Assembly (NCBI GenBank): GCA_964016885.1
Contig: OZ024741.1
Coordinates: 110,298,001 to 110,362,000 of the forward strand
Length of the DNA: 64,000 bases
Source: Eledone cirrhosa
Taxonomy: Eukaryota
Direction of reading: 5' to 3'
Shown here: positions 1 to 64,000 of the stretch, piece by piece
How the letters are laid out: each line of letters opens with the position of its first letter
Numbering within the stretch: position 1 is the first letter of the stretch
The notes under the pieces: generated by a model
The model's input: the letters and a program-made list of their open reading frames with translations, nothing else
Database searches by the model: none
What the model was told of the DNA's origin: nothing
Program-made: the position numbers and the translations under genes

Positions 1-9
1 TATTTATAT

Positions 10-56
<47 letters not shown>

Positions 57-284
57 ACAGAAAGAGAAAGAGAAAGAATTACATAAGTTATTCTATATGT
101 ATATGCAGAGTCGGATTGGGTCTAAAAATATTGGTTGCTATCATTTAATTTTTATAATGAATAAATAACATTTTCGAAAAATACATAAGCGGAAACAAAA
201 TAGTGCAATCAAATTTTTGCGGGAAAATACTTTACCTTCTCCAATAAAAAATATTGTGTATTTTGCGAAATCCAAAGACTTTCA

Positions 285-440
285 ATAATTGTTTCTACTT
301 TTGGCACAAGGCCAGCAATTTCCCAGTGTATTACTGGTACTTTATTTTATCGACCCCGTAAGGATGAAAGGCAAAGTTAACCTCGGCGGGATTTGAACTC
401 AGAATGGCAAGGGCCGTAACTCTATGCGTCAAAGCATGGC
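285..440 (-). mobile_element. tRNA-derived SINE (cephalopod-type), partial
   Basis: Minus strand reads GAGTTCAAATCC (B-box) ...GAGGTTAACTTTGCCTTTCATCCT...GTCGATAAAATAAAGTACCAG. The same body recurs at 17085, 18324 and 20041. Boundaries approximate. Confidence 0.75.
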
Positions 441-825
441 AATAATGACCAGAAGTCGGCCCTAAATATTACTAATAGCTCTCGGAAAGCCATGAACGAC
501 ACCCTATCTTTTTAACTTTGATTTTGAAAGTAGGTTTATAATTATCAATTTTACTTATACTTTTGTAGCTGTCTCGATGGCGGAGTTGGAGGAATCATAG
601 ACGGTGGTGATCGTGGTCTGAAGTTCGATTTTGGTCGGGAGTAGTGTTCCCGGTAAACGCTTTCAGTTTTTTTTCTATTGGTTGTAAAATAAAACAGAAA
701 AAGGTTACAAGTACCTCTTCACTAGGATTGAACCCAACACCAGGATCTCCCCCATCTCTAGTACCTACCGCTAGGCCACAGAGACAACTACGAAAATCTC
801 ATGAAAATTCATACATACAAACCTA

Positions 826-886
826 CTTATATTTGATATATATTTATCCTTATCGAGCCCTCTTTGGATTTTAGTCTTCACATTTA
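826..886. repeat. Dispersed repeat end next to (ATT)n/(TA)n, probably the terminal tail of a Penelope-like element
   Basis: TTTGATATATATTTATCCTTATCGAGCCCTCTTTGGATTTTAGTCTTCA recurs inverted at ~13571-13620 and partially at ~18731-18750. Confidence 0.6.
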
Positions 887-893
887 TTATTAT

Positions 894-1051
<158 letters not shown>

Positions 1052-1131
1052 ATGTATGTATGTATGTATGTATGTATGTATGTATGTATACATATATATA
1101 TTCATACATATGTATGTATATATATATATTA

Positions 1132-2134
1132 TCTACTTATATATATAACCAGCAATTTCTCTGTCTGTCTGTCCGACAGTGGAAACACGTGTGTAGAGAG
1201 AGAGTGAGAGTGAAAGAAAGAGACAGACTACGAGAGGGGGATAGCGGGAGGGAGAGAGGGAGAGAGAGAGAGTGAATAGACGCTAAAACACGTGCTACAG
1301 AAATATTACCTTCCCCTTCCTTTCTCCACTTTGGTACTACCAAGAGAAACACTGTCGCTATAGAAACATTACCTTCCCCTCTCCACTGACTTTGGTCGCT
1401 GAGGCCGAGGGAATCGCTGGTTGCTATAGAGACACCTTGCTCAAGCCAGAAGTAACCAGATCGAGGCGGTTCTGACTTGACACCATGCGAAGAAGGTTGC
1501 CATTGAATTTGTGGTTTGAAGAAGGTTGCCATTGAATTTGTGGTTGTTGCTGCTGATAATAAGGACCATTTGAAGAAGGTTGCTGCTGATGAGGTAATTT
1601 ATTAATCAGATTGCGCAGTTCCATAACCTACGTTTGATTTGTTCAATTTTTTTCTTCAATTTTTTTTGTTGTTTTTTTTTTATTTCTTATTGAAAAAATA
1701 TAAATAATAAAATAAGGTTAGAAATTTAAATATAATTAAATACGATTTAATTTCCATTTCCAGCAGCCAATGTCCAGTGTTCAATTTCATGAAAAAATTG
1801 GAAATAATTCAAAAAATTGAAGTTTAACTTTTGAACATTTGTTTTGACAATAAAAAAATATTTCCTTATTCACACCTAATGGTATGATTAAAATTTCATA
1901 GGAATATTTTTTTATAACCGCCAGTTATTTATTTTCTCCTTTTTCGTTTTAACATATATTTATTTCAAAGATTTCACCGTATAGATAACATATATATTTA
2001 TACATGCATAAAAGACACACCGAGAGACGGTGAACATGTGGTGCCGAAAACATTTCTCATCCAAATCTCAACAATATCAGTATATACACTAGATTTGCTA
2101 GCAGAAAACCGCCCACCGGGTGGTTTTCTGCTAG
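1132..2134 (+). mobile_element. Non-autonomous Helitron #1
   Basis: 5' end A|TC followed by TATATATATAA and (CTGT)n; 3' GC-rich hairpin at 2098-2134 ending in CTAG. Confidence 0.6.
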
Positions 2135-3052
2135 TCTATATATATAAAACTGAGGATGTCTGTCTGTGTGTGTGTGAGTTTGAATCCCTAAAGCTCAAGA
2201 ACCACTCAACCGACTGTTTTAAAACTTTACACATGTAATACTTATGTTTCATGGACTGTTCTGAGCAAAAACTTTCTAATTTTCAATGCCCTAGGGACCG
2301 CATTAGGCGATTTAGCGATCTCTCTCTATAATTCTTAGTCTTTCTCTTTTTAGATAGATACATACATATAACGTCGCACCCTTATAATATCTGTCTGTAT
2401 GTCTGCTGTCTGCATTACGTCACTTCCCTGAGGATGTCTGTCTGTGTATGTGTGTGTAAGTTTGAATCCCTAAGCTCGATAAGTACCCCACCAACTTTTT
2501 TCAAACTTTACATGTATATTACTTATGTTTCAGGAAGTGTAATGCACATAAAAAAGTCAACTTTTTGATCCCCTAGGGCCCGCATTAGTTGAAAAACTGC
2601 GTTTTTTCAGGTTTTTATGGGGTTTTTTGAGTCGTTACGTCAGACTGATTTCCTTGAAATTGTAACTATGTATTAGTCAGTCTCTTCTTCATACCGTGAG
2701 CAAAGAAAATCCAACTTGTTTATGGCCTAGGGCCTGCATTAGGTGAAAAATCTCATTTTTTCAGCTTTTTAGGGCTTTTTTGAGGCGTTACGTCTAGCCG
2801 ATTTTCCCGAAATTTCAAGGCATATTATGCACATAAAAAATCCATTTTCTTGATCCCCTAGGGCCTGCATTAGGTGAAAACCTGCTTTTTTCTGCTTCAT
2901 CGAGGAAAATCTTAAAGATTATCCAGCCATCAGAGTATTCGGTTTATTTTCTTTACATATTGTCTACGCATGGAGTTTTTCCACGATTAGGTCTGTTGGC
3001 GGCCCGCGTTCCAAAATACCTTATCCCGTGCAACACCGGGTACCACTGCTAG
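2135..3052 (+). mobile_element. Non-autonomous Helitron #2, abutting #1
   Basis: Starts TCTATATATATAAAACTG...GTCTGTCTGT and ends with hairpin CCCGTGCAACACCGGG plus CTAG|T. Internal ~150-bp degenerate repeats carry CCTAGGGCCYGCATTAG. Confidence 0.7.
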
Positions 3053-3083
<31 letters not shown>

Positions 3084-3129
3084 CAGGAAAGAAGGTTTAC
3101 ATGGTTTGCTATACAAAAAAGTTTTTAAT

Positions 3130-3246
3130 CACATAGCTTACATTTGTTTCACTGAACTGGTATGTCTAGAGATCGCTATTCGCTTAATTTTGCGTTACTC
3201 GATCGCCAATACAGAATTATAACCAGTCAGATCTTCGGAGCATGCG
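3130..3246 (-). ncRNA. Degenerate hammerhead-like motif (PLE remnant)
   Basis: Minus strand: catgct-CCGAAGA (U4C variant), long stem II ctgactggt/accagttcag, GAAAcaaatgTA, agctatg. Confidence 0.4.
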
Positions 3247-3398
3247 AGCATGAAGAAAATACACAGGCAAGAAAAGAAAAGAAAATACAGGCTACTATAT
3301 GAAGTAGTAATGGCATTCAATTAGAACAATACCATACCTGGAATACCATAACTGGACTTCACCTAAGTGGACTGCATTTAACTATTATTTGTTAATCC

Positions 3399-3456
<58 letters not shown>

Positions 3457-3506
3457 TATATATTATGTGTGTGTGTATCTATAATATATATATAGGAACA
3501 AGTATG

Positions 3507-3602
3507 ACCCCGACGGCAGAGCTCAAGCCGTTTCGACGGCTAATTCTGGACTAAATAAGAATTTTTAGCCTGGTAAATAAATAGCCGAACTTCTCAGGGG
3601 GT
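3507..3602 (-). ncRNA. Type I hammerhead-like ribozyme in the 3' pLTR (variant core CUGAGAA)
   Basis: ACCCC-CUGAGAAG, stem II CGGCUA/UAGCCG, UC-GAAA, stem III CGGC/GCCG, UC cleavage site, GGGGU. Confidence 0.6.
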
Positions 3603-4199
3603 AATTCCTTATATGGGAAGATAGTAATTGTCAAAAGGATTGGTCAAAAATTTGTTGTAAAGACAGATGATTCTGTCATGGCATTTGGTGGGAGGTAGGG
3701 GTAGCTGAACTTGCCGGTAGAACAAAGAGGGAGTGGGGGAAACCCAGCCAAGCGTTGAAAGTGAAATCTATACAGCAGATTCTAAGGATAGTGTATAGAA
3801 GGTCGAAAAAAGTGTACTGGAGGAGGGGGTGGAGGTTGAAAGAATAGGTAAGAAATTTAGAAATCACAGAAATGGAGCAGCAACCAGAAAGAAAATAATT
3901 TACTGGGGTCTAACACATCTGCTATAAAAAGCGTAATCGGCCAATTCTATCTTAAAATTAGGGGGCTGGGTGTACTGAGGCTACAGAGGACCGATGGGCT
4001 GCATCGGGGTAGGTGAAAAGGTGAAAAAAAGACAAGGAGGGAGATCTGGGGTGGAAGGACTAGGAAGAGATAGGGGGACGAAGGAAATAAAGAGGAAAAG
4101 ATAAAAAAAAGTTACGTCTACCTTTGTAAGCAGGGGTTACCCCTTACAAAATCGGCAATTGGGCTGTTTCAGCCCTTGTCTACCCCCCCCCCCCCCCCC

Positions 4200-6331
4200 C
4201 TCCCGGGTCATTATGGCGTTTGAGGGCGAGGTAAGTCCTACGCAATCTGTGTTTGCATGCAGTTACCAGTTCGTCTTTCTTGTTTAGGAGTTGGTCCTTC
4301 GAAAACAGCATTTGTAATGTTTCCTCCGAGCATAAGTTACACGGACGGCGCCCTCCCGTGTAAGAGTTAGCTCTGGACAGTAAGCTCCAAGTGAGATTGT
4401 AGGTTATATTATTATCTTTGAGGTCCCAGATGTGGCCCGAAAGTGTAGTGGTATGACGCCGGGCCGGGTTTCAGAAAGTATGACAGTGTAGGCAGAGCCG
4501 GGTCTTGAAGTCACAAGCGGTTAATCCTATATAAGCTTTGTTGGAGATGTCCGTCCTCACGTTGCACTGGTAGATCACATTACGATCTCGGCATCTGTTG
4601 TTGAGGGGTCAAAGGGATCTATCAGGACAGTTACACCTCCTGGTCGGCTCTCCACTGCTGTCTAGGTTATTTCTTCCATACGGGTTGAGTTTTTTGTTGT
4701 TTGAGGAGACGATGTTTTGTGCGAAGTTAGGTGTAGGAGAGTTTAATGGTGTTTTTGTTGATTATGTTGTGGTAGCGGTGTTGTAGTGGTAAGTGTTTTT
4801 CGATGAGCCTAAAGAAGATTTTCCCGATAGGTGTTGTCACCTCGGCATTGTGGGGAGGATTGAACCACGTTACGTTACGTGAGAGGCGGTGTCGCCTGCT
4901 GATTCCGCTAATGGAAGCTGGATAATAGGATATTTCCTCCCGGAAGGCACTCCGCTTGAGGGCCTGGTTGTAATAAGGCGCATGTTCGGCGAATATCTGC
5001 TCATTAGCGGACAAACGAGATATGCGGAGGGAGATGTTTTTAACCAGGTTATTGGTGATGTATCTAGGATGGTTCGACCGGCGGTGGATGTAATGCAGGT
5101 TGTCGTTTGGTTTCCTGTATGGGTAGTACAGATCATTATCGTGGTTAAGGGTAACGTCCAGGAAGTTTACTCGGGTTAGGGACGTTTGTAGGGTTATTTT
5201 AAATCCCCAGTCGCGGAAGAATTGTTTACGGACCCGGTCTGTACTACTGGGGTTGTACCCTTTGAGGGTAAGGAGCCCATCATCACGGTACAATCCACCG
5301 CCGAATGCAGGAAACATTTCAGTGAGTCTAAATAGTAGGAATAATCCTATAAGATCTGTGACATCAGCCGAATCCGTCGCGCCCATACTGACATCGAAGG
5401 GGGAGTCAGGAGCTCTCTTTATCCATTTGGAGTTGTCGAAAAGTAGGACTGTTTTCCTGGCGTGGAGGATGATATTTCTTTCCTGGTCGGTGATGGTCGT
5501 GAGTGTTTCGGCAAAGTCCAAAGCGGCCGTAAGGAGCGGTAAGGTGATTGATGCATAGTAACTCTCTATGTCAAACTGGATGAATTTTGCGGCTCGTTTG
5601 TCCTCCATATTGCTAAACCATGAGATTACTTCCTGGGTGTTGACCCATAGGCTAAGTCTCGCGTTTTGCTTAACTTTTGGTATAACGCGGTCTAGGATTT
5701 TTTTTACTGATTCTCCCTATGTCGGACTTCGTTGGGTTTATAAGCCTGATGGATGGTTTACGGTCGAAGTCGGATTTGTGGTCCTTCAGTGTGAAGTAGG
5801 GAGTCCTGGGTCTAGGGATTCAGAGCGGTCGGTGACCTCGAGGCTGGAGGTAATTTGTTGTCCATCTCGATTTATGTCCTCGATACTTGAATGGTTTGCC
5901 TTTTTATAGGTGGAGTTTAGGCTGCTCTTGATCAGTGTGTGGTATCTGTCGGGGTTGACGAAGTAGAGGTTTCCAGTTTTGTCCGAGTGCACCATGATGT
6001 CGTTGGTGTTTTCATACTCTGTTAATTTGGTACGGAGTTTTTGTAGGAATCTGTTTTGTCAGGGTTTGAATTTAATGCTCTTGACCAGTTGGAAAAGGTC
6101 ATTCTCAAAGGGTGAGAGTATAGGGTTCGGAGGGGGAGATTTGTAGGTATTAAATCCGAATCTCCCCTTGGTATCGAAGTCCTGACTGTCGCAATATCTG
6201 TCGTAGAAAAAAGTTCTCCATCTTAGTCTTTTCGCAAAGAGGTCGATTTTTTGCGCGAGCATCCGAAGGTAAAGTTTTCTCGGTGGAACTGGGATGTTCT
6301 TGGTGGAGAAGTCGATGTTGTGTTTTCGCAT
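4200..6331 (-). pseudogene. Disrupted PLE reverse transcriptase / GIY-YIG endonuclease ORF
   Basis: Motifs in order: MRKHNIDFSTKNIP, DKTGN, YFTLKDHK, RLINPTKSDIG, FDIESYY, MGA, YRDDGL, FLDVTL, YRKP, WFNPP, CNC-x5-*-PL-x3-C, VIY...YIG, CNLC. Broken by frameshifts (~5810, ~4730) and three in-frame TGAs. 3' end uncertain because of a poly-G run. Confidence 0.9.
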
Positions 6332-7068
6332 GGTGCGAGTGAAAAAACTTGAGCTTGGCGGAAAAGTCTGGATAAGGCGTGGTAGGGTCGGAAAGAGCTC
6401 TACTACGGAGATAGGAGCTAGATAACGAAGGAAATGTGGTAAGGAACCAGATGGACCATAACGCACCAAAGTACTCAATACTTAGGGTAGTAGAGTGGGT
6501 AATAGGAACAAGTAGTAGTATTTTAGTATTTTTGTTCTCAATTTATTAACCTGTCATTGTAAGATAGCATTGGCTGATTACTAACTAACTATAGCAGTGG
6601 TGTTAGACCCCCTGTAAAGCCGGCTTTATAAAATTCTTTCACTACAATCTCGTATGTAGTATTTTTCTCCATCTATTAAACTTTTCTATAGCTTAGCAAT
6701 ACCAATGAGAGATTTGGTGATTGTGGAAATGGAGTAGTAACCAGAAATTATTTTTTATATATTTATTTCCTTATTTTGATAATGTTTTTTTATTTACTCC
6801 CTTTCGATTTACCTATTCTTTCACCACCCCACCTCCCTCCCTCCCCTTCTCCAGTACACTTTTGTCGACCTTCTATACACTATCCTTAGAATCTGCTGTA
6901 TAGATTTCACTTTCAACGCTTGACTGGGTTTCCCCCACTCCCTCTTTGTTCTACCGGCAAGTTCAGCTACCCCTACCTCCCACCAAATGCCATGATAGAA
7001 TCATCTGTCTTTACAACAAATTTTTGACCAATCCTTTTGACAATTACTATCTTCCCATATAAGGAATT

Positions 7069-7164
7069 ACCCCCTGAGAAGTTCGGCTATTTATTTACCA
7101 GGCTAAAAATTCTTATTTAGTCCAGAATTAGCTGTCGAAACGGCTTGAGCTCTGCCGTCGGGGT
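7069..7164 (+). ncRNA. Type I hammerhead-like ribozyme in the inverted pLTR
   Basis: Stem I ACCCC(7069)/GGGGT(7160); CTGAGAA at 7074-7080; GAAA at 7137-7140; stem III CGGC/GCCG; GTC site at 7157-7159. Confidence 0.6.
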
Positions 7165-7381
7165 CATACTTGTTCCTATTACCCACTCTACTACTCTAAG
7201 TATTGAAAACTTTGGTGCGTTATGGTCCATCTGGTTCCTTACCACATTTCCTTCGTTATATATATATATATACATCACATTCACCACTAATTGATTTGAT
7301 AGATGTCTTTAACCCATTGATACCAAATATTATTTGGTCAGTAGTCCGTGTGTAAATATATATATATATATATATATATAT

Positions 7382-7586
7382 AGGAAAATGTTCAGGACCC
7401 GGCCGGCTGAGCTCAAGCCGTTTCTGGACGCCTTCATATAAATACAGTCCAGAAATAGCCGTCGAAACGGCTTGAGCTCTGCCGTCGGGGTTCTGAACAT
7501 TTTCCTATTACCCACTCCTACCCAAAGTATCGAGTACTCTGGTGCGTTATGGTCCACCTGGTTCCTTACCACACTTCCTTTGTTAT
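7382..7586 (+). mobile_element. Palindromic mini-derivative of the PLE pLTR
   Basis: AGGAAAATGTTCAG...CTGAACATTTTCCT inverted repeat plus an 80-bp tail matching 7179-7259, flanked by (TA)n. Confidence 0.8.
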
Positions 7587-7599
7587 ATATATATATAAC

Positions 7600-7682
<83 letters not shown>

Positions 7683-7744
7683 TGTGGGTCTGTGACTATA
7701 TATGTATACTGTATATATAGAGACAGATTGGGAGTTACCGGTCT

Positions 7745-7892
7745 AAACTAGTAAGACTATGTTCAGCTAAGTACTCAATACTTGGAATAGTAGAGTGTAT
7801 ATATTGTAAATAATTAGTTCCCGACGGCTAAGCTTGCGTTCTTTCGACGTGGGTTTAGCCGTCGGACATTAACTATTTACAATATATGTACA
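7745..7892 (-). mobile_element. Related palindromic PLE mini-element (diverged family)
   Basis: Inverted repeat at 7796-7892 with a tail AGTACTCAATACTTGGAATAGTAGAGTG similar to the PLE tail. Confidence 0.55.
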
Positions 7893-8075
7893 CACAACAT
7901 GTTCGCAAGATGCGTTCGTGAACGCGGCTCGTAGAGCAAATTCACGTAATTCAAGTCTATATTTCTGAAAAATGAAAAATGTTTAAACCACACGCGTTAA
8001 AACGCGTTATTCGCGAAAAGTGAATATTTAATATTTTTTCAGGAGGCGTTAAAGCGAACAGACTGTATTTATATG

Positions 8076-8262
8076 AAGGCGTGTGGTTGAGTGGTTAGAG
8101 AATTGGATTCTCAATCGTGAGGATGTGAATTCAATTCCCGGACCTGCTGAGGTGTTATGTCCTTGAGCAAAACACTACTCCTTCTACCTAGAGTAGCGAC
8201 AAATAGATAGTATTAGCAATTGGAAAGACCAATGGAAACATTATTTTTTCGGTCCGATTTGA
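8076..8262 (+). mobile_element. tRNA-derived SINE, family 2
   Basis: A-box TGGTTGAGTGG, B-box-like AATTCAATTCC, TCCTTGAGCAA; homologous to the copy at 14031. Confidence 0.7.
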
Positions 8263-8293
8263 TGTGTGTGTGCGTGTGTGTCTGCGCGCGCGC

Positions 8294-8337
<44 letters not shown>

Positions 8338-8338
<1 letters not shown>

Positions 8339-8532
8339 GGAACGAGTAGGACCCCGACGGCTGAGCTCAAGCCGTTTCGACGGCTAATTCTAGTCCAGAA
8401 TTAGCCGTCGAAACGGCTTGAGCTCAGCCGTCGGGGTCCTACTCGTTCCTATTACCCACTCTACTACCCTAAGTATTGAGTACTTTGGTGCGTTATGGTC
8501 CATCTGGTTCCTTACCAAATTTCCTTCGTTAT
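8338..8532 (+). mobile_element. Palindromic mini-derivative of the PLE pLTR
   Basis: Near-perfect ~50-bp arms AGGAACGAGTAGGACCCCGACGG.../...CCTACTCGTTCCT, the same tail ending CTTCGTTAT, in (TA)n. Confidence 0.85.
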
Positions 8533-8970
8533 ATATATATATATATATATATACAAACACGCTAGTTGGAACTTTATATACGTGTATAGCTTCATAATAG
8601 TTATTTTCTATCTTTAAAGAACATCGACAATAAATCGTATGTAGAACTTAAAACTAAGAATACTTTCCTATCGTAGTTTTCGACAGTGAGAGCATATTAT
8701 CGATTTTGTATGCTTTTTAGGTTTGACAACTGGGGAATATCAAATCATATATCACAGAATGACTGATCATAGAGTCACATAACTGAGTGAAATATCGTAA
8801 CATGAAACGACGTATACTGACATATCATATCTCAGCATCTACTGGAATACCATAGAAAGATATGTTGAGTTCGTGATGTAGGCACACGCACGCATGCACG
8901 CACGCACACACATATATATATATGTATATATATATTATGTAAACATGCATATATACATTATATATATATA

Positions 8971-9004
<34 letters not shown>

Positions 9005-9072
9005 CAGGGTGTACCAAAAAATATATACATACTTTTATTATAATGCTGTGTGTATACATATTTTGGGACACC

Positions 9073-9075
<3 letters not shown>
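9005..9075. mobile_element. Tc1-like MITE
   Basis: TIRs CAGGGTGT.../...ACACCCTG flanked by TA; a half copy lies at ~14904-14930. Confidence 0.7.
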
Positions 9076-9114
<39 letters not shown>

Positions 9115-9492
9115 TTAGATATATATTCAAATGTATGTATGTATGTATGTATGTATGTATGTATGTATGTATGTATGTGTGTATGTGTGTATGTATGTGT
9201 ATATATATTCAAATGTAAATTCTGTTTTCTTTATATCTTCCGTTTAATTCTGTTTCTATTTATTTTGACTTCATGTTTTGTGTTTATTTTTATGTCTATT
9301 TTTCCCGTCCTTTCATGCTCTTCCCGCTAACTCCCTCCTCATTCCCTCTGGGAGTTCCCCCCACCCCCACCCTCCTGATGAAGGATTTATGTCCAAATCT
9401 TCGTAACCCCCCCCCCCCCCCTAGTCTCACCAAGCGTGAAGCTAATAACACTTTGTACCATCGACTCCTGCGTTTGTTTCTTTGTCATTTCG

Positions 9493-9527
<35 letters not shown>

Positions 9528-10184
9528 AAATTAAGATAAATTAAATGAATTTAATCTAAATCAAAATTATGGGTGTCATGCCAGAAAGACATGCGCCATA
9601 TCACCCGGAAAATAAGCTCCAAGATTCTAACGAGTAGGTCCGAGCATTTTATAATAACTAGAAATTAATTAAGATATATATAAACATGAATTATCACAGG
9701 AGATAATTTTTACAAGTGTGTAACCACACATAGCTAGGTAGGTAACTAAATAAAGTTGACTAGAACTTCAAAAATAGATACCTTATAATATGATTAATCT
9801 TCCCTGTATATATTCCATTAAAGAAATATATTTCACCAATTAATCAGATGGTAAACCACGGAAGTGGAGATTTTGGATTTTCAACAAGGAAGAAAATTTC
9901 CAGCCACAGAACACACACACAGAAACAAAATGGCGTAGGACAGAAGAAAGGAAAGGCACAGAAACAAAGAAAGGAATCCCCAGTCACTGAAGAGGTCACA
10001 GAGTGTGTGACGAAAGGACTATGACTATATATAAACAACTATCTGGTTGTGGAACCAACCAACCAACCAGAAATTTATAAGTTTGTAGATTTGTAAATTT
10101 ATAAATTTATAACTATATAATAAATTGAAGTGAAAGCAACTGGTGCGTGTGTTTCTTATTGGCAACATGACCCTCCCAAACTAT

Positions 10185-10217
<33 letters not shown>

Positions 10218-10236
10218 CATACATATACATACACAC

Positions 10237-10293
<57 letters not shown>

Positions 10294-10385
10294 TATATAA
10301 GGAAAAATTGAACGGGAACAAAACAGAGGGGCAGAACAAACAAATGTTTATTAATTTTTTGATATTTTGGTATTTTTTGATACCC

Positions 10386-10436
10386 AGATTCCTGATGATT
10401 TCTAAAGAATGAAACAGTTCTAGTCCTGTAGAATCT
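10386..10436 (+). ncRNA. Type I hammerhead ribozyme (PLE remnant)
   Basis: AGATTC-CTGATGA-TTTC taaa GAAT-GAAA-CAG ttctagtc CTG-TA-GAATCT: all core bases and three stems present; a PLE-like tail (TATTGAGTAC) follows. Confidence 0.75.
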
Positions 10437-10552
10437 CATCTATATTAAAACTTTTATACTCTGCAATGTATTGAGTACCTTACTTACTGTGGTTACCTCC
10501 GATTCAACCCGGAATAACGTACTATATATATATATCTATATCTATATATATA

Positions 10553-10625
<73 letters not shown>

Positions 10626-10669
10626 GAAAATAGAGAAATTAATGTAAGCAAGAAGCCGACAGTAATTCA

Positions 10670-10717
<48 letters not shown>

Positions 10718-10955
10718 GTCTGAATCTTTGGTTTTCTTTTGGTTTGCTTTTATCCTACTATGTTGTTCACTTGTCCTCCTCGCTTTACGCGTTTTACTGG
10801 TCCCATAACTTTTTTTTAGTTATTGCTCGCACCAACCTGAGGTATATGATTTTTAATGCGATGAAATACCAATGATGGTTGGAAAATCACTGACGAGGGA
10901 CTATTTTTATCATATGTAACCCATGTGCAACCACGCAGTATTCTTCTTTCTTCTC

Positions 10956-11035
<80 letters not shown>

Positions 11036-11521
11036 AATATATTATATAAATATATATACGTATATATATTATATTTATATACATACAAATATATTATAAA
11101 TATGTGTGTGTGCATATATGTTTTATTATTTTTACCAGATTTAAGGCATTTTAAGGGCATTTTAAAGCAAGCAAGTGTACTAACATTCACATGAAGGGAG
11201 AGGTTGCTGACCTGTAACAAAAATGAACGGAAGCGGCTATTACTTTGCAATATCTTTCTATTAAGTAATGCGATAATGCCTCAGAATTACAATGCTTCAA
11301 AGTTTATATATTCGCATTACCTCAGCAGTTCAGCTGAAGCAAAAGAATTGAAACATTTAATGAGATTTTCTCATATTTCTCTTATGGCGGAAATTAATGA
11401 TTCCATTACATTGGACAATTTCAAATTTGGATTTCTTTGAAATACTAAGGAACCCCGTTACCCGTCCCACCAAATTTAAATGAAAGCTGTTAGCATGCGC
11501 CTCCATCTCCCATACTGCATT

Positions 11522-11557
<36 letters not shown>

Positions 11558-12189
11558 GTGTGTGTGTTGGTGTGTGTAAAAAATTCAACAAGAAAAAAAA
11601 AAGAACAATGCAGTATTGATATATATTTCTATTATTCTTGATACACTAAGAAAAGATTCGTAACGTTTTGGACGTAGTCCTTCATCGGAAGATAGAGTGA
11701 GAAAGAGAGAGAAGAAATAGGAAAATAGACGAGAGTAAGAAAAGAAAGAAAATGTATATACATATAATATATGTGTGTTTGTGCGTGTGTGTACTTATAC
11801 ATGTATACGTGTATATATATATGTGTGTGTGTGTGTGTAAAAGGTAAACAAAATCGGTACAGTGTATGGAAGCAATATATTGGGTTAACGCTTAGAATAG
11901 CAGGAAGAGGGTCTTAACATTTCGCTCTCTTTCATCAGAAAAAAAAATGAGAAATTAGAAAGTTTGAAGGCACGGGCAGGGTCGAATTGGAAAAGAATGT
12001 TTTTAGAGAAAAATAAAAGTTCCATTCATGTTGCCATCTCTTGGAAAGCTATATATATATATATTAAGAGTTGCCACAAGCTGGGTACTTTCACGAATCA
12101 AAATCTTTTGTGAAGTCAATGAAGGTGATGTACACAGGGTTGTTGAATTCTATTGATTTCTCAGTCGTGTGTTCAATAGCTAGGCGCTG

Positions 12190-13094
12190 ATCATAGTGCA
12201 GCTTGTGGCAACACTTAAAGAAAACCACAATTAACAAGAAATACATTAACCTACTGAAAGAAACTTACACCAACTCAACAGCAAATATCAAAAGAAATGT
12301 GGGAACTACGCGGTGTATAGACATATTGAAGGGAGTTAAGCAGGGAGATGTATTATCATCACTTTTTTTCTGTATCATTATAGCTGCACTTATCTACCAA
12401 ACTGAAGAAGAATGCCCCTCCTGTTATCAAATAAGAGGTCAAATCCTATCAAATCTTAGCTATGCAAACGATCTGACCATCATGAGTTACTCTAGAACTG
12501 ATCTGCAAGACTTTCTGAATGTACTGGCCAAACATGCACAAGAGGTTGGCTTACACATCAACAAAAACGAAGTATATAACAACTAATAAAAACAATGCCA
12601 AACTCCAATTCACAATCTATAACCAGCATGTTGCTCAAATTACAGAGTTTGTATATCTCAGTCACAAGCTATCATCAAACAACAATTGAATGGTTGCCGT
12701 GCAGCATCGCATCGCTTTGGGTTGGGCAGCTTTCAACAGAAATAAAGAAGTGCTAACATCAAAACGAGATTCTTATCATTTGAAGGCTAAGATCTTTGAC
12801 ACTTACACCCTAAAAGTTGTGTTATATGGTTTTGATTGGGTTAAGTGGACAACAAGGTCACTTCAGAAGCTCTCTACATTCCTGAACCACATCATGAGAC
12901 TTATGACTAACAAACTACTCAGCGATCAAATCTCTATCAATGAGCTATTCGGTATTACCAAGCTTAAACCAATTCCACCAGTTACCAAGTCAAGAGTATT
13001 TAAACTGTATGGTCATATCAAAAGATCAACTCGTGGTGTGAGTAAGTTATGCCTAGAAGGAGGGTTAGCCGGTAAGAGAAGCATTTGTCGATAG
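12190..13094 (+). pseudogene. Decayed non-LTR RT fragment (RTE-like)
   Basis: KGVKQGDVLSSLFF, LSYANDL (degenerate YADD), GLHINK, RIALGWAAF, LYGHIKR; frameshifted. Confidence 0.8.
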
Positions 13095-13188
13095 CCAACA
13101 CATAGTTTTGCTTCTGCTGGACACCACCAGAGGGCTTCCTAAAACCGTGTTTCTTTAGAAATACGAAATTTCTATATATATATATATA

Positions 13189-13264
13189 TTGGGTTGTAAC
13201 ATAAATTCCCGCCGTTGTTATAATTTGGTTAATAAAAACGGCGATAGTTTATGTTACAACCTAA
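13189..13264. mobile_element. mariner-like MITE (76 bp)
   Basis: TIRs TTGGGTTGTAACATAAA / TTTATGTTACAACCTAA with TA flanks. Confidence 0.7.
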
Positions 13265-13373
13265 TATATATATATATATATATATATATAGATTAATCAC
13301 CTCAATTACACAGACGAGAAAACTATATATTCTCGACTGTTTTCTTATCCAGCAGTTGTAAGCGGTGGGAGGG

Positions 13374-13417
13374 ACCATCCTGAGGAAGGCCAGTCAAGCC
13401 TGAAATGCATAGACGGT
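13374..13417 (+). ncRNA. Minimal type I hammerhead ribozyme with palindromic stem III
   Basis: ACCATC-CTGAGGA-AGGC cagtcaa GCCT-GAA-ATGCAT-A-GACGGT. Confidence 0.75.
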
Positions 13418-13429
13418 TGTCCCCCTTGC

Positions 13430-13465
<36 letters not shown>

Positions 13466-13487
13466 GGGGTAACAAATAATAGTTAAA

Positions 13488-13559
<72 letters not shown>

Positions 13560-13570
13560 ATAATAAATTT

Positions 13571-13792
13571 GAAGACTAAAATCCAAAGAGGGCTCGATAA
13601 GGATAAATATATATCAAATATATAAGAACCGTAGAGCAAATATTTATTAAAATAACAGATTAAAGATTAAGCAAAGAATCGCTGTTTTCACTCTTAACGG
13701 GATCTTCTGAAGCTCAGAGTTTCAGAAGATCCCGTTAAGGGTGAAAGCAGCAATTCTTAGCTTAAACTTTAATCTGTTATTTTAATAAATAT
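13571..13792. mobile_element. Palindromic element (arms 13640-13792) with unpaired tail, PLE-like
   Basis: Imperfect inverted repeat centred at ~13715; contains a hammerhead-like CAGAAGA...GAAA; tail shared with 826-886. Confidence 0.6.
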
Positions 13793-13983
13793 ATATATAT
13801 ATATCATTTATGTTAGGTTGTTTACCATTGGGTATAATCGGGGGTAAACGATCTTGCATTATAATCGGATGATAGAGCTTGACCATCGAAATATGTAGTA
13901 CTTTCACGGAATTAAAATTCTAAAGTAAATTTTCCAGTCCGGCCTTCTGTTGTTGTTTTAATGTGTGTGTGTGTGTGTGTATG

Positions 13984-14026
<43 letters not shown>

Positions 14027-14030
14027 TAGT

Positions 14031-14300
14031 GAAGGCGTGTGGCTGAGTGGTTAGAGAATTGGATTCGCAATCGTAAGGTTGTGAGTTCGATTCCTGGACC
14101 AGGCGATGCGTTATGTCCTTGAGCAAGACACTTTATTTCACGTTGCTCCTTCTACCTGGAGTTGCGACCGATAGATAGTATTAGCAATTGGAAAGACCAA
14201 CGGAAACATTGTTCCCTCGGTCCGATTTGACGAAAGTCGATCGTCTTCCATATATAGTTTTCTGAGTGTGAATTGTGATTACGAATGAATGAGCCCGCGA
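14031..14300 (+). mobile_element. tRNA-derived SINE, family 2
   Basis: GAAGGCGTGTGGCTGAGTGG (A-box), GAGTTCGATTCC (B-box), TCCTTGAGCAAGACACTT. Confidence 0.75.
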
Positions 14301-14722
14301 TATGTAAATATAGATTACTTAAAATATATAACAACTAAGCATATTTTCGTTGGTACTTAGAGTTTCATGATAATATCCGATTAATCAACGTACTATATAT
14401 ACATAAGATTCGTTGTCATGTATTTTAAGTAATATATATGTGTATGGGTGTGTGTGTGAGAGAGAGAGAAGTAAAAAAACATAAGGAGCATATTAATCGT
14501 ATGCGTCCCAACGCAAATGACCATATATGGTAAGATAGTTATCCATATTGTATTTGTGAATGTAATTACGTACATGGAAAAAACATGAACAATGTAACAA
14601 AGAACTAATATATTAGATTACTTTCTACATGTTATTTCCATGTAAATGTTAATATATAGGGATATAGTTTCTGAATCTATACATTATATATATATATATA
14701 TATATGAATTATATATATATAA

Positions 14723-14757
<35 letters not shown>

Positions 14758-14940
14758 ACCCTTTTCGGTCACGAATGGCCATCATATTTCCATATTTGCA
14801 CCTGGAAAGTTCCACCCCAAAGCACAAGCCTAGGCAAGATGTTTTTTTCTGGAAAACCGGCAGTCGCCTATGCATAGAAGTCTCCCCTCTCTACCCCACC
14901 ATTGTGTATACATCTTTTTAGGACACCCTGCACATATGTG

Positions 14941-14975
<35 letters not shown>

Positions 14976-15027
14976 GTGTGTGTGTGAGTATATATATATA
15001 TATATATCTGTGAGAATATATATATAT

Positions 15028-15236
15028 AGGAAAATGTTTAACCCCGACGGCAGAGCTCAAGCCGTTTCGACGGCTATTTCTGGGCTCGAAATATTTCTGG
15101 GTTCAGAAATAGCCGTCGAAACCGCTTGAGCTCTGCCGTCGGGGTTAAACATTTTCCTATTACCCACTCTACTACCCTAAGTATTGAGTACTCTGGTGCG
15201 TTATGGTCCACCTGGTTCCTTACCACACTTCCTTCG

Positions 15237-15240
<4 letters not shown>
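15028..15240 (+). mobile_element. Palindromic mini-derivative of the PLE pLTR
   Basis: Arms AGGAAAATGTTTAACCCCGACGG / CCGTCGGGGTTAAACATTTTCCT plus the tail ending CTTCGTTAT, in (TA)n. Confidence 0.85.
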
Positions 15241-15300
<60 letters not shown>

Positions 15301-15384
15301 TTTACACAGAAAGAGAGATGAACAAATAAAACAAAACAAACACAGGGATGCAAAATCAAGTCTTATTAGGATCACGCTTATAAG

Positions 15385-15435
15385 GAAGTGGAGGAGTGTG
15401 TGTGTGTGTGTGTGTGCGTGTGTGTGTGTGTGTGT

Positions 15436-15477
<42 letters not shown>

Positions 15478-15559
15478 GCAGACCATTGACGCGGCTTTGA
15501 AATGGAGAGTGTGATTAAGTCGGAAAAAGACAGGAAGCATGGTAGAGAGAAAGAGAGAG

Positions 15560-15640
<81 letters not shown>

Positions 15641-15747
15641 GAGAGAGACCAGTGATATTTTGAACCAACACCACCTGCACAACCGCTACCAGCATCAACA
15701 ACAATAACAACAGTAATTGCTTCTACTGCGTCGACGATGACAACAGA

Positions 15748-15835
<88 letters not shown>
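15385..15835. repeat. Microsatellite cluster (GT)n, (GATA)n, (GA)n, (TAC)n, (TAA)n
   Basis: Read directly from the sequence. Confidence 0.95.
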
Positions 15836-15838
<3 letters not shown>

Positions 15839-16379
15839 AGGTGGAGAGGGCGTGGAGTGGAGCGAGGTATTGTGAACTTGTAAGAACGTAGTGTAGTGTT
15901 GTAGACGTCTGGAGGGGGTAGTATCGGCAGATGTAATAGCGCACTGCATAATTATCTAACGGTACAACAGGTGCACTGATATGCAACACTGAACAGTTAC
16001 AAGGGGTTGTAGGGAGAGGAGACAAACCGAGCCCTCTCAGCCGCAACGAAGAAGTGAAGAAGAAGGAGGAGGAGTCGGTGGTGATGGGGGGGGGGGGGAT
16101 AGGATGACGGTGTTTTACAGTGGTCATTTTATGATTCAATTCAATAGCAATGTGGCTGGTACGCACACACACACGCACACACACACGCGCACACACACAC
16201 ACACACACACACAGGATTACATCTTGTTTTTTTTTCTTTTAGGCTTGCTTTTCACCATGTCGTTGTTGTTTGCTATTTTTATTACCTTTTTCAAATCCTA
16301 CAGAGATCAGCTTTGCCTTGCATCCTTTCGGTGTCAATAAAATAAAGTACCAGTAATGCTAAAGTATGAAGTCTCTCTC

Positions 16380-16652
16380 GAGCTCGGAGGCTCATGAGGC
16401 CGGTTCTTATCTCGGTTTCTGTGGCGTGAATCAACTGAGAGTACAAAACGTTTCCCTAGACAGGACGCCAGTCTATCGCGGGGTTAACCCCCCAGTTATT
16501 GCTGGTACTCATTTTCGGATGAGCATACTGGAGCAACATGAACTGAAGTGTTTTTTGCTCAAGAACACATCATGCAACTTAGCCCAGGATTCGAACCAAC
16601 GACATTGTGATCATAAGTCCAACACTCTTACCACTAGGTCACGCGCCTCCAC
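16380..16652 (-). mobile_element. tRNA-derived SINE (family 2-related head)
   Basis: Minus strand GGAGGCGCGTGACCTAGTGG...GGTTCGAATCC...GTGTTCTTGAGCAA. Confidence 0.7.
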
Positions 16653-17084
16653 ACCAGTAACGCATGTTGGTTGATTTAATCAACTTTCCTCTCCCCAAAA
16701 TGTCTTGGCTTTATGCCTAAAATCAGATTCCATTTTTGTCACCTCTGATGATGTACTATAGTTAAAGCTATACCCCGCACCTTTTTTTTGTTGTTGTAAT
16801 GCAGGTATTAGTTAAATTGTTGTATTGAGATATATGTGTTATATAGAACCTGCTCCTTGTTTAATTAATTAGCTAACATTTGAAGACTATTTTTGTATGC
16901 TAATGTTTATATCAACTGGGTCCCTAAATGATTCCTTCATCTTTGTAAGGTATTAAATGATTTAAGAAATCTATACTCTCATCTGAATTTGTTGTATATG
17001 CTGTGTGTTATGTGTCACCTTTTTCTTCTTTTATTAAATAACATCTCTTCTATATTTTTATCTATGACATAAACATATCGAGTT

Positions 17085-17258
17085 TGGTAGTATCGGTAGA
17101 GGGTTGGACGCCATGCTATCCAGCATAGTTACATCCCTTTACGGTCAGAGTTCAAATTCCGTCGAGGTTAACTTTGCCTTTCATCCTTACGAGGTCGATA
17201 AAATAAAGTACCAGTAATGTACTGGGTGATTGTTGGTCTTATGCCAAAAGTAGAAACA
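17085..17258 (+). mobile_element. tRNA-derived SINE, family 1
   Basis: GAGTTCAAATTCC...GAGGTTAACTTTGCCTTTCATCC...GTCGATAAAATAAAGTACCAG. Confidence 0.75.
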
Positions 17259-17366
17259 ATTATTAATTGACAATTTAAAATTTTTTTTGTTAACTCCATA
17301 TATATATATATATATAATTATAAGTTTGAAGAACAGTCAGACAAAATATATCCAATTTTTCTTTTC

Positions 17367-17580
17367 CTTAGTCCGTAGAAATTAACTAGATAAATAATCA
17401 TTTAAACGGAGCTAAGTTTAAAATGTAACTACGAAGAAATAACAGATAAATGTCACAGACTATCTCTTGTGCGGAATAGCCAGATAAAATTTACCTAGTC
17501 TTTCTTCTTAGTCCGTAGAAATTAACTAGACAAATAATCAATTAAATGGAGCTAAGTCTAAAATGCAATTTTGAAGAAAA
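17367..17580. repeat. Two-copy direct repeat, period ~140 bp
   Basis: CTTAGTCCGTAGAAATTAACTAGA...GGAGCTAAGT occurs at ~17367 and ~17506. Confidence 0.7.
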
Positions 17581-18323
17581 AATGTATATAAACTTTACCA
17601 AAATTCTTCTAGTCCCGAATATCGATAGATTCGCTCGTACTTTGTGGATATGTCCAATCCTGGTGTTATCCATGAGGTTTCGAGCTTCTCAAGAGACTAC
17701 TTCAAGAGGACTAAAATTTCTACAGTGATCACCGCCAGAAATGAATTCAAAATGGGTAAGAATCATCACGTGGCTAGCGGTCAAAGTAGAAGGGTGTGAA
17801 GGGTAGGCCGGATAGCAGGTAGGTTCTCTGCTAGAAGGAGTAGTTAGTTATCGCCTAAGGTTTACTCAACCGAAAGGGAGTATAGAATAAATTCATAAGG
17901 ATATATATGTATATATTTAGACATAGTCACATATACAAATATGAGTGTGGCTACCTTCATATATATATATGAAAAGATTCAAGACCCCGACGGCTGATCT
18001 CCGGCCGTACCCCAAATATCGAGTACTCTGGTGGGTTATGGTCCACACGCTATCTGATATATGTAGGAGAAGGAAAACTCTGATGTAACACCTACAACTC
18101 TGATGGTATCCAATGATGTTGACTTGTTCTTCTTTTTGGTAAATATCATCTTGGTTAAGGGAGTGGGACTGGCTTTGTGCAGTGCCTTTGCTCACTATAA
18201 AAGCTTCACGGCACAGGCATTGCTTTATATCTGCACTTGTCGTCACATGATACCATGGGCCCAGCACTATGTGTCAATAATTGTCACAAGAACGGGGAAA
18301 AACGAATATAATACGTCATTATT

Positions 18324-18512
18324 TGGAGCGGTGGATTGGCAGTATCGATAGAGTCGAACGCCATGCTTTGAAGCATAGAGTTACGTCCCTTTATGATCTG
18401 AGTTCAAATCCCGCCGAGGTTAACTTTGCCTTTCATCCTTACGGGGTCGATAAAATAAAGTACCAGTAATGAACTGGGTAATTGCTGGCCTTGTGCCTAA
18501 AATAGAAACAAT
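18324..18512 (+). mobile_element. tRNA-derived SINE, family 1
   Basis: Same body as the copies at 285 and 17085. Confidence 0.75.
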
Positions 18513-18517
18513 TATTT

Positions 18518-18732
18518 GGAGCGGTGAAAAACAATTACACGCAAAGACAAAACCACGTTTATGGTATAAAAGAAGTCGTAGACTAATATTCTATTAGGTG
18601 TTTCATAGAGACGTTCTCTGGCAATGAACGGAAAAAACGAAGATAATACGTCATATGTGGAGCGGGGAGAACAATTGCACGCAAAGACAAAACCACGTAA
18701 ATGTTATAACTGAGGTCGTAGACTAAAATTCT
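18518..18732. repeat. Two-copy direct repeat, period ~141 bp
   Basis: GGAGCGG...ACAATT.CACGCAAAGACAAAACCACGT...GTCGTAGACTAA occurs twice. Confidence 0.7.
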
Positions 18733-18762
18733 TTGGATTTTAGTCTTCAAATTCATTATTAT

Positions 18763-18816
<54 letters not shown>

Positions 18817-18830
18817 ATAATAATAATAAT

Positions 18831-18865
<35 letters not shown>

Positions 18866-18992
18866 GGAGAGAGAGAGAGAGAGAATTAGTATATTTACCA
18901 ACATATGCGTATAGATGTACACTAATGCTAGCAAATACATAAGTTATGTCATAGTACCTAGGTGGTTCAATGCAGGAGGATGCAGAACAATT

Positions 18993-19098
18993 ATATGAAA
19001 GACGTAAAATAAAAAAATTTTAAAAATTAAAAATTAACTTACTTACTAAAATTTTAGTAAGTTAATTTTTAATTTTTAAAATTTTCTTATTTTACGTC

Positions 19099-19106
<8 letters not shown>
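18993..19106. repeat. AT-rich inverted repeat adjoining (TA)n
   Basis: ATATGAAAGACGTAAAATAA.../...TTATTTTACGTCTTTCATAT. Confidence 0.75.
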
Positions 19107-19165
<59 letters not shown>

Positions 19166-19284
19166 AATGGCTCAGTGTTGAATCTTATTTCACTAGAGTT
19201 ACAGAGGTGAAACTCCAGAATAACAAAACTCATCACATAATATTTCGTTATTAATTACTCATTCTGACGTCCATTAACATTACT

Positions 19285-19408
<124 letters not shown>

Positions 19409-20040
19409 GATGTATGTATGTATATATGTATGTGTGTATGTCGTATGTCATCATCATCGTTCTATTGCAGTAGCCGTCTACCACAATTCTCATCCAACAA
19501 CTGCAGCTTTCATAATCAAATGCAGGCCTGTGGTCGGCTGATTAACTCTGGATGTCGGTGAAAATAGAATCTCTTAGCGGAATTTGAACTCAGAAGGCAA
19601 AGAGCCGGATCGGATATTACAAGACGTTGCGTCCGACACATTAGCAATCCATCGGCCCTTGAAGAATGACAGGCAAAGTTGACCTCGGCAGAATTGGGAC
19701 TCAGAAAATAAAGAACCGGAACAAATACTACAGGATTTTTGTCCGACGTACTAACGATTCTGCTAAAAAACGACTCCTCATCTAGATACATACTATGTAC
19801 AGCAATGTGACTTCCGCTTCGATCTAAAATCTTTCCTGATACTTGGAATATTCATGGCTATTTTTACCACAAGTATTTGGTTTGTAGATTAACAAATAAC
19901 TACAAATTTTAGTTTCAGCATGAAGGTAACTCTTCTGAATAGATAGGGCTGTGTTTGCCCTTAAAACCTGCGCTGACCCTTAAAAGAGAAAAAAAAAGAT
20001 TTCCATTTCAAAGGAAAAGAATTTATTACAAATGATATAA

Positions 20041-20258
20041 GGGCGGTAGATTGGCAGAATCGAAAGAGCGTCGAATGAAATGCCATTGCAGTATTTGTTC
20101 TAGTTCATTATATTCTGAGTGCAAAACCCGGCGAGGTCAACTTTGTCTTTTATCCTTCCAGAGTCGATAAAATAACGTACCAGCCAACTACTGGAGTCGT
20201 TTCCTTAACGTTGCTTTCCCTCCAAATTTGCTAACCTTGTGTCAAAATGAGAAAACAA
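20041..20258 (+). mobile_element. tRNA-derived SINE, family 1 (diverged); further minus-strand fragments at ~19560-19765
   Basis: GAGGTCAACTTTGTCTTTTATCCT...GTCGATAAAATAACGTACCAG. Confidence 0.65.
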
Positions 20259-20350
20259 TATTTCAAATTATGCATATAAATGCACACACATGCATTTGTG
20301 TGTGAATGTGAATGAGAGGGGGGAGAAAGAGAGAGAGAGTGAGAGAGAGA

Positions 20351-20412
<62 letters not shown>

Positions 20413-20652
20413 AAAGGAAGAGATACCTATAAGCTTCTTCGTACTACAGGTTATGAGGGAGGTGGGTATGTATGATTTAAATCAATCTCTACTACCAGTT
20501 TTACTATCACGTTCCTCTTTTATTTAACAAATGTTGTTTCAATTGTATACCCAAATACTCACAAATACGCACACATACACACACATATTCGTATATATGT
20601 ATATATATATATATATATATATACATACATATATATATACATATATATATAC

Positions 20653-20683
<31 letters not shown>

Positions 20684-20740
20684 TATATGTATACATGTAT
20701 ATATATATATATATGTATACATGTATATATATATATATGT

Positions 20741-20783
<43 letters not shown>

Positions 20784-20818
20784 ATTTTTAGTTATACATA
20801 TATATATATATACATATG

Positions 20819-20935
<117 letters not shown>

Positions 20936-20963
20936 GTATATATATATATGTATATATATATAT

Positions 20964-21635
20964 GAATGAGTTTTACAGTAGATTGGAAGCACTCAACGGT
21001 AAATAATTTTCAGGAGTTATTAATATTAAAATGTAAGTATTAATAAAATAGATGTTCTTTTGATCAATTACATTTTATTATACATATTTCGGATGTACAA
21101 CAGTACGTCCTCATCAGACAAAATATAATGATACATGACATACCCTGAGATGTTAAATGGTTAAGATTTAATCAAGGTAGTGATTACCCGATAGAAAATG
21201 TTGCTTATATAATATCTGTGTGAGAGTGCGAAAACGTAATGAATTCATTAGAGAATGTGTGAGTAAGAAAAAACGTTGCATACTTAAAGTGTTCTAAAAT
21301 TTTAGAACACTTTAAGTATGCAACGTTTTTTCTTACTCACACATTCTCTAATGAATTCATTACGTTTTCGCACTCTCACACAGATATTATATAAGCAACA
21401 TTTTCTATCGGGTAATCACTACCTTGATTAAATCTTAACCATTTAACATCTCAGGGTATGTCATGTATCATTATATTTTGTCTGATGAGGACGTACTCTT
21501 GTACATCCGAAATATGTATAATAAAATGTAATTGATCAAAAGAACATCTATTTTATTCATACTTATATTTTAATATTAATAACTCCTGAAAATTATTTAC
21601 CGTTGAGTGCTTCCAATCTACTGTAAAACTCATTC
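20964..21635. repeat. 672-bp spacerless near-perfect palindrome carrying a hammerhead on each arm
   Basis: Centre CTAAAA|TTTTAG at 21299/21300; only a few mismatches between arms. Confidence 0.95.
21470..21531 (+). ncRNA. Minimal type I hammerhead (mirror copy on the minus strand at ~21068-21129)
   Basis: TTATATTTTGT-CTGATGA-GGACGTAC tctt GTACATCC-GAAA-TATGTA-TAATAAAATGTAA. Confidence 0.65.
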
Positions 21636-22081
21636 TTTGACATAATCATCGAATATTGTTTAACAACTTAATACTTATATATGTATATATATTTATTATT
21701 ACATATATATATATTTGTGTGTTTATATATATATATATGTATGTATGTATGTATATGTGTATATATACATATATACTTATTGCGTATACATGTATGTATA
21801 TATATGTATGTATATGCGTATACATGTATGTAGATGTGTATATTATTATTATTATTATTATTATTATTGAATGCCATGGTTGACGGAGGCTCGGCTCTGT
21901 AAGGTATAGTAATTTTTAACCGTTAAAACAATTGTAAATTGTTTAAAACTTGAACCAAATTGTTGATAAAGACACCCTCCTCCTCGTGAGAGGGGTCTTT
22001 CTGTCCGTTATTTGGCCCTTCGGGGTTAAATAGCCAGTTATTGGGGTTTTGTACCCAAAATTTCATTTTAAACAAAAAAAC

Positions 22082-24182
22082 ATGGCTACCAAAAAAAAAA
22101 AAATTTCACACGTCACTCCCACTCATTCCGTCTTCTTCTTCCTCAATCATCACTACAGGAGAGAGAAGATTGTCTCTCTCCCTCCCTTCTTTAAATGTGT
22201 CTCTCTCCCTACCTTCTCTTTCGCAAGCGACGAAAGAAAAGAAAAGTCTCGTGCAAAGCGTGCAAGGTTTCTCCACGACGACGACGACAGCGACGAAACA
22301 GGTGTGCGGGAAATACGAAAACCCAGTTCATTCGTCTGACGTCAGGAATAATAGCAGTAGCAGCCGTAATAACAACAGCAACAGTGACAATGAAAACAAC
22401 AGTAGCAGCCGCAACAGCATCACCAGCAGCATAAACAACAACAGCATTAGCAGCAGCAACACCAACAACAACCACAGCAACAGCGGCGGAGGCAGTAGTC
22501 GTAGTACCTGCAGCAACAACAAAAGTACCAGCAGCTCTGACGACAACAACAACAGCAGAGAAAAACCAATCTCATTTGCAGGTATTGCGAAAAACCTGGA
22601 AACAATCCTCATAACAAATGAGGAATTAGAGGAAGCGAAGAAGATGGTGACAAAGAACGGACACCGAGCAATCTGCAAGGCAGCGAAAAATTTTTTCGAA
22701 ACCCAAGAGCACTGTACGGTCACGTACCGTACAGTAAGTACAAAATCCCGTAGGGTGGAAAGAGCCACAGAGGCCCAAATACAAAAAGCCTTGGGGTCTG
22801 TGTGGCAGAGGAAAACGCACATCACCCGAGGCAAAAAATACGCCACCGTAGACGTACTTTTTGCCACACCCCAGGAGGCAAAGGCCCAATCAGTAGTGAC
22901 CCTAAGGAGCGAGGAAATGGTGTTGGTGCCCTCCTACTGCGGGCAAAAAATTGTGAGGGTCAAACTGACCCACGTCCCCCCCGGAATGACCCCTTCTTGG
23001 CTGGCCGCGTCTGTCCTCGTCGGAATCGAGGACAAAACAACTGTACTGCAAGTACAGAAAAAAGTAAGAGAAGATTGGGTCGGCTCCTCCATTGAGATGC
23101 TAATCCAAACCAACCAGGAGTGCATCGAAGCTATCCCGGATGTGATAGACTTCGATAACGGCACTCAACTGCCCATAAGTGTTGAGGGCAAACGCCCGAA
23201 ATGCTTTCGCTGTGGATCGAAGACTCACCTCAGGGCCTTCTGCAACGAGAAGACCCTGAGAAAGGAGAAAACCCCCCTCCTCCCGAATCCGGTTCCACGG
23301 CTACCAGCAACAGGACAAGCGGCAACCAGGAACGATAGGTCCGTGGCACCCATACCCACTCCACGGAAATCAAAGACAGCAGCAGCAGTGGAAATATTAA
23401 CAACAACAACAGCAATACCAAATGCAGCTGCAACAGAGACTCCAGTGCAAACATCACCAACAACAACAAGTGAAAGAGTGGAGCTGGTACCCCTCCCCGA
23501 CCTTACAGAATCAGACATGGAGTGTGAGGTGGGAGAGGGATGGCAAAAGGTCTCAAGAAGGCACAAACGCAGAAGCAGCGCATCGTCGCCTTTGAAAAGG
23601 GAGGAAAGAAATGAGAAAAGGGTAAAGTCTACTGCAAAGAGACCCACAGCAGCAACACCACCAACACCATCACCACCCACACCAGCACCACCATCACCAC
23701 CGGCGACAACCCCACCGCCAACAACACCTTCAACACCACCACCACAAGCACCAACATCGCAAACACAACAACAAAACACACACACCCAGCAACAACGACA
23801 AGAAAATAGCAGAACCACACCCCACCCCCAGAAAAACAAATGCACGGCAATAAACACACACAACAAGAAACTAATGACTTACATAATTGAACACACAGAC
23901 ATTTCACAACAGGACTACATAATACCAGCACCAATCAAAACGCCAACTAACATAAGACTGCTAAAAATAGCACAGAAACAATACACAAACATTAAAACGA
24001 AATTCCCCAACGCAGTTGGTGATTTCAGGGACCTAGGAGGAACCATTAATCGAAGAGTATATTCAGACATTCTCTTAGAAGAGCCGACGACCAGCCGAAG
24101 GGACGATTCAACGGTCCCTTCACCAGACGATCAAGTGAAAAGGGATGTAAAAACCATCCCTCCTCTACCAAAAATACGGTAA
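22082..24182 (+). pseudogene. ORF1 copy 1, frameshifted just after the ATG
   Basis: An A13 run replaces AAAAAGAAA (+4 nt) after ATGGCTACC; the rest is intact, including CFRCGSKTHLRAFC. Could be a homopolymer sequencing error. Confidence 0.7.
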
Positions 24183-24217
24183 GTGGTCTTTCCCATCTTT
24201 TCCACTCTATTTTAAAC

Positions 24218-27200
24218 ATGACCTCACTCAGAATAGGCAGCATAAATGCGCGTGGCTTGGGGTCGTCATGGAAGCAGGGTCACCTGCTCAACGACCTCAG
24301 GTCACTAAACATAGATGTAGTGGCCATCAGCGAGACCAGAATCTCCGAAGCACGGGCCTTCGCACCGATCTTCGGCGGCTACGATGTGTACGCATCTCCC
24401 AGCCGTCCTGGATCGGGTGGAGGAGTTGCTGTGCTTTTTCGGAGAGGTTTGGATCTCGCCATACGGGCCATCTTCCTGGACCCAGAGGGTAAGCTGGTGG
24501 TGCTGGACGTGACCAGCGGAGACGGGCAAGCTTTCAGGCTAGTGGCCGTCTATGCCCCGACAGGAGCAGGGCGGCCTGATTTCTTCCGGCGTCTGGAGAC
24601 CTTTCTTGGAACGTCGCGCTCTTTAGTGTTAGTGGGCGACTGGAACGGGATCTTAGATGCACGCTGGGACTGTGTGGGATTAGCGGATAGGGGTGGAGGG
24701 TGCAAGAGCCTCACCAACCTGCTCAGGCGTTTTGAACTGTCTGACAGGTACCGATTGGATTTCCCGAATGTGCCAATGTGGACTTGGACAAACCGCATAG
24801 GGTCATCCAGATCATATCTAGATAGAGTATTTTGTAGGGAAATAGATAGGTCTAGCATAGGCTGTCCACAATTCAAGATAGTCAGCTACACGGACCACAA
24901 ATTCGTGATCTGTGTGCTTGACTTAGATAGGCTTCATAGACGAGGACCCGGCTACTGGAAGCTAAACGCGTCCTTACCAGCGCGCAAGGCCTACAGAGAC
25001 CGGATTAGCGAACTAGTTAAGCGGGCGTTGACGGGGGCCATCGTCAACAACAAGTGGTGGTTTGCTCTGAAAAGAGCGATTAGAATAGAATCGATTAGGT
25101 TTAGTAAGGCTTTAGCAATAGAGAAAAATAGAGCAGAGGGAGAACTAGTTAGAAAATTAGACGAGGCGCTTAGCAAAGGCATTGCGACCGACGTGCTTGC
25201 GGCGAAATTGGCCCTTGACCAATTCTTCAATGCAAAGCACGAAGGCTGCGTTGTCAGAGCTAGGGTGCGTGCTCTCAGACACGAGGGGACGAAAGCCGTT
25301 CAATGGGCCCGAGTGGCGGAGGCGCGTCGTGGCAACAAAGCCACGATCCGGTCTTTGGTGGACCACGACGGGCGCATGCTACTCGATCCCGGGCAAATGT
25401 GTGAAGCTTTTCAGCGACACTTCGCTCAGCTGTTCGGGGGCAGCGGGGGGCCGGGTAGAGGGATGGACTTTAGTGTCTACCTCGACGGACTGCCGCGGCT
25501 CTCGGCCACTGAGGCGAAGTGTTGCGAAAAGCCGATAACAGCCGCTGAAGTAAGGGAGGCAATGACTGGCTGCACAAGGGGTAAATCGCCTGGTTTGGAT
25601 GGTCTGCCCTATGAACTTTACGTACAGATGCCAGACTTGTTCGGAGGCCTCTTGGCGGACGTCTACTGCAACTGGCAACAGAACGGGAGAATTCCCAGTT
25701 CTGTGAGCCGAGGAGCGGTGGCACTGCTGAGAAAGGATCCGAACAAGGGGGATAACATAGACAATTTCCGGCCCATAACTCTGCTAAACACAGAGTTTAA
25801 GATTTTGGCCAAGGTGCTAGCAAAGAGGTTGGCGCTTGTCGTTGGTGGTCTGGTGGGAGAGGCGCAGACATGCGCCATTCCCGACAGATCCATCCACGAC
25901 AACCTCCACCTCATGCGATACATCGTAGAGAGGGTAGCTAGGGAACCTGGCACGGGTGGGTCCTTGATCAATTTAGATCAGTCGAAAGCTTTCGATAGGG
26001 TCGACCATCGTTACCTAGCGGCAGTCCTGAGGGCGGCTGGCTTTGGGCCCGTCTTCAGAGGCTGGATCGCTGCCATGCACAGCGACATCTGCTCTGTGGT
26101 GAGAGTGAACGGTCACCTGTCGGAACCGTTCAACATCATGCGCTCGGTCCGCCAAGGATGTCCCCTCTCGTCCCTCTTGTACGTATTGACTCTCGAGCCA
26201 TTACTGCACAAACTGGAGACGTTGAGGGGAGTCCCGCGCGAACTAGGATGCGGAAGATCCGTGTCAGCATATGCGGACGATGTCACCGTAGTGGTGTCGA
26301 ACGCCAAACACATCGAGGCGATCGGCACTACACTAAGAGAATACGAAGCGGTGACAGGAGCAATGATCAACCAGGAAAAGTCAGTGGGCCTGCAGCTCGG
26401 CACCTGGAGAGGCAGGTCCATGCCGTCCAACAGCGTCGTCGGGCGCTGGACGGACGGACCGGTTAAATTGCTAGGGGTCTGGTTCGGTCCGGACCTCCAG
26501 ACGGACAAAAACTGGGACGAGGTGACGAGCAGGGTGGCTTCTCTCACCCAGAAATGGGCGGAGAGGAAGCTATCCCTGAAAGGTCGAGCGGAGGTGGCTA
26601 ACGCGTACATCGCGTCTGTCATCTGCTACCGCCTAACCGTCGTACCTTGTCCTAAGCCTCGCCTGACTGCGCTGGAGCGTTTGCTCTTTCGCTTTTTGTG
26701 GAAGGGACGTGCTCCGATGGTCAGGCGGTCCATCTGTTGTCAACACCCGCTACGTGGAGGGCTGGGCATGCCGTGGCTGATGATGCGCAGGCACGCGCTC
26801 AGGCTACGACATCTCCACCTCTTCCTCGACGGTGATCAGGTGTGGTCGCCGTTTGCTAGACGCGTTTTTCCCCAGCTCGTTTCCTTGACGGAGCTGCAGT
26901 CCTGGGTCAAGCGAAGACCGAGAGGGAGCGCCTGGAGACTGGAATGTCTTCAGGCGCTCACAGCCCTCGACCAATCGGGCAATGTGATCGGTGGAAACTC
27001 CACCTCGGCGTTCTATAGAGGATTAGTGGAGGGGAAGAGCGACGACGTACTTGGGGAAACTCTAGGCGTCGACGAAAATCAACTAGCCAATCTCTTCGGA
27101 AGAACCTTCGGGCCAGGGCCTATGGACAACTTCCAGAAATCTCTGGCCTGGCAGTGCTACCGAGGAGCCTTGCCAGTTCGGGATAAACTCTACAGGCATG

Positions 27201-27637
27201 GAGGTGCCGTCAGCCGGGCATGTCCGAGATGCGCGCAGGGCGACGAAACCGTCCTGCACGCACTCGTCCAGTGTCCGAAAATTGCTGACTTGTGGGTTTA
27301 TGTCGAACACCTGCTGTCGCGTTTAGGACGGATCCAGCTATCATCTGGGTCCATCGTGAGGATTGCCCCGCCCTCCTCCTTTAGCCGGGAAGGGCAGGCA
27401 GTTTTTATCTGTCTGGTGGCCATGGCGAAAGAGATAGTATGGTGGACACGTTTGAAAGGGCTGAAGACGAGCACTTACCTCTTCGGTGATGCTCTGATTG
27501 ACTTTTTCAAATTTCATTTGAAAAGGAAAATCAGAGTAGAGAAGGAAGTGCTCTCTTCCCAGCATTTTGTTGAAAGATGGGTGAGAGAAGCAAGAATGGC
27601 CCGAGTGAATGGGCCGACTCTGAGTATATATCTGTAA
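24218..27637 (+). CDS. ORF2: APE endonuclease, reverse transcriptase, zinc finger (1139 aa)
   Basis: SINARG, ISETR, YAP, GDWN, LDR, TDH; PGLDG, FRPITLLN, LDQSKAFD, RQGCPLS, YADD; CPRC-x8-H-x4-C. Confidence 0.97.
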   Translation: MTSLRIGSINARGLGSSWKQGHLLNDLRSLNIDVVAISETRISEARAFAPIFGGYDVYASPSRPGSGGGVAVLFRRGLDLAIRAIFLDPEGKLVVLDVTSGDGQAFRLVAVYAPTGAGRPDFFRRLETFLGTSRSLVLVGDWNGILDARWDCVGLADRGGGCKSLTNLLRRFELSDRYRLDFPNVPMWTWTNRIGSSRSYLDRVFCREIDRSSIGCPQFKIVSYTDHKFVICVLDLDRLHRRGPGYWKLNASLPARKAYRDRISELVKRALTGAIVNNKWWFALKRAIRIESIRFSKALAIEKNRAEGELVRKLDEALSKGIATDVLAAKLALDQFFNAKHEGCVVRARVRALRHEGTKAVQWARVAEARRGNKATIRSLVDHDGRMLLDPGQMCEAFQRHFAQLFGGSGGPGRGMDFSVYLDGLPRLSATEAKCCEKPITAAEVREAMTGCTRGKSPGLDGLPYELYVQMPDLFGGLLADVYCNWQQNGRIPSSVSRGAVALLRKDPNKGDNIDNFRPITLLNTEFKILAKVLAKRLALVVGGLVGEAQTCAIPDRSIHDNLHLMRYIVERVAREPGTGGSLINLDQSKAFDRVDHRYLAAVLRAAGFGPVFRGWIAAMHSDICSVVRVNGHLSEPFNIMRSVRQGCPLSSLLYVLTLEPLLHKLETLRGVPRELGCGRSVSAYADDVTVVVSNAKHIEAIGTTLREYEAVTGAMINQEKSVGLQLGTWRGRSMPSNSVVGRWTDGPVKLLGVWFGPDLQTDKNWDEVTSRVASLTQKWAERKLSLKGRAEVANAYIASVICYRLTVVPCPKPRLTALERLLFRFLWKGRAPMVRRSICCQHPLRGGLGMPWLMMRRHALRLRHLHLFLDGDQVWSPFARRVFPQLVSLTELQSWVKRRPRGSAWRLECLQALTALDQSGNVIGGNSTSAFYRGLVEGKSDDVLGETLGVDENQLANLFGRTFGPGPMDNFQKSLAWQCYRGALPVRDKLYRHGGAVSRACPRCAQGDETVLHALVQCPKIADLWVYVEHLLSRLGRIQLSSGSIVRIAPPSSFSREGQAVFICLVAMAKEIVWWTRLKGLKTSTYLFGDALIDFFKFHLKRKIRVEKEVLSSQHFVERWVREARMARVNGPTLSIYL

Positions 27638-27898
27638 ACTAAAGGTGGAAAACTGGGAGAGGGCACTTGCCTTGGTGGTCAGGGTCATTGTGGCTTTTTA
27701 CTGGGCTTTCTCCACAAATGTCCCTCCGAAGTCTCCCCCCTATTGGGGAATTTTTCATTGTTATTTTCATTGTTATTTTTGTTACATCCTCTATTTTTGT
27801 TTTTTTTACACGCAGAAATGCCCATTTGTACCGTCCTGCATTGTCCTGCACTGTCCTTAATGTCTACTTTATGTAAACCCTTGTGGTTAATAAAGAAA

Positions 27899-27948
<50 letters not shown>

Positions 27949-28161
27949 GAATGCCATGGTTGACGGAGGCTCGGCTCTGTAAGGTATAGTAATTTTTAAC
28001 CGTTAAAACAATTGTAAATTGTTTAAAACTTGAACCAAATTGTTGATAAAGACACCCTCCTCCTCGTGAGAGGGGTCTTTCTGTCCGTTATTTGGCCCTT
28101 CGGGGTTAAATAACCAGTTATTGGGGTTTTGTACCCAAAATTTCATTTTAAACAAAAAAAC

Positions 28162-30258
28162 ATGGCTACCAAAAAGAAATTTCATACGTCACTCCCACTC
28201 ATTCCGTCTTCTTCTTCCTCAATCATCACTACAGCAGAGAGAAGATTGTCTCTCTCCCTCCCTTCTTTAAATGTGTCTCTCTCCCTCCCTTCTCTTTCGC
28301 AAGCGACGAAAGAAAAGAAAAGTCTCGTGCAAAGCGTGCAAGGTTTCTCCACGACGACGACGACAGCGACGAAACAGGTGTGCGGGAAATACGAAAACCC
28401 AGTTCATTCGTCTGACGTCAGGAATAATAGCAGTAGCAGCCGTAATAACAACAGCAACAGTGACAATGAAAACAACAGTAGCAGCCGCAACAGCATCACC
28501 AGCAGCATAAACAACAACAGCATTAGCAGCAGCAACACCAACAACAACCACAGCAACAGCGGCGGAGGCAGTAGTCGTAGTACCTGCAGCAACAACAAAA
28601 GTACCAGCAGCTCTGACGACAACAACAACAGCAGAGAAAAACCAATCTCATTTGCAGGTATTGCGAAAAACCTGGAAACAATCCTCATAACAAATGAGGA
28701 ATTAGAGGAAGCGAAGAAGATGGTGACAAAGAACGGACACCGAGCAATCTGCAAGGCAGCGAAAAATTTTTTCGAAACCCAAGAGCACTGTACGGTCACG
28801 TACCGTACAGTAAGTACAAAATCCCGTAGGGTGGAAAGAGCCACAGAGGCCCAAATACAAAAAGCCTTGGGGTCTGTGTGGCAGAGGAAAACGCACATCA
28901 CCCGAGGCAAAAAATACGCCACCGTAGACGTACTTTTTGCCACACCCCAGGAGGCAAAGGCCCAATCAGTAGTGACCCTAAGGAGCGAGGAAATGGTGTT
29001 GGTGCCCTCCTACTGCGGGCAAAAAATTGTGAGGGTCAAACTGACCCACGTCCCCCCCGGAATGACCCCTTCTTGGCTGGCCGCGTCTGTCCTCGTCGGA
29101 ATCGAGGACAAAACAACTGTACTGCAAGTACAGAAAAAAGTAAGAGAAGATTGGGTCGGCTCCTCCATTGAGATGCTAATCCAAACCAACCAGGAGTGCA
29201 TCGAAGCTATCCCGGATGTGATAGACTTCGATAACGGCACTCAACTGCCCATAAGTGTTGAGGGCAAACGCCCGAAATGCTTTCGCTGTGGATCGAAGAC
29301 TCACCTCAGGGCCTTCTGCAACGAGAAGACCATGAGAAAGGAGAAAACCCCCCTCCTCCCGAATCCGGTTCCACGGCTACCAGCAACAGGACAAGCGGCA
29401 ACCAGGAACGATAGGTCCGTGGCACCCATACCCACTCCACGGAAATCAAAGACAGCAGCAGCAGTGGAAATATTAACAACAACAACAGCAATACCAAATG
29501 CAGCTGCAACAGAGACTCCAGTGCAAACATCACCAACAACAACAAGTGAAAGAGTGGAGCTGGTACCCCTCCCCGACCTTACAGAATCAGACATGGAGTG
29601 TGAGGTGGGAGAGGGATGGCAAAAGGTCTCAAGAAGGCACAAACGCAGAAGCAGCGCATCGTCGCCTTTGAAAAGGGAGGAAAGAAATGAGAAAAGGGTA
29701 AAGTCTACTGCAAAGAGACCCACAGCAGCAACACCACCAACACCATCACCACCCACACCAGCACCACCATCACCACCGGCGACAACCCCACCGCCAACAA
29801 CACCTTCAACACCACCACCACAAGCACCAACATCGCAAACACAACAACAAAACACACACACCCAGCAACAACGACAAGAAAATAGCAGAACCACACCCCA
29901 CTCCCAGAAAAACAAATGCACGGCAATAAACACACACAACAAGAAACTAATGACTTACATAATTGAACACACAGACATTTCACAACAGGACTACATAATA
30001 CCAGCACCAATCAAAACGCCAACTAACATAAGACTGCTAAAAATAGCACAGAAACAATACACAAACATTAAAACGAAATTCCCCAACGCAGTTGGTGATT
30101 TCAGGGACCTAGGAGGAACCATTAATCGAAGAGTATATTCAGACATTCTCTTAGAAGAGCCGACGACCAGCCGAAGGGACGATTCAACGGTCCCTTCACC
30201 AGACGATCAAGTGAAAAGGGATGTAAAAACCATCCCTCCTCTACCAAAAGTACGGTAA
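28162..30258 (+). CDS. ORF1 nucleic-acid-binding protein with CCHC zinc knuckle (698 aa from the ATG)
   Basis: First ATG (MATKKK); S/N-rich N-terminus, C-x2-C-x4-H-x4-C, P/T-rich linker. Confidence 0.9.
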   Translation: MATKKKFHTSLPLIPSSSSSIITTAERRLSLSLPSLNVSLSLPSLSQATKEKKSLVQSVQGFSTTTTTATKQVCGKYENPVHSSDVRNNSSSSRNNNSNSDNENNSSSRNSITSSINNNSISSSNTNNNHSNSGGGSSRSTCSNNKSTSSSDDNNNSREKPISFAGIAKNLETILITNEELEEAKKMVTKNGHRAICKAAKNFFETQEHCTVTYRTVSTKSRRVERATEAQIQKALGSVWQRKTHITRGKKYATVDVLFATPQEAKAQSVVTLRSEEMVLVPSYCGQKIVRVKLTHVPPGMTPSWLAASVLVGIEDKTTVLQVQKKVREDWVGSSIEMLIQTNQECIEAIPDVIDFDNGTQLPISVEGKRPKCFRCGSKTHLRAFCNEKTMRKEKTPLLPNPVPRLPATGQAATRNDRSVAPIPTPRKSKTAAAVEILTTTTAIPNAAATETPVQTSPTTTSERVELVPLPDLTESDMECEVGEGWQKVSRRHKRRSSASSPLKREERNEKRVKSTAKRPTAATPPTPSPPTPAPPSPPATTPPPTTPSTPPPQAPTSQTQQQNTHTQQQRQENSRTTPHSQKNKCTAINTHNKKLMTYIIEHTDISQQDYIIPAPIKTPTNIRLLKIAQKQYTNIKTKFPNAVGDFRDLGGTINRRVYSDILLEEPTTSRRDDSTVPSPDDQVKRDVKTIPPLPKVR

Positions 30259-30293
30259 GTGGTCTTTCCCATCTTTTCCACTCTATTTTAAAC

Positions 30294-33200
30294 ATGACCT
30301 CACTCAGAATAGGCAGCATAAATGCGCGTGGCTTGGGGTCGTCATGGAAGCAGGGTCACCTGCTCAACGACCTCAGGTCACTAAACATAGATGTAGTGGC
30401 CATCAGCGAGACCAGAATCTCCGAAGCACGGGCCTTCGCACCGATCTTCGGCGGCTACGATGTGTACGCATCTCCCAGCCGTCCTGGATCGGGTGGAGGA
30501 GTTGCTGTGCTTTTTCGGAGAGGTTTGGATCTCGCCATACGGGCCATCTTCCTGGACCCAGAGGGTAAGCTGGTGGTGCTGGACGTGACCAGCGGAGACG
30601 GGCAAGCTTTCAGGCTAGTGGCCGTCTATGCCCCGACAGGAGCAGGGCGGCCTGATTTCTTCCGGCGTCTGGAGACCTTTCTTGGAACGTCCCGCTCTTT
30701 AGTGTTAGTGGGCGACTGGAACGGGATCTTAGATGCACGCTGGGACTGTGTGGGATTAGCGGATAGGGGTGGAGGGTGCAAGAGCCTCACCAACCTGCTC
30801 AGGCGTTTTGAACTGTCTGACAGGTACCGATTGGATTTCCCGAATGTGCCAATGTGGACTTGGACAAACCGCATAGGGTCATCCAGATCATATCTAGATA
30901 GAGTATTTTGTAGGGAAATAGATAGGTCTAGCATAGGCTGTCCACAATTCAAGATAGTCAGCTACACGGACCACAAATTCGTGACCTGTGTGCTTGACTT
31001 AGATAGGCTTCATAGACGAGGACCCGGCTACTGGAAGCTAAACGCGTCCTTACCAGCGCGCAAGGCCTACAGAGACCGGATTAGCGAACTAGTTAAGCGG
31101 GCGTTGACGGGGGCCATCGTCAACAACAAGTGGTGGTTTGCTCTGAAAAGAGCGATTAGAATAGAATCGATTAGGTTTAGTAAGGCTTTAGCAATAGAGA
31201 AAAATAGAGCAGAGGGAGAACTAGTTAGAAAATTAGACGAGGCGCTTAGCAAAGGCATTGCGACCGACGTGCTTGCGGCGAAATTGGCCCTTGACCAATT
31301 CTTCAATGCAAAGCACGAAGGCTGCGTTGTCAGAGCTAGGGTGCGTGCTCTCAGACACGAGGGGACGAAAGCCGTTCAATGGGCCCGAGTGGCGGAGGCG
31401 CGTCGTGGCAACAAAGCCACGATCCGGTCTTTGGTGGACCACGACGGGCGCATGCTACTCGATCCCGGGCAAATGTGTGAAGCTTTTCAGCGACACTTCG
31501 CTCAGCTGTTCGGGGGCAGCGGGGGGCCGGGTAGAGGGATGGACTTTAGTGTCTACCTCGACGGACTGCCGCGGCTCTCGGCCACTGAGGCGAAGTGTTG
31601 CGAAAAGCCGATAACAGCCGCTGAAGTACGGGAGGCAATGACTGGCTGCACAAGGGGTAAATCGCCTGGTTTGGATGGTCTGCCCTATGAACTTTACGTA
31701 CAGATGCCAGACTTGTTCGGAGGCCTCTTGGCGGACGTCTACTGCAACTGGCAACAGAACGGGAGAATTCCCAGTTCTGTGAGCCGAGGAGCGGTGGCAC
31801 TGCTGAGAAAGGATCCGAACAAGGGGGATAACATAGACAATTTCCGGCCCATAACTCTGCTAAACACAGAGTTTAAGATTTTGGCCAAGGTGCTAGCAAA
31901 GAGGTTGGCGCTTGTCGTTGGTGGTCTGGTGGGAGAGGCGCAGACATGCGCCATTCCCGACAGATCCATCCACGACAACCTCCACCTCATGCGATACATC
32001 GTAGAGAGGGTAGCTAGGGAACCTGGCACGGGTGGGTCCTTGATCAATTTAGATCAGTCGAAAGCTTTCGATAGGGTCGACCATCGTTACCTAGCGGCAG
32101 TCCTGAGGGCGGCTGGCTTTGGGCCCGTCTTCAGAGGCTGGATCGCTGCCATGCACAGCGACATCTGCTCTGTGGTGAGAGTGAACGGTCACCTGTCGGA
32201 ACCGTTCAACATCATGCGCTCGGTCCGCCAAGGATGTCCCCTCTCGTCCCTCTTGTACGTATTGACTCTCGAGCCATTACTGCACAAACTGGAGACGTTG
32301 AGGGGAGTCCCGCGCGAACTAGGATGCGGAAGATCCGTGTCAGCATATGCGGACGATGTCACCGTAGTGGTGTCGAACGCCAAACACATCGAGGCGATCG
32401 GCACTACACTAAGAGAATACGAAGCGGTGACAGGAGCAATGATCAACCAGGAAAAGTCAGTGGGCCTGCAGCTCGGCACCTGGAGAGGCAGGTCCATGCC
32501 GTCCAACAGCGTCGTCGGGCGCTGGACGGACGGACCGGTTAAATTGCTAGGGGTCTGGTTCGGTCCGGACCTCCAGACGGACAAAAACTGGGACGAGGTG
32601 ACGAGCAGGGTGGCTTCTCTCACCCAGAAATGGGCGGAGAGGAAGCTATCCCTGAAAGGTCGAGCGGAGGTGGCTAACGCGTACATCGCGTCTGTCATCT
32701 GCTACCGCCTAACCGTCGTACCTTGTCCTAAGCCTCGCCTGACTGCGCTGGAGCGTTTGCTCTTTCGCTTTTTGTGGAAGGGACGTGCTCCGATGGTCAG
32801 GCGGTCCATCTGTTGTCAACACCCGCTACGTGGAGGGCTGGGCATGCCGTGGCTGATGATGCGCAGGCACGCGCTCAGGCTACGACATCTCCACCTCTTC
32901 CTCGACGGTGATCAGGTGTGGTCGCCGTTTGCTAGACGCGTTTTTCCCCAGCTCGTTTCCTTGACGGAGCTGCAGTCCTGGGTCAAGCGAAGACCGAGAG
33001 GGAGCGCCTGGAGACTGGAATGTCTTCAGGCGCTCACAGCCCTCGACCAATCGGGCAATGTGATCGGTGGAAACTCCACCTCGGCGTTCTATAGAGGATT
33101 AGTGGAGGGGAAGAGCGACGACGTACTTGGGGAAACTCTAGGCGTCGACGAAAATCAACTAGCCAATCTCTTCGGAAGAACCTTCGGGCCAGGGCCTATG

Positions 33201-33713
33201 GACAACTTCCAGAAATCTCTGGCCTGGCAGTGCTACCGAGGAGCCTTGCCAGTTCGGGATAAACTCTACAGGCATGGAGGTGCCGTCAGCCGGGCATGTC
33301 CGAGATGCGCGCAGGGCGACGAAACCGTCCTGCACGCACTCGTCCAGTGTCCGAAAATTGCTGACTTGTGGGTTTATGTCGAACACCTGCTGTCGCGTTT
33401 AGGACGGATCCAGCTATCATCTGAGTCTATCGTGAGGATTGCCCCGCCCTCCTCCTTTAGCCGGGAAGGGCAGGCAGTTTTTATCTGTCTGGTGGCCATG
33501 GCGAAAGAGATAGTATGGTGGACACGTTTGAAAGGGCTGAAGACGAGCACTTACCTCTTCGGTGATGCTCTGATTGACTTTTTCAAATTTCATTTGAAAA
33601 GGAAAATCAGAGTAGAGAAGGAAGTGCTCTCTTCCCAGCATTTTGTTGAAAGATGGGTGAGAGAAGCAAGAATGGCCCGAGTGAATGGGCCGACTCTGAG
33701 TATATATCTGTAA
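30294..33713 (+). CDS. ORF2 APE-RT-ZnF
   Basis: Intact 1139 aa, same motifs as copy 1. Confidence 0.97.
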   Translation: MTSLRIGSINARGLGSSWKQGHLLNDLRSLNIDVVAISETRISEARAFAPIFGGYDVYASPSRPGSGGGVAVLFRRGLDLAIRAIFLDPEGKLVVLDVTSGDGQAFRLVAVYAPTGAGRPDFFRRLETFLGTSRSLVLVGDWNGILDARWDCVGLADRGGGCKSLTNLLRRFELSDRYRLDFPNVPMWTWTNRIGSSRSYLDRVFCREIDRSSIGCPQFKIVSYTDHKFVTCVLDLDRLHRRGPGYWKLNASLPARKAYRDRISELVKRALTGAIVNNKWWFALKRAIRIESIRFSKALAIEKNRAEGELVRKLDEALSKGIATDVLAAKLALDQFFNAKHEGCVVRARVRALRHEGTKAVQWARVAEARRGNKATIRSLVDHDGRMLLDPGQMCEAFQRHFAQLFGGSGGPGRGMDFSVYLDGLPRLSATEAKCCEKPITAAEVREAMTGCTRGKSPGLDGLPYELYVQMPDLFGGLLADVYCNWQQNGRIPSSVSRGAVALLRKDPNKGDNIDNFRPITLLNTEFKILAKVLAKRLALVVGGLVGEAQTCAIPDRSIHDNLHLMRYIVERVAREPGTGGSLINLDQSKAFDRVDHRYLAAVLRAAGFGPVFRGWIAAMHSDICSVVRVNGHLSEPFNIMRSVRQGCPLSSLLYVLTLEPLLHKLETLRGVPRELGCGRSVSAYADDVTVVVSNAKHIEAIGTTLREYEAVTGAMINQEKSVGLQLGTWRGRSMPSNSVVGRWTDGPVKLLGVWFGPDLQTDKNWDEVTSRVASLTQKWAERKLSLKGRAEVANAYIASVICYRLTVVPCPKPRLTALERLLFRFLWKGRAPMVRRSICCQHPLRGGLGMPWLMMRRHALRLRHLHLFLDGDQVWSPFARRVFPQLVSLTELQSWVKRRPRGSAWRLECLQALTALDQSGNVIGGNSTSAFYRGLVEGKSDDVLGETLGVDENQLANLFGRTFGPGPMDNFQKSLAWQCYRGALPVRDKLYRHGGAVSRACPRCAQGDETVLHALVQCPKIADLWVYVEHLLSRLGRIQLSSESIVRIAPPSSFSREGQAVFICLVAMAKEIVWWTRLKGLKTSTYLFGDALIDFFKFHLKRKIRVEKEVLSSQHFVERWVREARMARVNGPTLSIYL

Positions 33714-33974
33714 ACTAAAGGTGGAAAACTGGGAGAGGGCACTTGCCTTGGTGGTCAGGGTCATTGTGGCTTTTTACTGGGCTTTCTCCACAAATGTCCC
33801 TCCGAAGTCTCCCCCCTATTGGGGAATTTTTCATTGTTATTTTCATTGTTATTTTTGTTACATCCTCTATTTTTGTTTTTTTTACACGCAGAAATGCCCA
33901 TTTGTACCGTCCTGCATTGTCCTGCACTGTCCTTAATGTCTACTTTATGTAAACCCTTGTGGTTAATAAAGAAA

Positions 33975-34036
<62 letters not shown>

Positions 34037-34249
34037 GAATGCCATGGTTGACGGAGGCTCGGCTCTGTAAGGTATAGTAATTTTTAACCGTTAAAACAAT
34101 TGTAAATTGTTTAAAACTTGAACCAAATTGTTGATAAAGACACCCTCCTCCTCGTGAGAGGGGTCTTTCTGTCCGTTATTTGGCCCTTCGGGGTTAAATA
34201 ACCAGTTATTGGGGTTTTGTACCCAAAATTTCATTTTAAACAAAAAAAC

Positions 34250-36346
34250 ATGGCTACCAAAAAGAAATTTCATACGTCACTCCCACTCATTCCGTCTTCT
34301 TCTTCCTCAATCATCACTACAGCAGAGAGAAGATTGTCTCTCTCCCTCCCTTCTTTAAATGTGTCTCTCTCCCTCCCTTCTCTTTCGCAAGCGACGAAAG
34401 AAAAGAAAAGTCTCGTGCAAAGCGTGCAAGGTTTCTCCACGACGACGACGACAGCGACGAAACAGGTGTGCGGGAAATACGAAAACCCAGTTCATTCGTC
34501 TGACGTCAGGAATAATAGCAGTAGCAGCCGTAATAACAACAGCAACAGTGACAATGAAAACAACAGTAGCAGCCGCAACAGCATCACCAGCAGCATAAAC
34601 AACAACAGCATTAGCAGCAGCAACACCAACAACAACCACAGCAACAGCGGCGGAGGCAGTAGTCGTAGTACCTGCAGCAACAACAAAAGTACCAGCAGCT
34701 CTGACGACAACAACAACAGCAGAGAAAAACCAATCTCATTTGCAGGTATTGCGAAAAACCTGGAAACAATCCTCATAACAAATGAGGAATTAGAGGAAGC
34801 GAAGAAGATGGTGACAAAGAACGGACACCGAGCAATCTGCAAGGCAGCGAAAAATTTTTTCGAAACCCAAGAGCACTGTACGGTCACGTACCGTACAGTA
34901 AGTACAAAATCCCGTAGGGTGGAAAGAGCCACAGAGGCCCAAATACAAAAAGCCTTGGGGTCTGTGTGGCAGAGGAAAACGCACATCACCCGAGGCAAAA
35001 AATACGCCACCGTAGACGTACTTTTTGCCACACCCCAGGAGGCAAAGGCCCAATCAGTAGTGACCCTAAGGAGCGAGGAAATGGTGTTGGTGCCCTCCTA
35101 CTGCGGGCAAAAAATTGTGAGGGTCAAACTGACCCACGTCCCCCCCGGAATGACCCCTTCTTGGCTGGCCGCGTCTGTCCTCGTCGGAATCGAGGACAAA
35201 ACAACTGTACTGCAAGTACAGAAAAAAGTAAGAGAAGATTGGGTCGGCTCCTCCATTGAGATGCTAATCCAAACCAACCAGGAGTGCATCGAAGCTATCC
35301 CGGATGTGATAGACTTCGATAACGGCACTCAACTGCCCATAAGTGTTGAGGGCAAACGCCCGAAATGCTTTCGCTGTGGATCGAAGACTCACCTCAGGGC
35401 CTTCTGCAACGAGAAGACCATGAGAAAGGAGAAAACCCCCCTCCTCCCGAATCCGGTTCCACGGCTACCAGCAACAGGACAAGCGGCAACCAGGAACGAT
35501 AGGTCCGTGGCACCCATACCCACTCCACGGAAATCAAAGACAGCAGCAGCAGTGGAAATATTAACAACAACAACAGCAATACCAAATGCAGCTGCAACAG
35601 AGACTCCAGTGCAAACATCACCAACAACAACAAGTGAAAGAGTGGAGCTGGTACCCCTCCCCGACCTTACAGAATCAGACATGGAGTGTGAGGTGGGAGA
35701 GGGATGGCAAAAGGTCTCAAGAAGGCACAAACGCAGAAGCAGCGCATCGTCGCCTTTGAAAAGGGAGGAAAGAAATGAGAAAAGGGTAAAGTCTACTGCA
35801 AAGAGACCCACAGCAGCAACACCACCAACACCATCACCACCCACACCAGCACCACCATCACCACCGGCGACAACCCCACCGCCAACAACACCTTCAACAC
35901 CACCACCACAAGCACCAACATCGCAAACACAACAACAAAACACACACACCCAGCAACAACGACAAGAAAATAGCAGAACCACACCCCACTCCCAGAAAAA
36001 CAAATGCACGGCAATAAACACACACAACAAGAAACTAATGACTTACATAATTGAACACACAGACATTTCACAACAGGACTACATAATACCAGCACCAATC
36101 AAAACGCCAACTAACATAAGACTGCTAAAAATAGCACAGAAACAATACACAAACATTAAAACGAAATTCCCCAACGCAGTTGGTGATTTCAGGGACCTAG
36201 GAGGAACCATTAATCGAAGAGTATATTCAGACATTCTCTTAGAAGAGCCGACGACCAGCCGAAGGGACGATTCAACGGTCCCTTCACCAGACGATCAAGT
36301 GAAAAGGGATGTAAAAACCATCCCTCCTCTACCAAAAGTACGGTAA
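34250..36346 (+). CDS. ORF1 (CCHC knuckle)
   Basis: Intact from the ATG. Confidence 0.9.
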   Translation: MATKKKFHTSLPLIPSSSSSIITTAERRLSLSLPSLNVSLSLPSLSQATKEKKSLVQSVQGFSTTTTTATKQVCGKYENPVHSSDVRNNSSSSRNNNSNSDNENNSSSRNSITSSINNNSISSSNTNNNHSNSGGGSSRSTCSNNKSTSSSDDNNNSREKPISFAGIAKNLETILITNEELEEAKKMVTKNGHRAICKAAKNFFETQEHCTVTYRTVSTKSRRVERATEAQIQKALGSVWQRKTHITRGKKYATVDVLFATPQEAKAQSVVTLRSEEMVLVPSYCGQKIVRVKLTHVPPGMTPSWLAASVLVGIEDKTTVLQVQKKVREDWVGSSIEMLIQTNQECIEAIPDVIDFDNGTQLPISVEGKRPKCFRCGSKTHLRAFCNEKTMRKEKTPLLPNPVPRLPATGQAATRNDRSVAPIPTPRKSKTAAAVEILTTTTAIPNAAATETPVQTSPTTTSERVELVPLPDLTESDMECEVGEGWQKVSRRHKRRSSASSPLKREERNEKRVKSTAKRPTAATPPTPSPPTPAPPSPPATTPPPTTPSTPPPQAPTSQTQQQNTHTQQQRQENSRTTPHSQKNKCTAINTHNKKLMTYIIEHTDISQQDYIIPAPIKTPTNIRLLKIAQKQYTNIKTKFPNAVGDFRDLGGTINRRVYSDILLEEPTTSRRDDSTVPSPDDQVKRDVKTIPPLPKVR

Positions 36347-36381
36347 GTGGTCTTTCCCATCTTTTCCACTCTATTTTAAAC

Positions 36382-39300
36382 ATGACCTCACTCAGAATAG
36401 GCAGCATAAATGCGCGTGGCTTGGGGTCGTCATGGAAGCAGGGTCACCTGCTCAACGACCTCAGGTCACTAAACATAGATGTAGTGGCCATCAGCGAGAC
36501 CAGAATCTCCGAAGCACGGGCCTTCGCACCGATCTTCGGCGGCTACGATGTGTACGCATCTCCCAGCCGTCCTGGATCGGGTGGAGGAGTTGCTGTGCTT
36601 TTTCGGAGAGGTTTGGATCTCGCCATACGGGCCATCTTCCTGGACCCAGAGGGTAAGCTGGTGGTGCTGGACGTGACCAGCGGAGACGGGCAAGCTTTCA
36701 GGCTAGTGGCCGTCTATGCCCCGACAGGAGCAGGGCGGCCTGATTTCTTCCGGCGTCTGGAGACCTTTCTTGGAACGTCCCGCTCTTTAGTGTTAGTGGG
36801 CGACTGGAACGGGATCTTAGATGCACGCTGGGACTGTGTGGGATTAGCGGATAGGGGTGGAGGGTGCAAGAGCCTCACCAACCTGCTCAGGCGTTTTGAA
36901 CTGTCTGACAGGTACCGATTGGATTTCCCGAATGTGCCAATGTGGACTTGGACAAACCGCATAGGGTCATCCAGATCATATCTAGATAGAGTATTTTGTA
37001 GGGAAATAGATAGGTCTAGCATAGGCTGTCCACAATTCAAGATAGTCAGCTACACGGACCACAAATTCGTGACCTGTGTGCTTGACTTAGATAGGCTTCA
37101 TAGACGAGGACCCGGCTACTGGAAGCTAAACGCGTCCTTACCAGCGCGCAAGGCCTACAGAGACCGGATTAGCGAACTAGTTAAGCGGGCGTTGACGGGG
37201 GCCATCGTCAACAACAAGTGGTGGTTTGCTCTGAAAAGAGCGATTAGAATAGAATCGATTAGGTTTAGTAAGGCTTTAGCAATAGAGAAAAATAGAGCAG
37301 AGGGAGAACTAGTTAGAAAATTAGACGAGGCGCTTAGCAAAGGCATTGCGACCGACGTGCTTGCGGCGAAATTGGCCCTTGACCAATTCTTCAATGCAAA
37401 GCACGAAGGCTGCGTTGTCAGAGCTAGGGTGCGTGCTCTCAGACACGAGGGGACGAAAGCCGTTCAATGGGCCCGAGTGGCGGAGGCGCGTCGTGGCAAC
37501 AAAGCCACGATCCGGTCTTTGGTGGACCACGACGGGCGCATGCTACTCGATCCCGGGCAAATGTGTGAAGCTTTTCAGCGACACTTCACTCAGCTGTTCG
37601 GGGGCAGCGGGGGGCCGGGTAGAGGGATGGACTTTAGTGTCTACCTCGACGGACTGCCGCGGCTCTCGGCCACTGAGGCGAAGTGTTGCGAAAAGCCGAT
37701 AACAGCCGCTGAAGTACGGGAGGCAATGACTGGCTGCACAAGGGGTAAATCGCCTGGTTTGGATGGTCTGCCCTATGAACTTTACGTACAGATGCCAGAC
37801 TTGTTCGGAGGCCTCTTGGCGGACGTCTACTGCAACTGGCAACAGAACGGGAGAATTCCCAGTTCTGTGAGCCGAGGAGCGGTGGCACTGCTGAGAAAGG
37901 ATCCGAACAAGGGGGATAACATAGACAATTTCCGGCCCATAACTCTGCTAAACACAGAGTTTAAGATTTTGGCCAAGGTGCTAGCAAAGAGGTTGGCGCT
38001 TGTCGTTGGTGGTCTGGTGGGAGAGGCGCAGACATGCGCCATTCCCGACAGATCCATCCACGACAACCTCCACCTCATGCGATACATCGTAGAGAGGGTA
38101 GCTAGGGAACCTGGCACGGGTGGGTCCTTGATCAATTTAGATCAGTCGAAAGCTTTCGATAGGGTCGACCATCGTTACCTAGCGGCAGTCCTGAGGGCGG
38201 CTGGCTTTGGGCCCGTCTTCAGAGGCTGGATCGCTGCCATGCACAGCGACATCTGCTCTGTGGTGAGAGTGAACGGTCACCTGTCGGAACCGTTCAACAT
38301 CATGCGCTCGGTCCGCCAAGGATGTCCCCTCTCGTCCCTCTTGTACGTATTGACTCTCGAGCCATTACTGCACAAACTGGAGACGTTGAGGGGAGTCCCG
38401 CGCGAACTAGGATGCGGAAGATCCGTGTCAGCATATGCGGACGATGTCACCGTAGTGGTGTCGAACGCCAAACACATCGAGGCGATCGGCACTACACTAA
38501 GAGAATACGAAGCGGTGACAGGAGCAATGATCAACCAGGAAAAGTCAGTGGGCCTGCAGCTCGGCACCTGGAGAGGCAGGTCCATGCCGTCCAACAGCGT
38601 CGTCGGGCGCTGGACGGACGGACCGGTTAAATTGCTAGGGGTCTGGTTCGGTCCGGACCTCCAGACGGACAAAAACTGGGACGAGGTGACGAGCAGGGTG
38701 GCTTCTCTCACCCAGAAATGGGCGGAGAGGAAGCTATCCCTGAAAGGTCGAGCGGAGGTGGCTAACGCGTACATCGCGTCTGTCATCTGCTACCGCCTAA
38801 CCGTCGTACCTTGTCCTAAGCCTCGCCTGACTGCGCTGGAGCGTTTGCTCTTTCGCTTTTTGTGGATGGGACGTGCTCCGATGGTCAGGCGGTCCATCTG
38901 TTGTCAACACCCGCTACGTGGAGGGCTGGGCATGCCGTGGCTGATGATGCGCAGGCACGCGCTCAGGCTACGACATCTCCACCTCTTCCTCGACGGTGAT
39001 CAGGTGTGGTCGCCGTTTGCTAGACGCGTTTTTCCCCAGCTCGTTTCCTTGACGGAGCTGCAGTCCTGGGTCAAGCGAAGACCGAGAGGGAGCGCCTGGA
39101 GACTGGAATGTCTTCAGGCGCTCACAGCCCTCGACCAATCGGGCAATGTGATCGGTGGAAACTCCACCTCAGCGTTCTATAGAGGATTAGTGGAGGGGAA
39201 GAGCGACGACGTACTTGGGGAAACTCTAGGCGTCGACGAAAATCAACTAGCCAATCTCTTCGGAAGAACTTTCGGGCCAGGGCCTATGGACAACTTCCAG

Positions 39301-39801
39301 AAATCTCTGGCCTGGCAGTGCTACCGAGGAGCCTTGCCAGTTCGGGATAAACTCTACAGGCATGGAGGTGCCGTCAGCCGGGCATGTCCGAGATGCGCGC
39401 AGGGCGACGAAACCGTCCTGCACGCACTCGTCCAGTGTCCGAAAATTGCTGACTTGTGGGTTTATGTCGAACACCTGCTGTCGCGTTTAGGACGGATCCA
39501 GCTATCATCTGAGTCTATCGTGAGGATTGCCCCGCCCTCCTCCTTTAGCCGGGAAGGGCAGGCAGTTTTTATCTGTCTGGTGGCCATGGCGAAAGAGATA
39601 GTATGGTGGACACGTTTGAAAGGGCTGAAGACGAGCACTTACCTCTTCGGTGATGCTCTGATTGACTTTTTCAAATTTCATTTGAAAAGGAAAATCAGAG
39701 TAGAGAAGGAAGTGCTCTCTTCCCAGCATTTTGTTGAAAGATGGGTGAGAGAAGCAAGAATGGCCCGAGTGAATGGGCCGACTCTGAGTATATATCTGTA
39801 A
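36382..39801 (+). CDS. ORF2 APE-RT-ZnF
   Basis: Intact 1139 aa. Confidence 0.97.
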   Translation: MTSLRIGSINARGLGSSWKQGHLLNDLRSLNIDVVAISETRISEARAFAPIFGGYDVYASPSRPGSGGGVAVLFRRGLDLAIRAIFLDPEGKLVVLDVTSGDGQAFRLVAVYAPTGAGRPDFFRRLETFLGTSRSLVLVGDWNGILDARWDCVGLADRGGGCKSLTNLLRRFELSDRYRLDFPNVPMWTWTNRIGSSRSYLDRVFCREIDRSSIGCPQFKIVSYTDHKFVTCVLDLDRLHRRGPGYWKLNASLPARKAYRDRISELVKRALTGAIVNNKWWFALKRAIRIESIRFSKALAIEKNRAEGELVRKLDEALSKGIATDVLAAKLALDQFFNAKHEGCVVRARVRALRHEGTKAVQWARVAEARRGNKATIRSLVDHDGRMLLDPGQMCEAFQRHFTQLFGGSGGPGRGMDFSVYLDGLPRLSATEAKCCEKPITAAEVREAMTGCTRGKSPGLDGLPYELYVQMPDLFGGLLADVYCNWQQNGRIPSSVSRGAVALLRKDPNKGDNIDNFRPITLLNTEFKILAKVLAKRLALVVGGLVGEAQTCAIPDRSIHDNLHLMRYIVERVAREPGTGGSLINLDQSKAFDRVDHRYLAAVLRAAGFGPVFRGWIAAMHSDICSVVRVNGHLSEPFNIMRSVRQGCPLSSLLYVLTLEPLLHKLETLRGVPRELGCGRSVSAYADDVTVVVSNAKHIEAIGTTLREYEAVTGAMINQEKSVGLQLGTWRGRSMPSNSVVGRWTDGPVKLLGVWFGPDLQTDKNWDEVTSRVASLTQKWAERKLSLKGRAEVANAYIASVICYRLTVVPCPKPRLTALERLLFRFLWMGRAPMVRRSICCQHPLRGGLGMPWLMMRRHALRLRHLHLFLDGDQVWSPFARRVFPQLVSLTELQSWVKRRPRGSAWRLECLQALTALDQSGNVIGGNSTSAFYRGLVEGKSDDVLGETLGVDENQLANLFGRTFGPGPMDNFQKSLAWQCYRGALPVRDKLYRHGGAVSRACPRCAQGDETVLHALVQCPKIADLWVYVEHLLSRLGRIQLSSESIVRIAPPSSFSREGQAVFICLVAMAKEIVWWTRLKGLKTSTYLFGDALIDFFKFHLKRKIRVEKEVLSSQHFVERWVREARMARVNGPTLSIYL

Positions 39802-40062
39802 ACTAAAGGTGGAAAACTGGGAGAGGGCACTTGCCTTGGTGGTCAGGGTCATTGTGGCTTTTTACTGGGCTTTCTCCACAAATGTCCCTCCGAAGTCTCC
39901 CCCCTATTGGGGAATTTTTCATTGTTATTTTCATTGTTATTTTTGTTACATCCTCTGTTTTTGTTTTTTTTACACGCAGAAATGCCCATTTGTACCGTCC
40001 TGCATTGTCCTGCACTGTCCTTAATGTCTACTTTATGTAAACCCTTGTGGTTAATAAAGAAA

Positions 40063-40121
<59 letters not shown>

Positions 40122-40334
40122 GAATGCCATGGTTGACGGAGGCTCGGCTCTGTAAGGTATAGTAATTTTTAACCGTTAAAACAATTGTAAATTGTTTAAA
40201 ACTTGAACCAAATTGTTGATAAAGACACCCTCCTCCTCGTGAGAGGGGTCTTTCTGTCCGTTATTTGGCCCTTCGGGGTTAAATAACCAGTTATTGGGGT
40301 TTTGTACCCAAAATTTCATTTTAAACAAAAAAAC

Positions 40335-42431
40335 ATGGCTACCAAAAAGAAATTTCATACGTCACTCCCACTCATTCCGTCTTCTTCTTCCTCAATCATC
40401 ACTACAGCAGAGAGAAGATTGTCTCTCTCCCTCCCTTCTTTAAATGTGTCTCTCTCCCTCCCTTCTCTTTCGCAAGCGACGAAAGAAAAGAAAAGTCTCG
40501 TGCAAAGCGTGCAAGGTTTCTCCACGACGACGACGACAGCGACGAAACAGGTGTGCGGGAAATACGAAAACCCAGTTCATTCGTCTGACGTCAGGAATAA
40601 TAGCAGTAGCAGCCGTAATAACAACAGCAACAGTGACAATGAAAACAACAGTAGCAGCCGCAACAGCATCACCAGCAGCATAAACAACAACAGCATTAGC
40701 AGCAGCAACACCAACAACAACCACAGCAACAGCGGCGGAGGCAGTAGTCGTAGTACCTGCAGCAACAACAAAAGTACCAGCAGCTCTGACGACAACAACA
40801 ACAGCAGAGAAAAACCAATCTCATTTGCAGGTATTGCGAAAAACCTGGAAACAATCCTCATAACAAATGAGGAATTAGAGGAAGCGAAGAAGATGGTGAC
40901 AAAGAACGGACACCGAGCAATCTGCAAGGCAGCGAAAAATTTTTTCGAAACCCAAGAGCACTGTACGGTCACGTACCGTACAGTAAGTACAAAATCCCGT
41001 AGGGTGGAAAGAGCCACAGAGGCCCAAATACAAAAAGCCTTGGGGTCTGTGTGGCAGAGGAAAACGCACATCACCCGAGGCAAAAAATACGCCACCGTAG
41101 ACGTACTTTTTGCCACACCCCAGGAGGCAAAGGCCCAATCAGTAGTGACCCTAAGGAGCGAGGAAATGGTGTTGGTGCCCTCCTACTGCGGGCAAAAAAT
41201 TGTGAGGGTCAAACTGACCCACGTCCCTCCCGGAATGACCCCTTCTTGGCTGGCCGCGTCTGTCCTCGTCGGAATCGAGGACAAAACAACTGTACTGCAA
41301 GTACAGAAAAAAGTAAGAGAAGATTGGGTCGGCTCCTCCATTGAGATGCTAATCCAAACCAACCAGGAGTGCATCGAAGCTATCCCGGATGTGATAGACT
41401 TCGATAACGGCACTCAACTGCCCATAAGTGTTGAGGGCAAACGCCCGAAATGCTTTCGCTGTGGATCGAAGACTCACCTCAGGGCCTTCTGCAACGAGAA
41501 GACCATGAGAAAGGAGAAAACCCCCCTCCTCCCGAATCCGGTTCCACGGCTACCAGCAACAGGACAAGCGGCAACCAGGAATGATAGGTCCGTGGCACCC
41601 ATACCCACTCCACGGAAATCAAAGACAGCAGCAGCAGTGGAAATATTAACAACAACAACAGCAATACCAAATGCAGCTGCAACAGAGACTCCAGTGCAAA
41701 CATCACCAACAACAACAAGTGAAAGAGTGGAGCTGGTACCCCTCCCCGACCTTACAGAATCAGACATGGAGTGTGAGGTGGGAGAGGGATGGCAAAAGGT
41801 CTCAAGAAGGCACAAACGCAGAAGCAGCGCATCGTCGCCTTTGAAAAGGGAGGAAAGAAATGAGAAAAGGGTAAAGTCTACTGCAAAGAGACCCACAGCA
41901 GCAACACCACCAACACCATCACCACCCACACCAGCACCACCATCACCACCGGCGACAACCCCACCGCCAACAACACCTTCAACACCACCACCACAAGCAC
42001 CAACATCGCAAACACAACAACAAAACACACACACCCAGCAACAACGACAAGAAAATAGCAGAACCACACCCCACCCCCAGAAAAACAAATGCACGGCAAT
42101 AAACACACACAACAAGAAACTAATGACTTACATAATTGAACACACAGACATTTCACAACAGGACTACATAATACCAGCACCAATCAAAACGCCAACTAAC
42201 ATAAGACTGCTAAAAATAGCACAGAAACAATACACAAACATTAAAACGAAATTCCCCAACGCAGTTGGTGATTTCAGGGACCTAGGAGGAACCATTAATC
42301 GAAGAGTATATTCAGACATTCTCTTAGAAGAGCCGACGACCAGCCGAAGGGACGATTCAACGGTCCCTTCACCAGACGATCAAGTGAAAAGGGATGTAAA
42401 AACCATCCCTCCTCTACCAAAAATACGGTAA
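40335..42431 (+). CDS. ORF1 (CCHC knuckle)
   Basis: Intact from the ATG. Confidence 0.9.
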   Translation: MATKKKFHTSLPLIPSSSSSIITTAERRLSLSLPSLNVSLSLPSLSQATKEKKSLVQSVQGFSTTTTTATKQVCGKYENPVHSSDVRNNSSSSRNNNSNSDNENNSSSRNSITSSINNNSISSSNTNNNHSNSGGGSSRSTCSNNKSTSSSDDNNNSREKPISFAGIAKNLETILITNEELEEAKKMVTKNGHRAICKAAKNFFETQEHCTVTYRTVSTKSRRVERATEAQIQKALGSVWQRKTHITRGKKYATVDVLFATPQEAKAQSVVTLRSEEMVLVPSYCGQKIVRVKLTHVPPGMTPSWLAASVLVGIEDKTTVLQVQKKVREDWVGSSIEMLIQTNQECIEAIPDVIDFDNGTQLPISVEGKRPKCFRCGSKTHLRAFCNEKTMRKEKTPLLPNPVPRLPATGQAATRNDRSVAPIPTPRKSKTAAAVEILTTTTAIPNAAATETPVQTSPTTTSERVELVPLPDLTESDMECEVGEGWQKVSRRHKRRSSASSPLKREERNEKRVKSTAKRPTAATPPTPSPPTPAPPSPPATTPPPTTPSTPPPQAPTSQTQQQNTHTQQQRQENSRTTPHPQKNKCTAINTHNKKLMTYIIEHTDISQQDYIIPAPIKTPTNIRLLKIAQKQYTNIKTKFPNAVGDFRDLGGTINRRVYSDILLEEPTTSRRDDSTVPSPDDQVKRDVKTIPPLPKIR

Positions 42432-42466
42432 GTGGTCTTTCCCATCTTTTCCACTCTATTTTAAAC

Positions 42467-45400
42467 ATGACCTCACTCAGAATAGGCAGCATAAATGCGC
42501 GTGGCTTGGGGTCGTCATGGAAGCAGGGTCACCTGCTCAACGACCTCAGGTCACTAAACATAGATGTAGTGGCCATCAGCGAGACCAGAATCTCCGAAGC
42601 ACGGGCCTTCGCACCGATCTTCGGCGGCTACGATGTGTACGCATCTCCCAGCCGTCCTGGATCGGGTGGAGGAGTTGCTGTGCTTTTTCGGAGAGGTTTG
42701 GATCTCGCCATACGGGCCATCTTCCTGGACCCAGAGGGTAAGCTGGTGGTGCTGGACGTGACCAGCGGAGACGGGCAAGCTTTCAGGCTAGTGGCCGTCT
42801 ATGCCCCGACAGGAGCAGGGCGGCCTGATTTCTTCCGGCGTCTGGAGACCTTTCTTGGAACGTCGCGCTCTTTAGTGTTAGTGGGCGACTGGAACGGGAT
42901 CTCAGATGCACGCTGGGACTGTGTGGGATTAGCGGATAGGGGTGGAGGGTGCAAGAGCCTCACCAACCTGCTCAGGCGTTTTGAACTGTCTGACAGGTAC
43001 CGATTGGATTTCCCGAATGTGCCAATGTGGACTTGGACAAACCGCATAGGGTCATCCAGATCATATCTAGATAGAGTATTTTGTAGGGAAATAGATAGGT
43101 CTAGCATAGGCTGTCCACAATTCAAGATAGTCAGCTACACGGACCACAAATTCGTGATCTGTGTGCTTGACTTAGATAGGCTTCATAGACGAGGACCCGG
43201 CTACTGGAAGCTAAACGCGTCCTTACCAGCGCGCAAGGCCTACAGAGACCGGATTAGCGAACTAGTTAAGCGGGCGTTGACGGGGGCCATCGTCAACAAC
43301 AAGTGGTGGTTTGCTCTGAAAAGAGCGATTAGAATAGAATCGATTAGGTTTAGTAAGGCTTTAGCAATAGAGAAAAATAGAGCAGAGGGAGAACTAGTTA
43401 GAAAATTAGACGAGGCGCTTAGCAAAGGCATTGCGACCGACGTGCTTGCGGCGAAATTGGCCCTTGACCAATTCTTCAATGCAAAGCACGAAGGCTGCGT
43501 TGTCAGAGCTAGGGTGCGTGCTCTCAGACACGAGGGGACGAAAGCCGTTCAATGGGCCCGAGTGGCGGAGGCGCGTCGTGGCAACAAAGCCACGATCCGG
43601 TCTTTGGTGGACCACGACGGGCGCATGCTACTCGATCCCGGGCAAATGTGTGAAGCTTTTCAGCGACACTTCGCTCAACTGTTCGGGGGCAGCGGTGGGC
43701 CGGGTAGAGGGATGGACTTTAGTGTCTACCTCGACGGACTGCCGCGGCTCTCGGCCACTGAGGCGAGGTGTTGCGAAAAGCCGATAACAGCCGCTGAAGT
43801 ATGGGAGGCAATGACTGGCTGCACAAGGGGTAAATCGCCTGGTTTGGATGGTCTGCCCTATGAACTTTACGTACAGATGCCAGACTTGTTCGGAGGCCTC
43901 TTGGCGGACGTCTACTGCAACTGGCAACAGAACGGGAGAATTCCCAGTTCTGTGAGCCGAGGAGCGGTGGCACTGCTGAGAAAGGATCCGAACAAGGGGG
44001 ATACCATAGACAATTTCCGGCCCATAACTCTGCTAAACACAGAGTTTAAGATTTTGGCCAAGGTGCTAGCAAAGAGGTTGGCGCTTGTCGTTGGTGGTCT
44101 GGTGGGAGAGGCGCAGACATGCGCCATTCCCGACAGATCCATCCACGACAACCTCCACCTCATGCGATACATCGTAGAGAGGGTAGCTAGGGAACCTGGC
44201 ACGGGTGGGTCCTTGATCAATTTAGATCAGTCGAAAGCTTTCGATAGGGTCGACCATCGTTACCTAGCGGCAGTCCTGAGGGCGGCTGGCTTTGGGCCCG
44301 TCTTCAGAGGCTGGATCGCTGCCATGCACAGCGACATCTGCTCTGTGGTGAGAGTGAACGGTCACCTGTCGGAACCGTTCAACATCATGCGCTCGGTCCG
44401 CCAAGGATGTCCCCTCTCGTCCCTCTTGTACGTATTGACGCTCGAGCCATTACTGCACAAACTGGAGACGTTGAGGGGAGTCCCGCGCGAACTAGGATGC
44501 GGAAGATCCGTGTCAGCATATGCGGACGATGTCACCGTAGTGGTGTCGAACGCCAAACACATCGAGGCGATCGGCACTACACTAAGAGAATACGAAGCGG
44601 TGACAGGAGCAATGATCAACCAGGAAAAGTCAGTGGGCCTGCAGCTCGGCACCTGGAGAGGCAGGTCCATGCCGTCCAACAGCGTCGTCGGGCGCTGGAC
44701 GGACGGACCGGTTAAATTGCTAGGGGTCTGGTTCGGTCCGGACCTCCAGACGGACAAAAACTGGGACGAGGTGACGAGCAGGGTGGCTTCTCTCACCCAG
44801 AAATGGGCGGAGAGGAAGCTATCCCTGAAAGGTCGAGCGGAGGTGGCTAACGCGTACATCGCGTCTGTCATCTGCTACCGCCTAACCGTCGTACCTTGTC
44901 CTAAGCCTCGCCTGACTGCGCTGGAGCGTTTGCTCTTTCGCTTTTTGTGGAAGGGACGTGCTCCGATGGTCAGGCGGTCCATCTGTTGTCAACACCCGCT
45001 ACGTGGAGGGCTGGGCATGCCGTGGCTGATGATGCGCAGGCACGCGCTCAGGCTACGACATCTCCACCTCTTCCTCGACGGTGATCAGGTGTGGTCGCCG
45101 TTTGCTAGACGCGTTTTTCCCCAGCTCGTTTCCTTGACGGAGCTGCAGTCCTGGGTCAAGCGAAGACCGAGAGGGAGCGCCTGGAGACTGGAATGTCTTC
45201 AGGCGCTCACAGCCCTCGACCAATCGGGCAATGTGATCGGTGGAAACTCCACCTCGGCGTTCTATAGAGGATTAGTGGAGGGGAAGAGCGACGACGTACT
45301 TGGGGAAACTCTAGGCGTCGACGAAAATCAACTAGCCAATCTCTTCGGAAGAACTTTCGGGCCAGGGCCTATGGACAACTTCCAGAAATCTCTGGCCTGG

Positions 45401-45886
45401 CAGTGCTACCGAGGAGCCTTGCCAGTTCGGGATAAACTCTACAGGCATGGAGGTGCCGTCAGCCGGGCATGTCCGAGATGCGCGCAGGGCGACGAAACCG
45501 TCCTGCACGCACTCGTCCAGTGTCCGAAAATTGCTGACTTGTGGGTTTATGTCGAACACCTGCTGTCGCGTTTAGGACGGATCCAGCTATCATCTGAGTC
45601 CATCGTGAGGATTGCCCCGCCCTCCTCCTTTAGCCGGGAAGGGCAGGCAGTTTTTATCTGTCTGGTGGCCATGGCGAAAGAGATAGTATGGTGGACACGT
45701 TTGAAAGGGCTGAAGACGAGCACTTACCTCTTCGGTGATGCTCTGATTGACTTTTTCAAATTTCATTTGAAAAGGAAAATCGGAGTAGAGAGGGAAGTGC
45801 TCTCTTCCCAGCATTTTGTTGAAAGATGGGTGAGAGAAGCAAGAATGGCCCGAGTGAATGGGCCGACTCTGAGTATATATCTGTAA
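42467..45886 (+). CDS. ORF2 APE-RT-ZnF
   Basis: Intact 1139 aa, with several private substitutions. Confidence 0.97.
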   Translation: MTSLRIGSINARGLGSSWKQGHLLNDLRSLNIDVVAISETRISEARAFAPIFGGYDVYASPSRPGSGGGVAVLFRRGLDLAIRAIFLDPEGKLVVLDVTSGDGQAFRLVAVYAPTGAGRPDFFRRLETFLGTSRSLVLVGDWNGISDARWDCVGLADRGGGCKSLTNLLRRFELSDRYRLDFPNVPMWTWTNRIGSSRSYLDRVFCREIDRSSIGCPQFKIVSYTDHKFVICVLDLDRLHRRGPGYWKLNASLPARKAYRDRISELVKRALTGAIVNNKWWFALKRAIRIESIRFSKALAIEKNRAEGELVRKLDEALSKGIATDVLAAKLALDQFFNAKHEGCVVRARVRALRHEGTKAVQWARVAEARRGNKATIRSLVDHDGRMLLDPGQMCEAFQRHFAQLFGGSGGPGRGMDFSVYLDGLPRLSATEARCCEKPITAAEVWEAMTGCTRGKSPGLDGLPYELYVQMPDLFGGLLADVYCNWQQNGRIPSSVSRGAVALLRKDPNKGDTIDNFRPITLLNTEFKILAKVLAKRLALVVGGLVGEAQTCAIPDRSIHDNLHLMRYIVERVAREPGTGGSLINLDQSKAFDRVDHRYLAAVLRAAGFGPVFRGWIAAMHSDICSVVRVNGHLSEPFNIMRSVRQGCPLSSLLYVLTLEPLLHKLETLRGVPRELGCGRSVSAYADDVTVVVSNAKHIEAIGTTLREYEAVTGAMINQEKSVGLQLGTWRGRSMPSNSVVGRWTDGPVKLLGVWFGPDLQTDKNWDEVTSRVASLTQKWAERKLSLKGRAEVANAYIASVICYRLTVVPCPKPRLTALERLLFRFLWKGRAPMVRRSICCQHPLRGGLGMPWLMMRRHALRLRHLHLFLDGDQVWSPFARRVFPQLVSLTELQSWVKRRPRGSAWRLECLQALTALDQSGNVIGGNSTSAFYRGLVEGKSDDVLGETLGVDENQLANLFGRTFGPGPMDNFQKSLAWQCYRGALPVRDKLYRHGGAVSRACPRCAQGDETVLHALVQCPKIADLWVYVEHLLSRLGRIQLSSESIVRIAPPSSFSREGQAVFICLVAMAKEIVWWTRLKGLKTSTYLFGDALIDFFKFHLKRKIGVEREVLSSQHFVERWVREARMARVNGPTLSIYL

Positions 45887-46146
45887 ACTAAAGGTGGAAA
45901 ACTGGGAGAGGGCACTTGCCTTGGTGGTCAGGGTCATTGTGGCTTTTTACTGGGCTTTCTCCACAAATGTCCCTCCGAAGTCTCCCCCCTATTGGGGAAT
46001 TTTTCATTGTTATTTTCATTGTTATTTTTGTTACATCCTCTGTTTTTGTTTTTTTACACGCAGAAATGCCCATTTGTACCGTCCTGCATTGTCCTGCACT
46101 GTCCTTAATGTCTACTTTATGTAAACCCTTGTGGTTAATAAAGAAA

Positions 46147-46187
<41 letters not shown>

Positions 46188-46400
46188 GAATGCCATGGTT
46201 GACGGAGGCTCGGCTCTGTAAGGTATAGTAATTTTTAACCGTTAAAACAATTGTAAATTGTTTAAAACTTGAACCAAATTGTTGATAAAGACACCCTCCT
46301 CCTCGTGAGAGGGGTCTTTCTGTCCGTTATTTGGCCCTTCGGGGTTAAATAACCAGTTATTGGGGTTTTGTACCCAAAATTTCATTTTAAACAAAAAAAC

Positions 46401-48491
46401 ATGGCTACCAAAAAGAAATTTCATACGTCACTCCCACTCATTCCGTCTTCTTCTTCCTCAATCATCACTACAGCAGAGAGAAGATTGTCTCTCTCCCTCC
46501 CTTCTTTAAATGTGTCTCTCTCCCTCCCTTCTCTTTCGCAAGCGACGAAAGAAAAGAAAAGTCTCGTGCAAAGCGTGCAAGGTTTCTCCACGACGACGAC
46601 GACAGCGACGAAACAGGTGTGCGGGAAATACGAAAACCCAGTTCATTCGTCTGACGTCAGGAATAATAGCAGTAGCAGCCGTAATAACAACAGCAACAGT
46701 GACAATGAAAACAACAGTAGCAGCCGCAACAGCATCACCAGCAGCATAAACAACAACAGCATTAGCAGCAGCAACACCAACAACAACCACAGCAACAGCG
46801 GCGGAGGCAGTAGTCGTAGTACCTGCAGCAACAACAAAAGTACCAGCAGCTCTGACGACAACAACAACAGCAGAGAAAAACCAATCTCATTTGCAGGTAT
46901 TGCGAAAAACCTGGAAACAATCCTCATAACAAATGAGGAATTAGAGGAAGCGAAGAAGATGGTGACAAAGAACGGACACCGAGCAATCTGCAAGGCAGCG
47001 AAAAATTTTTTCGAAACCCAAGAGCACTGTACGGTCACGTACCGTACAGTAAGTACAAAATCCCGTAGGGTGGAAAGAGCCACAGAGGCCCAAATACAAA
47101 AAGCCTTGGGGTCTGTGTGGCAGAGGAAAACGCACATCACCCGAGGCAAAAAATACGCCACCGTAGACGTACTTTTTGCCACACCCCAGGAGGCAAAGGC
47201 CCAATCAGTAGTGACCCTAAGGAGCGAGGAAATGGTGTTGGTGCCCTCCTACTGCGGGCAAAAAATTGTGAGGGTCAAACTGACCCACGTCCCTCCCGGA
47301 ATGACCCCTTCTTGGCTGGCCGCGTCTGTCCTCGTCGGAATCGAGGACAAAACAACTGTACTGCAAGTACAGAAAAAAGTAAGAGAAGATTGGGTCGGCT
47401 CCTCCATTGAGATGCTAATCCAAACCAACCAGGAGTGCATCGAAGCTATCCCGGATGTGATAGACTTCGATAACGGCACTCAACTGCCCATAAGTGTTGA
47501 GGGCAAACGCCCGAAATGCTTTCGCTGTGGATCGAAGACTCACCTCAGGGCCTTCTGCAACGAGAAGACCATGAGAAAGGAGAAAACCCCCCTCCTCCCG
47601 AATCCGGTTCCACGGCTACCAGCAACAGGACAAGCGGCAACCAGGAATGATAGGTCCGTGGCACCCATACCCACTCCACGGAAATCAAAGACAGCAGCAG
47701 CAGTGGAAATATTAACAACAACAACAGCAATACCAAATGCAGCTGCAACAGAGACTCCAGTGCAAACATCACCAACAACAACAAGTGAAAGAGTGGAGCT
47801 GGTACCCCTCCCCGACCTTACAGAATCAGACATGGAGTGTGAGGTGGGAGAGGGATGGCAAAAGGTCTCAAGAAGGCACAAACGCAGAAGCAGCGCATCG
47901 TCGCCTTTGAAAAGGGAGGAAAGAAATGAGAAAAGGGTAAAGTCTACTGCAAAGAGACCCACAGCAGCAACACCACCAACACCATCACCACCCACACCAG
48001 CACCACCATCACCACCGGCGACAACCCCACCGCCAACAACACCTTCAACACCACAAGCACCAACATCGCAAACACAACAACAAAACACACACACCCAGCA
48101 ACAACGACAAGAAAATAGCAGAACCACACCCCACCCCCAGAAAAACAAATGCACGGCAATAAACACACACAACAAGAAACTAATGACTTACATAATTGAA
48201 CACACAGACATTTCACAACAGGACTACATAATACCAGCACCAATCAAAACGCCAACTAACATAAGACTGCTAAAAATAGCACAGAAACAATACACAAACA
48301 TTAAAACGAAATTCCCCAACGCAGTTGGTGATTTCAGGGACCTAGGAGGAACCATTAATCGAAGAGTATATTCAGACATTCTCTTAGAAGAGCCGACGAC
48401 CAGCCGAAGGGACGATTCAACGGTCCCTTCACCAGACGATCAAGTGAAAAGGGATGTAAAAACCATCCCTCCTCTACCAAAAATACGGTAA
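46401..48491 (+). CDS. ORF1 (696 aa)
   Basis: Intact, lacking two Pro residues. Confidence 0.9.
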   Translation: MATKKKFHTSLPLIPSSSSSIITTAERRLSLSLPSLNVSLSLPSLSQATKEKKSLVQSVQGFSTTTTTATKQVCGKYENPVHSSDVRNNSSSSRNNNSNSDNENNSSSRNSITSSINNNSISSSNTNNNHSNSGGGSSRSTCSNNKSTSSSDDNNNSREKPISFAGIAKNLETILITNEELEEAKKMVTKNGHRAICKAAKNFFETQEHCTVTYRTVSTKSRRVERATEAQIQKALGSVWQRKTHITRGKKYATVDVLFATPQEAKAQSVVTLRSEEMVLVPSYCGQKIVRVKLTHVPPGMTPSWLAASVLVGIEDKTTVLQVQKKVREDWVGSSIEMLIQTNQECIEAIPDVIDFDNGTQLPISVEGKRPKCFRCGSKTHLRAFCNEKTMRKEKTPLLPNPVPRLPATGQAATRNDRSVAPIPTPRKSKTAAAVEILTTTTAIPNAAATETPVQTSPTTTSERVELVPLPDLTESDMECEVGEGWQKVSRRHKRRSSASSPLKREERNEKRVKSTAKRPTAATPPTPSPPTPAPPSPPATTPPPTTPSTPQAPTSQTQQQNTHTQQQRQENSRTTPHPQKNKCTAINTHNKKLMTYIIEHTDISQQDYIIPAPIKTPTNIRLLKIAQKQYTNIKTKFPNAVGDFRDLGGTINRRVYSDILLEEPTTSRRDDSTVPSPDDQVKRDVKTIPPLPKIR

Positions 48492-48526
48492 GTGGTCTTT
48501 CCCATCTTTTCCACTCTATTTTAAAC

Positions 48527-51500
48527 ATGACCTCACTCAGAATAGGCAGCATAAATGCGCGTGGCTTGGGGTCGTCATGGAAGCAGGGTCACCTGCTCAA
48601 CGACCTCAGGTCACTAAACATAGATGTAGTGGCCATCAGCGAGACCAGAATCTCCGAAGCACGGGCCTTCGCACCGATCTTCGGCGGCTACGATGTGTAC
48701 GCATCTCCCAGCCGTCCTGGATCCGGTGGAGGAGTTGCTGTGCTTTTTCGGAGAGGTTTGGATCTCGCCATACGGGCCATCTTCCTGGACCCAGAGGGTA
48801 AGCTGGTGGTGCTGGACGTGACCAGCGGAGACGGGCAAGCTTTCAGGCTAGTGGCCGTCTATGCCCCGACAGGAGCAGGGCGGCCTGATTTCTTCCGGCG
48901 TCTGGAGACCTTTCTTGGAACGTCGCGCTCTTTAGTGTTAGTGGGCGACTGGAACGGGATCTCAGATGCACGCTGGGACTGTGTGGGATTAGCGGATAGG
49001 GGTGGAGGGTGCAAGAGCCTCACCAACCTGCTCAGGCGTTTTGAACTGTCTGACAGGTACCGATTGGATTTCCCGAATGTGCCAATGTGGACTTGGACAA
49101 ACCGCATAGGGTCATCCAGATCATATCTAGATAGAGTATTTTGTAGGGAAATAGATAGGTCTAGCATAGGCTGTCCACAATTCAAGATAGTCAGCTACAC
49201 GGACCACAAATTCGTGATCTGTGTGCTTGACTTAGATAGGCTTCATAGACGAGGACCCGGCTACTGGAAGCTAAACGCGTCCTTACCAGCGCGCAAGGCC
49301 TACAGAGACCGGATTAGCGAACTAGTTAAGCGGGCGTTGACGGGGGCCATCGTCAACAACAAGTGGTGGTTTGCTCTGAAAAGAGCGATTAGAATAGAAT
49401 CGATTAGGTTTAGTAAGGCTTTAGCAATAGAGAAAAATAGAGCAGAGGGAGAACTAGTTAGAAAATTAGACGAGGCGCTTAGCAAAGGCATTGCGACCGA
49501 CGTGCTTGCGGCTAAATTGGCCCTTGACCAATTCTTCAATGCAAAGCACGAAGGCTGCGTTGTCAGAGCTAGGGTGCGTGCTCTCAGACACGAGGGGACG
49601 AAAGCCGTTCAATGGGCCCGAGTGGCGGAGGCGCGTCGTGGCAACAAAGCCACGATCCGGTCTTTGGTGGACCACGACGGGCGCATGCTACTCGATCCCG
49701 GGCAAATGTGTGAAGCTTTTCAGCGACACTTCGCTCAGCTGTTCGGGGGCAGCGGGGGGCCGGGTAGAGGGATGGACTTTAGTGTCTACCTCGACGGACT
49801 GCCGCGGCTCTCGGCCACTGAGGCGAAGTGTTGCGAAAAGCCGATAACAGCCGCTGAAGTAAGGGAGGCAATGACTGGCTGCACAAGGGGTAAATCGCCT
49901 GGTTTGGATGGTCTGCCCTATGAACTTTACGTACAGATGCCAGACTTGTTCGGAGGCCTCTTGGCGGACGTCTACTGCAACTGGCAACAGAACGGGAGAA
50001 TTCCCAGTTCTGTGAGCCGAGGAGCGGTGGCACTGCTGAGAAAGGATCCGAACAAGGGGGATAACATAGACAATTTCCGGCCCATAACTCTGCTAAACAC
50101 AGAGTTTAAGATTTTGGCCAAGGTGCTAGCAAAGAGGTTGGCGCTTGTCGTTGGTGGTCTGGTGGGAGAGGCGCAGACATGCGCCATTCCCGACAGATCC
50201 ATCCACGACAACCTCCACCTCATGCGATACATCGTAGAGAGGGTAGCTAGGGAACCTGGCACGGGTGGGTCCTTGATCAATTTAGATCAGTCGAAAGCTT
50301 TCGATAGGGTCGACCATCGTTACCTAGCGGCAGTCCTGAGGGCGGCTGGCTTTGGGCCCGTCTTCAGAGGCTGGATCGCTGCCATGCACAGCGACATCTG
50401 CTCTGTGGTGAGAGTGAACGGTCACCTGTCGGAACCGTTCAACATCATGCGCTCGGTCCGCCAAGGATGTCCCCTCTCGTCCCTCTTGTACGTATTGACT
50501 CTCGAGCCATTACTGCACAAACTGGAGACGTTGAGGGGAGTCCCGCGCGAACTAGGATGCGGAAGATCCGTGTCAGCATATGCGGACGATGTCACCGTAG
50601 TGGTGTCGAACGCCAAACACATCGAGGCGATCGGCACTACACTAAGAGAATACGAAGCGGTGACAGGAGCAATGATCAACCAGGAAAAGTCAGTGGGCCT
50701 GCAGCTCGGCACCTGGAGAGGCAGGTCCATGCCGTCCAACAGCGTCGTCGGGCGCTGGACGGACGGACCGGTTAAATTGCTAGGGGTCTGGTTCGGTCCG
50801 GACCTCCAGACGGACAAAAACTGGGACGAGGTGACGAGCAGGGTGGCTTCTCTCACCCAGAAATGGGCGGAGAGGAAGCTATCCCTGAAAGGTCGAGCGG
50901 AGGTGGCTAACGCGTACATCGCGTCTGTCATCTGCTACCGCCTAACCGTCGTACCTTGTCCTAAGCCTCGCCTGACTGCGCTGGAGCGTTTGCTCTTTCG
51001 CTTTTTGTGGAAGGGACGTGCTCCGATGGTCAGGCGGTCCATCTGTTGTCAACACCCGCTACGTGGAGGGCTGGGCATGCCGTGGCTGATGATGCGCAGG
51101 CACGCGCTCAGGCTACGACATCTCCACCTCTTCCTCGACGGTGATCAGGTGTGGTCGCCGTTTGCTAGACGCGTTTTTCCCCAGCTCGTTTCCTTGACGG
51201 AGCTGCAGTCCTGGGTCAAGCGAAGACCGAGAGGGAGCGCCTGGAGACTGGAATGTCTTCAGGCGCTCACAGCCCTCGACCAATCGGGCAATGTGATCGG
51301 TGGAAACTCCACCTCGGCGTTCTATAGAGGATTAGTGGAGGGGAAGAGCGACGACGTACTTGGGGAAACTCTAGGCGTCGACGAAAATCAACTAGCCAAT
51401 CTCTTCGGAAGAACCTTCGGGCCAGGGCCTATGGACAACTTCCAGAAATCTCTGGCCTGGCAGTGCTACCGAGGAGCCTTGCCAGTTCGGGATAAACTCT

Positions 51501-51946
51501 ACAGGCATGGAGGTGCCGTCAGCCGGGCATGTCCGAGATGCGCGCAGGGCGACGAAACCGTCCTGCACGCACTCGTCCAGTGTCCGAAAATTGCTGACTT
51601 GTGGGTTTATGTCGAACACCTGCTGTCGCGTTTAGGACGGATCCAGCTATCATCTGAGTCTATCGTGAGGATTGCCCCGCCCTCCTCCTTTAGCCGGGAA
51701 GGGCAGGCAGTTTTTATCTGTCTGGTGGCCATGGCGAAAGAGATAGTATGGTGGACACGTTTGAAAGGGCTGAAGACGAGCACTTACCTCTTCGGTGATG
51801 CTCTGATTGACTTTTTCAAATTTCATTTGAAAAGGAAAATCAGAGTAGAGAAGGAAGTGCTCTCTTCCCAGCATTTTGTTGAAAGATGGGTGAGAGAAGC
51901 AAGAATGGCCCGAGTGAATGGGCCGACTCTGAGTATATATCTGTAA
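48527..51946 (+). CDS. ORF2 APE-RT-ZnF
   Basis: Intact 1139 aa. Confidence 0.97.
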   Translation: MTSLRIGSINARGLGSSWKQGHLLNDLRSLNIDVVAISETRISEARAFAPIFGGYDVYASPSRPGSGGGVAVLFRRGLDLAIRAIFLDPEGKLVVLDVTSGDGQAFRLVAVYAPTGAGRPDFFRRLETFLGTSRSLVLVGDWNGISDARWDCVGLADRGGGCKSLTNLLRRFELSDRYRLDFPNVPMWTWTNRIGSSRSYLDRVFCREIDRSSIGCPQFKIVSYTDHKFVICVLDLDRLHRRGPGYWKLNASLPARKAYRDRISELVKRALTGAIVNNKWWFALKRAIRIESIRFSKALAIEKNRAEGELVRKLDEALSKGIATDVLAAKLALDQFFNAKHEGCVVRARVRALRHEGTKAVQWARVAEARRGNKATIRSLVDHDGRMLLDPGQMCEAFQRHFAQLFGGSGGPGRGMDFSVYLDGLPRLSATEAKCCEKPITAAEVREAMTGCTRGKSPGLDGLPYELYVQMPDLFGGLLADVYCNWQQNGRIPSSVSRGAVALLRKDPNKGDNIDNFRPITLLNTEFKILAKVLAKRLALVVGGLVGEAQTCAIPDRSIHDNLHLMRYIVERVAREPGTGGSLINLDQSKAFDRVDHRYLAAVLRAAGFGPVFRGWIAAMHSDICSVVRVNGHLSEPFNIMRSVRQGCPLSSLLYVLTLEPLLHKLETLRGVPRELGCGRSVSAYADDVTVVVSNAKHIEAIGTTLREYEAVTGAMINQEKSVGLQLGTWRGRSMPSNSVVGRWTDGPVKLLGVWFGPDLQTDKNWDEVTSRVASLTQKWAERKLSLKGRAEVANAYIASVICYRLTVVPCPKPRLTALERLLFRFLWKGRAPMVRRSICCQHPLRGGLGMPWLMMRRHALRLRHLHLFLDGDQVWSPFARRVFPQLVSLTELQSWVKRRPRGSAWRLECLQALTALDQSGNVIGGNSTSAFYRGLVEGKSDDVLGETLGVDENQLANLFGRTFGPGPMDNFQKSLAWQCYRGALPVRDKLYRHGGAVSRACPRCAQGDETVLHALVQCPKIADLWVYVEHLLSRLGRIQLSSESIVRIAPPSSFSREGQAVFICLVAMAKEIVWWTRLKGLKTSTYLFGDALIDFFKFHLKRKIRVEKEVLSSQHFVERWVREARMARVNGPTLSIYL

Positions 51947-52207
51947 ACTAAAGGTGGAAAACTGGGAGAGGGCACTTGCCTTGGTGGTCAGGGTCATTGT
52001 GGCTTTTTACTGGGCTTTCTCCACAAATGTTCCTCCGAAGTCTCCCCCCTATTGGGGAATTTTTCATTGTTATTTTCATTGTTATTTTTGTTACATCCTC
52101 TATTTTTGTTTTTTTTACACGCAGAAATGCCCATTTGTACCGTCCTGCATTGTCCTGCACTGTCCTTAATGTCTACTTTATGTAAACCCTTGTGGTTAAT
52201 AAAGAAA

Positions 52208-52257
<50 letters not shown>

Positions 52258-52470
52258 GAATGCCATGGTTGACGGAGGCTCGGCTCTGTAAGGTATAGTA
52301 ATTTTTAACCGTTAAAACAATTGTAAATTGTTTAAAACTTGAACCAAATTGTTGATAAAGACACCCTCCTCCTCGTGAGAGGGGTCTTTCTGTCCGTTAT
52401 TTGGCCCTTCGGGGTTAAATAACCAGTTATTGGGGTTTTGTACCCAAAATTTCATTTTAAACAAAAAAAC

Positions 52471-54567
52471 ATGGCTACCAAAAAGAAATTTCATACGTCA
52501 CTCCCACTCATTCCGTCTTCTTCTTCCTCAATCATCACTACAGCAGAGAGAAGATTGTCTCTCTCCCTCCCTTCTTTAAATGTGTCTCTCTCCCTCCCTT
52601 CTCTTTCGCAAGCGACGAAAGAAAAGAAAAGTCTCGTGCAAAGCGTGCAAGGTTTCTCCACGACGACGACGACAGCGACGAAACAGGTGTGCGGGAAATA
52701 CGAAAACCCAGTTCATTCGTCTGACGTCAGGAATAATAGCAGTAGCAGCCGTAATAACAACAGCAACAGTGACAATGAAAACAACAGTAGCAGCCGCAAC
52801 AGCATCACCAGCAGCATAAACAACAACAGCATTAGCAGCAGCAACACCAACAACAACCACAGCAACAGCGGCGGAGGCAGTAGTCGTAGTACCTGCAGCA
52901 ACAACAAAAGTACCAGCAGCTCTGACGACAACAACAACAGCAGAGAAAAACCAATCTCATTTGCAGGTATTGCGAAAAACCTGGAAACAATCCTCATAAC
53001 AAATGAGGAATTAGAGGAAGCGAAGAAGATGGTGACAAAGAACGGACACCGAGCAATCTGCAAGGCAGCGAAAAATTTTTTCGAAACCCAAGAGCACTGT
53101 ACGGTCACGTACCGTACAGTAAGTACAAAATCCCGTAGGGTGGAAAGAGCCACAGAGGCCCAAATACAAAAAGCCTTGGGGTCTGTGTGGCAGAGGAAAA
53201 CGCACATCACCCGAGGCAAAAAATACGCCACCGTAGACGTACTTTTTGCCACACCCCAGGAGGCAAAGGCCCAATCAGTAGTGACCCTAAGGAGCGAGGA
53301 AATGGTGTTGGTGCCCTCCTACTGCGGGCAAAAAATTGTGAGGGTCAAACTGACCCACGTCCCCCCCGGAATGACCCCTTCTTGGCTGGCCGCGTCTGTC
53401 CTCGTCGGAATCGAGGACAAAACAACTGTACTGCAAGTACAGAAAAAAGTAAGAGAAGATTGGGTCGGCTCCTCCATTGAGATGCTAATCCAAACCAACC
53501 AGGAGTGCATCGAAGCTATCCCGGATGTGATAGACTTCGATAACGGCACTCAACTGCCCATAAGTGTTGAGGGCAAACGCCCGAAATGCTTTCGCTGTGG
53601 ATCGAAGACTCACCTCAGGGCCTTCTGCAACGAGAAGACCCTGAGAAAGGAGAAAACCCCCCTCCTCCCGAATCCGGTTCCACGGCTACCAGCAACAGGA
53701 CAAGCGGCAACCAGGAACGATAGGTCCGTGGCACCCATACCCACTCCACGGAAATCAAAGACAGCAGCAGCAGTGGAAATATTAACAACAACAACAGCAA
53801 TACCAAATGCAGCTGCAACAGAGACTCCAGTGCAAACATCACCAACAACAACAAGTGAAAGAGTGGAGCTGGTACCCCTCCCCGACCTTACAGAATCAGA
53901 CATGGAGTGTGAGGTGGGAGAGGGATGGCAAAAGGTCTCAAGAAGGCACAAACGCAGAAGCAGCGCATCGTCGCCTTTGAAAAGGGAGGAAAGAAATGAG
54001 AAAAGGGTAAAGTCTACTGCAAAGAGACCCACAGCAGCAACACCACCAACACCATCACCACCCACACCAGCACCACCATCACCACCGGCGACAACCCCAC
54101 CGCCAACAACACCTTCAACACCACCACCACAAGCACCAACATCGCAAACACAACAACAAAACACACACACCCAGCAACAACGACAAGAAAATAGCAGAAC
54201 CACACCCCACCCCCAGAAAAACAAATGCACGGCAATAAACACACACAACAAGAAACTAATGACTTACATAATTGAACACACAGACATTTCACAACAGGAC
54301 TACATAATACCAGCACCAATCAAAACGCCAACTAACATAAGACTGCTAAAAATAGCACAGAAACAATACACAAACATTAAAACGAAATTCCCCAACGCAG
54401 TTGGTGATTTCAGGGACCTAGGAGGAACCATTAATCGAAGAGTATATTCAGACATTCTCTTAGAAGAGCCGACGACCAGCCGAAGGGACGATTCAACGGT
54501 CCCTTCACCAGACGATCAAGTGAAAAGGGATGTAAAAACCATCCCTCCTCTACCAAAAATACGGTAA
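52471..54567 (+). CDS. ORF1 (CCHC knuckle)
   Basis: Intact from the ATG. Confidence 0.9.
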   Translation: MATKKKFHTSLPLIPSSSSSIITTAERRLSLSLPSLNVSLSLPSLSQATKEKKSLVQSVQGFSTTTTTATKQVCGKYENPVHSSDVRNNSSSSRNNNSNSDNENNSSSRNSITSSINNNSISSSNTNNNHSNSGGGSSRSTCSNNKSTSSSDDNNNSREKPISFAGIAKNLETILITNEELEEAKKMVTKNGHRAICKAAKNFFETQEHCTVTYRTVSTKSRRVERATEAQIQKALGSVWQRKTHITRGKKYATVDVLFATPQEAKAQSVVTLRSEEMVLVPSYCGQKIVRVKLTHVPPGMTPSWLAASVLVGIEDKTTVLQVQKKVREDWVGSSIEMLIQTNQECIEAIPDVIDFDNGTQLPISVEGKRPKCFRCGSKTHLRAFCNEKTLRKEKTPLLPNPVPRLPATGQAATRNDRSVAPIPTPRKSKTAAAVEILTTTTAIPNAAATETPVQTSPTTTSERVELVPLPDLTESDMECEVGEGWQKVSRRHKRRSSASSPLKREERNEKRVKSTAKRPTAATPPTPSPPTPAPPSPPATTPPPTTPSTPPPQAPTSQTQQQNTHTQQQRQENSRTTPHPQKNKCTAINTHNKKLMTYIIEHTDISQQDYIIPAPIKTPTNIRLLKIAQKQYTNIKTKFPNAVGDFRDLGGTINRRVYSDILLEEPTTSRRDDSTVPSPDDQVKRDVKTIPPLPKIR

Positions 54568-54602
54568 GTGGTCTTTCCCATCTTTTCCACTCTATTTTAA
54601 AC

Positions 54603-57600
54603 ATGACCTCACTCAGAATAGGCAGCATAAATGCGCGTGGCTTGGGGTCGTCATGGAAGCAGGGTCACCTGCTCAACGACCTCAGGTCACTAAACATAGA
54701 TGTAGTGGCCATCAGCGAGACCAGAATCTCCGAAGCACGGGCCTTCGCACCGATCTTCGGCGGCTACGATGTGTACGCATCTCCCAGCCGTCCTGGATCG
54801 GGTGGAGGAGTTGCTGTGCTTTTTCGGAGAGGTTTGGATCTCGCCATACGGGCCATCTTCCTGGACCCAGAGGGTAAGCTGGTGGTGCTGGACGTGACCA
54901 GCGGAGACGGGCAAGCTTTCAGGCTAGTGGCCGTCTATGCCCCGACAGGAGCAGGGCGGCCTGATTTCTTCCGGCGTCTGGAGACCTTTCTTGGAACGTC
55001 GCGCTCTTTAGTGTTAGTGGGCGACTGGAACGGGATCTTAGATGCACGCTGGGACTGTGTGGGATTAGCGGATAGGGGTGGAGGGTGCAAGAGCCTCACC
55101 AACCTGCTCAGGCGTTTTGAACTGTCTGACAGGTACCGATTGGATTTCCCGAATGTGCCAATGTGGACTTGGACAAACCGCATAGGGTCATCCAGATCAT
55201 ATCTAGATAGAGTATTTTGTAGGGAAATAGATAGGTCTAGCATAGGCTGTCCACAATTCAAGATAGTCAGCTACACGGACCACAAATTCGTGATCTGTGT
55301 GCTTGACTTAGATAGGCTTCATAGACGAGGACCCGGCTACTGGAAGCTAAACGCGTCCTTACCAGCGCGCAAGGCCTACAGAGACCGGATTAGCGAACTA
55401 GTTAAGCGGGCGTTGACGGGGGCCATCGTCAACAACAAGTGGTGGTTTGCTCTGAAAAGAGCGATTAGAATAGAATCGATTAGGTTTAGTAAGGCTTTAG
55501 CAATAGAGAAAAATAGAGCAGAGGGAGAACTAGTTAGAAAATTAGACGAGGCGCTTAGCAAAGGCATTGCGACCGACGTGCTTGCGGCGAAATTGGCCCT
55601 TGACCAATTCTTCAATGCAAAGCACGAAGGCTGCGTTGTCAGAGCTAGGGTGCGTGCTCTCAGACACGAGGGGACGAAAGCCGTTCAATGGGCCCGAGTG
55701 GCGGAGGCGCGTCGTGGCAACAAAGCCACGATCCGGTCTTTGGTGGACCACGACGGGCGCATGCTACTCGATCCCGGGCAAATGTGTGAAGCTTTTCAGC
55801 GACACTTCGCTCAGCTGTTCGGGGGCAGCGGGGGGCCGGGTAGAGGGATGGACTTTAGTGTCTACCTCGACGGACTGCCGCGGCTCTCGGCCACTGAGGC
55901 GAAGTGTTGCGAAAAGCCGATAACAGCCGCTGAAGTAAGGGAGGCAATGACTGGCTGCACAAGGGGTAAATCGCCTGGTTTGGATGGTCTGCCCTATGAA
56001 CTTTACGTACAGATGCCAGACTTGTTCGGAGGCCTCTTGGCGGACGTCTACTGCAACTGGCAACAGAACGGGAGAATTCCCAGTTCTGTGAGCCGAGGAG
56101 CGGTGGCACTGCTGAGAAAGGATCCGAACAAGGGGGATAACATAGACAATTTCCGGCCCATAACTCTGCTAAACACAGAGTTTAAGATTTTGGCCAAGGT
56201 GCTAGCAAAGAGGTTGGCGCTTGTCGTTGGTGGTCTGGTGGGAGAGGCGCAGACATGCGCCATTCCCGACAGATCCATCCACGACAACCTCCACCTCATG
56301 CGATACATCGTAGAGAGGGTAGCTAGGGAACCTGGCACGGGTGGGTCCTTGATCAATTTAGATCAGTCGAAAGCTTTCGATAGGGTCGACCATCGTTACC
56401 TAGCGGCAGTCCTGAGGGCGGCTGGCTTTGGGCCCGTCTTCAGAGGCTGGATCGCTGCCATGCACAGCGACATCTGCTCTGTGGTGAGAGTGAACGGTCA
56501 CCTGTCGGAACCGTTCAACATCATGCGCTCGGTCCGCCAAGGATGTCCCCTCTCGTCCCTCTTGTACGTATTGACTCTCGAGCCATTACTGCACAAACTG
56601 GAGACGTTGAGGGGAGTCCCGCGCGAACTAGGATGCGGAAGATCCGTGTCAGCATATGCGGACGATGTCACCGTAGTGGTGTCGAACGCCAAACACATCG
56701 AGGCGATCGGCACTACACTAAGAGAATACGAAGCGGTGACAGGAGCAATGATCAACCAGGAAAAGTCAGTGGGCCTGCAGCTCGGCACCTGGAGAGGCAG
56801 GTCCATGCCGTCCAACAGCGTCGTCGGGCGCTGGACGGACGGACCGGTTAAATTGCTAGGGGTCTGGTTCGGTCCGGACCTCCAGACGGACAAAAACTGG
56901 GACGAGGTGACGAGCAGGGTGGCTTCTCTCACCCAGAAATGGGCGGAGAGGAAGCTATCCCTGAAAGGTCGAGCGGAGGTGGCTAACGCGTACATCGCGT
57001 CTGTCATCTGCTACCGCCTAACCGTCGTACCTTGTCCTAAGCCTCGCCTGACTGCGCTGGAGCGTTTGCTCTTTCGCTTTTTGTGGAAGGGACGTGCTCC
57101 GATGGTCAGGCGGTCCATCTGTTGTCAACACCCGCTACGTGGAGGGCTGGGCATGCCGTGGCTGATGATGCGCAGGCACGCGCTCAGGCTACGACATCTC
57201 CACCTCTTCCTCGACGGTGATCAGGTGTGGTCGCCGTTTGCTAGACGCGTTTTTCCCCAGCTCGTTTCCTTGACGGAGCTGCAGTCCTGGGTCAAGCGAA
57301 GACCGAGAGGGAGCGCCTGGAGACTGGAATGTCTTCAGGCGCTCACAGCCCTCGACCAATCGGGCAATGTGATCGGTGGAAACTCCACCTCGGCGTTCTA
57401 TAGAGGATTAGTGGAGGGGAAGAGCGACGACGTACTTGGGGAAACTCTAGGCGTCGACGAAAATCAACTAGCCAATCTCTTCGGAAGAACTTTCGGGCCA
57501 GGGCCTATGGACAACTTCCAGAAATCTCTGGCCTGGCAGTGCTACCGAGGAGCCTTGCCAGTTCGGGATAAACTCTACAGGCATGGAGGTGCCGTCAGCC

Positions 57601-58022
57601 GGGCATGTCCGAGATGCGCGCAGGGCGACGAAACCGTCCTGCACGCACTCGTCCAGTGTCCGAAAATTGCTGACTTGTGGGTTTATGTCGAACACCTGCT
57701 GTCGCGTTTAGGACGGATCCAGTTATCATCTGAGTCTATCGTGAGGATTGCCCCGCCCTCCTCCTTTAGCCGGGAAGGGCAGGCAGTTTTTATCTGTCTG
57801 GTGGCCATGGCGAAAGAGATAGTATGGTGGACACGTTTGAAAGGGCTGAAGACGAGCACTTACCTCTTCGGTGATGCTCTGATTGACTTTTTCAAATTTC
57901 ATTTGAAAAGGAAAATCAGAGTAGAGAAGGAAGTGCTCTCTTCCCAGCATTTTGTTGAAAGATGGGTGAGAGAAGCAAGAATGGCCCGAGTGAATGGGCC
58001 GACTCTGAGTATATATCTGTAA
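54603..58022 (+). CDS. ORF2 APE-RT-ZnF
   Basis: Intact 1139 aa. Confidence 0.97.
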   Translation: MTSLRIGSINARGLGSSWKQGHLLNDLRSLNIDVVAISETRISEARAFAPIFGGYDVYASPSRPGSGGGVAVLFRRGLDLAIRAIFLDPEGKLVVLDVTSGDGQAFRLVAVYAPTGAGRPDFFRRLETFLGTSRSLVLVGDWNGILDARWDCVGLADRGGGCKSLTNLLRRFELSDRYRLDFPNVPMWTWTNRIGSSRSYLDRVFCREIDRSSIGCPQFKIVSYTDHKFVICVLDLDRLHRRGPGYWKLNASLPARKAYRDRISELVKRALTGAIVNNKWWFALKRAIRIESIRFSKALAIEKNRAEGELVRKLDEALSKGIATDVLAAKLALDQFFNAKHEGCVVRARVRALRHEGTKAVQWARVAEARRGNKATIRSLVDHDGRMLLDPGQMCEAFQRHFAQLFGGSGGPGRGMDFSVYLDGLPRLSATEAKCCEKPITAAEVREAMTGCTRGKSPGLDGLPYELYVQMPDLFGGLLADVYCNWQQNGRIPSSVSRGAVALLRKDPNKGDNIDNFRPITLLNTEFKILAKVLAKRLALVVGGLVGEAQTCAIPDRSIHDNLHLMRYIVERVAREPGTGGSLINLDQSKAFDRVDHRYLAAVLRAAGFGPVFRGWIAAMHSDICSVVRVNGHLSEPFNIMRSVRQGCPLSSLLYVLTLEPLLHKLETLRGVPRELGCGRSVSAYADDVTVVVSNAKHIEAIGTTLREYEAVTGAMINQEKSVGLQLGTWRGRSMPSNSVVGRWTDGPVKLLGVWFGPDLQTDKNWDEVTSRVASLTQKWAERKLSLKGRAEVANAYIASVICYRLTVVPCPKPRLTALERLLFRFLWKGRAPMVRRSICCQHPLRGGLGMPWLMMRRHALRLRHLHLFLDGDQVWSPFARRVFPQLVSLTELQSWVKRRPRGSAWRLECLQALTALDQSGNVIGGNSTSAFYRGLVEGKSDDVLGETLGVDENQLANLFGRTFGPGPMDNFQKSLAWQCYRGALPVRDKLYRHGGAVSRACPRCAQGDETVLHALVQCPKIADLWVYVEHLLSRLGRIQLSSESIVRIAPPSSFSREGQAVFICLVAMAKEIVWWTRLKGLKTSTYLFGDALIDFFKFHLKRKIRVEKEVLSSQHFVERWVREARMARVNGPTLSIYL

Positions 58023-58282
58023 ACTAAAGGTGGAAAACTGGGAGAGGGCACTTGCCTTGGTGGTCAGGGTCATTGTGGCTTTTTACTGGGCTTTCTCCAC
58101 AAATGTCTCTCCGAAGTCTCCCCCCTATTGGGGAATTTTTCATTGTTATTTTCATTGTTATTTTTGTTACATCCTCTGTTTTTGTTTTTTTACACGCAGA
58201 AATGCCCATTCGTACCGTCCTGCATTGTCCTGCACTGTCCTTAATGTCTACTTTATGTAAACCCTTGTGGTTAATAAAGAAA

Positions 58283-58338
<56 letters not shown>

Positions 58339-58878
58339 TCTAAAATGATTATATCTCTATATATATTCGCGGGCATAGATTATACTAATGGACAGAAAGA
58401 TGGGCTAGGGTGAAACTGGAACGAAAATAGTGAAAATGGAGAGCACAATTGTAGAGAGAGAGGGGGATGAAACACAGAGAGATAGAGTGAGAAAGAGAGA
58501 AAGAGAAAACAGAGAGAGAGCTAGACGCTAAAATGAGAACACAAATTGTCAATGAAAGAAACTGGCCACTTAGTCGAGCCAGTGTCTTGTTTTAGCTTCT
58601 AATCAAATGAATGCGAATGCCGGTTTTCCATTCGGTTTCCATTAGACGTGTCGCCATTGTGAAAGACAACATGGCGACCAGAATAACAAACCCATTACAG
58701 CAGAAGATATATATTCATTGCCGACATCTTCCTCTAGTTTACTGTGTGTTAAAGCCAATTTAAACTATAAACTATGATATCACAGTACGTTCTAGAAATG
58801 ATATTTTGAATCATATTTCTACTTTTATTTATTGTTTAACAATGTTTTCTTCACTTTATTTTCATTATTATTACTAAC

Positions 58879-59880
<1,002 letters not shown>

Positions 59881-61458
59881 AGTATATATAGTTGTAGTAA
59901 ATATAATTCAAAATTAATGGAAAATCTTTAATAAGGGTAATGGGCTTAGAAAAGGACTCAACAAATATGAAAATATATTCATATTTAAACCGATAATGTA
60001 TTGATATATATAGATGATTAAAATGAAAAGACTCTCAAAGATAAACAGGAGCTATCGATTGGCACCAAAGGAAAGGTAATAACTTTCGAAGGTATTATCA
60101 GAGGCAACGGAGAAAGTGAGTTGCTACATCTATCTCAAAAGAGAAGATGAATGGTGCACCTGACACATTGAGGTGGATGAAAATGTCTCGCTGAGTCATA
60201 ACACCAAACTCATCGAATTTCATGCTCTTCTGACGCGTTGAGATGGACAGTGTCACATCAGACTCCTCACCTAATGTTGTGCTGATGTACAGTTTTATCA
60301 CCTTCATCGATGGGTGACCCTAGGGAGCTCTGGTGTTGCAGTGGAAAGGGCCGAAACATTTACAGAGTTACTTCACCACCTGATGAGACATTGTCCTCTG
60401 CATTCGGAGATGAAATACAGCAGCATCCTCAGCACAGATCTGTGTTTACCAACCATTAGCATATATATTGAAATAAATACATTTAATCGAATATTTTTCG
60501 CCGAACACAAATTCGTGTTTCAAACAATCCTATGTATAAGATACATGTGTGAATGACGGAACGAGGGAATTGGTAGAAATATGTACTGATTACATACAGA
60601 TTGGTGAATATGAAAAGAAAACCCGGGAAAATACGAATGCAACCGAAATATCGATAAATGTTTTCCAACTTTTCTCTCTGCTAACTTCTGCACAAGATGA
60701 TTCAATCTCATAATAAACTACACAAATGTTATATAAAATAAACTTATAAAAATGGTCTGTTGAATTAGTAATGGAAATAAATATTTCACAAACGTAACGA
60801 ATGTATTTTTTATGAGGAGCGCTTTAGCGGAATGCTCAATAAATATGGAAACAAATTCTCTTTAGAACTAAGAGTATGATGCAATATAATGACGCTGTTT
60901 GTGTCTACTAAAGTTTCTATATAGCTCTTGCTGTAGAATAGTAAATTATCAAGTTGGCAGAGTGTTTCTTGTTTGTATATGTCGATCTTCCAGTCACCAT
61001 AGCGCCTCGATGTTTGGTATTTTGTTGATGACATCATTCCGGACATGTAGTTTCACAAGAACGACTTGTTCCGACGGGATTATTATTTTTAACTGAAGAC
61101 GAGGTAACTTACTGATAGTTATAGCCAAATATGTGGACCCAAAGCTGGACACGGAGATCCAGAAAGGTTGTCCATCAGAAAAGACATCCTTGAATATTGC
61201 TAAAAACGTTCTTATGTGGGTGGGTTGGAGGGAGGTTCAGTTTTTTTCTTATGGAAAAAGGTCATTAGTTCGGTCCCAATGGCGGAAACTCTCGGTATTA
61301 GCAAGTGAATCTAACTTTCATGCTGGTTCATCCTGTCACCGTTGGTCACTACACATACATAGATACATACATACATACATACAATCATACATACATACAT
61401 ACATACATACATACATACATACATACATACATACATACATACATACATACATACATAC

Positions 61459-63540
61459 ACTGTATGAATTATACACTGAGTGTCTTAATCTGTTCTTACA
61501 GGATCATTGTGCCACCAACAAAATTATATCACCTGAGCAGACTGGTGGAAAGAAGGAGGTGTGGGGCTGCATAGTTCACATACTAACAAATAAAATGATA
61601 CAGGAAAAAACAGCAAAGAATCGCTGGAACATGACTGTGGTGTGGCTGGACAATCAGAAGGCTTTTGATAGTGTACCTCATGGGTGGATTATTAAGGCTT
61701 TACAGTTAGCCAAAGTTCCACAACCACTAGTAGCTACTCTTGAACGCCTGACCAAGAACTGGTACACCAATTTGATCCTAAGGAGCAAATTAAGACTGAT
61801 AGAATACACTATTAGAAAGGCATCTTTCAGGGTGATAGCTTATCAGTACTGCTGTTCGTCCTCTCACTAAATCCACTATCATATCTGCTCACAAAACAAA
61901 GTGGTCATGGAAGTGGATCCAGAAGTATCTCCCATCTTTTCTTTGTTGATGACCTGAAGTTGTATGGGCCAAATATCTACTATATTAACAAACAATTCAA
62001 CTTCCTTGCACAATTTTCTGCAGACATCAGAATGTAATTTGGTGAGTCCAAATGTGCATATTTGACAGTAAAACGTGGAAGAGTTGTGCCCTCCTCTGGA
62101 AATCTAGAGATGAACGGCTTGACAATACAACCTCTACAGTCAGGTGACAACTACAGATAACTTGGACAGGGTGAGAATGTCAGATATGATGGACCCATAA
62201 ATAAAGAGAGAACCAAACCTGAATACCACAGGAGAGTAAAGAAAATATGGTCATCAGAACTATCAGCGTACAACAAATACATTGCCCACAATACTTATGC
62301 TGTGCCAATCCTAACGCCAACATTTGGCCTGCTGAACTGGTCATTGCAAGCACTAAGTGAGATGGATGTAAGAACTCGCAAGCTTCTCAGTGTTACTGGA
62401 AACTTTAACATCAATGGTGATGTGGATAGGCTATACTTCTCACACAAGGAAGGTGGCCGGGATCTAAAATCCATATTAAGATCATACGAGACCCGAATAG
62501 TAACACTAAAGCAATATCTTCAGCAGAAGAAAAAGGTCAACAGCCATCTTGCCCAGGTCTATGGGCATGAAGAAAATATCATTAGGATAGCTACTGATCT
62601 GGAGGAGAGATATGGAATAAGGCCTGATATAAATCTCTCTCCCAGAGACATTGGAAGATCCTATTCAATGTTCGAACAAGATAAAAAAAAATGGACCAAT
62701 TTACAGAGAAAGTTGGACATGGGTACCTGAGACGAAAAACACAGACCATAGAGGGAATAGATCATTCAAAAGGCCTGGCATGGAGTTCCGACAAGTTTAT
62801 GGCATCCCACCTTGAAGAATATCGGACAAGAAACCCCCTACCAAATATCTGCTACACAAAAGAGGAGGGCCATCAGTCGACAATAGATGTAGGCTTTGTA
62901 AAACAAAGATCGAAGATGTTAGCCACATTTTTGCCAACTGCGAAAGAATGTCGTCCCGTTACTACCTCCCTATGAGACACGGTGTGATAGCTAGAACCAT
63001 CTGGAGCGCACTTAGGAAAACAAAATTAAAAACAAATGAAGAGGAATATGTTGAGATAGATGGCACTAAAGAATACTGGTGGAACCTAAAAATAAAAACT
63101 GCCACCAAATTAAAGCATAACCGGCCTGATATTGTTGTTTAGGACCATACATTGAAAACGTGCTCTGTTGTAGATATCAGCTGCCCACTCGGTGTTAGCG
63201 TTGTAAGAAAAATACAAGACAAGGAGGACATCTACGTGTCATTGATGAGGAGTTTGCAGATCCAGTATCCAAGATACACTTTCAGCTTTATACCCATTAT
63301 TATTGGAGCTACAGGTTATATACCAACCCGCTTGGACCAAAGTATAACTGAACTTGGATTTGTGGACCAAGGGTGCAGCTCCCTAATTCATAGTCTACAA
63401 ATGGCTGTGATAGCTAGCACCTTCAAAATTTGCAAAACATTCTTGCGATTCAGAGGGTGACAATTTCTTTTCTTTTACAACCTTGCCACCAGGAAGGTAG
63501 CCGGTCAAAAATGACCTCTAAATTAAGAGAAAGAGAGACA
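61459..63540 (+). mobile_element. 5'-truncated, decayed R4/Dong-like LINE (RT + CCHC + restriction-like endonuclease) in (TACA)n
   Basis: EQTGGKKEVWGC, WLDNQKAFDSVPH, GIFQGDSLS, HLFFVDDLKLY, CRLC..EDVSHIFANC, NRPDIVV, DISCP; multiple stops and frameshifts; (TACA)n on both sides. Confidence 0.88.
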
Positions 63541-63597
63541 TACATACATACATACATACATACATACATACATACATACATACATACATACATACAT

Positions 63598-63843
63598 CAT
63601 CATTATTGGAGCTACGGGTTATATACCAACCCGCTTGGACCAAAGAATGACTGAACTTGGATTTACGAACAAAGAGCGCAGCTCCCTAATTCATAGTCTA
63701 CAAATGGCTGCGATAGCTGGCACCTTCAAAATTTGCAAAACATTCTTGCGATTCAAGGGATGACAATTTCTTTTCTTTTACAACCTTGCCACCAGGAAGG
63801 TGGTCGGTCAAAAAAATATACTCGAAATTAAGAGAAAGAGATA
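63598..63843 (+). mobile_element. Second, ~245-bp 3' fragment of the same R4-like family
   Basis: Diverged copy of ~63295-63540, again followed by (TACA)n up to ~63930. Confidence 0.88.
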
Positions 63844-64000
63844 ACATACATACACACATACATACATACATACATACATACATACATACATACATACATA
63901 CATACATACATACATACATACATACATACATTGTTGTGGAAAACACTATTGATAATAATAATCAAAAGTATAAACAATTGAAATTTTCCCTCAACGAAAT

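Follow-up and report, generated by a model that had tools for sequence, protein, structure and literature searches.

In the window analysed here, i.e., a stretch of DNA of 64 kb, six head-to-tail copies of one 6.03-kb two-ORF LINE lie within an (ATT)n tract. The explanation we favour, with slightly better than even confidence, is that the element has repeatedly inserted into its own ATT tail. The RNA would start at or a few bases upstream of the first nucleotide of the element (G1), the cDNA end would anneal to ATT, and a predicted pseudoknot at the 5′ end would be marginal, family-specific and non-catalytic. In the following, nucleotide (nt) positions are counted from G1, coordinates are those of the window, and all features of the array are on the plus strand.

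Array anatomy

The six copies start at 21869, 27949, 34037, 40122, 46188 and 52258 with identical opening bases. As stated in the preliminary description of this DNA, none of them is 5′-truncated (0/6), i.e., all are full-length at the 5′ end. Each unit consists of a 213-nt 5′UTR, ORF1, ORF2 and a 3′UTR with an AATAAA signal that is followed by six bases and an (ATT)13-20 tail. Copy 1 (21869..27900) is preceded by (ATT)9 (21842..21868), which is likely the original target microsatellite, and its own (ATT)16 tail (27901..27948) is at the same time the upstream flank of copy 2. Including their tails, the subsequent copies span 27949..34036 (copy 2, (ATT)20), 34037..40121 (copy 3, (ATT)19), 40122..46187 (copy 4, (ATT)13), 46188..52257 (copy 5, (ATT)16) and 52258..58338 (copy 6, (ATT)18, then unique flank). 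That is, in-phase ATT tracts of 9, 16, 20, 19, 13 and 16 repeats precede copies 1 to 6. The AATAAA poly(A) signal (27889..27894 in copy 1) is placed 6 nt ahead of the tail and is identical in every copy. It is thus found 45-66 nt upstream of the next copy's G1 at all five internal junctions. The seven ATT junctions of the window all belong to this one locus, and the two other (AAT)n tracts of the window carry no insertion.

Further elements were observed around the array. A spacer-free fold-back of two 345-nt arms with 98% complementarity (20955-21644) ends 225 nt ahead of it and is either a palindromic element or an assembly artefact. At 3492-7179, 344-nt terminal inverted repeats (98%) flank an ORF of 293 aa (4727-5608, minus strand), for which a Pfam search gave no match. 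A 218-aa RT fragment of a different retroelement, scoring under the Pfam cut-off, is located at 61214-61870.

Encoded proteins and classification

In copy 2, ORF1 (28162..30258) encodes 698 aa with a CCHC knuckle, and ORF2 (30294..33713) encodes 1139 aa with APE endonuclease, RT and zf-RVT domains (Pfam PF03372, PF00078 and PF13966). The ORF1 length of 698 aa is typical, with 696 aa in copy 5. In copy 1, ORF2 (24218-27637) is intact and ORF1 carries a frameshift caused by 4 nt inserted into an A-run close to its start. Given the APE/RT/zinc-domain ORF2 and the separate CCHC ORF1, the element is a Tx1/L1-group LINE.

The pattern CxxCxxxxHxxxxC is present in ORF1 and its homologs. Neither a Pfam search nor a word search with ORF1 gave a match. 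An HMMER search with ORF1 returned 298 homologs, the alignment of which is too loose for a locus scan. Where the source is named, which is the case for 7 of 10 homologs looked up, it is Octopus sinensis, O. vulgaris, O. bimaculoides or Argonauta, such that the host is likely an octopod. Furthermore, 29-88% of the words of the element recur in 14 sequencing-run rows (11 organism labels, 10 studies), and close kin of the LINE family are therefore present in several species. None of the runs listed as containing the element is from RNA, which has no bearing on its expression, and rows with a small share were considered only when aligned. For O. vulgaris, an annotation reports 13 recently active L1-Tx1 families and 421 near-full-length insertions (PMC13282606). 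No relatives of the element were found in viral contigs, and the exact 22-nt 5′ pattern has 0 matches in metagenome contigs.

The best reading of the family is that of a young, (ATT)n-associated Tx1, which is new within the microsatellite-associated Tx1 kind as far as our literature search reached. Among the titles and abstract openings covered by this search, neither a description of the family nor a Tx1 5′ ribozyme was found; Repbase, Dfam and subscription papers were outside its scope, and the family may already be catalogued. Among distant Tx1-like elements, one adjoins a U2 snRNA fragment (L008:5815-5977) and one lies between U1 snRNA genes (L091:3036-3199 and 9961-10137).

Uniform 5′ junctions

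All six junctions read (ATT)n|GAATGCC, in the same repeat phase and with 0 extra bases. The claim that all copies begin at the same nucleotide thus stands insofar as the opening bases are identical in 6/6 copies, but G1 is merely the first non-ATT base. RNA starts anywhere in the tract therefore leave the same junction, i.e., the true 5′ end is G1 or anywhere in the ATT tract.

R2 provides a precedent for such junctions. They are uniform if upstream target sequence is retained on the RNA and variable if cleavage takes place at the junction itself, and R2 P1 stems also use target sequence (PMC3774820). Because R2 junctions are uniform with the upstream target on the RNA, the uniform junctions of the window would, by analogy, point to an RNA that extends into (AUU)n rather than being cut at G1. 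Processing had been suggested as a possibility in the preliminary description from the uniform ends together with the fold. The fold is indeed non-canonical as described; following the R2 precedent, however, uniform ends do not imply processing at G1. More generally, identical 5′ ends within a microsatellite are no evidence of RNA processing.

Predicted pseudoknot and 5′UTR folding

The three helices that had been paired by eye in the first 55 nt are recovered as P1 (nt 3-7/35-39), P2 (nt 8-15/48-55) and P3 (nt 15-20/27-32). In copy 1, the 5′ strands of P1 and P2 are located at 21871..21875 and 21876..21883, respectively, where the last A of the latter is shared with P3. The P3 hairpin (21883..21900) has a 6-nt loop and is followed by the 3′ strand of P1 (21903..21907), a P1′-P2′ joiner with no C and no GG (21908..21916), and the 3′ strand of P2 (21916..21923), which lies inside a near-palindrome. 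The helix order P1-P2-P3-P3′-P1′-P2′ is the HDV strand order, as had been noted. P1 comprises 5 bp including one G-U pair, and P2 is reduced to 7 bp when P3 also forms, A15 being common to both.

The summed stacking energy of P1, P2 and P3 is -28.3 kcal/mol, a value matched by 15/2000 dinucleotide shuffles. In a repeat of the shuffle test on 60 nt, 2/300 reach the stacking of the three helices. For one topology that was chosen after the fact, we consider this moderate evidence for the modelled knot. The nested fold of the first 57 nt is ordinary (z = 0.06). Nested folding by ViennaRNA, which cannot form P1 and P2 together, results for the full UTR in pair probabilities of 0.82-0.97 for P3, ~0.09 for P1 and ~0.15 for P2. 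That is, P3 is the only well-populated helix, and the probabilities of P1 and P2 climb to ~0.25-0.3 with the tail attached. Nucleotides 40-45 can be paired with the last 6 nt of the upstream (AUU)n, which extends P1 across a 2-nt bulge with a gain of ~1 kcal/mol. For nt 52-58, an alternative partner exists in nt 12-18.

P1, P2 and P3 are invariant in the six copies, as are the first 164 nt as a whole. Given 34 substitution sites per ~6040 nt, only ~0.9 substitutions are expected in 164 nt, such that this invariance alone is not notable.

Downstream of the knot, nt 92-217 are strongly folded (z = -3.16, 0/200 shuffles). The region features a stable hairpin with the CCUCGUG loop region (21968..22000) and a 12-bp hairpin with a UUCG tetraloop (22007..22034). 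The single 5′UTR difference among the six copies (nt 165) falls into the UUCG hairpin and keeps the respective pair as U-G. Between knot and hairpins, three AACAAT/ATTGTT motifs are found (21927..21964), two of which are the arms of one small hairpin. This count of 3 compares to 0.23 expected (0/1000 shuffles, with the motif chosen after the fact). The motifs are candidate promoter-factor sites, and their enrichment is compatible with an internal promoter that uses HMG-box-type sites.

We also compared the region 21830-22250 in 4 of the 24 listed runs, with 21830-21874, i.e., the tract and the first six bases of the element, masked as repeat; this provided a diverged homolog contig (X18, depth 2.2). 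It covers nt 35-211 with 22 differences, 12 of which were placed. Among the latter, none is located in nt 35-83, one breaks a pair in the nt 100-132 hairpin, one corresponds to the allele that copies 2-6 share, and the others are outside both strong hairpins. As the 12 bases upstream of nt 35 fail to align, X18 represents either a copy whose truncation point lies within the knot or a homolog in which P3 differs. A 38-nt match in another contig (X17) looks like chance. In a raw-read run, 21875-22054 received no reads, which in view of filters and low depth does not indicate absence. The knot is likely a non-catalytic fold limited to this LINE family.

Comparison with self-cleaving ribozymes

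The preliminary description had listed P1.1, P4 and an obvious catalytic C as missing, such that the fold would be no canonical HDV fold, which agrees with both our helix layout and our descriptor search. HDV-like ribozymes have a P1 of ~7 nt (PMC3774820). Here, P1 starts at nt 3 with G1 and A2 unpaired, and AA separates P3′ from P1′, i.e., we find neither a ~7-bp P1 from G1 nor a P1′ directly after P3′. With regard to P1.1, no G directly follows P1′. With regard to the catalytic C, nt 40-48 hold no C; even ribozymes that lack P4 need one where J4/2 begins (PMC10879173).

A relaxed-loop HDV descriptor applied to positions -300..+500 gave no match. When searching Rfam with the junction, 13 matches are reported for E up to 10, all of which are far under the gathering score and none of which is a ribozyme. 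At gathering score, an Rfam search of 20 distant Tx1-like loci reveals only U1 and U2 snRNA and no ribozyme. The core motifs of hammerhead, twister and pistol ribozymes are absent. The P3 loop holds CUCG, a likeness to HDV L3. Another candidate, the CCUCGUG loop (nt 114-120), resembles HDV L3 as well and was ruled out given that it has no P1/P1.1 context. On these models, the 5′ fold is not an HDV-like ribozyme. The proposed self-cleaving structure is left without support, i.e., there is no P1.1, no C in the joiner and no descriptor or Rfam ribozyme match.

Differences among the copies

Pairs of copies differ at 5-20 sites. Among the coding differences, 15/29 are synonymous, while 26-33% are expected (26-27% at twofold transition weight). 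The respective binomial p-values are 0.004, 0.012 and 0.028 for expectations of 27%, 30% and 33%. Neutral DNA duplication would not yield this excess, and the variants have therefore passed selection on proteins. The possibility that uniform ends arise only from DNA-level duplication, which had been named as an argument against RNA-level processing, is thus at odds with the 15/29 synonymous coding differences.

Shared variants form a mosaic, i.e., copies 2 and 3 as well as copies 4 and 5 group in the first 3.7 kb, and copies 3, 4 and 6 group in the 3′ part. Over the first 3.7 kb, copies 2 and 3 show only 1 differing site. Differences private to one copy are grouped in tracts (copy 1 nt 165-343, copy 4 nt 3561-4323). 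The best fit to these observations is that several insertions derive from different masters, together with some exchange or conversion. The number of independent starts lies between one and six and is probably several.

A sister lineage as natural control

A GTDB scan identified arrays of a related element, with ORF2 41% identical, that make up animal-type contigs in a bacterial bin (G001); 37/39 related loci of the scan lie there. G001 is a GTDB species-representative bin labelled Arenicella, and its tandem Tx1 arrays (L055-L090, L093-L108) have intact ORF2. The animal-type contigs are likely host contamination. In a quick tree, sister ORF2 and window ORF2 fall in one clade (SH-aLRT 100); this tree contains the U1- and U2-adjacent elements (L091, L008), is without named Tx1 references, and its deep branching among groups is weak.

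Sister units end in a hairpin plus AATAAA without a tail, such that here, too, AATAAA is found just ahead of the next unit. Between the units, there are linkers of ~11-18 nt that also occur in unique flanks like target duplications, which is what double insertion predicts (PMC5932611). Readable sequence follows 64 distinct 3′ ends, of which 57 lead into a full-length unit, 3 into a truncated unit and 4 into flank. Full-length units are thus found at 57/60 internal junctions, and two of the three truncated units are identical. In one subfamily, the arrays of five contigs share the T-run at which the units start, with slight length variation. Within-array ORF2 variants comprise 34 synonymous vs. 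25 other changes on 14/16 contigs, the other two having a single intact unit.

A three-helix knot that beats shuffles is found in 0/9 sister 5′ ends with two windows each (18), the best of which is matched by 43/150. Since full-length sister arrays exist without the knot, mostly full-length arrays are a lineage trait for which the fold is not needed. The sister 5′UTRs are unrelated to that of the window element. The knot is therefore dispensable in general, but it does not follow that it is idle in the window family. The ATTGTT/AACAAT motif is enriched in 9/15 sister UTRs (0/1000 shuffles each), absent in 3 and unenriched in 3.

Other observations concern the architecture of the sister elements. 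In L056-L093, one type of ORF2 and 3′UTR is joined to several unlike 5′UTR and ORF1 starts, which suggests 5′-end swapping. In a conserved 3′UTR block (L059:5640-5790 and homologs), a hairpin of the GCC-loop-GGC type with CUYGU in the loop is accompanied by a second hairpin before AATAAA. For one of its pairs, two-sided changes are present in 5/9 sequences. The 3′ end of the window element has a similar CUUGU-loop hairpin before AATAAA, and this type of hairpin is a candidate RT recognition signal. A by-eye likeness between the 5′ end of the window element and the conserved sister 3′UTR motif was discarded, since nhmmer gave no match at E up to 10. G001 also contains a tandem array of an LTR-type element with a period of ~8 kb (L105, G001:C16).

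Discussion

In the repeated-insertion reading, each insertion would leave a new (ATT)n target. The RNA would either be transcribed from an internal Pol II promoter or be a product of read-through ending within the tract. With an RNA 5′ end anywhere in (AUU)n, the cDNA 3′ end would be complementary to the upstream flank, which would enable precise second-strand priming and a junction that is always ATT|G. For some adjacent copies (2 and 3), duplication or conversion of the DNA itself probably contributed as well. The knot, if formed, would most likely serve modest 5′ stabilisation or protein binding without cleavage. Promoter and start site are putative, and the ATTGTT motif is absent from 3/15 sister UTRs and unenriched in 3 more. 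The following observations also speak against this reading. The knot beats shuffles, coincides with the very 5′ end, shows loop lengths that are plausible, and can be extended by pairing with the tail. The mosaic sharing of variants fits unequal exchange as well. Finally, it is one locus of the LINE family that is seen in full.

An unlikely though not negligible source of the uniform starts is the amplification of one or two founders by unequal exchange between ATT tracts or units, where gene conversion from other genomic copies imports variants and the six starts reflect one or two events. Neighbours indeed share variants in a mosaic, offset pattern, with copies 2 and 3 near-identical over 3.7 kb, and the singletons are clustered in tracts. 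In G001, two identical truncated units are adjacent, and an LTR-type element is also arranged as a tandem array. The synonymous excess, on the other hand, needs variants from actively transposing lineages, and only 2/3 of the 5′-half groupings are neighbours, which chance gives in 4/15 pairings. Rather improbable, in our estimate, is a route to unit-length RNA via the poly(A) signal. Host 3′-end cleavage falls 10-30 nt downstream of AAUAAA; with AAUAAA 45-66 nt before G1, it would therefore land inside the (AUU)n tail. Xrn2/Xrn1 would trim the downstream piece until stopped by the knot, as xrRNAs stop Xrn1 via a ring-like pseudoknot around the 5′ end, which would leave uncapped unit-length RNA with few AUU repeats in front. 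AATAAA position and tail lengths fit this route at all five internal junctions. So do the shuffle-beating knot at the very 5′ end, its possible tail pairing and the strong structure of the rest of the UTR (z = -3.16), as cap-independent translation would need it. Yet P1 is short (5 bp, one of them G-U), nested folding populates both P1 and P2 weakly, there is no Rfam match, and the sister lineage has AATAAA before the next unit and still no knot. R2 can be read both ways, i.e., its HDV-like fold raises template use partly through structure, while a catalytically dead mutant is strongly impaired, such that the fold alone is insufficient there (PMC11331408).

We assign a similarly low probability to the model of an operon-like array, in which poly(A) cleavage would free the next unit, a tail-clamped, non-catalytic knot of HDV order would halt the exonuclease, and the templates would re-insert precisely into ATT tails. 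If true, the job of R2's ribozyme would be done by an xrRNA carried on a retrotransposon or, with lower likelihood, by a new class of ribozyme. Least credible of all is a new self-cleaving ribozyme that combines the outer HDV pseudoknot with another active site and cuts in the upstream (AUU)n or before G1. It would account for the HDV strand order and the P2/P3 adjacency, and it has a precedent in R2 and L1Tc, where a ribozyme separates tandem copies (PMC3383444; PMC6765202). However, the joiner lacks a C, P1.1 is missing, P1 and P3 have just 5 and 6 bp, the descriptor is negative, and no Rfam ribozyme is found at the junction or in the 20 distant Tx1-like loci. Moreover, a cut exactly at G1 would predict variable junctions, and in the literature on Tx1, ribozyme and retrotransposon, covered mostly as listed entries, no report of a Tx1 ribozyme is evident.

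Known systems share parts of this picture. Kibi, Koshi and crocodilian microsatellite-targeting Tx1 families are, like the window element, two-ORF elements with an APE endonuclease that reside in microsatellites, and sequential tandem insertions are described for the Tx1-mobilised SINEU-3 (PMC4494074). Their targets are (TC)n, (TTC)n, (TTCC)n and (TTTC)n rather than (ATT)n, and the window element differs from them by its likely octopod host and by six autonomous full-length copies being stacked (PMC4494074). R1-type double-insertion arrays likewise consist of head-to-tail units with target sequence in between and later expansion by unequal exchange. In most Drosophila non-LTR tandems, in contrast, the tail is joined to a truncated copy, (PMC5932611), whereas 6/6 window copies are full-length and 57/60 internal sister junctions lead to full-length units.

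With regard to the 5′ end, R2 with its ribozyme cutting upstream in 28S shares the uniform junctions, which in R2 are due to upstream target on the RNA, and its P1 can include target bases. In contrast, R2 has a full HDV-like ribozyme with P1.1 and catalytic C, while the window element, an APE-type LINE, has neither (PMC3774820). L1Tc with Pr77/L1TcRz is also an APE-type tandem LINE, and by this likeness the first ~60-77 nt could be promoter and structured RNA at once; L1TcRz is a proven HDV-like ribozyme, whereas the window 5′ end fails the HDV features (PMC3383444). Minimal HDV-like/theta ribozymes resemble the window 5′ end in their length of ~55-60 nt, the absence of P4 and the same outer strand order, but in them the nested double pseudoknot is retained and the catalytic C occupies the first position of J4/2, both of which the window fold lacks (PMC10879173).

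Should Xrn1/Xrn2 be stopped by the knot after poly(A) cleavage, this would constitute a new LINE route to unit-length RNA. As a naturally occurring 5′ protection module of 55 nt, the knot would then also be of interest for RNA-templated gene insertion, the efficiency of which is limited by 5′ stability (PMC11331408). For the LINE lineage itself, which is likely from octopods, the arrays mean on the favoured reading that mostly full-length copies are stacked by re-using the element's own 3′ linker as target, a behaviour that is unsurprising in kind and useful for TE biology.

Follow-up and report, generated by a model that had tools for sequence, protein, structure and literature searches.

In the 64-kb window of Eledone cirrhosa DNA considered here (the window being the whole stretch that was analyzed), six full-length LINE units follow one another head to tail on one strand, at positions 21842..58338, and only simple repeats lie between them. 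Such a locus raises the question of how one retrotransposon comes to stand six times in a row, whether by separate insertions or by multiplication of a single one, and where the repeats between the units come from. We consider that the array was likely built by separate insertions and that at least units 2 and 4 likely captured the front end of the resident copy downstream by pairing of the cDNA with it, a reading to which we assign a probability of roughly 0.7.

Architecture of the array and class of the element

A pattern scan of the window located seven pure (ATT)n runs flanking and separating the units (Table 1). GAATGCC lies directly 3' of six of these runs and AATAAAGAAATC directly 5' of six, and a scan of the junctions found no poly(A) at the 3' ends of the six array units. 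When aligned, the units, which are 6022–6032 bp long, differ by 5–20 substitutions per pair. ORF2 encodes 1139 aa and is intact in all six, ORF1 encodes 698 aa in units 2, 3, 4, and 6 and 696 aa in unit 5, the gap between the two ORFs is 35 nt, and LTRs are absent. The ATT runs and the ORF calls confirm what the preliminary description of this DNA had reported, namely six same-strand full-length units with ATT spacers, shared junctions, no poly(A), and six intact ORF2s. The count of six and all junction data come from one assembly, and no intermediates occur among the sequences.

Table 1. Positions of the six units and the (ATT)n runs within the 64-kb window.
Feature	Position	Strand	Description
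Left run (ATT)9	21842..21868	+	Target DNA before unit 1; a usual length for a plain insertion (left runs of solo copies: median 7 ATT units, n = 16)
Unit 1	21869..27900	+	Full length; residual ORF1 ORF 22644-24182; ORF2 24218-27637, intact
Spacer (ATT)16	27901..27948	+	Pattern scan
Unit 2	27949..33976	+	ORF1 28162-30258 (698 aa, CCHC knuckle); ORF2 30294-33713 (1139 aa)
Spacer (ATT)20	33977..34036	+	Pattern scan
Unit 3	34037..40064	+	ORF1 34250-36346; ORF2 36382-39801
Spacer (ATT)19	40065..40121	+	Pattern scan
Unit 4	40122..46148	+	ORF1 40335-42431; ORF2 42467-45886
Spacer (ATT)13	46149..46187	+	Pattern scan
Unit 5	46188..52209	+	ORF1 46401-48491 (696 aa); ORF2 48527-51946
Spacer (ATT)16	52210..52257	+	Pattern scan
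Unit 6	52258..58284	+	ORF1 52471-54567; ORF2 54603-58022; likely first resident
Right run (ATT)18	58285..58338	+	Rest of target microsatellite

Unit 1 has a frameshift in ORF1, located in an A-run near 22091 that holds four extra A compared with unit 2. Since three dispersed copies of the 5' type of unit 1 carry three extra A in the same A-run, this frameshift may be a homopolymer slip.

The ORF2 product has an N-terminal APE endonuclease, a reverse transcriptase (RT), and a C-terminal zinc-binding domain (Pfam PF03372, PF00078, and PF13966, respectively). Its best match among solved structures is human L1 ORF2p (PDB 9k6g, E = 1.5e-52; R2 reaches only 1e-21), with which it is collinear over residues 5–854, the endonuclease and RT motifs being conserved. 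In contrast to human L1, the element has no poly(A) tail, and its ORF1 belongs to the CCHC type, not to Transposase_22. By its ORF2 domains and the separate upstream ORF1, the element is a non-LTR retrotransposon of the L1 clade (L1/Tx1-type).

A domain search returned no Pfam match for ORF1; the CCHC motif CFRCGSKTHLRAFC is present in it, and, as a lead, its look-alikes in the Atlas carry zf-CCHC and ZCCHC3 RNA-binding domains (scores 0.88–0.93). An ORF1 of the RRM and CCHC type is consistent with Tx1, as far as the relevant part of PMC5203782 goes, and a placement in the Tx1 subgroup, judged by the ORF1 type and not by a tree with named Tx1 families, is consistent with these features. The closest relatives in the searches are unnamed or generic (best 79% identity, next about 40–44%), and the pertinent excerpt of PMC13282606 lists 13 recently active L1-Tx1 families for Octopus vulgaris, their targets not being given there. 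A sister subfamily of the element carries another ORF1, which represents an ORF1 swap. The predicted fold of the 3'-end RNA is unremarkable (z = -0.8).

The family and its ATT target in the genome

The first 30 nt of the element match the genome exactly 1570 times and the last 30 nt 3430 times, with copies on both strands, and since reversed control patterns gave 0 matches, chance is excluded. Genome-wide, 1641 5' ends are preceded by (ATT)3, compared with 3 that lack a preceding T; at the other end of the element, (ATT)3 comes directly after 3264 3' ends, compared with 97 that lack a following A. All 30 of the sampled 5' flanks end in 5–27 ATT units in the same phase, and the element exceeds the level set out in the portion of PMC4494074 dealing with such families, where over 20% of flanks must lie in a single target. 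Among the young full-length copies examined, ORF2 is intact in 73 of 84 and both ORFs in 53 of 84. The flank counts bear out the proposal of a young (ATT)n-specific APE-type L1/Tx1-like LINE, for which nearly all genomic copies should sit in (ATT)n of the same phase. From the insertion sites, the ORF2 endonuclease is predicted to be specific for the simple repeat.

The window is interstitial, its position being 110.3 Mb on a contig of 416 Mb. Many contigs hold exact head-to-tail junctions, the counts being 27 for a 9-unit spacer and 17 for a 14-unit spacer. Among these common structures, the hexamer is a long one, and the suggestion that this is a telomere-like array or a special source locus is not sustained. 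Ten of 30 sampled 5' ends directly follow a family 3' end (six of 30 when the GAAATC end alone is counted), the base for the random expectation being 3264 family 3' ends among at least 44,308 ATT runs; since the 5'-end sample is clustered, no excess of tandems over random ATT targeting is claimed.

Spacers, shared 5' parts, and probable separate origins of the units

The spacers are duplicated target, as judged from arrays with irregular spacers. The trimer L118-L117-L116 has an irregular spacer of 42 nt, starting with GTTATTATTATCGTTGTT, at its unique left flank and again at both junctions, where the copied spacer begins with GTT directly after the GAAATC ends of L118 and L117. The spacer is likewise a copy of the left flank in L121/L071 (34 nt) and L130/L129 (59 nt), and the spacers of L136-L135-L134 (39 and 24 nt) combine a fixed right part, GTT(ATT)5, with a variable left part. 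At irregular junctions, the copied target follows the element end with no ATT added. Irregular spacers copy the upstream target, and the duplication reaches right up to the downstream element. The target duplication is at most five units in L104, which has irregular flanks, its length being unreadable in pure ATT runs.

The 5' part of many units matches that of the downstream neighbor, a feature absent from the preliminary description. From an alignment of 112 copies, we compared 51 adjacent pairs, of which two near-identical pairs were set aside to leave 49; the controls were 6019 pairs of copies from different loci, and a shared tract was defined as no substitution over at least the first (or last) 500 nt. 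With the reservation that pairs inside one array are not independent, such a 5' tract is shared by 16 of 49 adjacent pairs versus 63 of 6019 controls, and such a 3' tract by 6 of 49 versus 387 of 6019. Among pairs with at most 30 differences, a 5' tract of at least 2500 nt occurs in 7 of 20 adjacent pairs versus 1 of 787 controls. These data show that tandem neighbors are often polar chimeras, with a common 5' part and separate 3' parts.

The discovery set contributed 12 of 27 pairs with a shared 5' tract, the two near-identical pairs included. In the blind sets, only 1 of 10 pairs at 9-unit-spacer junctions shares a 5' tract, and at 14-unit-spacer junctions, as predicted beforehand, shared 5' tracts occur in 5 of 14 pairs and shared 3' tracts in 0 of 14; when both sets are pooled, the proportion is 6 of 24 (p = 2e-7 versus controls). 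Before counting, 8 of 18 nine-unit and 2 of 16 fourteen-unit junctions were dropped (unit truncated, deleted, or of the sister family), and the blind sets leave out one 9-unit and one 14-unit junction of the genome-wide counts. The explanation by spacer length was devised after the result at the 9-unit junctions and has had a single test since. Spacers are longer in the sharing pairs (p = 0.014), and a left-flank test of the pairs was not significant (p = 0.23).

In the window itself, units 2 and 3 are identical over their first 3551 nt, and T1954 occurs in only these two of the 112 copies. Units 4 and 5 show no substitution over the first 2542 nt, with one 6-bp CAC indel and the next difference at position 2543, and T1107, T1461, and C2782 are found only in this pair. 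The 1106-nt 5' identity of units 3/4 and of units 5/6 is equally met by L158 elsewhere, and a 500-nt 5' tract also occurs in 34 of the 137 control pairs that have no more than 15 differences; these two identities are therefore not assignable to sharing between neighbors. Units 1 and 2 have no shared 5' tract.

Where the ages differ clearly (L118, L117, L154, L203, and L218), the upstream copy consists of the 5' part of its neighbor and a younger 3' part. Counted against unit 6 in steps of 500 nt, the differences are 36, 35, 20, 25, 22, 10... in L116, 36, 35, 17, 4, 4, 2... in L117, and 36, 8, 4, 4, 0, 0... in L118, so that L118 and L117 each combine the front of an old neighbor with a young back. 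The upstream 3' part is the younger one in 10 of 14 pairs, with one tie and three reversed pairs, units 4/5 among them, and a neighbor-based test of direction (donor) gave 6 of 14 pairs.

Over the 3' 2.4 kb, the nearest copy lies at another locus for every array unit, and the six units as one clade are rejected (AU p = 0.0017, on the 49 of 112 copies with at most 30 substitutions from unit 2); given the low resolution of the tree and the recombination within the family, the AU test shows only the absence of a single local origin. The idea that the array grew by repeated insertion finds support in this result. Unit 1, with 7–8 differences to the dispersed copies L104/L102 on C1 and 12–20 to its array mates, appears from its sequence to be a plain independent insertion. 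The 3' part of unit 2 is nearest the dispersed copies L227 and L143, that of unit 3 has one difference to the dispersed L075 on another contig, and that of unit 4 comes from another source.

Possible routes of array growth

Going by L1 biology, the ORF2 endonuclease would nick the AAT strand, in many cases close to where the run begins, and the RNA would be copied there by the RT, without any need for the addition of an ATT tail. On the plain route, which unit 1 may have taken, a short duplication within the run would leave ATT on both sides, so that the target would survive. On the capture route suggested by the polar mosaics, the nick would fall in the run just before a resident, the end of the cDNA would anneal to that resident, and repair would duplicate the stretch from the nick to the point of annealing, i.e., the spacer and 0.5–3.6 kb of the resident 5' part. 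The product would be a full-length upstream unit whose 5' part is borrowed from the resident and whose 3' part derives from an unrelated source copy, and because the upstream run would stay whole, the step could be repeated and the array would grow at its 5' side. Long ATT runs would be used more, and unequal exchange would add near-identical units in some arrays. In the window, the earliest insertion may have been unit 6, preceded by roughly 20 ATT units; units 5 to 2 would then have been added upstream with spacers of 16, 13, 19, and 20 units, and unit 1 may have come last, as a plain insertion splitting the run into 9 and 16.

Several other explanations have to be set against this one. It is extremely improbable that the six copies result from an expansion in the assembly or from mixed haplotypes: no read or contig spans the array, but its units are non-identical, with private and dispersed-type alleles, similar junctions lie on many contigs, and raw reads from another sample under the same species label cross an ATT spacer at a depth of 5. 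These reads may be copies of one molecule, and they show the junction type only. Growth from one or two insertions via unequal crossing-over or local duplication is quite improbable, although such exchange is seen elsewhere in the family (on C7, L143, L144, and L145 are 1–2 substitutions apart and have 9-unit spacers) and units 2 and 3 are only five differences apart. All five of these differences are alleles present in other copies, the spacer lengths are unequal, and the complementary 3' sharing with the upstream neighbor is absent; the nearest copies elsewhere and the rejected clade tell in the same direction. The two-unit array L125/L126, with a unique left flank, also shares its front and counts against this explanation, since a two-unit array with a common front is not buildable by unequal exchange. 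The preliminary description had held that the tail regenerates the target, and a telomerase-like element that writes its own (ATT)n tail, which then serves as the next target, would explain why the right runs of solo copies are longer than the left ones (median 14 vs. 7 units, n = 16); small RT slippage would, moreover, be invisible in pure runs. However, the longer right runs are explained by a nick near the run start, irregular junctions have nothing inserted ahead of the copied target, and 3' ends occur with one ATT (L065, L070, and L081), with none (L117 and L118), or, in 97 cases, with no following A. We regard a self-written tail as highly improbable, and the claim has to be given up.

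The main rival holds that plain double insertions with short target duplications came first and that gene conversion, started in the spacers, produced the 5' tracts later. It would agree with the 33 of 49 adjacent pairs that resemble plain insertions and have no long 5' tract in common, with the duplicated spacers of L121, L130, and L136, which begin with ATT units that could seed conversion, and with the patchy tract of units 4/5. Conversion should be symmetrical, yet the 3' tracts are near background; the copied spacer of L118-L116 abuts the element end with its initial GTT and has no ATT homology to its left; and the chimera is the upstream copy where the ages clearly differ. On balance, gene conversion seems unlikely, and we prefer capture of the downstream front by the cDNA for units 2 and 4. 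Whether this extends beyond the window is more tentative: at a little below even odds, capture of cDNA by an adjacent resident might be a regular second integration route, taken at about one third of tandem junctions and more at long ATT runs. Such a route would make truncated cDNAs full length with a promoter, grow arrays 5'-ward, and shuffle 5'UTR-ORF1 and ORF2 modules between subfamilies, and it could be the physical route for the ORF1 swap of the sister subfamily and perhaps for the replacement of LINE 5' modules generally.

Several findings in the literature touch on these points. Microsatellite-targeting LINEs of the Tx1 clade include Kibi in (TC)n, Koshi in (TTC)n, and crocodilian Tx1 in (TTCC)n/(TTTC)n, according to the section of PMC4494074 on these families, which also reports tandem SINEU-3 copies sandwiching a target duplication. 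The present element resembles these LINEs in its two ORFs, APE endonuclease and RT, and simple-repeat insertion, and differs from their account in that section by its (ATT)n target, its more than 1500 full-length 5' ends, and its polar chimeric tandems; a common lineage is not implied. The passages of McGurk and Barbash (2018, PMC5932611) on tandem elements state that site preference with target duplication renews the target and that dimers form and expand by unequal exchange; their tandems, including R1, likewise involve double insertion that keeps the target. The LINE junctions in those passages are mostly tail-to-internal (5'-truncated), whereas in the present family many junctions join full-length units head to tail, and the duplicated stretch can extend kilobases into the resident. 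Renewal of the target by duplication is already known from that work, and, compared with those passages, the polar chimerism of tandem neighbors is new. The openly accessible literature searched yielded no (ATT)n Tx1 family and no polar chimeric LINE tandems; the (ATT)n family may already be catalogued.

SDSA-like pairing of L1 cDNA with nearby homologous DNA goes back to Gilbert et al. 2005, as cited in bioRxiv 10.1101/2024.08.27.596794. On that route, in the terms of the citing passage, the cDNA leaves the RNA and pairs with nearby homology to give a chimera and a duplication, as proposed here; the preprint passage concerns 22 somatic events, with non-L1 templates of less than 250 bp. In the present case, by contrast, the template would be the element's own neighbor over 0.5–3.6 kb, and the outcome is fixed in the assembly and concerns about one third of the sampled junctions. 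Gilbert and colleagues are also said to have seen chimeric L1s formed with endogenous copies. At telomeres, HeT-A/TART arrays grow by addition at one side. The likeness to our array, within the part of PMC5932611 that mentions HeT-A/TART, lies in the head-to-tail arrangement of LINEs. Unlike HeT-A/TART, the array in the window is interstitial, endonuclease-targeted, and one of many, with no sign of end capping.

As for LINEs in general, 5' ends are usually lost on insertion, and lineages repeatedly swap promoters and ORF1. The route of these swaps is usually only inferred, whereas here dozens of natural junctions record the outcome; because site specificity places new cDNAs beside homologous copies, 5' joining, the second step of LINE integration, becomes countable in a genome. 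The family alone would be one more microsatellite-seeking Tx1-type LINE, and its chimerism matters more. Trees and ages of such elements should be read with caution, as they are mosaic. The element also offers a putative simple-repeat-specific endonuclease for study.

A sister subfamily with a different ORF1

A sister subfamily shares ORF2 and the 3' end with the LINE family at 93–97% identity and carries a different 5'UTR-ORF1 region of approximately 2.1 kb, which begins with GGCGACCTACGTAG and is preceded by an ATT run. The switch between the two lies at position ~2262 of unit 2. The subfamily represents an ORF1 swap. Its members are the genomic copies L068, L079, L085, L087, and L100, as well as L086, L153, L200, and L223. 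The two types also form mixed tandems, the sister start following six of 60 3' ends.

Repeats and other elements near the LINE insertions

The other features of the window are listed below. The palindrome is located 200 bp left of the array, and portions of it are high-copy in public runs. The element with terminal inverted repeats (TIRs) looks like a DNA transposon derivative, and a Pfam search with its 293-aa ORF returned no match. The 218-aa ORF is probably a piece of another retroelement.

Features of the window outside the LINE array
Feature	Window position	Strand	Description
TIR element	3492–7179		TIRs of 344 nt (98%), 3.0 kb between
293-aa ORF	4727–5608	minus	inside the TIR element
Short repeat family	16290–16358, 17127–17264, 18379–18516, 20120–20188		GATAAAATAAAGTACCAGTAATG motif
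Palindrome	20955–21644		near-perfect; 345-nt arms with 98% complementarity and no intervening spacer
218-aa ORF	61214–61870		weak RT match (E=8e-6)

The GATAAAATAAAGTACCAGTAATG-motif repeats were also observed in the upstream flanks of the copies L009, L017, L021, and L027, and they stand immediately 5' of 4 of the 30 sampled LINE 5' ends, where the repeat copy ends in ...TAGAAAC or ...TAGAAATC plus ATT. At L108–L110 (contig C1, 55.42–55.46 Mb), two consecutive LINE copies are each preceded by the same ~900-bp repeat, ending in ...TTTCAGATC plus (ATT)8, and further repeat families recur to the right of the ATT runs.

Individual LINE copies

Three units of a five-unit array (L143–L145; contig C7, 20.655–20.673 Mb) are 1–2 substitutions apart with equal spacers of 9 units, a near-identity attributable either to local duplication or to an assembly effect. 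L070, short and truncated, is embedded in (ACT)n repeat sequence and carries a single ATT at the 3' end, a case of relaxed target use. In a single copy, L159, a (CCGT)n microsatellite is expanded within ORF1, near unit position 1104.
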